Below, one piece after another: positions 1 through 64,000 of a stretch of 64,000 bases of DNA (the first letter of the stretch is position 1; each line of letters starts with the position of its first letter). Under the pieces are notes generated by a model. That model did not search any database. It was given only the letters and a program-made list of their open reading frames with translations, and was not told the origin of the DNA. The stretch is taken from positions 1,378,851 through 1,442,850 of the forward strand of contig NW_003314274.1 in the NCBI RefSeq assembly GCF_000143415.4, in the 5' to 3' direction. This stretch comes from Selaginella moellendorffii (taxonomy: Eukaryota > Plantae > Lycopodiophyta). The position numbers and the translations under genes are program-made.

Positions 1-69
1 ATATTCGCGGGAAAGTGAGATCTGATGCGTGTGCCAGAGTGTATGGGCGGAGCGAAGCTTTATAACGAG

Positions 70-623
70 CATCATGAGCGCTTAGAAAGTAGTTTCCGAC
101 TGGATCGCTAGATGATCGAGCAAGTTTAGGAATGGACCGACGCCTGTGAAGGGTGCCTGGATGAAGACTTCACTTCCTTGATCTTGAGCGTCCTCATCCA
201 AGATCCCTCCCGGGTACGCTGGATCCTTCGAGCCTCCCTCCCAGCATCGCGTAGGATAACCAGCTGGGAGTGATGAGGTTTCCAGCTCCCACCGGGTCCG
301 AGAGGCAGGAAAGAGTAAGGAAGGAGAGAAATCGATAAAAAGATCTCTATCTTCACGAAAAGAATGGATTCTAGAGAGCTTACGTTCCATCTAGGAACGA
401 CAAGCTTTGAGGCGACGCGAACCACAGCTGCCTATCGGATTTCTGCCACACAAGAACGAGCAATCCATCATCAGTCTCGAGAAATTTCCACAATGTATAG
501 CATAGCATCGATTAAGCAAGGAGAACATTAGCTTGTCCGATGTGGCTCTCACCACGATGGCAGAGCGGCGGAGCTGGAAACCCTGTGGCATTCCCAATCA
601 CCAGCTGCTAGCGGCGCTGCCAT
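70..623 (-). pseudogene. LHCA3: Lhca3-like PSI light-harvesting protein pseudogene with multiple internal deletions
   Basis: Minus-strand pieces read KSDRQLWFASPQSLSFLDGT, LSDPVGAGNLITPSWLSYA, GGSKDPAYPGG, TLKIKEVK and FIQAPFTGVGPFLNLLDHL..DPVGN. These match recalled Lhca3 motifs in order, but the frames shift and blocks such as NGRLAML and helix 2 are missing. ATG at 623; ACGTGGC G-box-like site at 697-703. Confidence 0.8.
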
Positions 624-826
624 GATAGATCGCGATCGATCGATGGCAAGCTCGTCTTTTTCGCGCCAAATTCACGCCAAATTCACTTCTGTGCCGACGT
701 GGCAGGGAAGAGCTATCGCCCTAGATTCTCGTAAGTGAGCATTCTAGCGAATGGATTCGTCATACGGCACGATCCCCACGATTCCATCGTCTCTGTCGCT
801 CGGTATGGTGTAAGAATTTGTCAGCC

Positions 827-2834
<2,008 letters not shown>

Positions 2835-2844
2835 CTTGGAGCCG

Positions 2845-3273
2845 TCACTTCACCAGGATACACATTCTCGTCGAGTCCACCATTCCAGCTAGTTCTTCCT
2901 CCAGCAATTCTGGGTTCTTCAATGCTGATTTGGCAGCGTCTATCAGAAGCAACGGGCATCCACCACATATACGATATGTCTTCTTCCAATCCTGCTGACT
3001 AACATCAGACCATCCTCTGTCGGCCAAATACTTGAAGAACAATCCCTTGGCCACATAAACAACTTGAAAGGGATCGACGGAGGTTGCGCCCAAAGCCGTG
3101 CTCGAGTGTCTCAAGACCATGGCCCCGACCATGGCACGCCAGAGAGAGGCAACTGTGATAATGGTGAGAATCTGCGAGGGTGGAACATCGTCATCCACAT
3201 CGCTGAGAGTATTCCCAAGAATCCTAGAGAACATCTCAAAGAAGTGAAGTGGCGCCTTGACGTTCTTGTCCAC
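2845..3273 (-). pseudogene. Fragment resembling the helical domain C-terminal to a STAND/AAA-type P-loop ATPase
   Basis: YRICGGCPLLL resembles the GxP motif (CGGxPLAL) of STAND/archaeal-type ATPases. No P-loop is present, and the ORF stops 10 bp before the tubulin ATG. Confidence 0.3.
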
Positions 3274-3386
3274 CTCCCAAATGCTCTGGAACCGCTCCCT
3301 CGCCTGACCGCCACCTTCAAGCTGCGATCCCTAAAATGCCCATGCATGAGCTTGGCGGGAAAATGAGATTTTGATGGCTTTGTGGC

Positions 3387-5507
3387 ATGCTGCTGGGCGA
3401 TCACAGACGTGTAGATAGCTTTGCCAGAGCGCTGAGGTCGTGCAATGCGCCGGGGGATCTTCTCAAAGGCAGGCAAATTCACGCAGAGATTGTGCGCAGC
3501 CACTTCTCCCAGAACAGATTTCTCCAGAATCTTGTTGTGGAGATGTATGGGAAGTGTCGGAGCGTGGAGGAGGCCTGGCGGGCGTTTGAGACCATCGAGC
3601 ACCGCAACATGTTTTCGTGGAGCATGATAATCATGTCATATGCCCAGAATGGGTATCTGCTTCAAGCACAAGAAGTGTTTGATTCCTTGGTCGAGAAAGA
3701 TACCGTGGTTTACAATACCATGCTAAAGGCATATGCCGAAAACGATGATTTTTCAGAAGCCAGAGTTTTGTTCGATGAGATTCCTGATAAAGATGCGGTA
3801 TCATGGAATACTATGCTTTCAGCATATGCCAAAATCGGGCATCTTGATCTTGTGGAAAACATTTTCAAAGACATGCCAGTTAGAACCGTTGCCTCGTGGA
3901 ACACCTTGATCGTTGCGTACAAAGGTGCTTGTCTTGAGAGAAGCTCTCTTGGAGCTTTTGTTTCCATGGATCATGAAGGCTTTCAGCCCAACAAGATCAC
4001 TTTCGTTGGAGTGATCGACGCTTGTGCCCAGGGAAAGATCCTCGACTTTGGAAGGTTGGCACACGAAGAGGTATGTTTTGCTGGACTGGAGTTTGATGTT
4101 CCCATCGGCACTGCTCTGATAAAAATGTATGGAAAGTGTGGGAACATAAACCAAGCCATGGCTTTGTTCCGCAAAATGCCGCTCAAGAACACGATCACTT
4201 GGAACACAGCGATAACAATCCATGCGGAGGACGGGAACCTCGACGAAGCGTACAAGATCCTGCGAGAGATGCCACGGCCAAGTGTGGTCTCCTGGAATGC
4301 ACTGCTCGCGGGGTATGCCTCTCAGATCGATCAAAGCGGCGACCCCCTTTCCCAAGCTCGAGAGATTCTGGAAAAGATGGCGGAGCGAGACGTGGTTTCC
4401 TGGACGACGATGATCTCCTTGTATTCTCGGAATGGCCTGAGCAAGGAAGCGATGAGTTGCTTCAAGAGAATGGATCTAGAAGGCATCAAACCCGATAGAA
4501 TCGCGCTGGTGGCCATCGCCGAGGCATGCACGACCCTCGCAGACGCTAAACACGTCCACGAGATCGCCAGCCATGAAGCCACTGTGGAATCCGACGTAGA
4601 ACTCGCCGCAGCGTTCGTCAACCTGTATGGAAAGCTCGAGAGCCTCCACGGCGCGAGCAGAGTCTTCGATCGAGCTCGGGGCTTCTGCAAGCCGTGGAGC
4701 AGCATCGAGACACACCTGTGGAACTCCATGCTCGCGGCGCTCGTCCAAAGCAAGGCCGCCAGAGATGCCATCGTGTTCTTCCGCGGGATGCTCCTGGAAG
4801 GGGTTCGATCCAACGAGACCACTCTCGTCACCGTCTTCGAAGCCTGCAAGGCCTCCTCCTCCGCCTCCTCGGCGCTGCCACTGCTCCGGTGCTTGCAGGA
4901 GAGCGTCGTGAGACGAGCTTCTTTCGCAGCGAGCACCGTGGTCGAGACCGCTCTCCTCGGTTGCTATGGAAAGCTGGGAGCTCTAGCGGACGCCATCGCC
5001 ACCTTCGATGATCTTCTCTCCAGCTCGCAAAACGTTGTCTCCTGGACGGTGATGATCTCGGTGTGTGGCGAGCTCGGGCATCCCAGGCAAGCGCTCGAGC
5101 TCTCGCGGAGGATGCACCTCCACGGCATTCTCCCCGACGACACGGCAGTGACGACGCTCCTCTCGGCGTGTAGCCACTCGGGCCTCCTGGACGAGAGCTT
5201 CCGGCTGTTTGGATCGATGAGGCCCGACTTTGGCGTTGACCCGCGGATCGAGCACTACGTCTGCGTGATCGATCTGCTGGGACGAACTGGACAGCTGCTC
5301 GAGGCTGAGGTCCTGATGAGCAGCGATCACTTTGCTCGGCTCGGCCTCGAGGCGAACGAGTGTGCGTGGACGGCCTTCCTTGGAGCTTGCCGAGATTTTG
5401 GAGACGTTTCTCGAGGTGCCACTGCTGCCAAGGAAGCATTTGTCTCGGATCCGGAGAACTCTGGCCCCTACATGCTACTCTCGGACGTGTGCGTAAACTC
5501 TGGGTGA
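3387..5507 (+). CDS. PLS-class pentatricopeptide repeat protein with E domain, no DYW (organellar RNA-editing factor type)
   Basis: 706-aa intronless ORF with VSWNxML repeats, LLSACSHSGLLDE, HYVCVIDLLGRTG, AWTAFLGACR and DPENSGPYMLLS. Confidence 0.92.
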   Translation: MLLGDHRRVDSFARALRSCNAPGDLLKGRQIHAEIVRSHFSQNRFLQNLVVEMYGKCRSVEEAWRAFETIEHRNMFSWSMIIMSYAQNGYLLQAQEVFDSLVEKDTVVYNTMLKAYAENDDFSEARVLFDEIPDKDAVSWNTMLSAYAKIGHLDLVENIFKDMPVRTVASWNTLIVAYKGACLERSSLGAFVSMDHEGFQPNKITFVGVIDACAQGKILDFGRLAHEEVCFAGLEFDVPIGTALIKMYGKCGNINQAMALFRKMPLKNTITWNTAITIHAEDGNLDEAYKILREMPRPSVVSWNALLAGYASQIDQSGDPLSQAREILEKMAERDVVSWTTMISLYSRNGLSKEAMSCFKRMDLEGIKPDRIALVAIAEACTTLADAKHVHEIASHEATVESDVELAAAFVNLYGKLESLHGASRVFDRARGFCKPWSSIETHLWNSMLAALVQSKAARDAIVFFRGMLLEGVRSNETTLVTVFEACKASSSASSALPLLRCLQESVVRRASFAASTVVETALLGCYGKLGALADAIATFDDLLSSSQNVVSWTVMISVCGELGHPRQALELSRRMHLHGILPDDTAVTTLLSACSHSGLLDESFRLFGSMRPDFGVDPRIEHYVCVIDLLGRTGQLLEAEVLMSSDHFARLGLEANECAWTAFLGACRDFGDVSRGATAAKEAFVSDPENSGPYMLLSDVCVNSG

Positions 5508-5596
5508 TCTTCTTACGTAGAACAAATATTTTCTTCGAGCTCTTGGGCGATCTTCTGCCATTATTCCAGTGCTCGGAAAACGACCTTCTGTTGTAC

Positions 5597-6400
5597 CTAT
5601 TCCTGCGAGACGTCGGTGCTCATGTTCCAGAACTCGTTCTCTAGCTGCAGTACTCGAACGAATGCATCTTCGCCGCGCTGCTTCACCTCGTTTGATCCTG
5701 TGCTCTCCACTGCTGCCTCTGCAATCGATCTCAGCAAATCGCAGTAGCTGCCGAAGCTCGGACTGCCCCAGCGCCCGCAAGCTTCCACGAGTTGATGCGG
5801 TGTCTTAGAACCTGGTTCGAGGCAAAACGCGAAGCTCTCGAAGTAGACATGCTCAATGGCCCAAAAGGTGGACAAGACGACGGCATAGTCGACGCTTGGT
5901 TGGCTCATATCCTCCAGAAATCTTTTATGGATGTCCATGCAAGAAGAACAAGAAGAAAATTAAAAACATGTAAGCTCCGGGATGTATGATCCTACCTGCA
6001 GTAGTCTTGTGTAGTTTTCTTGGGAGGCAGATCTTCCAATCCAATTTTCCAGACCAAAGCCTCCTTCTGAAACCACTGGAGCTCGTCATGAAGCGCGGAA
6101 GCTCCGGACAACAAGGTCATGAGCGTCTCGTCACTGGCATTGGACGGGATTTTGGCCAAGATGCTTCCAATGAAACGCACGAACGCCTTGACAAAGATGT
6201 AGTCTTGCCCCTGCAGAGAAAACATAAAAATGACTCCAGATCTATCACAAAGAGAAGCAAACCATCTGGAAACTTACCAGCCATCGTTTGTAGCAGCTGA
6301 GATCCACAGAGCCATTCCGGATGCTTACAATATAAGGATGATGAGTTGTGGCTCTGTTGTAGAGCTCAGCGTGGCGAGACTTCCACTGCGAGAGCGCCAT
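5597..6400 (-). CDS. TENA_E / TenA-THI4 family protein (thiamine salvage), 3 exons
   Basis: Exons read MALSQW..ATTHHPYIVSIRNGSVDLSCYKRWL / GQDYIFVKAFVRF..LHDELQWF / FWAIEHVYFESF..RWGSPSF..LENEFWNMS, separated by short GT-AG introns. Confidence 0.9.
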
Positions 6401-6686
6401 AGCCAAGAGCCTCTTCTCCAAATGGTGCCCTACTAAAGTCAACCAGGGTGATGTTTATAAACTTTTCCCAGTGTCAATCGTCCCTTCTCCAAAGCTTCCG
6501 AAAGATTTCATCTTTCCTGGCAAAGAGGCCCTCTCGATTCCCATAAAAGTTGTTGGATTCCCTGTTTCGATCTGTTGCTACCGTAAAAAAAAAAAAACGA
6601 AACTCTCCTGCAAAAAAAAAAGAAAAGAAAAGTTTTGGTTCTTCGCTTCCTCCTCGAAGAAAAACTTACGTGTGGCGTGCTGGTAT

Positions 6687-7216
6687 TTAGTACTTCCGGC
6701 TTGCGCTCGAGAGCTTGGCCAGCAATGCCTCTTGTTCTTGCTTGACAGCCATGAGAGAAAGATGTTCCACTCGCAATCTCTATGAATGAAAAATGTAGTA
6801 GGACGTATAAAGAAAGAAAATTGCTACCTCGAGTTCTTCTTTCCTTCGATCGATCCCTTCTTTCACGACCTGCAATTCCTGCGGCCGCTTTTCCATCTCG
6901 TCTCGCACCAAATTCCTCGTCCCAATCGCGCACAGCTTCGCATTCTCGATCTTGGACGCGCGCTCGCCCACTTGGCCCAGAAGCTCTTTCACTAACTGCA
7001 CAAAAGCACCGATTCCATCGATTAGAATGCCAGGGAGAAAGACACACGCGATCCATCAAGAATGCGAGTGATTTTCTTGCATGATCACACCTTGTTGAAG
7101 CTGGAGACCTTGGATCGAAATGCCGCGCAGGAATTCTCGACGGAGTGGCAGCGCGCGTACGTGTCGGTGGGCAACAGGCGCACGCACGACTCCTCATCGA
7201 TGCTCACAAGCGCCAT
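6687..7216 (-). CDS. IFT20: Intraflagellar transport protein 20, 3 exons
   Basis: Spliced product MALVSIDEESCVRLL..FNK / LVKELLGQVGERASKIENAKLCAIGTRNL..KEELE / RLRVEHLSLMAVKQEQEALLAKL matches the IFT20 pattern ExEKxxAIGxRNL...ERxxxEYxxLxxVxxEQ. Confidence 0.85.
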
Positions 7217-7260
7217 AGCCACAAAAATATTTGTGCCTGGAACCCTAACGAATGTTCTTC

Positions 7261-8110
7261 ATGGAAGAAGACGATGCGTGGCGGTCGTGGCTGGATTCCG
7301 CGATCGCGCACTTGATCGGCTCCAAGGTCCTTCGCTCCATGCGCACTGTGAGTGTAGCTAGCGGCGCCAGCAGCGCCACTAGCAGCGGCAATGCAGGTGG
7401 ATTTTCCGATAATCGAGGCGACTGGGAAGATCAAGCGGTACAACTCCAAGTCTCTCCCGAGACATTCCAGCGCTGGATCGATGATGAGCCTAGCACAGGT
7501 ACGCGAAAGAGAAGTATGAGGAGTAAACTTTTTTGTTTCTCAGGAGAATCGTGTGGAGAGAAAGAGAGAATGCGATCGCTCATCCAATTCTCTGGAAACG
7601 ATTATCTTGGACTCTCCATGCATCCGGCTGTTCGCTCCGCCGCATCCAAGGTGCTAGATCCAGTCTTTCATCTATCAATTTTTCTCTACTCCTTTCCAGG
7701 CTGCTATCGAATTTGGAATGGGACCAAGAGGCTCTGCTCTTATTTGTGGCTATACGATTCATCACAGAAGACTTGAATCGGCTATAGCATCGCTTAAAAA
7801 CTCTGAGGTTCGTTTCTTTCTTACAAGCTTTTTACTTTTTTTTTTTCTTCTGTAGGAATGCTTGCTGTGTCCTACAGGATTTGCAGCTAATATGGCTGTT
7901 ATGACCGCAATCTCCATGAACATTCCAGGCTTCTCCTCGCAGAACAAGATAGCTATCTTTTCCGACGAGTTAAATCATGCTTCGATCATCGACGGTGTCC
8001 GGGTGGCTCAAAGGCAGAATAACTCCGAGGTTTACGTCTATTCCCATAATAACATGAGAGAATTAGAAAGCAAGCTGTAAGTTCTTGTCCTCTGTTGACT
8101 TGCGTGTTTT

Positions 8111-8165
<55 letters not shown>

Positions 8166-9215
8166 GCAGATCTTCCTGCAAACTTGAGAGGAAAGTCGTG
8201 GTTACTGACAGGTAAATCCACTTTAAAATCTGTCAAAGCTCTCAACCAATCTTTGGTGTAGTCTATTTAGCATGGATGGAGATTTCGCCCCTCTGGACAA
8301 GCTTGTCCAACTGCGGGATAAGTATAATTTTCTTCTGGTTATCGACGATGTAAGTTTTCTGTATCATCTTTATAGTTTTAGAATTGGAGTGCACCTACAG
8401 GCCCACGGAACTTTGGTCTGTGGTGAAAATGGAGGTGGAGTGGCCGAAGCTTATGGCGTCGAAGGAAAAATCGATGTTTATATCGGCACTTTGAGCAAAG
8501 CATTTGGTTGTCAGGGTGGTTTCATTGCTACCAGGTATGATTAGATTCTCTCCTCTCAACCGTTTCTTAAGCATTTTCTCTGCAGTCGCAAGTGGAAGTT
8601 GCTGATGCAATCTAGAGGCCGCTCTTTCGTTTTTTCGACTTCGCTCACTCTTCCCGTGGTGGCAGCGGCTCATGGTAAAGCTGTAAGCTAAAAACAGTTT
8701 CCTTCTTCATGACCTTGCTTATGGATTTTTGCTGTATGGCAGCTGCTCTCGTGGTTGCTAGCGAAGAAAAATGGCGGCGTCAAGCACTGTGGAGCAGAGT
8801 AAAACAATTTGCTGATTTGACGGGGCTAGACATACAAAGTCCAATCGTTCCGGTGGTCATTGGCAGCGAGATAGATGCACTCCTGGCGAGCAAGTAAGAG
8901 CCATGACTTTCCTTTTTATTAGTCCTCATGTTGCAAAGTCCAAACGACATTTCTTTTTCGTTACGTAGGGACGTTCTCAAGGCTGGTTTTCATGTACTGC
9001 CAATTAGACCACCAGTTGTTCCTCCAAATTCATCCAGGTAACCACATTTTCTCGTATTTAGAACTCACTGCTTGCTTCTTATGCTTATGTCTAGGCTTAG
9101 AATCACTTTGTGTGCCTCGCATACAGAAGCTCATGTACAGGCTCTATACGAAGCTCTTGCTCCATGGCTATCACGAAGCAAGACGATTGCCTTCGAGCCT
9201 CTCTCCAAGCTGTGA
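7261..9215 (+). CDS. BIOF: 8-amino-7-oxononanoate (KAPA) synthase, multi-exon, C-terminal PTS1 SKL
   Basis: [62 protein letters not shown] and RLRITL motifs; last exon ends EPLSKL-TGA at 9213-9215. Confidence 0.93.
8115..8162. repeat. (CT)n microsatellite in a BioF intron
   Basis: About 24 CT units immediately before the 3' splice site. Confidence 0.95.
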
Positions 9216-9447
9216 GACACGACAGATTTACAGGCGATTATACGAAGTTACTTTTTTCTCTGGTAACTCAAAGAATCACATGCATAACTCTTGTCTGTCA
9301 CATGTAGAGACAGGAGGAAGTTTGCTTCCAACGCAAATCTTCTGCACTTCTATCCTCGTCCCGTCTACTTCAATTAAACGAGGTAAGTTCTTATGTTCTT
9401 GAGAGTTCTCACAGATAGGATCTAATCGTTTATCTTCAGACGTGAAA

Positions 9448-10491
9448 ATGTCATTGGTTCTGCTGTTGTTGCTGCTGCTGCTGCTGCCCCTGGTTGTGCA
9501 TTCGGTCCCAACGATCGGTGCCAGAGGAGTACTTGGCAAAGATGGAAACTCCATCGCTTATCTCGCAGACTTTAGAGTGAACTCCACCCCCATCTTTGAC
9601 GAGAGGCCCGACGTCTTCTTTGCGATGGACACGAACGCGCAGCACGTCAGACTCTCCAGTAATTCGTGCGCCGCCGCCAACACACGCATCACCAAGCTGG
9701 GCCTCTGGTCGCTTCAAACAGCACAAGATGGCCAGGTTGCAAGTACGTCCGACTCGTTCCTCGGCAACGTTGACATCCTCTGCCGCAAGAAAGGCCGCAA
9801 CGTCGCCCCGCTGAGCTCCAAGAACACGAGCTTGCCCGCGCAGCTCTCCAAAGTCGAGAAAACTCCTCTCAGGTTCGCCTATGTGCTTTGGGATCAAACG
9901 TTTGCAACGCTTCTCTTTGGTAAGACGCTGTGGATACAGTACACAGGTCTGGGGAGGACAGTACCGGTCGTGTTCGTCCACATTCCTCTCAAGCTGGACG
10001 CCACTGCCGCGAGCTACATGGTGAAGGTGACCGGCATTGGATTCAAAGAGTTTTTGATCCGGCAGAAGTACTACGTCGAGATCAGCGTCACCCAGCGCTT
10101 CACCACTCTCCCGTCCAAGATCTACAGCTTCATCGTGAATCAGTTCCAGCAAGAGGCAAGCGAGAAGAAGATCAAGCGAGTCTCCGCCAGCGCCTACAAC
10201 GGAAAGCTGAGCTTGTGCTACCAGATGAGGAGCTCCGACGTTAGAGGATTCCGCAACGTCACCATGGTGTTTAGTAGCAAGTTCCGGTGGAGCGTTCCCG
10301 CGGACAAGTACTTGGTGCCAAAGCCCGGCACGAGCAACGTGTTTTGCTTGGCATATCTGCAAGCTCCTGGGAATGGCAGCCATGGAGTTATTGGAACGCT
10401 CCAGCAAGAACGCCGCGCCATGGACTTTAACTTGGAAACGAAGAGCTTGGGTGTAAGTTTTCCTCTCATTGGACCCCTCACCACTCCTTGA
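9448..10491 (+). CDS. Secreted pepsin-fold (A1 aspartic protease-like, TAXI/EDGP/basic 7S globulin type) protein, probably non-catalytic, copy 1
   Basis: Leu-rich signal peptide, AMDTN at the first catalytic site, SLPAQLS..RFAYVL, YMVKVTGI, EISVTQRFTTLP at the second site, CLAY and VIGTLQQ..MDFNLETKSLGV. Confidence 0.8.
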   Translation: MSLVLLLLLLLLLPLVVHSVPTIGARGVLGKDGNSIAYLADFRVNSTPIFDERPDVFFAMDTNAQHVRLSSNSCAAANTRITKLGLWSLQTAQDGQVASTSDSFLGNVDILCRKKGRNVAPLSSKNTSLPAQLSKVEKTPLRFAYVLWDQTFATLLFGKTLWIQYTGLGRTVPVVFVHIPLKLDATAASYMVKVTGIGFKEFLIRQKYYVEISVTQRFTTLPSKIYSFIVNQFQQEASEKKIKRVSASAYNGKLSLCYQMRSSDVRGFRNVTMVFSSKFRWSVPADKYLVPKPGTSNVFCLAYLQAPGNGSHGVIGTLQQERRAMDFNLETKSLGVSFPLIGPLTTP

Positions 10492-11025
10492 GAACAACTT
10501 CTCTCTCTGTTTAGTTTTCCAATAGAGCTGGAGCTCGAAAATCATGTGTTTTTCCTCTTCTTCTCCTAGAAAGAATGAAGAAAATCTTCTCGTCCGTAGA
10601 TCGGCTATAAAGTTTTGGAAGCAAAAGAGTGTTTTCTCTTGAAAATCTTTGATCTTCCTCTTCGCCATAGTTCTCTTCCATGGATTCCAAGTTACCATTA
10701 ATGTTTTTTGAGCGTATGAGACCACACACAAATAGCATGTGTGTAATATCGCGAAGCTATGGACGAAACTTACTTGAAAGGCTGCCACCGTCTTGCTAGC
10801 TACACGTGATTGACGCGATGTTTACAAGTCCAAATTGGTCGCCGCGCACTTGACTTCCTCGCTATAAAAATCCCGGTCCTCGTCTCCTCATCCAAGCAGA
10901 TCTAGAGAACTTCCATCCAGTGTTTTTCAAGCTTTCGTAGGCTGTCTCTAGCTAGTACGTCGCGGATTGATCTTCTTATCTACTGTTCTTGGTGTGTCTT
11001 CTAGTGAAAATCTTGCTGGAAAACG

Positions 11026-12069
11026 ATGTCGCCACTGCCAATGCTTCTATCACTGCTGCTATCACTGCTGCCCCTTTCAGTCCACTCGCAGATCCCGACC
11101 GTGGACGCCACGGCAGTGCTCGCCAGCGATGGGAACTCCATCACTTACCTCGCCAGGCTCGCGCTTAACACCACCCCCGTGGTCGATAGCGCCATAGATT
11201 CTCGCTTCGCCATGGACACGAACGCGCAAGTCGTCTCTTTCTCCAACACCTCTTGCCCCGCGGCGAGCAAGCTGGGAATCTCGACGCTCGTCACTGGAAA
11301 CACTGGCATAGTCGCGGCCATGTCGGATTCCTTCGTCGCCAACATCGCCGTCCTCTGCCGCAAGAACAGCCGCAGCATCGCGGCGCTGGGATCCAAGAAC
11401 ACGGCCTTGCCCGCGCAGATCTCCAGAAGCCTTGGGCTTCCTCTTCGATTCGCCTACGTGCTGCGCGACACCTCCGCGTCGATCTTCGTCGGCAAGACGG
11501 GCTGGATCCAGTACACGCAAATCGTCCCACCCGTGACCGTGCCCGTGGAGTTCGTCCAGATCCCTCTCAAGCTGGATGGTGCCGCGAGCTACATGGTGAA
11601 GATGACCGGCATTGGAATCAAGGCGTTTCTCACCGGCCAGGAGGATAACGTCGAGATCAGCGTCACGCAGCGCTTCACCACTCTTCCGCCCAAGATCTAT
11701 GGCTTCGTCGTGGCCCAGTTCCAGCAAGAGGCGAGCGAGAGGAAGATCAAGAGAGCTTCCACGAGCGCTTACAATGGGAAGCTGGGCTTGTGCTACCAGA
11801 TGAGGAGCTCCGATGTTACCAGGTTTCGCAATGTGACCATGGTTTTCAGCAGCAAGTTCCGGTGGAGCGTTCCAGCGGACAAGTATTTGGTGCCAAAGCC
11901 CGGGACGAGCAACGTTTTCTGCTTGGCATACCTGGAGTTGGCTGCTGGGAATGGCAGCCATGGAGTTATTGGAACGCTACAGCAGGAAGACCGCGCCATG
12001 GAATTTAACTTGGAGAGGAAGAGCTTGGGTGTAAGCTCTCCCCTCATTGGAGCTCTTATCTCACCTTAA
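11026..12069 (+). CDS. Secreted pepsin-fold (TAXI/EDGP-like) protein, tandem copy 2
   Basis: Same motifs as copy 1. TATAAAA at ~10864 and CACGTG at ~10803 lie upstream. Confidence 0.8.
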   Translation: MSPLPMLLSLLLSLLPLSVHSQIPTVDATAVLASDGNSITYLARLALNTTPVVDSAIDSRFAMDTNAQVVSFSNTSCPAASKLGISTLVTGNTGIVAAMSDSFVANIAVLCRKNSRSIAALGSKNTALPAQISRSLGLPLRFAYVLRDTSASIFVGKTGWIQYTQIVPPVTVPVEFVQIPLKLDGAASYMVKMTGIGIKAFLTGQEDNVEISVTQRFTTLPPKIYGFVVAQFQQEASERKIKRASTSAYNGKLGLCYQMRSSDVTRFRNVTMVFSSKFRWSVPADKYLVPKPGTSNVFCLAYLELAAGNGSHGVIGTLQQEDRAMEFNLERKSLGVSSPLIGALISP

Positions 12070-12581
12070 CTGAAATTAACATGGTTTTGCTTGTTAAGTA
12101 ACAAATAAAGAAATAAATAAAATAGCTTTATTATTAAGAACCTATGGTTTTCTAAGCATTATAAGATTAGATTAAATTAGGTAGATGTTTATGATCTGGT
12201 AAAAATCAAAAGGAATTAATTTGATTCTAGAATATTTTTGGAGGCAAGGAAGTATAGCAGAAGGGGGAGATTTTCTTGGGAGAGAGGGGGGAGTTATAGG
12301 AAAAAACTCTTAGCACACCTTAACTGAAATTAACTAGATTTTGCTTGTTATAGAAATAAATAGAATAACTTTATTATTAAGAATTTACATAAAAACTATG
12401 GTTTTCTATGCATTATAATTTTGACAAAGATTAGATTAGATTAGGTTAGATGTTTATGACATGTATGAAATAGGTTAAAAATCAAAAGGAATTAATTTGA
12501 TTCTGGAATATTTTTGGAGGCAAGGAAGTATAGGAGAAGGGGGAGATTTTCTTGGGAGAGAGGGGGGAGTTATAGGAAAAA
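12062..12581. repeat. Diverged ~254 bp tandem duplication between the TAXI-like gene and NF-YB
   Basis: Units start with caccttaactgaaattaac at 12062 and 12316; both end with gagaggggggagttataggaaaaa. Confidence 0.85.
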
Positions 12582-12588
12582 GGAGGAG

Positions 12589-12933
12589 ATGGAGGAGGGC
12601 AACAAGGACAAGGATCGTCACTTGCCCATCGCCAACATCGGCAAGATCATGAAGCGCGTGCTGCCGGACAACTCCAAGATGACCAAGGACGCCAAGGATC
12701 TCGTCCAAGAGTGCGTGTCCGAGTTCATCTGCTTCGTCACCGGCATCGCCGCCGACCGCTGCACCAAGGAGAAGCGCAAGACCATCAATGGCGACGACAT
12801 CCTCAAGGCGCTCCAGCAATTAGGGTTCGCGGAGCACGCCGAGATCGTTCGCGTCTACTTCGAGCGCAAGGCCGCGCAGGAAGCTGCCGCTGCCGCTGCC
12901 GCCGCCGCCGGTGGCAAGGCCGCTACTCGCTAG
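12589..12933 (+). CDS. NF-YB: Nuclear factor Y subunit B (HAP3), non-LEC1 type, intronless, poly-Ala tail
   Basis: [54 protein letters not shown] histone-fold motif. Confidence 0.9.
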
Positions 12934-13664
12934 GATTTCTTCTTTTGCTTTTCTTTCTAGGCGCTCTCCTCCTCCATTGCAAGGAGCTCTTGTAACACAC
13001 ACACACACACTTTTTTGACACATATATACATTCTTCTGATCAAAAGCTCTCTTTGATTCTCTTCTTCTTTTCGTACATGGAGCTGTTAAAGTTCGCTTCA
13101 GTTATTCTTTGTAAATTGATTCACTTTTTCTTTTGTTTCTAGGATATATGGTATATGGCTGCTAAATCTAATCTTACAGCTGTGGTAAGTTCCTAGATTA
13201 TTTTTTTCTGTTTGCTTATTGTTTGCAAATGCGACCTTGGCTTCACTTCGGAGTGATGGCAGACAACTTACTGATGTTGATGAAATTCTCGCTGAACAAG
13301 ATTGTGTGTGTTAGTGTGTTTCCACTCTGATATTCGCTTCCATCCACCAAGAAGACCGCTTAGAGCGCAGATTCGAGTAACTTTATAGACTGTGGCAAAA
13401 GCTCTGTAAGCTGCCAGTAGTAACGAAACCTATTACCATTACTTCTAACTCATCCTGGGATTATTCTACAGTAATGCTTCTTAGAAAATAAAAGCAAGAA
13501 AAGTAGCATGATGAGCTACTTTATAAAGTTTTCCCATTAGTAAACTAAGTGGATATCTATGCTAGGAAGGTTTGCTTCAGCAAACCAAAAGTATTTGGTA
13601 AGCATTAGCTGTCAAAACTATTGGAAGGCTTTGTTTTATCCTCTACAGCCTCCACTGACTGATT

Positions 13665-16053
<2,389 letters not shown>

Positions 16054-16314
16054 CTCTGGCCTGGTACCATTAACTACACCGTGTTGCCTGGATCAGCTTT
16101 GAGAGAGAAAGAGAGATAGAAAAAGAGAAAAGAGGGGAAGTTTGGGAAACTTAATACAAGCAAGTTATCAAAGAAGAAAGTCGAAAAGAGTGTGCCATGT
16201 ACGTAGAAACCAGCAAAGAAAAGAAGATGGATACGACACGTTCCAAAGCGTGATCTTTTGTCTTTCAAAGCTTCAGTGGAAGAGAGCTTTGCGATTCGGT
16301 TGCCCTCAATTCCA

Positions 16315-17973
16315 TTGACTCTTCTGACACTGAGCGACAAATAACTATCCTTTCAAAGACTTCTCCGTCCAGGAGATGGATTGCAGCGAGATACAACGAC
16401 TTGAAGAAATTTTTGAAAGAGGAAGAGAAAGAACACACACAATGGGGGGAGGATCCTAGAAGCAAGAAAAACATTCAACCCTTATAAACCCTCGAATTCA
16501 AGGGACTTTGTGGGGAAAGCTTTGCTTTTATTACCTGCTGGCTACGTCGCTGGCACTAAACCATCGTTTGCGGGTCCACGGCGTTCTAAACTCTGACTTG
16601 TTCGAGGACTTGCATCTGGGTGCTTCCACTGGATACGGCTACTTATGTGCATGGGAGCGTCTGGACCGTGGGATCCCGCAACGTGGGCCCGCACGGACGG
16701 CCACGATTGTGGGCCACGAGGACTTGCGACTTGGGGACGCTTTTATATTCTTCCCAAGCTTGACCGGTTTTCAACAGCAATAAAAGAAAAATTTCTCGGA
16801 GTTTTGTGTAGATTAGGATAGTTTGAAATCTTGGTGGTGTTGTCTAAGAAGGGTTGACCGGGATATATGCTCTCTAGCTCGCTTGATCGAATGACCATAC
16901 GTGCTCGTGAAGAGCCCATTGTTTATCTGTCCTAGCAGAGTCAACGATGATCAATGCGAGTGACATCATCATGGGTTCTCCCGATTAAAATACGGAAACC
17001 ACGCATTACAAGCTAAACAAGTAGAGTTTTGGGTGGTGTATACAGCTATACTTACACGCAAAAGTCTCAAGCCATGTGTATATTTTATCGCCCTGATCAC
17101 TCCCAAGTCAAAGAAAAACTCTAGTCTCAACTGGTGTCATTAAATCATCCATGGCCACTAGACTTCCACGCGAAGGTACGAATCTTTGATCGTGGAGGAC
17201 GGATCCATGGTATACGCGAGAAATGAAAATGCCCGTCCAAGGTACAGCATTTGAGGAGAAGAGTAAGAGCTTGCATTAAATCTAATGTGTGGCATTTGCC
17301 TCACAATTGCGTCATGTAGAAGTTGACCTTGTTGAAACAATGTACAAGTAACACTATACTAATCCAAACTGTTCGTTGCGACAACATCAGCACATCCCCA
17401 TATCCACATCGAGCATTGGACCATCGCACAGCACCCATTGGCAAATGCGAATTTTAAGATAGATCCAAGCGTAGGCATTGACCTCACCAAGAACAAAGCA
17501 TTTGTGCTTCCAAGAGTTCTTAGCATAAAACAGGCATATTCTCAGGTCGTTGACCGGTCAGAGACGCCGTTGACTAAATGTTATAGCTAATACTCCAACA
17601 TTAAGCCATTTCAAACAGGACTTGGACTGTTTGATGCTTTGAACATGGCAATGCTAAACATTAGCAAATTGAGCTCATAAATGATACGATCATACTCACA
17701 CGACACGACCGCGTTTGGGCGATCGGATAAAATGCTTCTCAGCATTGACACTATCAATTGTCAACTTGGGTTTAATCCCGCATGATCTCTTTTGGAAGCT
17801 TTCAATTGTCAACTAAGTAAGCTGTCATACCGACGGAGACAAGCCAAGAACTTGCGCCTTGATCCCGCGTTTGTGGCTGATTTGGATTTTGACAATATCA
17901 TCCCCAGCAAGCAGCTGTTTGAGCATGTCCGGCCGCCGGATTTGCGTGTGGTGATCATGGACTAGCAAGTCAA
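16315..17973. promoter_or_regulatory. W-box (TTGACY) cluster upstream of the WRKY gene
   Basis: TTGACC/T or its reverse complement at 16315, 16760, 16854, 16939, 17106, 17323, 17478, 17550, 17570 and 17968. Confidence 0.65.
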
Positions 17974-18220
17974 TCATTCGGATATAAACTAATCACATCG
18001 TGTTAGACTAGATCATCGATTCTACAAGTGACAATGGTTTTCTCGCCCTTTTTTTCTCTCTTATACTTTTTTAGTTTCGATGCATCTTTTCAAAGTCTCC
18101 TGGGCCTGGGAACGAAAAACAAATATTAAACTTCAAAGAAAAAACTACCAAAAGAAAGCATTGAAATGGACTTTCTTGGCTGCGCATTGCTCAAATTTGT
18201 CTGGCTCCAGCTGCTGGCTT

Positions 18221-18320
18221 NNNNNNNNNNNNNNNNNNNNNNNNNNNNNNNNNNNNNNNNNNNNNNNNNNNNNNNNNNNNNNNNNNNNNNNNNNNNNNNN
18301 NNNNNNNNNNNNNNNNNNNN
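18221..18320. other. Assembly gap (100 N)
   Basis: Run of N. Confidence 1.
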
Positions 18321-18483
18321 AAACATTAGTACATTACTTCTCCTGTGACTGGAACCTTTGTCGGGGCGAGAGGCCGAGATCCATTTAAAGCAAGTCTCTT
18401 GGCACAATTTCTTTATCATTCTTATCACGTTTGTAGCATGGAAAGAAAAATTGTACCTTGTGAGTAGAATTTTCTCCTCAGCG

Positions 18484-20848
18484 TCACCGCCCCAGCGCCA
18501 CCTCTGGACAGTTTCGGAGAGTATCACAGCCCAGCACGTCCATGTACTCGCGTTTGATCCAAAACTTGTCGTAGACATCGCCGCTGCTGCTCTTTTTGTA
18601 CTCGAACAGGAGAGTCGAGTGATCGAACGCGGTCAGCTTGCCGAAACCGTAGTCTCTGTCGCGGACTAGGCTCCATGTCGTGTTGATCGGCGTGAAGTCT
18701 GCCAAGTGAGCGCCGGCACCGCCGACTACCAGGTGAATTGTCGCGTTGAACTTCCCGGAGTAGTTCTCGGTTTCCTTCCCCACGCATTGGTTCTGTAAGA
18801 AATGATGTGACGAGGTGAGACCTTACACTGCTCGGGAGTACCTGATAGACGGTGCAAGTTCGTTCGTAATGGTGGAGGTGACCATAGAATGCGAGGTCCA
18901 CTTTGTACTTCTGCCAGAGCTTTTGGAATGTTTCTCTGGCCATGGCCTCTGCGAAGGTGCCTTGTGTGGCGTAGAACCACCCCGACGAGTAGCCAAGAAC
19001 ACGGTGTGCGATGAAGATGAGCCATGGTTGCTTTTGCCTGTCCACGCTCGACAAGCACTCCTCTATGAATTTATACTGCTCGCTGCCTTCCTGCCAGTCA
19101 TTCTCGGAGTCGGCAACACAAAAACGAAACATTCCGTAGTCAGCTGAATACCTGCAGACGCAATCCAGAGTAAAACAGAAAGTACACATGGAAAAAACAA
19201 ACACTTGCCAAAATTTGGCTCTATTTTTCGCTGGCATGTTGAACACTGTTTGAGCTGGAACACCACATTCACCACCGGAATCTGTAACGTTGTAAAACGA
19301 GCCGGAGAGAGGCCAATCCCTTTCATGGTTTCCACTGCATGGAGTTAAACGTCAGTGGAGTGGGACAAGAGCAATCAAACCAATGCCAGAAACCTGGCAA
19401 TCATGTATGGCACTCGTGAAGAAATTTTCTCAATCTGCTCCGTGAACTGATCCCACTGGGAAAGATATCCATCGGAGTAAGTGATGTCACCGATATGGAA
19501 AACCATATCGATGTTGTCAAGATCCTCGTTCAGGCGATCCGTCGTGTTCAGCGCACCAGGTTGATAGTCACTGTACTCGTTCGACAAGTCCCGTTCACCC
19601 TGCCAGTAAGGAAACTCAGTATTTTGTTTTTGGTTCACGAAAATACGCACCTTTCCCATGTCACCAAATATGACAACTCGTTGCAAGGAATCTTGTCCTG
19701 GAGCTGGAGATGACATGAAATGATTCTCAGGACCGTAAACGGTGTCCCCGCTCTTCAACTTGTGAGCAATCTTATAAAAGTACCTGAGAGAAAGCAAGAA
19801 AGAAAAGGAGAAACTTAGGGGAGAGAAACTCTAAAAAAGAAAGTGTATACGTTGTGCTAGGCCAGAGATTCTTGAGGTAGCTTGTATGGATGTAGCCAGG
19901 ATCACGCCAGCCGACTGTATTTGCTGGTGCACCTGGCCGAATACCACTAAGCAAATCGCAAACGCAAGAAAATTCCATACCGCACATATCCTTTTGAGTG
20001 AAGGTGAGGGTGGAGGCTGGAGCACGAAAAGCGTATTTCTCATCTTCTGGACCCCAAAGAACAAAAGGCTTTGCTTCAGAAATAGAATATCCACTCGTCC
20101 AAGTAACAGTCATCTGATGTCAGACCTTTAGAAAGTGATGTCACACAAACTATTGGATTACCTCATTCCAATCCTTGCCTAGAGCCAGTCTCGGGGAAAC
20201 TGGAGCTTTGGGGTTCTTGAAGGCGACAGGTTGTGAAACAGCCACGAGAACTGGCTGCATGCAAAAAAATGCAACAGTTGGATCATTAAAGAATAACAGG
20301 TTTACCTTGTCAAGGTAGCCGCTGAACAATCCGAAAGCAAAATCTTGACGCTGGTTTATGAGTCGAAACGTAAGTTCCCCCCGTCCACTCATGGCGTATT
20401 GAGAGTCCGACATGTTGGCAAACTGATACTGTCAAAGAAAAAAACACAGCGATAAACGACAGAACAAAAAACTGCTGCTCACCTTGATTGGCGCATTGCA
20501 CAACCTCGGTTCTTCACCCAGCTGATCACTCAAGCACAGTTTGGAGCTGAAATTGGACGGTGAAAATACACCAATCCAGTCAGAGCTCGAGGCTCCAATT
20601 GGCATTTGAAAGATAACTCTCACATTGTCTACGTTTACGCCCTGGAAGAACAAACATATCAAACTTTGCACAAGCAAGAAGCGAGAAAAAGGTACCTTGA
20701 GACCAAGCACTTGTGGAGAAGCGGTGATACTGGCCGAAGATTGAAGCCGAACAGCAGACCTGTGAATCGAAATCTTGGACAGAGGCTGATGTTCGTCATT
20801 TGCCGCGACCAGAGCGCCAAAGACCAATAGTACCCAAAAAGCAGCCAT
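18484..20848 (-). CDS. Purple acid phosphatase, nucleotide pyrophosphatase/phosphodiesterase type (PAP1/24/27-like), secreted, multi-exon
   Basis: Signal peptide, QPLSKISIH, LINQRQDF, MTVTWTSGY, GWRDPGYIH, and all five metal-binding blocks (GDMG, GDITY, GNHE, AHR, GHLH). Confidence 0.93.
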
Positions 20849-21006
20849 TCTTTGTCAATAGCTCGGAGCCAGTGCTCCTATAGCAAGCCCGTATCTAGAA
20901 AAGAAAAAGGAATTCAAAAGGTTACTGCCTGACTTTCTGCCTTCTCCAGACAAAGTCAAACCCAAAAAAAACAAGAAAAAAAAAAGTAAAACACGAACCT
21001 GTGCTT

Positions 21007-22899
21007 CTAGTCGACTTGGAAGCAGTTGTTCGCCAAAAGAACATACGATGCACCGCTTCTAGGCTCCAAATCCAGTGCCTTCCTCGCAGCTCCGCCTTTC
21101 AAACCTTTCTTCTCACTTGTTTGCACCGACCCAAGCAAGCAAGCCCACTCTCGTCCATCAGGAACATAAGGCATGTTTCTGACGAGATCTTCCGCATAGC
21201 CAACGTACCCCGCACGGCCAAGCAAGTTGACCATGCAACCGTACTGCTGCTTCGTGGGATCCAGCCCGTGATCCAGCTTCATGCCCCGGAAAAAATCCCT
21301 CGCCACCTCCGCATCACCTACGTGACTGCACCCAAGAACCACGCTCGTAAACGTGATCTCGTCCGGCTCCACAGCTTCCAGTAACATCGCCCCTAGAACC
21401 TCCAGCGCTTCATCAAAATGCCCGCTGCTCGCAAATCCCGAAAACATGCAGTTCCAAGACACCAGATTCTTCTCCGGCATCGTCTCGAAGACCCCCAACG
21501 CTCGCTCGAAACATCCTTTGTGAGCGTACGTAGAGAGCATGACGTTCCACGAGAAGCTATTCCACTCGGGCATCTGATAGAAGAGCTCCTCCACGCGCGA
21601 AGGATGCCCGTGGTGGGCATGCGCTATGAGAATGATGTTCCAGGCCACTGTGTCCACGTACGGCATCAAGGAGAACAAGCGCATGGCTTCGTCGACGTGG
21701 CCACCACTTCCGTACGCGTAGAGTACCTCCGTTAGAGTGATCCGGTCGTGCTGGGGCATTCCCTGGAACAAGCAATTGGCGAGCTCCAAATGCCCATTAT
21801 GGGCATATGCGCTAAGCATTGTGTTCCACGATACCTGGTCTCTCTCTGGCATGCGATCGAAGAGCTTCTTGGCGGATGATACGTCGCCGATTCTACCAAA
21901 CGACGTGATCGTAGTGGCCCAAGTGACGAGATCGCACTCCGGCATGCTCTCGAAGATCGCGATCGAGTCTTGGAATCTGGAGTGGAGCGCGTAGGCGGCG
22001 AGGAGAGCAGCGGAGGAGACGAGATCTTTCTCCGGCATTCGCTCGAAGAATCCCTGCGCGAGATCCAGGCGGTCGCTCAGCGCGTAGGCGTCGATCATGG
22101 CGGCCCGGGCGATGGAGTCGTGGAGCGGCATCGAGGAGAAGATAGCTTCCGCTTCGTCGAGGCGGTGATTTCCCTGGGAGAGGGCCGAGAGGAGCGCCGT
22201 CCAGGACGCCAGATCCCACTCCGGCATGGCGTCGAAGATCATCTTTGATTCTTGGAGATTTCCAGCGGCCGAGAACGCGGCTAGCATCGCATTCCACGCG
22301 ATGAGGTCTCTCATCGGCATGCCCTGGAAGAGAGCCATCGATTCTTGGAGCTCCCCGACCTGCGAGCACGCGCACAGCATGCTCGTCCACGAGACGAGCG
22401 TCCGCGACGGCATCCTCCGGAAGAAATCCCTGGATTCTTGAATCTCCCCGGCCTGGGAATACGCCGAGACCATCACATTCCATGTGATCTGGTCGTGCAC
22501 CGGCATCGCATCGAAAGCCTTTCTCGCTCGACCGAGACGGCCACGCTTGGCATACGCAGCGAGCATGATCGTGCTCGCGATCATATCCCAATGCGGCATG
22601 GAATCGAGCAAATCCTGCGCTTCCTGGAGATGCCCGGCATTGGCATAGGCTGCGATGATGAAATTCCAGGAGAATCGGTCCTTGGCGGCCGTGTCGGTGA
22701 AGATCTGCCGAGCCACGCCGAGATTACCACACCGCGCGTGCATCTGGATGAGGAGATTGCGCATGAGCGTGCTGGATCCATGGCGCGGGTCGGAGAGGAC
22801 GGCAGCGTGCGCGATCTTGGCGTCGGCGAGCGTCTTGGAAGACCTAATAATCTCGACGGCGTCACTGGCGTTCTCTAGAACGCTTGCTCTAGGGCTCAT
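21007..22899 (-). CDS. PLS-class PPR protein dominated by tandem 31-aa S/SS motifs, with E domain and no DYW
   Basis: 630-aa ORF of repeating MPxxDxxSWxxMLxAYxxxGxLxxAxxxF units, then FTSVVLGCSHVG, YGCMVNLLGRAG and SYVLLAN. Confidence 0.92.
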   Translation of the reverse strand: MSPRASVLENASDAVEIIRSSKTLADAKIAHAAVLSDPRHGSSTLMRNLLIQMHARCGNLGVARQIFTDTAAKDRFSWNFIIAAYANAGHLQEAQDLLDSMPHWDMIASTIMLAAYAKRGRLGRARKAFDAMPVHDQITWNVMVSAYSQAGEIQESRDFFRRMPSRTLVSWTSMLCACSQVGELQESMALFQGMPMRDLIAWNAMLAAFSAAGNLQESKMIFDAMPEWDLASWTALLSALSQGNHRLDEAEAIFSSMPLHDSIARAAMIDAYALSDRLDLAQGFFERMPEKDLVSSAALLAAYALHSRFQDSIAIFESMPECDLVTWATTITSFGRIGDVSSAKKLFDRMPERDQVSWNTMLSAYAHNGHLELANCLFQGMPQHDRITLTEVLYAYGSGGHVDEAMRLFSLMPYVDTVAWNIILIAHAHHGHPSRVEELFYQMPEWNSFSWNVMLSTYAHKGCFERALGVFETMPEKNLVSWNCMFSGFASSGHFDEALEVLGAMLLEAVEPDEITFTSVVLGCSHVGDAEVARDFFRGMKLDHGLDPTKQQYGCMVNLLGRAGYVGYAEDLVRNMPYVPDGREWACLLGSVQTSEKKGLKGGAARKALDLEPRSGASYVLLANNCFQVD

Positions 22900-22930
22900 C
22901 AGGAAGAAAGCTCTCTACTACCCTAGAGCT

Positions 22931-23925
22931 ATGGCGCATTCTTCTGCCGAGCGATTTGTGCGCGAGATCATGTCCAAGAACGACGCGTCTCACGATTCCT
23001 CGCACGTAATCCGGGTGCGCAATCTGGCGCTGGAGCTCGCGAAGGAGGAGGGATTGACGAGCGATTCTTCTTTGAGCGTTGTGAGTAGGAATTTGAGCTT
23101 CTTCTTTGTTCGATTACTATGCTCGATCGCAATGCTGTGACACAGATCGAATTGGCGGCGCTTCTTCACGATGTCGGTAAGAAATACTTCCTCCTTTCAT
23201 TGGATCGTCTCTCTTTGTTCTTCCAGACGATCACAAGTATGTCGAGAGGTACAGTATCATCTATGCGAGAATTCCAAAATTCACCGCTGCTGGTCTCTAG
23301 CTCCGAGCAAAACCGTGCCAAGGAATTCCTGGACAACGAAGGTTTTGACAACGATACGAAGCACAGGGTCCTCTCGATCATAAAATCCATGGGTTGGTTC
23401 TTCTCACTGCGAGTTTCATATACTCATAGAAGAATAGCAGGTTTTAAGGAACAACTTGCAAATGGAGCAGTGGGTCAAAGCCCGGAGCTTGCTGTCGTCC
23501 AAGACGCTGATCGACTGGATGCAATTGGAGCAATCGGTAAGAACTTTTCGCGGAAGAAAAAGAGAATGACTGATCTTCATTGTTGGCCTGTCTAGGAATT
23601 GCTCGATGCTTCACGTATGGTGGCAGCAGGAATCACATACTTCACGATGCATCCATCCTACCAGTTTTGGACGGGATGACTAAGGAGGAGTATACCAGGA
23701 AAGACCGCCGGCACACGATGATCAACCATTTCTACGAGAAACTATTGAAGCTCAAGGATCTCATGAAGACTGAGGTAGAGACTTCTCTGGCGTGAATGCC
23801 ACTCACTGACGAAGGCTTTCTCTTATTGTATCAAACAGGCTGGTCGCAACCGGGCAGAAAAGCGGCACGAGTTTATGGAGGCATACCTGGCCGAGTTTCT
23901 CCAGGAATGGGAAGGCTTTGCGTAG
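22931..23925 (+). CDS. HD-domain metal-dependent phosphohydrolase, multi-exon
   Basis: [60 protein letters not shown] and AEKRHEFM; stop at 23923-23925. Confidence 0.9.
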
Positions 23926-23942
23926 TTTCGAAACGATCTCCA

Positions 23943-26394
23943 CTATCGGCCGGCGACCATTGTTGTAGGTACGTGAAGCTCCTCGTGTGCCTGAGATAAT
24001 GCGAGTCACAGTCACAAAAATTTTGGAAATAAGAAGACTATGCAAACCTTCGACGACAAGCAAAGCTTGAGCATTCTTTTCAGTTCTTCGTTCTGCCAAC
24101 GGAGCGATTGGATCTCCCGAGCTACGACGACACTGCTCTTGATGAAACAGGGGATTAGTAGCTTGGTAGAAGTGTTTTATGACTGAGCTTACCGATCCTT
24201 GAGGACGTGATTATACTTGAGCATGGCGATGTCCAGAGCCGGCCATACGTGAACCACCTTGGGACTTATGACTTTGGCGAACTTTCTCCACTTTTCCTCC
24301 TCCTCGGTAACTTTGATTTCTTTCTCTTTGGGCCTCTCAACCGGCGTTCTCCTTCCTCCAACTTGCAGCTTTGGAACGAGAGCCTCGGCCTTGTTCTCGA
24401 TCAAAAACTCCTGCAATCTCGGAATAACAGTCTCCTTCTGTATCATCCTCCCTGCCGCGGTCGTCACGAATTTCCTGAGCTTGTCCAGAGTTATTCCACT
24501 TGATATGCCCAGTGCCTGGAGGATCGCAATGCTCCTCACGAAGCTCTGGTCGTCCATCTCAAGGCCCGCGTCTAGCTTCTGGGCTTCCTCGTCCAGGATA
24601 AACGCGAGCTCGCTACACAGCATATCCAGCATTGGTTTATCGACTGCGAGAGTTATGCTCTCGGCGAGACCAGCCTCGGGGGTACTTGGCATGTTTGCAC
24701 TGTCACTCTCAGCCTCCACCGGGCCTGGAGAAGCCAAGTCTATGAAGAGCTGAGGATCGGGAGGATGCCACTTCCACCCAAGGTGCTGCTCATGAATATA
24801 TTGGTCAGCCTGTTTGCAAAAGAAAGTGAGTTACTCCAAAAAGCTGTGATGAAACTGTGATGAATTTGAGTACCTGGAGAACTTTGCTGACGAGAACTGC
24901 CAGGCAGTGTTGATGCATCGCATAAAACTTGAGAAACTGGTACTCGTGTCCAGCCGTGAGCTCCTGTTCTTTGCTCTGCAAGTCTTGCAGCAGCTTGGTC
25001 ACTCGAGCGTAATCGTCCGCAAGCTTCGCGTTCTGCCACTTAAACTTGCGCTCCAGCTCCGCGTGCTTGGTTTTCAAGTTGGTCTGGATGTCTCTCAGTT
25101 TCGTCAGCTTGCGTTTCTGCTGGCCTGCCGTCACGTAGTTGTCGTTCTCGCGCTCAATCAGAACGCGATAGTTGTAGTCGAGCTTCTCGGTGTTCATCTG
25201 ATATGCTGCCTGCATCGACTCGAGGTGCTGCTCCAGAATCTGGACGTCCGTCTCGAGCTTCACTTTCAGAAGGTTGTAATCCTCCGAGTCCTGGAGTCGA
25301 GTTTCATCCAGCGCGGCCGAGTACTCGTCCCCCCGAGCGTACAAGCTCTCCTGAAACTGCGCTTCCATGGCTCGCATCTTTTTTATCAAGCCTTCTATCT
25401 CTGCCTTTTTGCTGCAAACGAAGGCAACGTTCTTTCACTTGGTCAGTAAAAGTCGAAAGCTCGTTTACCTTTGGATGAGCTCCCAACGCTGGACAAGAAA
25501 TGCGCTCTCGATCTCGTGAAACTCCCTGATATAAGCTGCTGTGAGATTGACAACCTGCTTTCCCATGGCAAGCACCAGCATATCGACGTCTTTGGTTTGT
25601 TGGATACACGCAAGGTTGTATTCTTCTGTCTTGAGCAATAGGACTTCTTTGATCTTCTCGGCAAGTTTATCTTTAGTTTCAAGTACTTGGTTGCAAGCCT
25701 GCACTAATCAGATAAATTCCAGAGAGGAAAAGGTTTGAAGGTGAAGATTTTACAGACCTTTCGTTGATTTTCCAGCTGCTCAGCGATTTGTTGAGGAACC
25801 TCAAGCGCAAGTATGGCATCCCACCTTGCAGCTAATACTTGATTTTGCTGCTCACACGACATTTCAACCTCTTCTTGCGCTTGGCGAAGTTCCTACGATG
25901 TTAAGCTACAGTTGAGTGGTTTTTCATCTATCTAATAAAAGAGCTAAAAAAAATCTAACCTGCAATCTTTGACGATCGCATTCCTGATGATTGCACTGCT
26001 CGTCATCCACTGATACCCGGATGTAATTTAATTCGTTCGCCAAGTTTTTCTGCAAGCTTGTGTACGCAGCTTCAAAGGTAAGAAAGATCAAAGCCAGAAG
26101 CCCCAAATATAAAACGAAGCTACCTTCAAGAATGAGAGATTTTGCAAGCTCGATGAGAGTTGCATGAGAGCCGGGCCGGCTTCTTTCTCATCCGTATGTG
26201 TCTTGGGCCCTGGGAAACTTTTGTACTCCAAAGAATGCTGAGAGATCAAGGAAATGCTCACGCTGTGTCGCTTGGCTTGACTGCAGGGCAAGCAGCCTAT
26301 TTGCAATGCGCTGCCTCCGCGCTGAGATTCTAGCCTCGCGATTCGCTTGTGCGGCCTTCTGCTCGGCCGCCAGAGCGGCTACGGAATTCATCAT
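23943..26394 (-). CDS. DRC1: Dynein regulatory complex subunit 1 (CCDC164/NYD-SP28), multi-exon
   Basis: REARISARRQRI N-terminus, KLETDVQILEQHLESMQAAYQMNTEKLDYNYRVL, and C-terminal VISPKVVHVWPALD..KYNHVLKDR..LRWQNEELKRMLK..ELHVPT. Confidence 0.88.
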
Positions 26395-26934
26395 GGGGAG
26401 AGTCATCACCAAAGCCCTAACCCTAGAAATATATTTTTTGAAAGTTGGCAATTTCCTTTATAGACATTTTAATATTAATTGAACAGCGATAATATAATAA
26501 ATAGGTTTGAATAAAACACTAGAAATAATTTATTCCTTTGTAAATTTAAATTAAGCATTCTTCTGAAAATTTATATTTATGAAGCAAACACCTTAAGTAT
26601 TAAATCATTTGCCAAAAGTACAAAAGTCGAAGGTTCAACCTACATTGTCTAAAGACAATGGACAAACATTAAAGCCGTTAGAGTTGTTGATGAGAGTGTC
26701 CTTGAGAAGCTAGAACATTTCTCATTACACACAATTGTAGCGATTGCCTCAGCTCTTTATGAATTTCTTTTTTACTTCAAGTTGATCAAAGATTGCACTA
26801 AAAAGATAATGAAAAATGAGGGTTTTTAAGAATCACAGGCGAAATCAAGAATGTCGTTGATTTATACAGTTTTATACTTGTCAAAATGCGCTCAAATTTT
26901 GTACAGTCGCTGTAAAATGTTTTCCAGGACTAAA

Positions 26935-28461
26935 TTACTGAAAACAAGAGCCAAAAAGCTCTTTGATGTCCACCTTCCACTCCCAATCGTCGTCCTCGAC
27001 ACAGAAACCAACCTAAGAAAAGGCAAATGAAGAACAAAGCAAAACAAAGCATGTTAACAAAACCTCTGGCATTTCCCGGGCAACTGCTGGGGCTGTGGGA
27101 GGAATCAAACCGCGAAGTTGAAGGCGCCTCCATGCACGTAGTTTAAAAACATCCTGCAAGGTAGAACAAAAAACACTAATACAAAGACAAACGCAAACAA
27201 AATTATTACCATGGGTGTGGATGAAGAAGCTCCATGAGCATGAGCAGCAGCAGGAGGAGGCGATAGCACTGGCTCAGCTGGGAGGAGAGCAGCAGCCGGA
27301 GGAGGCGATAGCACTGGCTCAGCTGGGAGGAGAGCAGCAGCCGGAGGAGGCACTAGCACTGGCTCAGCTGGGAGGACAGGAGCTAGATCAGCCGGGAGAG
27401 GAGGCTGTAGTGCTGCCGGATCTGCATCAGTCTCTGGAGCGTGTGGAGCAGCCTCTGGGGTATGTGGAGCTGGATCGGCATCATCAAGTGGAACAGCTTC
27501 GCCCTTTAGAAACCTTGGTCGTTTCCTCTTTTGCTCGTCGCATTCCAACTCTGGTGGCACAGGAGCGGCAGGCTCGATCTCTGGAGGTGGCACTGGAGCG
27601 GCAGGAGGAGGCGCTGGCAGCACTAGAGCGACAAGATCCTGTAGAGGCGTAACTGATCAGAAGCTCTGTGCGAAGGATTTCTTACATTAAGGCGCTCCTC
27701 CTCGTCATCGCATTCCATCACTGGTGGCACTGGAGCGGCAGGAGGAGGCGCTGGCAGCACTAGAGCGACAAGATCCTGTAGAAGCGTAACTGATCAGAAG
27801 CTCTGTGAGAAGGATTTCTTACATTAAGGCGCTCCTCCTCGTCATCGCATTCCATCACTGGTGGCACTGGAGCGGCAGGAGGAGGCGCTGGCAGCACTAG
27901 AGCGACAAGATCCTGTAGAAGCGTAACTGATCAGAAGCTCTGTGAGAAGGATTTCTTACATTAAGGCACTCCTCCTCGTCATCGCATTCCATCACTGGTG
28001 GCACTGGAGCGGCAGGGTCCAGTGGCGCTGGCAGGGCTAGAGCGGCAGGGTCCTGTAGAGGAGTAAACTGATCATGAGCTCCGTGAGAAGGATTCTTACC
28101 TTAAAGCGCTCCTTGTCCTCGCATTCCGTCTCTGGTAGCGCTGGAGTGGCAGGGTTCATCTCTGGAAGTGGCGCTGGTAGCGCGAGAGCGGCAAGGTCCT
28201 GTACAGGCGTGAATTGAAGGAGCTCCGCAAGAAGGATTCTTACCCTAAAGCGCTCCTCGCATTTCATCTCTGGTAGCGCTGGAGCGGCAGATTCCATCCC
28301 TGGTCGCGGCGCTGGCGGAGCTGGAGCCATCCTTGGCAGCGGCGCTGGCGGCGCTGGAGCGGCACGATCCTGTAGACGCGAGACTGATCAGGAGCTGCGC
28401 GAGAAAGATTTCTTACCGTAAGGCGCTCGCCGTCGCCGTCGCCGTCGCCCCCCATCCCCAT
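26935..28461 (-). CDS. Uncharacterised Pro/Ala-rich protein built from tandemly duplicated exon-intron modules
   Basis: Six homologous GTAAG..TACAG phase-0 introns (28370-28416, 28199-28243, 28053-28099, 27913-27959, 27776-27822, 27639-27685) join into one open frame. Later exons end ..WEWKVDIKELFGSCFQ-TAA at 26935. Confidence 0.7.
27591..28014. repeat. 137 bp tandem repeat (90 bp exon + 47 bp intron), three near-identical units
   Basis: cactggagcggcagg recurs at 27591, 27728, 27865 and 28002. Confidence 0.92.
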
Positions 28462-28643
28462 TTCTAGGGTTCTTCGTTACAACGGCTAGTTTTAAGATTT
28501 TGGGGAGCTTCTACAACACGCTTCCCCTGTTAGAAAACATCCCCCGTAATTAAGCAAAATGAGAAAGCTATATTACATATAAACGCAAAGAAACTACGCC
28601 ATCGTCTCCATCTCCTGGCTCCTCTTCTGCGAAGCCCACTTCC

Positions 28644-29925
28644 ATGGCGTTGCCTTCTTGGATCGAGATGGATTCCAGCTTCGCCGCCGTCCCGGCCTTG
28701 GCGTTCTCTCCAATCTCTGGGGTCTTGCAACAGAGGAGCGTCAGAACAAGCTCATTAAACAGTGCGTTCTCTCTTCTTTCTTACAATAAAGGTTTCAACA
28801 CCATTAGAAAAGAAGAAGATAGCTACTTTGAACATCCTCGCTGCAATATCCCCACCATTGCACCAAAACAAAAGGGAAAGAAACAGAAAATGAATGCAGA
28901 CAGGAGGTCTTTAGGAAGAGGATCCTACGTAGCAGCATTGAGGCTCTTGCTCAGGCGGACACAAAGCCAATGCCTTTGCTCTTGTTTGCCCTCACACAAG
29001 AGAATGGCCTATATGTCCCTGTAAAGAAAGCATCATCCACGGGATGGAAAACTTCGGCAAATCGAGTATACATTAACGTCGTCACTTGGTGCTTGCAAGG
29101 AGAAATGAGGCCCGCCCTTGAGGTCGGAATACAAAGCGTTCGCGGCCTTTTGATGTCAAAAAAACGAACGGGGACCACTTACGAGAAGTTTGCTGCTCCA
29201 CTTCCTGTGCTTCGTTGTAAATTTCTCGGCTTGTGCGTGAGGCAATGGCAATGCATTGGACAGACCAGATGCATTTCTGTTCCACGAAGGAAAGAAAGAA
29301 AATAAAGCAAAAAACAGAAGACTTAGTACCAGATGACCCATACATCTGGACTGAATGGAGTGATGCGCATTCACCATGAATACTTGGAGAGAATAGATAC
29401 TATCACTGTTTTAGGCTTGTTAATATCTGGAGAACATAGATTTCAGAAAAAAGAGTGTACCAGTGAACCAGATTTTTACAGAAGTCGTTGGAAGCATTGC
29501 GCTCATGTTCCCGTTTGAAGAAGCTCTAAATTGGACTTCGACTTCGGTTCTCTGCAAAGAAAAAGACCATCAGAATCGTTGAAATCCATTGGTATACAAG
29601 CAAGGAAACCTCGGCCTTTTCACAAGATGGGGTATGTACTGAGCACGAGGAATCGTTTCACAGCCCAAAAGATTATGTCGCTGCAAGCCTCTAATGTCTC
29701 TCGATATCATTGACCAGTTCCAAAGGTTGGAGGAAGAATGTAAGAACACTCTCAATCTCAATAGAAATCCGGATCCAGATGGGAGCCGCAGTGAAAGATT
29801 TGGAAGATCAGGCTGAGCGAACTCCATGTGGTATACTTCAAGAAGAAGAAAAATACTCAGCTCTCTATGGAGCCAGAGAGCTGGATAATCCCACCACCAT
29901 GTTCATATGGTCTCCCAGTTTATAG
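28644..29925 (+). pseudogene. Degenerate coding-like sequence of unknown family upstream of the F-box gene
   Basis: Chain of short overlapping ORFs in different frames, repeated with different lesions in the right arm. No family recognised. Confidence 0.3.
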
Positions 29926-29994
29926 ATCACCCTAATCTCCAAAGTCTATAATATTGTAGCAACCAGGCAAAACAAATATCTTTGAAAACTTTAA
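29499..29994 (+). repeat. Inner inverted repeat, left part (partner 31606-32166)
   Basis: ctcatgttcc..ctctaaattggacttcgact..gaaatccattggta..ccagatgggagc..aaagatttggaagatca..tttgaaaactttaa is found inverted downstream of the F-box gene. Confidence 0.85.
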
Positions 29995-30056
29995 CTTCAT
30001 ACCTTTTGTTAGTTTGCATTAAAGCGGCTTAACCCTTAGGGGAAAAGAAAAGGGTT

Positions 30057-31046
30057 ATGGCATCGCGCAAGAGGGCGTGGGCAGGGATGTCCGGCCTTAT
30101 GCCGGAGCTAGTCAGGGAGATCCTTCGCAGGCTCCCTTTCTCAGGTGTTCTAAGGGCAAGATGTGTGTGCCAGGTGTGGAGATCTGTGGTGGATGCACCC
30201 AGCTTCCGGAGCTCGTACAGGGACAGTGCCAAACTCTTCCTAGATAGCAATTCGATCCAGGACAGCAGCGGCGTGATGATGCGATGGGCGCCGCAGCACT
30301 TTGAAAACGTGGAGAGGGATGTCCCCGACTGGCTGTGCGCAGTGTCGCAGGACAAGCGCCTCGTCCTGGCGCGCTCCTCGCAGGAAAGGAGGCTCTTTGT
30401 CGGGAGTCCCTTCGTGGCCAAGTGGGAGGAGATCCCCTACCTGCGATTTGGGGACATGTCCAGGGTCTGCCTCTTTGCTGCCGCTTCGAATTCTCCTCCC
30501 GGGGATTACAAGGTTGTGGTGTGGTTCTCGGATGGCACGCTCTACACCTTCGTTCGCGGCCAGGTGGCGTGGATTCCTGCCAAAGGGGACGTCGCCCCTG
30601 GATCGATCCCGGTGCTGCTAGATGGTGTAGTGTATTGTACTGCTTCGCGCGATCAAAAGTGGCTCCTCCAGTATGACTTGACACGCAACAAGTTTTTCTA
30701 TTCGCATCTCTATGATAAAGTTGGTGATGGTGTCTGCGTTGCTGCATGGGCCAACAAACTCTACGTGCTCGTGCTCAATGCGGTGAAGAAAGGTAGAGTG
30801 GAGGTTTGGGAAGTTCATATTGAAGTAAAAGAAATCTGGACTGAATTTCTGAGTGAGTATGTTGTGGGTTTGGAGGCTGGGGAATTTAGATTTACTGGGC
30901 AAATTGAGAGTGTTCTCAACTTTTCTTGCTCTTGCAAAGGAGGTAAGAAGAGCAAGGTTTGCTTTTCGTATGATGTGAATTCAAAGACTTGGACTAGACA
31001 AGGGTTTACTTGCTCAATAGCTGTGCCAATACAACTTGTTTACTGA
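30057..31046 (+). CDS. F-box protein, copy 1 (intronless, kelch/FBA-like C-terminus)
   Basis: LMPELVREILRRLPFSGVLRARCVCQVWRSVV F-box motif; YKVVV, VLLDGVVYC and LLQYDL propeller-like motifs. Confidence 0.9.
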   Translation: MASRKRAWAGMSGLMPELVREILRRLPFSGVLRARCVCQVWRSVVDAPSFRSSYRDSAKLFLDSNSIQDSSGVMMRWAPQHFENVERDVPDWLCAVSQDKRLVLARSSQERRLFVGSPFVAKWEEIPYLRFGDMSRVCLFAAASNSPPGDYKVVVWFSDGTLYTFVRGQVAWIPAKGDVAPGSIPVLLDGVVYCTASRDQKWLLQYDLTRNKFFYSHLYDKVGDGVCVAAWANKLYVLVLNAVKKGRVEVWEVHIEVKEIWTEFLSEYVVGLEAGEFRFTGQIESVLNFSCSCKGGKKSKVCFSYDVNSKTWTRQGFTCSIAVPIQLVY

Positions 31047-31605
31047 GCTTTTTAAATTTATATAAACGGTCTATGAGATGAAATGAACTAAAATTTTAAT
31101 GGAAAGGAATATTTTCATTTAAACTGATAATCCAATCCTCCCTGATAACCTCTTAGGTTATACAAATTGAATGTCCAAACTGCAAACGCTCTTGCTAGGT
31201 AAATGTCAATCCTCATGGGTCTTTTTGTGATGGGATTGTACTTGTGTGGGGCTAGTAGAGTGTCTTTCCACAGAAGTACATGACTGTCTTTGATTTATAC
31301 CACATGCAACAAAATCAAGCAGTGTAATTCCTTATAATTGTATCAACAATTGCTGGGCTAAAAAAGGAGATGGATCTGTTCATCCAGGTTAGAGCTGATT
31401 GAGTTATGGCTTACATGAGAGTAGTGATACTTAACATTTTATATAAAACCTTTGTTACAAATGAATTAAGAAAAAGTTCAAGATGAAGGAATCTCCTAAA
31501 ATATGTTTGGATATTTTAGCTATAGTGGATAAGTAATTTCCTGTGTTTTTAGGGCTAGCACCAGGTTACAAATATCCGTATGCTATAGCCCTATTATTTT
31601 CTTCA

Positions 31606-32166
31606 TTAAAGTTTTCAAAGATATTCTAAACTACCATAAAGTTTTTTGTATGATCGCTATAGACATATTATAGACTTTATTCAGAGTGACCTATAAACTG
31701 GGAGTGGGAGTGGGCAAACCATATGAACATTGTGGTGGGAGTATTCATAGACTTTAGTTTCAAGCACCCTAGACGAAAAAGAGGAAGATTAATTAGCACA
31801 ACTGCATTGCTATGTTTTTCTTCTTCTCAAAGTATATCATATTGAGTTTGCTCGGCTTGATCTTCCAAATCTTTCATTGCAGCTCCCATCTGGATTCACA
31901 TTTCTATCGAGATTGAGAGTTTTCTTACATTGTTACTCCTATTAGAGCCTTGCATTGACTCAATATTTTTGGCTGTCAAATGATTCCTTGTGCTCAATAT
32001 ATACTCCATCTTGTCTAATTGTAAGGTACTGAGATATCCTCATATGAAAATGCTAAGGTTTCCTTGCTTGTTTACCAATGGATTTCAAGAAATTGCCTTT
32101 GTAGAGAACCAAAGTCGAAGTCCAATTTAGAGTTTCTTTAAGGTGCACAAATAGGAACATGAGTGC
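31606..32166 (-). repeat. Inner inverted repeat, right part (more AT-shifted)
   Basis: Reverse complement of 29499-29994 with many transitions and indels. Confidence 0.85.
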
Positions 32167-34359
32167 AAACAACTTTGGCCATTAAATAAGGGGATAAAGC
32201 CAAACTCCCGAATGTATGTTATTAAGGGATTAATGTTTAATATATGAAGAAGTTAATGTAAGACAAAGATAAGAGTGCAAAAAATCCTTGAGGTCACGAG
32301 TTGAAGAGTTGAGCTCACAAGTTTAGCAATTTACAAACACTATAAATTTAGAAAATTAAGGTTTATGGCAAAAAAAATTATATTATATTTTTCTAACTCT
32401 TTGTACTTTATATAAATAAAAATGTTTTAGAAGACACTTCATATTCAAGAGTTTAAATATTTACTACATGCCATAATAGATAGGTTTGTCAAAACATAAA
32501 ATAAGATAAGATTTGTTTGTAAAAATATTAAAATTATGACTTCTTTAAAATCATTACTATATTTTTTGGTCAGAATTTAAAATTATTAAATTTTAACTCA
32601 GATTCTTTTGTAAGGTCATGTAATTGTTTAAAAGGTAAAAGCAACCATTGAATAAATTTGTTGCATATAAAAGATAGGTATCATTCTTCTATAGAATATA
32701 TTTTTGAGGGGTTTACTTGTTTAGAATTTATGGATATTTAATCACACTTTTATTCAAAGAGAGGAAACTACACATAAATATATATAATTTTTAATGTTGG
32801 TAAGTTTCAACTCTTGCAATTTTTTTTCTTATGGTAGTAATTCAAGGGCTAGGGGTTGCAATAACTATCTCATTGCATATCACAATCAAGCCACACAAGA
32901 GAAAAAAAAGATGATAGTGAGGGTAGTGATAATAAATTATAAAATAATACAATAACAAAAGGTACAATAAATTAGGTGGAGAAGAATGCCCTTTTACTTG
33001 TTTTAAAAATTTATAATTCTATGACTTTAAAGAAATGTCATATTTATTTTTTGGCTTTTAGTGGAATCAATGGCAGTTAACAATATATATATTCTATAGC
33101 ATCACACTCTTAAAACATTATAATAAAATATTTTTAAGATGGTAAAGATAGAAATGGAGACACACAAATATTACAGGTAGTATTGTGATTACAAATATAT
33201 AAAGTGAAAAATATTTTTATTTCTTAATTATATAAATTATAAAAAGTTTATTTTAGTCTTGATAAATTTAGTTGACTCCTAAAGTCTTCTCTATAATAAA
33301 GTTTATTTGGTATATATGAATATCCACTTTAAGATTTGGTGTAAAATGATGATGAAAATATAATGCATGTGCATAAGAAGTATATTATAAACAACTAAAG
33401 AAAACAACTTGAAAAATGATTCATAGGGTTTAAATATAGAGGGAAAGGGCCCATGAACAAGAGTACACCCCCTTTTTCAGGGTCTTGGGATATTTAAGGT
33501 TAAGTGTTTTTGAGTTTGAATAGTACTAAGTTGGATGACCCTCTAAAAAGTCTAAATAGTAGTAAGCTAGATGACTTTCTGGGAAGTCTAAATTCAAGAG
33601 CTTACATTTGGTATTAGAGGGGTCTTGGGTCCAACTCTGTTGGTTGACTTAGGGGAATCGCACCACATATTAATTGATATTTGGTAAGTCTTGATTGACA
33701 TTTGGTAAATACAATTTGCTTTAGCTAGGTGTAAGTGACTAATTTTTCCATTCTACTTTAGTCACTTAACCACACCTCCAACCACTTGGAGGAGTCTCAC
33801 TCACAACCTCTATAAGTCCTATTCCGAACTTGGGCATGCTAGCCCCGAGAATGGCATCCGCACCACTCAACTTTTGTACTTGGCCCAAGTGTTCCACATG
33901 TTCGATCCCATAACCGACACTCTAAGGTACTATCGACATATTAGCCCATTACGCTAAGGTTATGCCCCTTTTACCTTGGTCACACCGGTGGTCTAACACC
34001 ACCTACATCACAGTCTTGTCTCTCAAAGACTCGGGCTCAGACTCGGACTTGGACTCGGTCTTGGGCTCGGTCTCGGTCTCGGCCTCAGCCTCAGTCCTGG
34101 TCTTGGTCCTGGTCCCAGTCGACTTCGGACTCCATCTCGGGTCCTTCTCAGACTCCATCTCAGATTCCATCTCAGACTCCATCTCAGACTCCATTTCGGG
34201 TCCATCTCAGACTTCTCAAGTGGGAGCTTTTAGTCCAAACGTGTTATGCTCGTTTGGCTTTCACTTCAGCCATTACCACATGGCACCCTTTCGGCTCCAC
34301 TTTGGGGCTTAGGGATTTTTGTCTCACAACTCCACCACCCATAAATGAAGTTCAATGTC

Positions 34360-35034
34360 TATAGCGCACCTTATCTCTATTCCCTTAAGCCAATTGGAAA
34401 GGGGCAATTGCTTTATGAGAGAGCCCTTAGTGGCTATTTTTATCCCCATTTATCCCCCAAGGTTTCAAGGATCCACAGTGATAGTATATCCAAATCTTAT
34501 CCCATGATCACATGCGCTACACTCACCCCCCCTTCAAAGATGTTAATGTCCTCATTGACTATTGACTAACAACCCTTACTAAGCCAAGGGGAATCAGCAC
34601 TTCCATTTCCGCACTGAATCTATCAATCCTTCTATTGTGTAGATCAGCTATTCCACGTGAGGCAACTAGTCATCCACCCGTATTGCTATTCCACGGTGGA
34701 TACCTTCGTCCGTGGATACTCCACACAAGAGGAAGGACGTACATATGGATGCCCAATATGTACGATTTCAAATTTAGGGGTAGGAATATACCTTGCTCAA
34801 GGGTATATTATATTTTTAAGTAGCCACTAATAAATGGGAATCGAACCCGTGCCATTTGCTTCGATACCAACTGTAGCACACCTTATCTCTCTCCCCTTAA
34901 ACTAATTGGAAAAGGGGTAATTGCTTGATAAGAGAGCCCTTAGTGGCTATTTTTATCCCTATTTATCCCCCAAGGTTCTAAGGATCCATGGTGATAGTAT
35001 ATCTAAATCTTATCCCATGATCACATACGCTACA
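34360..35034 (-). mobile_element. TRIM family B, copy 1
   Basis: ~162 bp LTRs (34360-34521, 34872-35034), PBS TGGTATCGAAGC, PPT GGGGGGTGAG, perfect TSD ATGTC. Confidence 0.92.
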
Positions 35035-37651
35035 ATGTCCTCATAGAACGATAAACCATTTTATAAAGTAACACCAACATATATTACATTTTCCATCCTT
35101 GGCACCTAACCCATATTTGTCAATGGTTTGACACTAAAGGCTTGCCATGCCCTATCCAAACTCTAAGGAGCATAGTGTTTCCAACATAGAGACTCATCTG
35201 ACCACCTCAGGTGGTTCTCTCCCTTTTATTGGTTTAGCTTTCGCTAAACCTATTAGAGACACTTTCTCTAGCTCAATCCCACTACTCATTCTCGAATAGT
35301 CTCAACTTCTATTGATATAACTAGTTCACCTTGGAACTTTTAATTTTCACTTCTCGAAGTCAATTTCCTTGGTGTCTCTAACACCTTTCATTACACATAT
35401 TGTGCAACTTCACTTCCTCATCTTAGAAAGTTCTCCACTTGAGGGCACCATCATCCTCCTTTCTATTTTATGCCACCTTTGGCACTAAATTCTAGCTATT
35501 GTAAGTTGTGCTAAAGATGTCTACAACTCTATCATTTGGCTACTTTGCTGCTCCCTCCCTTGAAGCTTTCACCTTTGCCAACTTGGAGCATTTGGGAATC
35601 CATCCTTGGAAGCACACTTCCTTTCTCACAATCCATTAGTATTCAACACATTACTGTTCCATGCCTAACTTTGCCATTTGGATTCCTTTCAATGAACTCC
35701 ATGGCCCACACTTGGCCAGTAGTTTTTTGCTTTTATTCGTTGATTATTACATTGAGCAACATAGGATCCTTACCTCCATTTTTGAGGTATCCTTTTGGTT
35801 CCATAGCAAAGGCTCTACTTTGCTAAGTCCAAAGGGTGCTCACCCCTAGTAGATCTCTTTCGCATTTTCTGCTACAAGCTTTGTCCATGGCCCAACTTTG
35901 CGACCCTCCTATGGGTCTCTCCCAAAGACTACTTCCTTGGACTTACTACACCATCGTATTGGCACAACTAATTTCCCTTTTGGTGTCTTTTCCGCTTGGT
36001 CACCTTGACCAAGTCACACCATTATTAATAGTTCAAATCAACACTTTGAACTAGGAATCATATTCTTTAACCCAAACAAAGACATTGTCCTTGTTTAGCC
36101 ACAAGATCACTTAGTGATCTCATCTTGACCCCTTAACAGATCTACCAATAGGAACTAAGTCTTCCAGACCCTTTTAAATTGTTGACTATGACCCTGGGGG
36201 CATCCCCCACACTTGGCAGTGCGCCCAAACCAGCCCTTCCGGCCAAGGACCCATAGCAACTGAGACTGGGTGTCCCCATCTCATTCACCACGTCCTTGGT
36301 GCCCTTTGCACCAAAGTATTCAAGTTAGATATGTCGAGCTTTTACTCTAAGTAATCTAACTGTGCATCACGACTCCGGGGCATCCCCTGCTTGGCGGTGT
36401 GCCTAAGCTAGTCTCTTCACTAAAAGTCCATGACCACCGAAATATAAATGTCCTTATATTCCAAACCATCACCATGCCCTAGTGATTTTGGACTCGAACC
36501 CAAGCACCAGAAGGTTGGGACTTGAACCCAACCTCTGTATATGCATCTACGGACGGTATCACCCTAGATGCTTAGTGTGACTCCCCACGCCGGTGCACCA
36601 ATTTATATCCAAAGTGCAATACGGATCATAGCTTAGGAACCTAGTCCCTCCAAATTGCCAAGTCGTTTCACTTGACAAGTCTATGATCATGCATAAACTC
36701 TTCCATGCTTGGCTCTATAGGCCACCCCTTTTGAAGTTAACACCTTCAACTAGGGTATTTGTTCCCTCGACTTGCCAACCTTGCTTAGCAAGTCATTCGG
36801 CCACCATAACATGGTTTCATGCATAAGCGTGAAAGTCCTTAACCAACGACTTTCGTTCAAAGCCCTTTCTTTGAACACTCGGGAACTACTTCCTTAACCT
36901 TGATAGCCTTGCCTCGTGGCACGCTTCAAAACCACGCTTCTGTTGCGCCACTCTGATTTCGCACGCTCTATGAACCATTTACACTTGGCTTTCTAGGTAC
37001 TAAGCTACTTAGATTTATCTTTGGGAACCTTGAAGGAACTCTATCCCTTGAAGGAACTCTATTATGGGCCATCCATCCATAAGTGATCATCCCAGATCCA
37101 CTCCTTAACATCCTTAGGATGCCCGCATGCATGGGGAATAACCTTCCCGAATATCCCTTTTCCGGTTATCACCAAACCTTTTTTGTCCATGGCTATGTTC
37201 GCTATCACTGCCACTAGATCTAGGCCCACAGGCCCGATTACTAAGTCCCACGGTCCTCTAGGACTTCTTCCTCCCACGACCGTATCCTTGGTCTCTACAT
37301 CAGAGGACTGCTCCTCTTCCTTTTCACAGTTTGGAACTTTGGGATAACATTTCGGAACATCGTGGCCTTCCTCAAGCCTCGTGGGTACTTTCCCCACCTT
37401 CCGCCTTTGGTGCTCTAGCCATGGGCTTAGAGCGAGGTTTTGTTGAGCCACACCAGGTATCCAAGTAGGTAGTGCCATCCACACTTGGACTAGGAGCATT
37501 GACCATTCGATCTCCCGGGGGGACTAGAGCCGGCTCTTGAATACTTTACCAGGCTACCCCACTTGTTGGTTTGTATTCACTCTAGCCTTGGACTTCCCAA
37601 TGGTTATCCCATCACCCAACATCTGGGTACAGCCTTCCTGGGCCAAACTGG

Positions 37652-38458
37652 TGTGAGACACAAATCCCTAAGCCCCAAAGTGGAGCCAAAAGGGTGCCAT
37701 GTGGTAGTGGCTGAAGTAAAAGCCAAATAAGCATAACATGTTTGGACTAAAAGCTCCGACTTGAGGAGTCCAAGATGGACCCGAGATGGAGTCCGAGATG
37801 GAATCCGAGATGGAGTCCAAGATGGACCCGAGATGGAGTCTGAGATGGACCTGAGATGGAGTCCGAGATGGACCCAAGATGGAGTCCGAGATGGACCCAA
37901 GATGGAGTCCGAGATGGACCCGAGATGGACCGAGATGGAGTCCGAGATGGAGTCTGAGATGGACCCGAGATGGAATTTGAGATGGAGTCCGAGAAAGACC
38001 TGAGATGGAGTCCAAAATCGAGACCAAGATCGAGACCGAGGCCGAGGCCAAGACCGAGATTGAGGCCAAGGCCAAGACTGAGGCCGAGGCCGAGACCGAG
38101 CCCAAGCCCGAGTCCGAGACCGAGCCCAAGCCCGAGTCCAAGTCCGAGTCCGAGTCCGAGTCTGAGTCCGAGTTCGAGTCCGAGTCTGAGAGGGTGAAAG
38201 CCCAAAGCATTCGTCTCCCAAACCCTTGGGGGTTTGGTGAGCTCCAAAAGTATAGTAGGGGGAGGACTCCAATGGAGCCAGTTGTAAGCGACTTGGGACT
38301 TGGCACGTGGAGCACTTGGACTAACATAGATGCCATTCTCGGGGCTAGCAAGTCCCAAGTCCTGAATTGGACTTAAGGAGGTTGTGAATGAGACTCCTCC
38401 AAGTGGTCGGAGGTGTGGTTAAGTGACTAAAGTAGAATGGAAAAATTAGTCGCTTACA
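37652..38458 (+). mobile_element. Solo LTR of the satellite-LTR family, inserted in opposite orientation into its own family member
   Basis: TGTGAGAC..AGTCGCTTACA flanked by ACTGG on both sides (37647-37651 and 38459-38463). Confidence 0.75.
37765..38190. repeat. 11/12-mer (GAGATGGAGTCC, GAGATGGACCC) and 6-mer (GAGTCC, GAGACC, GAGGCC) arrays inside LTRs
   Basis: Visible arrays; inverted counterparts at ~34025-34215, 38550-38899 and 39086-39175. Confidence 0.9.
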
Positions 38459-38899
38459 ACTGGCTCCACTAGAGTCCTCCCCCTACTATACTTTTGGAGC
38501 TCACCAAACCCCCTAGGGTTTGGGAGACGAACGCTTTGGGCTTTCACCCTCTCAAACTCGAACTTAGACTCGGACTCAGGCTCAAACTCGGACTCGAACT
38601 CGGACTCGGACTCGGACTCGGGCTTGGGCTCAGTCTCGGCCTCAGCCTTGGTCTTGGTCTCGGTCCCGGTGTTAGTCTCGATCTCGACTTCGGACTCCAT
38701 CTCGGGTCCTTCTCAGACTCCATCTCGGATTCCATCTCGGGTCCTTCTTAGACTCCATCTCAGATTCCATCTCGGGTCCATCTTGGACTCCATCTTGGGT
38801 CCATCTCGGACTCCATCTCGATCCATCTCAAACTCCATGTCAGACTCCATCTCGGTCCATCTCAGACTCCATCTTGAACTCCATTTCAGTCCATCTCGG

Positions 38900-39085
38900 T
38901 GTAAGTAACCAAAGAGAACAACTCAAGAGACGATCCATGGGGTTCAATATAGAGGGAAAGGGCCCATGAATAAGAGTGCACCCCAATTGGTTAAAAGTCT
39001 TGGGATAATTGGAGTTAAGCATCCTTGGGTTTGAATAGTACTAGGCTGGGTGACCTCCCGGGAAGTCCAAACTCAGGAGCTTACA
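38900..39085 (+). mobile_element. Cassandra solo LTR
   Basis: TGTAAG..CTTACA, 186 bp, TSD CTCGG/CTCGA. 39013-39068 AGTTAAGCATCCTTGGGTTTGAATAGTACTAGGCTGGGTGACCTCCCGGGAAGTCC matches the A-box/IE/C-box half of plant 5S rRNA. Confidence 0.9.
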
Positions 39086-40416
39086 CTCGAACTCCATCTC
39101 GGTCCATCTTGGACTCCCTTTCGAGTCCATCTCAGACTCCATCTTGGATTCTCTCTCAGGTTCATCTCAAACTCCTCAAGTGGGAGCTTTTAGTCCAAAC
39201 GTGTTACGCTTGTTTGGCTTTCGCTTTGGCCACTACCACGTGGCACCTTTTTAGCTCCACTTTGGGGCTTAGGGATTTGTGTTTCACACTGGGTTCGACT
39301 TGAGGGGTAGGGTGTCAAAAGAGCAGGGCTCTTTGGATAGCTGTGGCTCTTAGCTTCTGTTCATGAAGGCATGAACTTGAAAAGAAGCGTGATAGATTGT
39401 AAGTAACCAAGGAGAACGACTTGAGAGACATCCATGGGGTTTAAATATAGAAGAAAAGGGCCCATAAACAAAAGTGCACCCTCTTTTCCAATTTGTTAAA
39501 GGTCTTGGGATACATGGGGTTAAACATCATTAAGTTTGAATAGTACTAGGCTGGGTGACTTTCCGGGAAGTCTAAATTCAGAAGCTTACACATATATCTT
39601 CCTATATTCCTCGCACTTAATAAAGTTTGGACATGTACAAGAAGGAAATTCTTGAATAACAATTGTGTACTTTCCATTTTCTATTTTAACAATATACTCT
39701 TTTGCAAGCATAGTGATATACTTTGTGAAGAGATTCTCACACTCAAGCATTTGAGTTGAGCTTACTTTACCTTACTTCTGCTTAAAGATGGTATAAATAA
39801 ATGTAATTGCCTTCCCTTTTTTTCTCCTCTTAAAATTGAAACTAGATTTCTCAATGTTCACAATTTTATCCGAGATAAATGCAACCTTATTAGAAATAAA
39901 CCATTCTTTAGGTATTATATTAAATTTTGTTATTATAGTGTTTTCAAGCCATTTTATATAGTTAGCATCAATGTTGCAACAATATAGCCAACACCATCTT
40001 GAAAAATTTGCTTACTTTCATTCTCTATTGAAACATGGGGTTAAAATAAAACCAAATTTGCTACTATAGATTTAAACCTAACACTTGCCCCTCATAAGCA
40101 TCCTTATGTACTTTATAGTGGATTTTGTTGGCATTTGATAATTACTTTAGCTTTTTCATTAAGCACTTAAAGTGGCTCAATTTAAAGTGGTGTCTTAGCA
40201 CCTAACATTGGCGCCTAGAGAGCTTTCTGCTCTAAGGTCTGTACCAACCTCTTTACTAGTAAAGAAAAATAACACTATAAGTGGATAGTCTTCATATCAT
40301 CAATAAAAGCCCATAAAATATACTTTATAGATATTTATTCAACTATAGTTGTCATTAGTTAGGTAGGTGGAGTTATTTTTATTTTCATTTAATAATGTAA
40401 TATCTCAATAGAAAGC

Positions 40417-41049
40417 TATAGCACACTTTATTTCTCTCCCCTTAAGCCAACTGAAAAAAGGGCAATTGCTTGATGAAATTGCTTGATGAAAGAGCCCTCA
40501 GTGACTACTTTATCCCCATTTATCCCTTAAGGTTCCAAGAATTCATGGTGACAGTATATCCAAATCTCATCCCATGATCACATGCGCTACACTCACCCCC
40601 TCTTGAGAGATGTCAATATCCTTATTGATTATCAATATCCTTATTGACTATTGATTAACAATCCCTACTCTACTAATCCTTTCATTATGTAGACTAGATA
40701 TTCCATGTGAGGCAACTAGTCATCCACCCGTACTGCAATCCTACAGTGGATATTTTCGTCCATGGATACTCCACACAAGAGGAAGGAATTTAGGGGTAGG
40801 AATATACCTTACTCAAGGGTATATTATATTTTTAAGTAGCCACTAATCAATGGGAATTGAACCCGTGCCATTTGCTCTGATACCACATATAGCACACTTT
40901 ATCTCTCTCCTCTTAAGCCAACTAGAAAAGGGGCAATTGCTTGATAAAAGAGCCCTTAGTAGTTACTTTATCCCCATTTATCCCCCAAGGTTCTAAAGAT
41001 CCACGGTGACAATATATCCAAATCTCATCCCATAATCACATGTGCTACA
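40417..41049 (-). mobile_element. TRIM family B, copy 2
   Basis: Two LTRs homologous to copy 1, PBS TGGTATCAGAGC, PPT GAGGGGGTGAG, perfect TSD AAAGC. Confidence 0.92.
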
Positions 41050-41508
41050 AAAGCCATATTCCTAAGTATCTTCCATCATTAAATGCTAAGCCTTTTGAAT
41101 ATGAAGGGATGCTCTTGATTATTAACAACTTAGTCAAGAGATAAACTTCCATAAATGAACTCATATAGATAAGTTCATTTCAATTCAAGGATGGTGAAGA
41201 GGTGTGAAAACTCCTCTTTGCTGGAAATCTACTGTTAGTAAGAAAACAAAAGAGGAAAAGGCCCAATCTTCAAGGGCTGAGAAGAAGCATGAGTAAGAGA
41301 ATGCTGTGTATTGATAAAAAAAATGATGGAATGGAGATAGGGATCCACAATTCGGATTCCCCCCTTTGAAAGGCTAGCGGTTCTAACTGCTAGCATATAC
41401 TATATGCTGTGCGTAATTTAATCTATGGCTCTGATGCAACCCTGGGTTCAAGGTCAGAGTCCCATGAGCCTGGGTTTTTGGTTGATACACTCTGCTCCCT
41501 TGACAGAA

Positions 41509-43496
41509 CTAGACATCGTCCTCGGTGCGAACATAGTCAATCTCCATCGCTTGTTGCTGCTGCTGCTCCAGTTGATAGAGGCGATGTTTTTGCTGTGGGA
41601 GTGTAAGCTCATGGTTGGGGACACTGTCTGGTGGATCTGTCCCATCTTCCTGGAGGTCGGCTACCTCAGCCAGGAGGGTGGTATGATCATCCTCAAGCTT
41701 TTGGTAGCGGGTGTTGAGCTCTTCATATTTGAATTTGTAGGTGAATTCGTGAGCTGCTGATGGGGTTAATGGCTGCTTGGAGACGATCTTCCTGATGTCC
41801 CGGAGGTCAGTGCATACCTGCTTCATCTCTTAGAGCTGAGTATCCAGTCGGTGGTTTAAAGGCTCATAGAACTCCTTCTTGATAGCTCCCCGGGTGTATA
41901 TGAAGGAGTCTTGCTTGAGAAGATGCTTTGCGATGTCGGCTGGTGTTAAGAAGTGGTTTTCTTGCTCGCGGTGCATGCGTTGATCAAGGGCTTCAAACAA
42001 CTTGCGGGTGCAATAGCTTGGGTTGCGGAGTTTATCTTTGTACTCCTTCCTGATTTCATCGTAATCACGGCATACCTGACTCTGTGGCTGAGGCATGGCT
42101 GCTGCTCTTGCTCCTGCTCTGTGATCCTAGTGGTTCTCGCTAGGGTTCGCTGTGTTCTTGGTCCCGGGAGTTGAAGTTGCTGGAGGCTGAATCTGCTTCG
42201 TTGGATGTGGGTGACGTGGTCAGTCTGGATTCTTTGAGGTGGTTGGACATGAGCTTTTCAGTTTGATGGTGGATGAACGGCTCAGATGTGGCGCTGAAAT
42301 TAATTTATCCATTGGGAAAATTTTTTGCTTGGAATTTTGTTGAAGGGGCGGAATTTTTGTTAATGCTGGTCGTGGTATTTGCTGGAGGAGGCATGGTTGC
42401 GTGTTCTTTAAGTGATTGGCAAAGGTAGTGAATGTTTTCTTTTGTGGAACGTGTCAAGGAGGTCGGGGCGGTGAGAATGTTGTTCTCAGCTGGTGGAGAC
42501 ACTGAGTTCTGGGCGAGCAGCTGACGTTTTCCTTAGGCGATGTTGATGTGTTTGCAAGAAGTTGTCGGTTTTGGGGCTGATTCGAGTGGATGTGGGCTCT
42601 GGGGTGAGTGTGGATGGTGGTGTGAGTTGTCTTCATTGTCACTGATGACGAGGTGCTCTTGGATCAGCGGTTTTGGAGCTGGATTCACTGGTGTTTTGCG
42701 TGTGAGGTGGCAGAGAAGTGGAGTTGAATCGTTGGAGTGTTTGTTGCTGGAGCTGGTGTTGTTGGAGTGAGTTGAGCCTGATTGTTGAGATGCTGGCTTT
42801 GGTTTTTTGCTGGGAGTTGCTCCTTCTGATTCTGAGTGTTCTTCAGAGCTGTTGCTTTGTTCTATGGAGTTCGTTTGGGTTGTCCACAGTTGCTTGTTGG
42901 GAAGAGCTTGGTGGCATTGGGAAGATTACTGTCTGCATGGTCTTCTGGTTGGGTGTAGCGAGGATGGCGCGGTCGAGAAGCTTGAGAACGAGCTCGTGGA
43001 GATGATGAGCCATGTTCACACGTTTGCCGTCGAGTAGAGCTCTGTAGACTTCTGCTGTGCGCTTGCCAATGGTGCGATCTGTTGGGTGAAGTTCATAGTA
43101 GAGGAGGAGGGCTTTGAGGCCATCCATATGCTGCTCCTCGATGTCCTCCCATGTGAGCTCACCGGTAATTTCTCGATTGGCCTTGATGATTTGCTGTGGA
43201 ACTTCTCCTGAAAATTTGAGCAGTCCTTTGTTGGAGATTTTGAAAATAGAGGTGATTCTTGCTGGGCTGAGGGTGATCTCGTTGGTGCCATCGGTTATGG
43301 TGCTGTTCTTGGGGTTGAAGGAAGCAGCCAGTTTCCTCACCAGTTTTTGGTCTGGGTGTGTTGAAAAGGCCCTGTGGAGGAGCTTGAATCCATGGTCCTT
43401 GAGCCAGGTGGTTGTGTCTTTGCTGGGAAGCCTAGGAATATGGTGTATGACGTATCTAAGGTGCCGAGGTGGATGAGCTGGCATCTTTCTTTTCAT
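41509..43496 (-). pseudogene. Extra ORF 3' of pol: PMD/Athila-ORF2-like N-terminal domain, S/T/P/Q-rich linker, coiled-coil C-terminus
   Basis: LVRKLAASFNP..EITLSPARITSIFKISNKG resembles the plant-mobile-domain/Transposase_32-type pattern. The downstream ORFs 41830-42096 and 41509-41826 share a frame across one stop. Confidence 0.55.
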
Positions 43497-43879
43497 TTTC
43501 TGTGATCGAAGTGCTCGCCCCATTAGGGTTCTTGAAACCTGTAACTGTTGGTTGGCTGATCGTGCGGCACTCAATTGCTGGTGATGAACGGTAGAGATTT
43601 GTTGATGGAATTGATGTGGTTTGATTTGGCTTGATTGCAAATCAATAGTGGATATTGGTGATGAAGTTAACTCAAGTTCAACTGTTGATATTTGCTCAGG
43701 TGGCGTTGATCCAACGATAGTTTGGGACTTAGAGATTTTTGCTGCTGTTTGTTGCTGAAGAGTTCGTGTTGAGTCGAGTTGAGTTGTGTCGAACTGATTT
43801 GAGTTAAAGTTTGTCTGCTGGGGTTATTGTCAATTGTTGGTTTTGGGGTGTTTGTCGGTTTGGGTCGGAAATTTGCTGA

Positions 43880-46800
43880 CGTGCTGATGCTGAACATGTT
43901 GACATGATATGGTCGAAGCTTGTTGAGGTTGACAATCTCAGTGAAGTCTTCAGCGAGTGTGCTGACTTTGGCGGTGCCGTTGGGGTATAGTTCAATGATT
44001 TTGAAAGGTCCTTGCCAGTTGGTGTGGAGTTTTTGGCCAAGTTTGCCAATGGGTCCTTGGTACCAGAGAACATGATCGTCGACGCTGTATTTGGGAATGT
44101 TATGCCGGGATGCTTGTCGGTCGTGCCAAGCTTTTCTCTGTTTTTGGATGGCGTGAAGTGTCCAGAGGGCGTTGAGTTGGAGTTCGTCGAGATGTTTGAG
44201 TTGTTGAAGCCTTTCTCGAACTACATGTCGGGTGTCAAGATTATACTTGACGGTGACTCGCATGCTTGGGACGATGAATTCGATTGGCGTGATGGCTTCT
44301 GTTCCGAAGGCGAGTTTGAATGGCGTCATGTCAGTGGTGACTTTTTATGCAGTTCGATAGGCCGAAAGTACGTCAAGAAGTTTGTCGTCCTAGTCTTTGC
44401 CGGAATCGTTGATGACTTTTTTGAGGATGGTCTTCAGTGTTTTGTTTGTTGCTTCTGCTTGACCGTTGCCTTGAGGATAGTATGGTGTTGACATTTTGTG
44501 TTGGATTTTGAACTCAGTGGTGAGATATTCGATTGTTTCGTTGATGAAGTGGGTGCCTCTGTCAGTGACGAGTTCGAGTGGTGTGCCGAAACGAGTGATG
44601 ATATTTTCATAGATGAAGGTTGCTGTTGCTTTCGCTGTGTCATGTCGGAGAGGTATTGCTTTGGCCCACTTGGTAGTGTAATCAGTGGCGACGATGATGT
44701 ACTGATTTCGTCGGCGGGTGCTGACTTGGGGTCCGACGAAGTCGAGTCCCCATTTCTGAAATGGTGCCATTGGGAATGTTGGGTTGAGTTGTTGAGTTTG
44801 AGTTTTCGGAGGTAATCGGTGTCGTTGACATGTGTCGCAGCATTTGCAGAATTCTTCAGTGTCATGCCAGAGTGTCGGCCACCAGAGGCCGGCTTGAAGA
44901 ATCTTCCGAGTTGTGGTGTCAGCGGCAAAGTGTTTGCCGGAAGGTCCATCGTGAGCTTCCTTGATGATTTGAGTTGTGTGTGGCTGCTTGATGCATCGGT
45001 GAAGAATGTTGTCAATTCCGAGTTTGTAGAGAGTGCCTCCAATGATTGAGTATTGTCGGGTTTTAGCAACAAAAGTCTTCTTTGGTCGGAGGTAGTGTAC
45101 TGATCTGGAACTTTTGCTGAGTTCAGGTAACTGAAGACGTCGTCGAGCCAGGTTGCTGGTATTGAAACTCGGAATAGGTTTGAGTCCGGTAAGTCATCGG
45201 TAAGTCTTTCGGGTTTGTCACCGGTGGTGATCCGGCTGAGATAGTCTGCTTGCTCGTGATTTTTGCCGGGTTTGTGGACGATCTCAAAGTTGTATTCTTG
45301 TAGTAAAAGGAACCATCTTGATATTCGACCAGATAGTATCGGCTTGTTGATGAGGTAAAGGAGTGCCTTGTGGTCGACGAAAAGGATGACTTTGGTTGAC
45401 AGTATGTAGTGTCGGAACTTTTGAAGTGAGTAGATCATGCCGAGAGCTTCTTTCTCGGTGGTGATGTAATTTCGTTCAGCTGGGTTGAGTAGTCGGCTGG
45501 CGTAGTAGATCGGTTGATCTCGGTTGTCGTGTTGAGTTTGGCTGAGAATTGCACCAGTGGCAACGTCGGAAGTGTCAACATGAATGTGGAACTCTTGTGT
45601 CCAGTCAGGCTTGGCAAGGATCGGTGCTGTTGTTAGTTTGAGTTGGAGATTGTCGAATGCTTGTTGTTGTTTGGACGTCCATGTCCATTGGGCATCTTGT
45701 TTCAGTCCATCAGTGAGTGGTTTGGCGATGTGAGCGTACTTGTGGATGAATCATCGGTGATATCCGACTTTGCCAAGGAAGCGCCGAAGTTCTTTCTGAT
45801 TCCTCAGCGGTTCGAGTTTGGAGATGACGTCGACTTTGTCCTTGTTGATGAGAATGCCTTTGCAGACAACGTGGGCGAGAAGTACTCCAGATTTGACGAA
45901 GAAAGCACATTTGTCAGGGTTGAGTGCTATGTTATTCTCCTCGCACTTGTTGAGGCATTTCTCCAGGCATTCAAGATGTCGATCTTCCGAGCTGAAAACG
46001 CTGAAGTTGTCCATGAAGACTCTCATGAAGTCGGTGAGGTAGTCTCGGAAAGTGTTGGCAACGAGCCTTTGGAAGGTGAATGGGGCATTGCAGAGTCCAA
46101 AAGGCATTCGTCGGTAAGCATAGGCTCCCCATGGACTAATGAATGCTGTCTTGTGCTGATTTTCTTCAGTGATGTGAATTTGGTTGTAGCCGGAGAAACC
46201 ATCGAGGAAGGAGTACATCTCGTGTCCGGCAACTGCGTCAAGAACTTCGTTGGTAAATGGTATCAGGAAGACATCTTTTTTGGTGGCATCGTTGAGCTGT
46301 TTATAGTTGATGCAGATTTGAAGTTTGCCATTTTTCTTCGGCACAACCACCAGTGGTGAAAGCCATATCAGATTCTGAATTGGGTAGATGTACTCAACTT
46401 GGAGAAGCTTGTCAAGTTCTTTCTTTACTTGTTCCATCAGATTCGGATTCATCCGGTAGGCTGCTTGTCTTCTTGGTTTTGAGTCTGGAAGAAGGGTGAT
46501 GGTGTGAAGGCTGAGTTTTGGTGAAACTCCCTTAAGGTCTCGATAACTCCAAGTGAACAAGTGTTTCTTCTTTCAGAGAAGATTGATGCATTTGTCTCAA
46601 AAACTTGCCGAGATGTCGGTGGCAAGTACAATGTAGTGTTCATTGCCGTCGTCGGCAAGGCTGAATTTTTCGAGTTTTTGGTCGGCTGGAATGGACGGAA
46701 TGTAGGCAACTTTGTTGTGGTTGTTGACTGTGAATGCCGGTGGCACTTCGAGTTTTGTATCTTGAGTGACTGGATTTTTCAGTGTTGATGTAATCGGGGG

Positions 46801-49150
46801 TCATTCTCGTTGGAAGTCGGCGACGATTCGAAACAGGTCGATCTCGGCCAAAGGTTTGAGATCAGGGTAGGCTTTGAGAATTTGTTGTTCTTCATAGTCG
46901 TCGAGGCCATCTTCGAGATTATATTCTTCCAAGTCAATAGGTCGGTTGTGGCTGGACAGCGATTTGGTCGCTTTTGTCGACACGCTTGTCAGTCCGTCCG
47001 GTCCTCGAAGGATAAGATTGTCATTGGGCCAATCTTGATAAACTTGGGCAGTTCGGAGCCAAGGTTGACCGAGGAGAATCGAGTATCCGTCGGTCTGCTC
47101 CAGTAGTTTGAGGACATAGTTGACTGGTATTTTGACACCTTGAATGGTGGTGTTGACTTTTCGGATGATGCCTTTGGGTTGAACAGATCGATGGTCGGCC
47201 ATTTGGACATTGAAAGGTGTTGGGTGGACTGGGCTGATGTTGAGTTGTTGAACAAGACTGTCTTCAATAATATTAATGCTGGAGCCGCCATCAATTATGG
47301 CTCCTCGACCAAGGTGTTTGTTGAGCCGTAGTTCGATTGTCGGAACATTATTGTCACAATCGCCCGGTTGAATCTCAATTCGAAATGTGTCAACAGCTGT
47401 TTGTGTCAAGTTGAGTATGGACAAGTCTGTCAAAGTGTTGGTTGGTGCAGATGTCAGATCAGTGAGCTGTTTGGTGAGGTAGGGTGTAATCTTCAGCAGT
47501 TGGCCGACGGTGATCTGAATATTTTGGTTGAGGATAGTCTCTGCTACTTCTTGGATTTCGTCGAAGTTTGCCGAATTGTGTTCTGGTGTCTATGTCGATG
47601 TTGGACAATTTGTCTGTCGGTTTTCTGGTATTGAGTCTTGGCATTGTTGTCGAGCTGGTGATGGTTGAGCTTCATTGTTGGAGTCTAAAATCACTAATTC
47701 AGGTGGTTGTAGAGCGAGTTGCCGTTGTATCTTGGTGGCTAACTTCTGCTTCTTTTTCCATTCCCGGAGTTTTGTTGGGCTCTCAGGGCCTTTCTCTTCA
47801 CTATCTCTGGAATCTCTGTCCAATTGTTGTTGTTTTTCTACTCGAATTTGTGCTCGAGTTTGTACTGCCATGACTTGAGGATCTGAGTCATCATTGTTGG
47901 CATAAGGTAGTTCGTCGGTCTCGACCATCCTTGTTGTTGGTGGTTCTAATCTTGTTGTCGAGGAGGCGGCAGACCAAGTCTCGGTGGACCGCCTTGGTTT
48001 TGAAGTTGAGGTTGCCATGGTCAATTGTTGTAGTTGCCTTGGTAGCCCTGGTCTTGATAACTTTGGCCTTGGTATCTTCAGTTCTGGTATCTTGGGTATT
48101 GTTGGTATCCTTGGTTGTAGTTGTCGCAGTTTGCTGGGTAGTTCCAGTTCGGCGGGTATTGTCAATCGTTGTAGTTGTTGTAGCGAGGTTGATCATTCCA
48201 TTGTCGACTCTGGTGTTGGAAGTTGTTTCTCGGCGGTCTCCAGTTTGTCAGAGGTGGTGCCTGGTAATTGTCGAAGTATTGATTTGGATATGGTTGTCGA
48301 AACTACTGTCGGGGATAGTTCGAGACTTGTCAAATTTCTGGAGAATTTCAAAATCTGCAAGTCTTGGCATCATGACCTTCTTTGGCACAGATCTGGCATT
48401 TGGAAATTTGGAGTTTGCAGTCACTTGCTGGATGTCCTTTGTTCTTGCATTTAGTACACCAAATTCCAGATCGAAATTCTTTGATGTCGACCTTGGCTTT
48501 TCCCTTGAGCTTGTCGATTGTTTTCCTGAGTTTCCGAAGTTTTGACTTGGTGCTCTCTCCGAGTTCATCATCGGAGTCGTCGTCGGAATTGCTATCAAAA
48601 TCTGAGTTATCCGTGTCATCTACTTGTGCTGTCATTCATCGAGCTTGAACATCTTGAAGGGCTCTTGCGAGTTCGAGGTAAGTGGCAATGTTGATGTGTG
48701 TTGCCGCTTCTCGGAGGGATCGTCAGAGGCCTTGCATGTACCATTGGTAAAGTAATGTTTCAGTGGCATTGTTGCCGCATTTGCTGGCATGTTGAGTGAA
48801 GGTTTGAGTGTAGTCGTCGATGGATTGACCAGACTTCTGCTTGAGTTTTTGGATCTTGTGAAGTCGTTGGCTTTGAGTGAGGGAAGACTTGAATCGGTCT
48901 ATGAGTTTGAGTGTGAGGTCATTGAAACTTGTATTTTGAGGAAGCGTTTGAGCCCATTCGTTGGCTCTCTTTCGAAGGGTACATTGGAAGTACTATGGGA
49001 GTTCAGCCCTCTGGCTGTTGATTCGAATTGCTTCTCGGAACTGTTCAACATGTTTCTCGGCATCTTCTAACTTCAGACCATGAAATAGTGGATAGGAGAC
49101 GTGTCTTCCGACAGGTATATTGGCGACGGCGGTAGTGACTGCCATTTGCT
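43880..49150 (-). pseudogene. gag-pol of the Gypsy element (frameshifted, with stops)
   Basis: Zn knuckles CTKCKNKGHPASDC and CQICAKEGHDAKTC; protease IIDGGSSINII; RT FLDGFSGYNQI..MPFGLCNAP..FMDN; RNase H; integrase WGLDFVGP..TDRGTHF..GQAEATNK; WQGPF motif. Confidence 0.92.
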
Positions 49151-49992
49151 GTTGGTAGTAATGTCAGTATTGTCGAGGTTGTGTTGTTGGGTTCTCACCA
49201 TGGAGTCCGAAGGTGATTTGGAGCAAGGGGTTGTCGGGGTCGATGGCAAAGTCGGTGTAGGAGGAAGGTGGTGAATTGTTGTTGTTGTTTAGTGGACTCT
49301 CATCTGTTTTTTCTTCTATGTTGGGACTGTTTTTGGGTGTGTCGTCAACGTCATCGTCGGTGTCAAGTTGCTTGCCGGTGTTGATTTTCAGAAGATGGTG
49401 CTCGAACTTGTTGTTGACGTACTTGTCGGAGTTATGTTGTGTTGGTTGGGGTTGTATTTCTAAATTGTCAAAGAATTCTTCAAACGTATAGTTGTGTGGT
49501 GATTGTGGTTGCTGTAGAAGATTGTCGTCGATGATTGGTTCGTCAATCTCGTTGTTGTTGGATGATTGTAGCTGTTCGGCAGCTCGGTGTGAGTTGTTGA
49601 CTTTTTCAGTGAGTGCTTGACTATTGGACAATTCGGGTTGTTTGTCTTTACTGCTATTGACTGGGTATATTGGAGTGCGACTGTAATTGGTGAAGTTGAG
49701 TTGTTGTCTCGTTGGCACGTTGAAGTCGAAAGCATGTTCGAAAGGTCTTGCTGATAGCGGGCTTCGGTAGATGTTGGAAGCAAATGTGGGATATATTGGT
49801 GTTGTGAAGATCGGTTGGTATGGCGAAAATGGTGCTGGTCTGGTGAAGTCTGTGAAGCTGGGTGGGAAACTTGGTCGTTCGTCGTCACTGTAGATGGGGT
49901 TGGTGAATGTACCTTTGAAGTGGTTGAAAAATGCTTGAAAAATGTTTTGTTTCTCAGGCGTAGTCTATGTCGACTGCTCAAATGTTTGGTCG

Positions 49993-50117
49993 GGCTCGGG
50001 CTTGGGCACTTCGGTGGGTACCGTCGAGGGTGTTGATTCAGGCTCGGGCACTTGGGTGGGTGCTGTCAAGGGTGTTGATTCAGGCTTGGGCACTTTGGTG
50101 GGTGCCGTCGAGGGTGC
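49993..50117. repeat. 42 bp tandem repeat x3 in the Gypsy 5' region
   Basis: ggcttgggcactt.ggtgggtgccgtcgagggtgttgattca units. Confidence 0.8.
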
Positions 50118-53104
50118 TGCCAGTGGTGTGTCCGGTGGTGTTGTGTAGTCGTCGTATTCTTTGCGATGTCCGATACTGGTTCGTCGGAGTTAGCTCGCGG
50201 TAATAATTCGTGTCGGATGTAATTCTCTCTCTTGGAGGGTCTAACAACTTGATTCAACTTCACTTGGTCTTTCTTTCTCTTTGTTTCTAAATTCTTCAAA
50301 TCTCTATCTAAACGTCAGATAAGCTGTTGTCGGTCTTCTTCCGACTTGCTGGATGTTCTTTGTGGTTTTGGATACATGCATCCTTCTACTAGTTGTCGGT
50401 GTCAGATTTGTGTTTGCAGTCAATCATGCAGTTCGGGTAGAACTTTGGGAAGACTGTCGGCGGGCCAATTGTTGATAAAGTTGTTGTGAGCTTGTTCTTT
50501 CTTTTCAGTGCAAATATCAACAGTGGTGTGTGTTGGGTTGGGTTGTGTTCAGCCAAGTTGTGTTGGGTCGAGTGTGCTGGTGTAGTATGCAAACTGGTCT
50601 TCCACTTGCTGGTGCCGAGATGGAGTTCGATGAAGAGTTTCGGATATTCGGGTTTGTCTGGAATGATTTCTTCGATAATGTTGTCGAGTTGTTCAAGTCA
50701 GGATTGGGCGATGGCGTGATTGGCAAGAGTTGTTGCAGCGAACGTGTTGATTTTGAACCAAGTTCGGACTGTTGTTTCGGTGCTGAGCTGCTGACTTTGT
50801 TGGAGGGGTTGTTGAAAAATCGGTGGTGCGTTGTGAAGTTGTCCCTCGACAAGTTGTCCGATACCGGGTAACAAAGTGATGGGTTCGTCGTTGGTGTAGG
50901 TTCTGAGGATGTGCTTCAATATTGGGACTGGGTGCAGGAACTGGAATCGTGTCAGAGCACTAGGATTGCCGGGTCGACAACTGCATGGAAGATGGGTTCG
51001 TTTCGGCAGTGGTGTCGGTTTGTGTCGAGCGCGCTGGTTGAGGTCTCGAGCTTGGAGTGGGTGGTCTTGTGCTCGAAGATGGAGTTTGCCAATGAAGCTG
51101 TTGAGGGCGTCTGCTGATGAAGGTGCTGGTAGATTGGAGTTTCTTGTCAAAGAGGGTTGTTGGTGTTCTTTGTCGGTGATTGGACTTAGAGATCTTGAGA
51201 GAGATCTTTCAGATTCTTCAAAGATCTCCTCTAGAAAGTGTCTGTCTTTACTGCATTGGGCAGCAACCGCTTGGACGCCGTTGATCCATGTTGGCAGTGG
51301 CATTTGCTTGTTGAATTTGGGCGAATGTACGAATTAGAGCGTAATTTGGGCGAATTTGGGTGAGATGGGTAGATTTCTGGATCGTTCTTGCTATCTGCGC
51401 ACAGAGAATGGAGAAAAAATAGAAGAATTTGTAAACCTGAAGGGGAATTCAGAAGCCATGGTCGCCAAATGAAGAGGTGTGAAAACTTCTCTTCGCTGGA
51501 AATCTACTGTTAGTAAGAAAATAAAAGAGAAAAGGGCCCGATCTCCAAGGGCTAAGAAGAAGCATGAGTAAGAGAATGTTGTGTATTGATAAAAAAAATG
51601 ATGGAATGGAGATAGGGATTCACAATTAGGATTCCCCCCTTTGAAAGGCTAGCAGTTCTAACTGCTAGCATATACTATATGTTGTGCATAATTTAATCTA
51701 TGGCTCTGATGCAGCCCTAGGTTCAAGGCTGGAGTCCCTTGAGCCTAGGTTTTTGGTTGATACAGATGGAATCAATTTTTTTCTACAACTTCCACTTTCA
51801 AGATTCACATATCCAAGATTTTATCATAAATAAGATAATGTGATATTAATGTAATATATGAAATATTGCATATATACCTCCTTAGACTAGTAGTAGATTA
51901 TACACTTTGTAGTAAATCCCACAAATTAACTTTGTCTAATTGAGTCTTTTGGTAGTCCAAATTAAGTAGGGGGCTCTTTAAGCATAGTTTTCTAAACATA
52001 TTTCAGAGTTGCAAATGAGTTTTTTGTAATCTCTTCTTACATAACATCTTTGAAATAGTTGATAAAACTACTTTGTATCCCTTTTGGCATTAGATACATG
52101 TATGTACTAACATGCACTATGGTTCTTCTAGCCACTCTATCCCAAGGAAGAAAGTAGTATATTTTAACTTCACAACTGACACGGCATAAAGTAGCATTTC
52201 CATGGAATCAACACTTGAATTTAACAATAATTGTATCATAAGTAGGAAAATTGATTACAAACTTTTTGAAAAACATGAATTTTTGTAAAGATTTCAATTG
52301 TATATTTTATCCATACAATCCAAATGCCTACCACAGTGAACCATAGACATTATACCTTTAAAATGTTAGAAGTGTGTGGTCTTAATCTTGGATTATTTAT
52401 GGATATCTTACTTACTATCCATTTGTTTGGAACCAAAGTTACTAATAAAAGATGGTAATTTGAAGAAGATGTTGCCATTATAGGAGGATAGAACTTTCCT
52501 TTTGGGTTTATATAAAAAAAACTGCACATTGACTAAGAGGTGGGAAAATTAGAAAATGTTATTAATAGTTTTGAATATTACTGAAGATGGAGTTAGTGAA
52601 TTTAGGGTTGATGAATTGGAAGAGGAAGAGAGGATGACAAATAATTCTTGCTTCACATTCATTTTAGCCAAATTGCATTTTTGACACTTTTATTGAAGAT
52701 TAAAAAAACTGAAATTTACTTGGACTTGGAATTCTACAAATTCTATTATTACCTGCCCTCACCCACACAAAAAAACACTCCAAGAATGCAATCATACTAG
52801 TATTGTTGTGAATCACAACCTCCAAAGAAATAGACCAATATAAAACCTTTTAAAAATAAGTTTTAAAAGAATAAAAGTAATGGGTGATTTTAAAAATGTA
52901 GAAGAAACCTCTCTATTATTTTCTTTAGGTTTTGAGTTCTTTATCTCTCTCTTTGTGCTCCTTGTAAAAATTCATAATGAAACATAAATTGAAATTTAAG
53001 GTAAAAATAAGAAGAATGTTAACAACATAAAAAATGAATTTAAATACTACAACATATATAATATATATGTATATGTGACAATTATAATATTATTGTCATG
53101 TATT

Positions 53105-53594
53105 TGTAAGCAACCAAAGGGAACAACTCAAGAAACGATCTATAAAGGTTCAAATATAGAGGAAAAGGGCCCATGAACATGAGTGCACCCCTTTTTCAAT
53201 CAATTATGGGTTTTGGGATATTTAAGGTTAACTGTCCTTGAGTTTGAATAATACAAAGTTAGGTGACTTTCTAAGAAGTTCAAATTCAGGGGTATACATT
53301 TGATATCAAAGGGGTTTTGGGTCTAACTCTGTTAGTTGATTAGGGGAATCGCATTATATATTGATTTATATCTGACAAGTTTAATTTGCTTTGGTGGATT
53401 ATAAGTAACTAAAGGAAATAACTCAAGAGACGATTCATAAGGGTTCAAATATAAAGGGAAAGGGCTCATATACAAGAATGCACCCCTTTTTCCAATCAAT
53501 TAAAGGTTTTGGGATATTTGGGGTTAAGCGTTATTGGGTTTAAATAATATTGGGCTGGATGACCTCTCAGAAAATTTAAATTTAGGAGTTTATA
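53105..53594 (+). mobile_element. Cassandra TRIM, complete two-LTR copy with a shortened internal domain
   Basis: LTRs 53105-53298 and 53400-53594 with degenerate 5S segments, PBS relic TGATATCAAAG, perfect TSD GTATT. Confidence 0.88.
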
Positions 53595-55599
53595 GTATTA
53601 TGATGTATGATGCATGCACATACGTAGATCCAAGGAAGGGTTTTTAACATGTGAAGTCTAATAGTCAGTGATGATGGCAATAATGATATTCTTGTATGAT
53701 ATATAAATGATCTATTCTTGTATGAAATCTAATAATCAGTGATGATGGCAATAATGATTTGTTCTTGTATGATATATAAATGATCTGACTATCAATATGT
53801 GTGAAGTGTCATTATGTTGTTAAATCTTTAGTGTTAGTTATAATAATTCATTAATGACATAGATTCAATTATTAGTACAAGTTGAGTTTTATCCATAAGC
53901 GCACACACTACTTAATGACATTTAGAACACATGCCTTCAGTTTAAGTTCTTACATAACATAAAATAAGTTTATAGATGAGGAATCATCTATTCATAGATT
54001 AATATAGTACAACATATTTAATATGGTAAAGCTTTTTTATACTCTTTAAAGTTACTGTAATGAATCTAAAATATATATGATATTGATGAGAATGTAACTT
54101 GTCTATATCATTGTGAAAAATAATATTATATCTTACATAACATAAATATTAATTAACTAGCACTATCTATGGGTGATTAGATTCAAAACATTGTATTCAA
54201 AACACTATGAAGATTATTAATTTTAAGTGTTTAGGATGACTGGCTAAAATATTAATATCATTGAAAGGGATGTACAACTTTAATGGCTGCTAGATATAGT
54301 ACAATAATTGGTATCTTCTAAAAAAAATTTATATCTCCCAAAAAATGTTTATATGGCTTAAATGAAGTGTATTAATAATTAATTTCGTAATGATATTAAT
54401 GTTCTAGTTAACCATGTCTATGCAGAAAGGACTATAGATGTTAATAAACTTGTATTGGCCTACTAAAAGATCAATAAGTAAATTTGCTCTTATTTTGTCA
54501 TATTTGAAAGCTTAGACAGTTTGCTATCCAAAAATAAATTTTGTCCATGATATGGAGAAACTTCATTTTTTAGTACACTTGAGTGAGGATAATATTTGAC
54601 AACATTATAACAATGATCTTTTAACACTTGTTTGGTATTAAATGATAGTATTCCATGATTTAATAACCTTTAATATTTTTCCTTCATTTTAAAAGCTTGT
54701 TTTATTGTTTTGGTTTCTAACCTTTGATGAAGATTAAGAAAAATGTATATAAACTTATGCATCCAGAGATGAGTCGAAAAGAGCTCTCTATCGAGCTTGT
54801 ACAAATAAAACATAAAATTCAATATGCAAAGCTTTCAAATATTTACCTAAAGGAAATAATATTGTAATCTATCAAATCTAATTTTAGTAGCAATTAACAT
54901 ATTAGAATAATAGCCAATAAATACATTTTTTGTTTTCTTAAGCAAACTTATAAGGGGAGTGGGGTGGTAGTGGATATACATAAATTATGCTTTGATATTC
55001 TAAAGTATTTTACCATCTAATGGTTATTATTTATTCAAATTAGTCTTGTGAGGTTGAAGTGTACAATTATGATACCATATACTAATATTAGCATAATGGG
55101 ATTTTGGTAACTATTGGATTGGTTTCAATCCAAACCACTCACTCATGTATATAATTTATCCATATTCCATGCACTCACATTGGTGGAGTTGAGGGGTAAT
55201 TTTGATTGTCTTTGAGAAGTGTTTAAATTTAGGATTCTATTATAGATCTAGCTTTTGTATTGTTTATATCTTCCCTTTCTTTTAGCTTTCTTTATTTTTA
55301 TTTTTTTTGCTCTTTCCTTTTCATTCATCTTTATAGCAAAGTAGTAGTTTGCTCCTCCTTTGACTTTGGAGTAGCAGTTGGTGCAATTGCTCAATGCTAT
55401 GTGATTGCAATTGAGCAATCAAACTCAGTTGATGGCAGCATTCATGGCACGTGGTACAGCTCCTCTTGCTCTTGGTGCCAATCCTTGCTTTGAGCCGAAG
55501 TTCTTTTGTGGGAATCTTGGGGATGATATGTACTATTAGTTTGATCACTTTATAATGATTGCCACATATCATTCTTAGGATGATGCTCAATGTTTGTGT

Positions 55600-58500
55600 G
55601 AGTTTCTCATGTGTCTCTAAAAGATGGTGCTACAATGGTACAATAGTTTAATTGCAACCACTCATGAGGATTGAAGCATTCTCCCAAATATTTCAAGTGT
55701 GCATTTAGATATACCAACGATTGTGATAATGCCTTTGCATTGTCTTTATCAAGGGCCATCTGAGTCAGTGATGCAATTTGATATTTATTTCCAAAGCCTC
55801 TTGCTTTGTGCGAAGCCAAATATGTCTAAGGAGATAAAGTTAGGAATGTTGTGGCTAACATTTGTCAAGATCTTGCAGACCTTGTGCATGCATTTGCTCC
55901 CGCCACCCTTGACAATGCTCTTTATTTGGCATAACATTATGAGATGTCGCCTCTTCCACTTTTTGTTGCATATTTTTTAGCTCTACTTCTTATGGGAAAT
56001 AATTCTATTCCAATGGAAGTTGATGGTACTACTGCTCAAGTTCAAAGACAAGGCCGAGGATGTGGTCGTGGCTATGATGTCTACTATGGGCATGTGATAA
56101 AGTTGGTCACACTTATTAGCATTGTCAACATTTTCCAGATTAATGACTTCCATTATTGGGTGGAGACCTTGGCATCAACAACATTCTATTGGTGTTGCTG
56201 CAATGGAAAGTTTAGACACCAAGATACTTCTAAGAAACAAAAAGTCACGTAAAGAGCAAAGGGACCTTGCACAAATAACTTAGTGACCCTTTCATCTTTC
56301 TTTCAAGAATATCATCAAAGGGTTCACTTGACATTAATTCATCCAGTGTTTACTTTCCAAGCTCATTTTTATAACAAAAGATCTTATATTATTCTCTCCA
56401 TGTTGATTGATATAGGCTCGAGTTTATCGTCTATTACTCAGCCTATTTCCATATGTTACCGTTTACATTTGCATCGTGTGGCATAGTCAGTTTTCATTCT
56501 TTATGGCAACGATTGTACATATGCATATGCATGGACCTAATTGTGAGTGTGGGCGATCTCAAGCTTGAATTGCAGTCATTACGAGTGGTGCTAAGTCAAG
56601 CTTTTGACCTCATCCTTAGTATAGATTGGTTGCGACACAATCATGCCAAGTATAACTTTAAGGCTTCTCCCTTTTGTTTTATACTTTTTTATATTTGTTT
56701 TATTCCTATCATATTTGTTCTTTTTCATCCTTTTGCTTCTACCTCTGCTTCCATCACTTTTGTTTCCTCATTACTTCCTCCTATGTTTCTATTTTGTTTC
56801 TTTCTTCCCTTTTCTAATCCCTTCAACAGTCTTTGTGTTGCAGCGATTGACTACCTCATAAAGGAGTATGCCAATCTTTTTGAATTTGACCTGTCGTCTG
56901 GGGCCAAAATTAAAACATGTCATCCTATTCCAACTAAGGATGCTCACACAATCAAGGTTCCTATTCATCATTGGTCACTAAAAGAGATTAAGATTTCATA
57001 TGCAAACGTCAATGAGATGTTAGAAAATAAAGTCGCGAAATCCTTGGGCATGTGAACTTTATCTTGTGACCAAGTTTGATAGGAGTATTCATTTTTGCAT
57101 TGACTATTGTTTGTTAAACAAAGTGACAATTCTGGATGTATGTATACCCTCTTCATCACACACTACTGATCTCTTGAATTGTCTAGGGAGAAGTTGTTGA
57201 TTCACTAAATTAGATTTTGCTTCTGGTTATTGGCAAGTACCAATGGTCGAAGATGATATTCCTAAGATTGTTTTTCATACATTGCTTGGTTTGTACAAGT
57301 TTCTGGTGATGCTATTTTATTTGAACAATGCTTTAGCAACTTTCCAGCAAATAATGGACAAGATTCTTTGCAATATACTAAAGGTGACTACTAATTTCAT
57401 TGATGATGTTTTAATCCACTTAGAGGGGATGTGGGAGGAATATATCCATGATATTCGTAAAGTGTTGGATGGACTTCAGGATATTAGTTTAAAGTTGAAC
57501 CAGTTGAAATGTGTGTTTAGGTCCAAGGACACAATTTATTTTAGGTATTGTATTTCTTGTGAGGGTTTGCAAGTTGATCTTAACAAATTTGTGGCTATTC
57601 TAAAGTTCCCTACTCCAAAGTGTGTGAATGATGTGCAACACTTTATGGGCAAGGTGTAATATTTCGGTTATTTTGTTAATCATCATTCCGATTACACTGC
57701 ACTGTTGCCAACGTTGCTGAAGTCATTAATGGCATCTTTCATCTAGTCTGCAGATTGTGAGTGGGTGTTTACAAATCTCAAAGAGCTATTGATGACTCCT
57801 CCCTTTTTGGTGTATTCTGACTACACTTGACCTTTCATTTTATGTATGGATGCTTTTGACATTGCTCTTAGACGTGTGTTGTTGCAAGAGAGGCTGAGTA
57901 TGCTTGGTTAGTGCCATCCCATTACATATATCAGTTGTACGTCATAACCAATAGAGGTGAACTACTCCACGATAGAGAAAAAGTGTTTAGAGCAGTTTGG
58001 GGTTTCAAGAAACTTCATACATATCTACATAGTTTTTGGACATTACTAAAAGGTGATCATACTATAGTTACTTTATTATTGAAGCGGAAAAACTTGATTA
58101 GTCTTGGGCATTGAAACTTTAAATATATAATTTTGATGTTGTTCATCGCTTGGGGAGTTTTATAATTAATGTTGATACCCTTTCTCAAGCTCATTTTCCT
58201 TCTTTGCTCTCTTCTCATGTTTCTGACGAGCTTGTTATTCTTGCATTTATGGATTTTTTTAGACAAGGATTCTATGTCATTGGCAGTTGTTATACTTGAT
58301 GTTTAGTGTTCACAAAATACAGATGCAAAGCAAGATTTACCTTCTTTTGATGAGATTTATGAGGCTCAAAAGATTGAGCCATGGATTCAAATGCATTATG
58401 ATGGGTTTGAGAATCTTGGATCACTTGTTGATAACTTGCTATTTCGACATTTATATTCTAAATTATGGTCGACTACTAGCAATGAGTATGTCAATATTGC

Positions 58501-58979
58501 TTTTGACTACTTATATTGTTGGGTGGAAGTTGGTGCTCTTGCTAATACATCTGCCATTACTGTTAATTACTTCTTCCTCAATTGAATAGTGTTTTAGCAT
58601 TCCTGCCTAAAGCAAATTCTTTCGGATAATAGTCTTGCATTTATGGTTGAAGCATTTCATGTTTTAACGTCTTGTTTGAGGATATGCCACACTTTCACAA
58701 ATGTTTATCATCCATAGTTAAACAATCTGATGGAATGGCTCATTTAGACCTTCAAAGGGATGATTGTGAAATACATGAATTATTGCATTTGGATTAGGAT
58801 GCCATCTCTTTAGCATATGTTACAAGAGTGCAAAGTTCTACTAGTGCTTCACTATCTAAACTTCTATATGGTCATGATCTAATACTACCAATAGAGTTGG
58901 GTTTACTATCGTAGTTGCCACAGGATGCTGATACTAGGTCATGGGATCAATATTTGACAAGCATTCTTCCACTTATCCA
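55600..58979 (+). mobile_element. Heavily decayed Ty3/Gypsy internal region, truncated by the right inverted arm
   Basis: LDFASGYWQVPM..LYKFLVM..LNNALATFQQIMD..NFIDDVLI RT, plus protease-, RNase H- and integrase-like relics with many stops. Confidence 0.8.
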
Positions 58980-61900
58980 AGAATTATAAATTTTTAAAAC
59001 AAGTAAAAAGGCATTCTTCTCCACTTAATTTATTGTACCTTTTGTTATTGTATTATTTTATAATTTATTATCACTACCCTCACTATTATCTTTTTTATTT
59101 CTTATGTGGCTTGATTGTGATATGCAATGAGATAGTTATTGCAACCCCTAGCCCTTGAATTACTACCATAAGAAAAAAAATTGCAAGAGTTGAAACTACC
59201 AACATTAAAAATCATATATATTTATGTGTAGTTTCCTCTCTTTGAATAAAAGTGTGATTAAATATCCATAAATTCTAAACAAGTAAACCCCTCAAAAATA
59301 TATTTTATAGAAGAATGATACCTATCTTTTATATGCAACAAATATATTCAATGGTTGCTTTTACCTTTTAAACAATTACATGACTTTTACAAAAGAATCT
59401 TAGTTAAAATTTAATAACTTTAAATTCTGACCAAAAACTATAGTAATGATTTTAAAGAAGTCATAATTTTAATATTTTTACAAACAAATCTTATCTTATT
59501 TTATGTTTTGACAAACCTATCTATTATGGCATGTAGTAAATATTTAAACTCTTGAATATGAAGTGTCTTCTAAAACATTTTTATTTATATAAAGTGCAAA
59601 GAGTTAGAAAAATATAATATAAATTTTTTTGCCATAAACCTTAATTTTCTAAATTTATAGTGTTTGTAAATTGCTGAACTTATGAGCTCAACTCTTCAAC
59701 TCGTGACCTCAAGAATTTTTTGCACTCTTATCTTTGTCTTACATTAACTTCTTCATATATTAAGCATTAATCCTTTAATAGCATACATTCGGGAGTTTGG
59801 CTTTATCCCCTTGTTTAATGGCCAAAGTTGTTTTCACTCATGTTCCTATTTGTGCACCTTAAAGAAACTCTATATTGGACTTCGACTTTGGTTCTCTACA
59901 AAGGCAATTTCTTGAAATCCATTGGTAAACAAGCAAGGAAACCTTAGCATTTTCATATGAGGATATCTCAGTACCTTACAATTAGACAAGATGGAGTATA
60001 TATTGAGCACAAGGAATCATTTGACAACCAAAAATATTGAGTCAATGCAAGGCTCTAATAGGAGTAACAATGTAAGAAAACTCTCAATCTCGATAGAAGT
60101 GTGAATCCAGATGGGAGCTGCAATGAAAGATTTGGAAGATCAAGCCAAGCAAACTCAATATGATATACTTTGAGAAGAAGAAAAACATAGCAATGCAGTT
60201 GTGCTAATTAATCTTCCTCTTTTTCATCTAGGGTGCTTGAAACTAAAGTCTATGAATAATCCCACCACAATGTTCATATGGTTCACCCACTCCCACTCCC
60301 AGTTTATAGATCACTCTGAATAAAGTCTATAATATGTCTATAGCGATCAGACAAAAAACTTTATGGTAGTTTAGAATATCTTTGAAAACTTTAATGAAGA
60401 AAATAATAGGGCTATAGCATATGGATATTTGTAACCTGGTGCTAGCCCTAAAAACACAGGAAATTACTTGTGGAATATCCACTATAGTAGGATTGGTAAT
60501 CCTAATCCGGGAGTGGACGGTGTCCAGTGTTCACCCTAACTCTAAAATATCCAAACATATTTTAGGAGATTCCTTCATCTTGAACTTTTTCTTAATTCAT
60601 TTGTAACAAAGGTTTTATATAAAATGTTAAGTATCACTGAGTGTTTTTCCACTCTCATGTAAGCCATAACTCAATCAGCTCTAACCTGGATGAACAGATC
60701 CATCTCCTTTTTTAGCCCAGCAATTGTTGATACAATTATAAGGAATTACACTGCTTGATTTTGTTGCATGTGGTATAAATCAAAGACAGTCATGTACTTC
60801 TGTGGAAAGACACTCTACTAGCCCCACACAAGTACAATCCCATCGCAAAAAGACCCATGAGGATTGACATTTACCTAGCAAGAGCGTTTGCAGTTTGGAC
60901 ATTCAATTTGTATAACCTAAGAGGTTATCAGGGAGGATTGGATTATCAGTTTAAATGAAAATATTCCTTTTCATTAAAATTTTAGTTCATTTCATCTCAT
61001 AGACCGTTTATATAAATTTAAAAAGCTCAGTAAACAAGTTGTATTGGCACAGCTATTGAGCAAGTAAACCCTTGTCTAGTCCAAGTCTTTGAATTCACAT
61101 CATACGAAAAGCAAACCTTGCTCTTCTTACCTCCTTTGCAAGAGCAAGAAAAGTTGAGAACACTCTCAATTTGCCCAGTAAATCTAAATTCCCCAGCCTC
61201 CAAACCCACAACATACTCACTCAAAAATTCAGTCCAGATTTCTTTTACTTCAATATGAACTTCCCAAACCTCCACTCTACCTTTCTTCTCTGCATTCAGC
61301 ACGAGCACGTAGAGTTTGTTGGCCCATGCAGCAACGCAGACACCATCACCAACTTTATCATACAGATGCGAATAGAAAAACTCGTTGCGTGTCAAGTCAT
61401 ACTGGAGGAGCCACTTTTGATCGCGCGAAGCAGTACAATACACTACACCATCTAGCAGCACCGGGATCGATCCAGGGGCGACGTCCCCTTTGGCAGGAAT
61501 CCACGCCACCTGGCCGCGAACGAAGGTGTAGAGCGTGCCATCCGAGAACCACACCACAACCTTGTAATCCCCGGGAGGAGAATTCGAAGCGGCAGCAAAG
61601 AGGCAGACCCTGGACATGTCCCCAAATCGCAGGTAGGGGATCTCCTCCCACTTGGCCACGAAGGGACTCCCGACGAAGAGCCTCCTCTCCTGCGAGGAGC
61701 GCGCCAGGACGAGGCGCTTGTCCTGGGACACTGCGCACAGCCAGTCGGGGTCGGGGACATCCCTCTCCACGTTTTCAAAGTGCTGCGGCGCCCATCGCAT
61801 CATCACGCCGCTGCTGTCCTGGATCGAATTGCTATCTAGGAAGAGTTTGGCACTGTCCCTGTACGAGCTCCGGAAGCTGGGTGCATCCACCACAGATCTC

Positions 61901-63667
61901 CACACCTGGCACACACATCTTGCCCTTAGAACACCTGAGAAAGGGAGCCTGCGAAGGATCTCCCTGACTAGCTCCGGCATAAGGCCGGACATCCCTGCCC
62001 ACGCCATCTTGCGCGATGCCATAACCACCGGGCCCTAAGGGTTAAGCCAATGGCAGCTTAACTAACAAAAGGTATGAAGTTTAAGTTTTCAAAGATATTT
62101 GTTTTGCCTGGTTGCTACAATATTATAGACTTTGGAGATCAGAGTGATCTATAAACTGGGACTGGGAGTGGGAGTGGGAAGACCATATGAACATTGTGGT
62201 GGGATTATCCAGCTCTCTGGCTCCATAGACTAAGATCAGCCAGCATGACTACATTGCTGTGTTTTTCTTCTTCTTGAAGTATACCACATCCTGATCTTCC
62301 AAATCTTTCACTGCAGCTCCCATCTGGATCCGGATTTCTATTGAGATTGAGAGTTTTCATACATTCTTCCTCCAACCTTTGGAACTTGTCAATGATATCG
62401 AGAGACATTAGAGGCTTGCAGCGACATAATCTTTTGGGCTGTCAAACGATTCCTCGTGCTCAGTACATACTCCATCTTGTCTAACTGTATGAAAAGGCCG
62501 AGGTTTCCTTGCTTGTATACCAATGGATTTCAACGATTCTGATGGTCTTTTTCTTTGCGAAGTCCAATTTAGAGCTTCTTTAAGGTGCACAAACGGGAAC
62601 ATGAGCGCGGTTGCTTCCAACGACTTCTGTAAAAATCTGGTTCACAGGTACACTCTTTTTCTGAAATTTATGTTCTCCAGATATGAACAAGGCTAAAACA
62701 GTGATAGTATCTATTCTCTCCAAGTATTCATGGTGAATGCGCATCACTCCATTCAGTCCAGATCATCTGGTAAGTCTTCTGTTTTTTGCTTTATGTTTCT
62801 GCATTATTTTCTTTCTTTCCTTCGTTGAACGGAAATGCATCTGGTCTGTCCAATGCATTGCCATTGCCTCACGCACAAGCCGAGAAATTTACAACGAACA
62901 CAGGAAGTGGAGCAGCAAACTTCTCGTAAGTGGTCCCCGTTCGTTTTTTTTTTTTTTTTTGACATCAAAAGGCCGCGAACGCGTTGTATTGCGACCTCAA
63001 GGGCGGGCCTCATTTCTCCTTGCAAGCACCAAGTGACGACGTTAATGTATACTCGATTTGCCAAAGTTCTCCATTATTTACAGGGACATATTATATGTGT
63101 GAGAGCAAAAAAGAGCGAAGGCATTGGCTTTGTGTCCGCCTGAGCAAGAGCCTCAATGCTGCTACATAGGATCCTCTTCCTAAAGACCTCCTGTCTGCAT
63201 TCATTTTCTGTTTCTTTCCCTTTTGTTTTGGTGCCATGGTGGGGATATTGCAGCGAGGATGTTCAAAGTAGCTATCTTCTTCTTTTCTAAGGGTGTTGAA
63301 ACCTTTCTTGTAAGAAAGAAGAGAGAACGCACTGTTTAACGATGTTTTGACGCTCCTCTGTTGCAAGACCCCAGAGATTGGAGAGAACGCCAAGGCCGGG
63401 ACGGTGGCGAAGCTGGAATCCATCTCGATCCAAGAGGAAGTGGGCTTCGCAGAAGAGGAGCCAGATGGCGTAGTTTCTATGCGTTTATATTTAATATAGC
63501 CTTCTCATTTTGCTTAATTACGGAGTTTTCTAACAGGGGAAGCGTGTTGTAGAAGCTCCCCAAAATCTTAAAACTAGCCGTTGTAACGAAGAACCCTAGA
63601 AATGGGGATGGGGAAGGTAAGAAATCTTTCTCGCGCAGCTCCTGATCAGTCTCGTCTACAGGATCGT
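58980..63667 (-). repeat. Right arm of the ~4.65 kb inverted duplication
   Basis: Reverse complement of 28365-33020, including its own inner inverted repeat (~59835-60394 and ~62080-62608). Confidence 0.95.
61027..62022 (-). CDS. F-box protein, copy 2
   Basis: Intact ORF differing from copy 1 by R6M, a PD insertion, K>E and V>E. Confidence 0.9.
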   Translation of the reverse strand: MASRKMAWAGMSGLMPELVREILRRLPFSGVLRARCVCQVWRSVVDAPSFRSSYRDSAKLFLDSNSIQDSSGVMMRWAPQHFENVERDVPDPDWLCAVSQDKRLVLARSSQERRLFVGSPFVAKWEEIPYLRFGDMSRVCLFAAASNSPPGDYKVVVWFSDGTLYTFVRGQVAWIPAKGDVAPGSIPVLLDGVVYCTASRDQKWLLQYDLTRNEFFYSHLYDKVGDGVCVAAWANKLYVLVLNAEKKGRVEVWEVHIEVKEIWTEFLSEYVVGLEAGEFRFTGQIESVLNFSCSCKGGKKSKVCFSYDVNSKTWTRQGFTCSIAVPIQLVY

Positions 63668-64000
63668 CTACAGGCGGGTCAGATGGCATCCTCTCTTTCA
63701 TATGAAGAGCTTGTCATAGATTCTAAAGTCCCGAGGCTTGGTTTTGCGATTGACAGGGATGGACTGAAGTTGTGGCGAGGCTTTCAGAGATCCATCTCGT
63801 GGGCGAAAGCCTGGTGATGTGAGTAGTGCATCGGTACAAGTTGGGATATTAAGTTCCCTGGTATGTTTCTTGTTATTCCCCAAGCATTTTACTTTGAAAG
63901 CTCTAGCACCAGAAAGACCACTGAACCGGGCAAACAGTGTGGTCTCCAAGAAGTGATAGACGCTCAACTTATAGTTACGTATATGACAGTCCGGCTTCTC

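Follow-up and report, generated by a model that had tools for sequence, protein, structure and literature searches.

Two F-box genes lie in opposite orientations in the 64,000-nucleotide stretch of Selaginella moellendorffii DNA analysed here (the window), each on one arm of a long inverted repeat. Proteins encoded in the window matched S. moellendorffii v1 exactly. We asked whether this arrangement represents a genuine gene duplication, a palindrome that is homogenised by gene conversion, the product of a transposon or an artefact of assembly. A repeat search of the window identified five collinear inverted blocks with 97-100% identity between the arms, far beyond chance. Blastn aligned 28450-31519 with 63613-60542 (92.1% with gaps) and 31531-33020 with 60469-58980 (97.6%), and global alignment revealed sharp arm limits at 28364/63667 and 33020/58980, leaving a spacer of 25.96 kb. 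These analyses agreed with the first-pass annotation, which had described inverted, reverse-complement arms at this locus. It had also called the arms near-identical, which overstated their similarity: the alignment contained 106 substitutions (60 transitions and 46 transversions; K2P 0.024 over 4521 aligned bases) and 29 indel events totalling 303 bp, including a 54-bp block specific to the right arm. Divergence was uneven along the arms, with values of 0.040 in the outer part, 0.009 in the core and 0.022 in the inner part. No further inverted homology was detected outside the arms in the window. The geometry would allow inversion of the spacer, as had been proposed; the accompanying term "stem-loop" is only a picture, since nothing suggests hairpin formation with a 26 kb spacer.

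Inside the left arm, module 1 of a Pro-rich gene (exon and intron) is separated from the F-box gene by a divergent intergenic region of 1.6 kb, and approximately 2 kb of AT-rich 3' flank follow the F-box gene (Table 1). The start codon of the Pro-rich gene, read by eye, probably lies within this arm; Pfam detected no domains in the Pro-rich ORFs or in the ORF at 28644-29024. The outer end of the arm corresponds to half of a Pro-rich module, and this module continues only on the left side, where the array is intact. The module is severed at 63667 but whole beside the left arm, which identifies the right arm as derived. Both proposals made previously, that the left arm runs on into the Pro-rich gene and that the right arm is derived and joins unrelated DNA past 63667, were therefore upheld; the right flank (63668-64000) gave zero matches to the rest of the window. 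Alignment of the junctions showed unrelated flanks, with neither terminal repeats shared by the arms nor a target-site duplication at the arm ends.

Table 1 Features of the inverted-repeat locus (positions within the window).
Feature	Position	Strand	Description
Pro-rich modular gene	27105..28473	-	137-bp units of exon and short intron (putative structure); array 27586-28316
Left arm (parental)	28364..33020	+	4657 bp
Older nested inverted repeat, outer member	29497..29994	+	63 bp upstream of F-box ATG; right-arm equivalent 62080-62608
Left F-box gene	30057..31046	+	single exon, 329 aa; old model SELMODRAFT_410700
Older nested inverted repeat, inner member	31606..32168	-	560 bp downstream of F-box stop; right-arm equivalent 59837-60394
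Spacer, left part	33021..41194		dispersed repeats; 12/23/35-bp microsatellite-like arrays at 37765-38899
Ty3/Gypsy LTR retrotransposon	41195..51764	-	10.57 kb; complete, frameshifted
Ty3/Gypsy pol relic	57045..58979	+	degraded, AT-rich; stops at inner edge of right arm, without 3' LTR
Right arm (derived)	58980..63667	-	4688 bp; reverse complement of left arm
Right F-box gene	61027..62022	-	single exon, 331 aa counted from ATG; old partial model SELMODRAFT_410701
Truncated copy of Pro-rich gene module 1	63560..63667	+	outer end of right arm; 30-bp deletion; abuts unrelated DNA

Both F-box ORFs proved to be intact, as claimed by the first-pass annotation, and each encodes an N-terminal Pfam F-box (PF00646; E 7e-8, 32.6 bits against a cut-off of 20.5). 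The right protein has 3 substituted residues relative to the left one and is longer by an in-frame insertion of 2 aa; a 6-bp indel separates the two ORFs at 30322/61756. Pfam gave no match to a C-terminal FBA/Kelch-like propeller, even at E 10. The C-terminal 275 aa were similar to plant FBA_1, FBA_3, KIB1-4 and At3g26010-like beta-propellers (feature score 0.94, TM 0.65-0.70, with a model pLDDT of 0.63), and in these models the left and right proteins resemble an F-box followed by a C-terminal FBA-type beta-propeller. Of the 10 differences between the twin ORFs, on which the selection test rests, 7 are synonymous and 3 are non-synonymous (dS 0.032, dN 0.0039, omega 0.12, Fisher p 0.0018). Both copies have thus been kept by purifying selection, which accounts for the high identity of the arm core. 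Protein searches retrieved only three loci for this tiny family, which a word-based search confined to S. moellendorffii. A frameshifted paralogue was found on another scaffold, where the gene model fuses it to a LEA-like N-terminus.

The arms could also be allelic, with the assembler having placed both haplotype versions of a single locus on one contig and inverted one relative to the other. The S. moellendorffii assembly Selmo1 is Sanger-based and contains a mix of both haplotypes (PMC3095285; PMC5750206). Nearby allelic divergence (17/706 aa in a PPR pair, 2.4% of residues) was of the same order as the divergence of the arms, and a further contig encodes a protein (SELMODRAFT_431392) with exactly the sequence of the right-copy model. 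Judged from the PPR pair, allelic divergence in the region is high, so the divergence of the arms alone does not separate paralogues from alleles. However, positions 18321-64000 are gap-free and contain no N, the sole gap of the window (18221-18320) being outside the locus; homology ends abruptly at both limits of the 4.66 kb segment, not at a contig end, and 26 kb of unique sequence separates the arms. Three distinct versions of the protein were also present in one diploid plant. The left copy carries K212 and V243, the right copy E212 and E243, and SELMODRAFT_420979, encoded together with XP_024542106 on a 1,464,571-bp scaffold that also holds an allele of the PPR gene of the window, carries K212 and E243 with a private N-to-I change, so that this allelic version is identical to neither arm. 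Given a gap-free locus and three versions in a diploid, a haplotype mis-join is an unlikely origin of the arms, to which we assign very little probability. The mosaic K212/E243 allele is also relevant to the proposal that the duplication is older than it appears and that recurrent arm-to-arm conversion homogenises either the arms as a whole or just the gene core. In agreement with this proposal, the core (30053-31422) had diverged three- to fourfold less than the remainder of the arms (12/1370 vs 94/3151 differences, p 5e-6), only 2 differences were found in the 376 bp following the stop codon (31047-31422, p 0.03), and the longest perfect tract between the arms was, at 291 bp, slightly longer than the 95% limit obtained by simulation (261 bp). 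Synonymous divergence within the core was nonetheless as high as that of the non-coding arms (0.022-0.040), so that gene conversion is not needed and protein constraint explains the identity of the core. Low divergence past the stop codon could be due to UTR constraint or to a short conversion tract. The outgroup paralogue SELMODRAFT_443141 also has K212, and the mosaic allele therefore requires no conversion; as far as the sequences go, it fits ancestral retention and also a conversion event. Primate Y-chromosome ampliconic palindromes have arms that are >99.9% identical through ongoing conversion. The Selaginella locus is similar to these palindromes in having inverted arms with an intact gene pair around a unique spacer that the geometry would allow to invert, but its arms differ by approximately 2.4% and by 29 indels, and the silent sites of the genes are as diverged as non-coding DNA. 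Maintenance by conversion, the alternative raised by the first-pass annotation, is not supported by these values and we consider it highly improbable.

Alternatively, the F-box gene could be the cargo of a Pack-MULE-like or foldback-like DNA transposon with long inverted repeats, and the arms or the dispersal of the family could result from transposition. An older nested inverted repeat of approximately 0.5 kb (68% identity with gaps, blocks of around 85%) lies on both sides of the gene in each arm, and the frameshifted paralogue fused to a LEA-like sequence recalls Pack-MULE or foldback gene capture, in which long inverted repeats bracket a gene and a fragmentary paralogue is joined to foreign coding sequence at another locus. 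Unlike such captured genes, the Selaginella locus has no target-site duplication, conserved termini or evidence of multiple copies, and its arms are not bounded by the nested repeats. The arms reach 1.1 kb and 0.85 kb past these repeats and include part of the neighbouring gene; the present duplication was therefore not a transposition of the nested-repeat unit. In addition, no target-site duplication was recognisable at the arm ends or at the ends of the nested repeats, where a decayed one is possible at 32% divergence, there is no transposase nearby, and protein searches returned no more than the three family loci. The idea that the arm itself is a transposon was rejected, since it has neither termini nor a target-site duplication, and its 5' and 3' ends displayed no Helitron-like or TIR-like features by eye. 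A transposon-borne origin is highly improbable. Another reading treats the locus as a structurally active inverted-repeat module, in which the orientation of the spacer may differ between haplotypes, exchange between the arms may explain the mosaic allele, and the nested 0.5 kb repeat would represent an earlier fold-back round. If true, the F-box gene would be a repeatedly "palindromised" unit; we regard this as improbable.

The data presented make it likely that the locus is a genuine inverted segmental duplication, with a parental left arm and a derived right arm that diverge independently, both F-box genes being under selection and no homogenisation being needed. A single event would have copied, in reverse orientation, a 4.66 kb segment that starts inside Pro-rich module 1, spans the intergenic region and the F-box gene and ends in the AT-rich 3' flank. 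The derived copy would have come to lie beside a truncated old Ty3/Gypsy element, at the far end of the spacer from the parental copy. Since then the arms would have evolved independently, accumulating approximately 2-4% divergence at unconstrained sites and many indels. With neither transposon termini nor a target-site duplication found, break repair or template switching during replication is the probable copying mechanism. The outcome would be two genes, predicted to encode SCF substrate receptors and belonging to a family that evolves by birth and death, for which the retention of both by purifying selection would be as expected.

In kind, the locus belongs with common plant gene duplications and is no palindrome that maintains itself. 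It resembles plant F-box genes of the FBA/FBK type that have been duplicated locally or segmentally, in which an N-terminal F-box is combined with a C-terminal F-box-associated beta-propeller (a putative one in the Selaginella proteins) and recent paralogues lie nearby, and also birth-and-death expansion of SCF substrate receptors, with a decayed third copy elsewhere and both young copies under purifying selection. Unlike the usual local F-box duplicates, which are head-to-tail neighbours, the Selaginella copies lie in opposite orientations, separated by 26 kb in TE-rich DNA, and unlike plant F-box expansions the family is tiny and, by the word-based search, restricted to one species. Thousands of local duplicates have been reported in S. 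moellendorffii (PMC5750206). The present locus offers a well-resolved example of gene gain in a lycophyte without whole-genome duplication, in which a short inverted segmental copy would have brought a gene and its entire promoter region into transposon-rich DNA, with both copies under selection.

The spacer had been described as a retroelement nest, a generous term: it contains one complete Gypsy element and one pol relic, with AT-rich DNA and non-coding repeats making up the remaining 13 kb or so. The complete element has 295-bp LTRs with TG..CA ends (41195-41489 and 51470-51764; K2P 0.076) and is flanked by a 5-bp target-site duplication, GATGG (41190-41194 and 51765-51769). Pfam recovered protease, RT and RNase H in this order; the putative integrase is frameshifted, with C-terminal motifs seen only by eye. 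In the relic, RT (57045-57662) and RNase H (57753-58188) were identified by both Pfam and tblastn. The claim that an integrase relic is cut at 58980 was thus borne out as regards a degraded Gypsy relic with RT and RNase H, whereas the integrase itself (58190-58979) was assigned by position and by-eye motifs only; Pfam searches of short stop-to-stop pieces of 58123-59155 gave no integrase match. Sensitive blastn found no LTR for this AT-rich relic within the arm or upstream. The possibility that the right arm had simply been inserted into the AT-rich Gypsy was rejected, as neither 63668-64000 nor 33021-33720 continues or matches the pol frame. In the left part of the spacer, no TE protein domain was detected by Pfam in the ORF at 37604-38272, other ORFs of at least 70 aa being judged by eye. 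A dispersed repeat occurs in direct copies at 33380-33706, 53100-53581 and approximately 39000-39590. Rfam and tRNA scans of the whole window returned no matches.

The LTRs of the complete Gypsy differ at 21/295 positions, confirming the earlier count of about 21 and the observation that the arms are more alike than the enclosed LTRs. The conclusion that the arms are younger was weaker. Although the LTRs are more diverged, their transition to transversion ratio was 19:2, compared with 60:46 in the arms, and 13/19 transitions lie in CpG/CHG contexts. The excess was gone when transversions alone were compared (0.7% in the LTRs vs 1.0% in the arms, p 0.77) and when all changes outside CpG/CHG contexts were compared (p 0.26). 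LTR divergence inflated by CpG/CHG transitions is not directly comparable with that of genic duplicates for ordering events. The 10.6 kb Gypsy of the spacer and the duplication of the arms are roughly of similar age.

A repeat search of the window, blastn and a global alignment each confirmed the long inverted repeat described in the first-pass annotation. The repeat search returned five collinear inverted blocks with 97-100% identity (about 28750-33020 against 58980-63342). Blastn matched 28450-31519 to 63613-60542 at 92.1% with gaps counted and 31531-33020 to 60469-58980 at 97.6%, together with a 54-bp outer piece. In the global alignment the outer ends were sharp at 28364/63667 and the inner ends at 33020/58980; outside them similarity dropped to noise within a few bases, and a spacer of 25,959 bp separates the arms. 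The arms are not near-identical, as they had been called: over 4521 aligned bases they differ by 60 transitions and 46 transversions (K2P 0.024), and their 29 indel events add up to 303 bp. Within the outer 1.7 kb lie 23 of the 29 indels, and a 54-bp block (60487-60540) is specific to the right arm. Neither terminal repeats nor a target-site duplication bounded the arms when their ends were checked in the alignment, so the arms represent a segmental copy, not the product of transposition.

Features of the inverted-repeat locus
Feature	Coordinates	Strand or orientation	Details
Left arm	28364-33020	+	4657 bp
Right arm	58980-63667	-	4688 bp
Left F-box ORF	30057-31046	+	intact, single-exon, 329 aa
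Right F-box ORF	61027-62022	-	intact, single-exon, 331 aa counted from ATG
Nested repeat, left arm	29497-29994 pairs with 32168-31606	inverted	68% with gaps, blocks ~85%
Nested repeat, right arm	62608-62080 pairs with 59837-60394	inverted	~0.5 kb
Pro-rich gene	27105-28473	-	137-bp tandem units at 27586-28316, left of left arm
Complete Gypsy insertion	41195-51764	-	295-bp LTRs, TG..CA ends, GATGG 5-bp target-site duplication on both sides
AT-rich relic, RT	57045-57662	+	Pfam, tblastn
AT-rich relic, RNase H	57753-58188	+	tblastn

At this locus an F-box receptor gene was copied, with its flanks, in a local segmental duplication. Such duplication is the usual growth route of the F-box family in plants; the inverted orientation and transposon-filled spacer found here are less common. 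Both ORFs were intact, as previously claimed, and correspond to the early gene models SELMODRAFT_410700 (left) and SELMODRAFT_410701 (right). Proteins identical to the left ORF and to the PPR ORF at 3387-5507 are encoded on a Selaginella moellendorffii contig of 2,863,689 bp. Pfam detected an F-box domain in both proteins (E 7e-8); with the threshold relaxed to E 10 it still returned no match to the last 275 residues. In the ESM Atlas, the C-terminal part (mid-confidence model, feature score 0.94, TM 0.65-0.70) had plant F-box-associated beta-propellers as neighbours (FBA_1/FBA_3, KIB1-4, At3g26010-like). Given the Pfam domain and this placement, both genes probably encode FBA-type SCF substrate receptors. 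Among 5.8 billion proteins, word-based searches found the family in S. moellendorffii only: the two copies described here, one model on the scaffold of the other haplotype and a frameshifted paralogue, SELMODRAFT_443141 (P0001), on a third scaffold. In the latter model an N-terminus resembling LEA proteins is joined to the F-box gene in frameshifted form, and part of the model follows the F-box gene in an alternative frame; a neighbouring gene model has probably absorbed a pseudogene fragment here.

The duplicated unit runs from the first module of the Pro-rich gene through 1.6 kb of divergent intergenic DNA and the F-box gene into an AT-rich 3' flank of ~2 kb, and the right F-box copy carried its entire upstream region along. 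When the 137-bp Pro-rich units were aligned with the arm ends, the terminal 80-110 bp on the outer side of each arm proved to be the second half of one further unit, the first half of which occurs only on the left (28273-28363). At the right arm, the outer end is a cut 5' fragment of the gene, shortened again by a 30-bp deletion and adjoining DNA (63668-64000) with no match elsewhere in the window. Because the cut unit continues on the left only, the arm ends show that the right copy derives from the left, in agreement with the earlier proposal. Read by eye on the minus strand, each unit would consist of a 90-nt exon and an intron of ~47 nt; the gene appears to be a modular exon-intron array growing by unit duplication. 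Pfam gave no match to the array.

Nested within each arm, a second inverted repeat brackets the F-box gene and is older than the arm duplication. It had no further copies in the window and no recognisable target-site duplication. It may be the remains of the terminal repeats of a gene-carrying transposon, or of an earlier fold-back duplication.

In an alignment of the arms for identity, Ks and conversion tracts, divergence was uneven: K was 0.009 in the core (30053-31422), 0.040 in the outer and 0.022 in the inner region, with 12/1370 differences in the core versus 94/3151 in the rest (p 5e-6). Codon-level comparison of the ORFs, left versus right, gave 10 differences and an in-frame 6-bp indel (Pro-Asp extra on the right). 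The high identity of the core is attributed to protein constraint on both copies, because seven differences were synonymous and three non-synonymous (dS 0.032, dN 0.0039, omega 0.12, Fisher p 0.0018). Silent sites in the gene are as diverged as non-coding arm DNA, so the whole arm fits a single duplication date. Only the first 376 bp downstream of the stop codon, with 2 differences, are slightly too similar (p 0.03), which could reflect chance, constraint on a UTR or a conversion tract of short length. The three longest stretches of perfect identity (291, 252 and 249 bp) all lie within or beside the ORF; the 95% limit, simulated with differences spread uniformly, was 261 bp. From these sequence comparisons we conclude that arm-to-arm conversion, previously offered as one of two explanations for the similarity of the arms, is not maintaining them. 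The locus resembles conversion-maintained palindromes in geometry only and does not pass either of the two tests that define them. Arm recombination could in principle invert the 26 kb spacer, as had been pointed out, but there is no sign here that it did.

The two arms might instead be haplotype alleles mis-joined by the assembler, a reading considered because the Sanger-based Selmo1 assembly (PMC5750206) contains both haplotypes (PMC3095285) and allelic divergence at this locus is high. The PPR alleles (3387-5507, plus strand, against P0003) differ at 17/706 residues; this 2.4% is a large difference for two alleles and points to a haplotype block of strong divergence. Against a mis-join, the sole N run in the window is 18221-18320, so the locus sits in a single gap-free contig; homology breaks off abruptly at either end of a short segment, and 26 kb of unique sequence separates the arms. 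Moreover, one diploid plant yielded three distinct versions of one 112-residue stretch, which requires at least two loci. On these four points a mis-join is unlikely. The left copy has K212/V243, the right E212/E243, and SELMODRAFT_420979, which shares its scaffold of 1,464,571 bp with the PPR allele, K212/E243 and a private Asn-to-Ile change; at positions 212 and 243 the outgroup paralogue carries Lys and Val. Most parsimoniously, on thin evidence, SELMODRAFT_420979 would be an allele of the right copy, in which case the duplication predates the divergence of the haplotypes. SELMODRAFT_431392, encoded on another small contig and identical in protein to the right-copy model, allows the other assignment, which then needs one conversion or parallel change.

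The enclosed Gypsy element encodes protease, RT and RNase H in Gypsy order and a putative, frameshifted integrase, seen by eye as C-terminal motifs. Its LTRs differ at 21/295 positions (K2P 0.076 +/- 0.017), matching the estimate of the first-pass annotation, and at all sites they are significantly more diverged than the arms (p 2e-5). As a timing argument, this comparison is weak. Transitions make up 19 of the 21 LTR differences, against 60 transitions to 46 transversions in the arms, and 13 of the 19 LTR transitions lie in CpG or CHG context, a pattern characteristic of deamination in methylated transposon DNA. With those transitions excluded the LTRs differ by 2.7% versus 1.8% for the arms (p 0.26), and on transversions alone by 0.7% versus 1.0% (p 0.77). 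Because the LTR excess is mostly CpG/CHG transitions and disappears on transversions, the LTR and arm clocks cannot be compared and give no order for insertion and duplication. The Gypsy interior (41489-51470, ~10 kb) is very strongly biased in strand composition, with a plus-strand GC skew of +0.23 to +0.37 and AT skew of -0.18 to -0.33; its CpG o/e is high (0.82) and that of its LTRs poor (0.18-0.24).

The Ty3/Gypsy pol (plus strand) adjoining the inner edge of the right arm is AT-rich, CpG-depleted (o/e 0.26), truncated and much more decayed. It gives a better clue that transposon DNA was already in place where the copy landed, although a later deletion could mimic such a landing. The Gypsy integrase relic reported at 58980 was upheld as Gypsy pol by its RT and RNase H; the 0.8 kb after RNase H is a putative integrase by position and motifs read in translations, which Pfam does not confirm. 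The relic has no 3' LTR, and sequence searches found its remainder neither beyond the right arm nor beside the left arm. The inner junction is therefore not a simple insertion of the arm into this element; it reflects either a complex copying event or a later deletion that trimmed element and arm alike.

Elsewhere in the spacer, a dispersed short repeat family (33380-33706, 38907-39055, 39393-39590 and 53100-53581; 71-79% identity, one orientation throughout) is tandemly doubled at 53053-53549, and 12/23/35-bp microsatellite-like arrays beside it form a local palindrome (37765-38899). A tandem pair of TAXi_C (xylanase-inhibitor/aspartyl-protease-like) ORFs at 9442-10491 and 11026-12069 (plus strand), ~81% identical in DNA, is a second local duplication within the window. 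The ORF at 24189-24737 (minus strand) carries an NYD-SP28_assoc (sperm-tail/dynein regulatory complex) domain (E 5e-7), which fits a plant with flagellated sperm.
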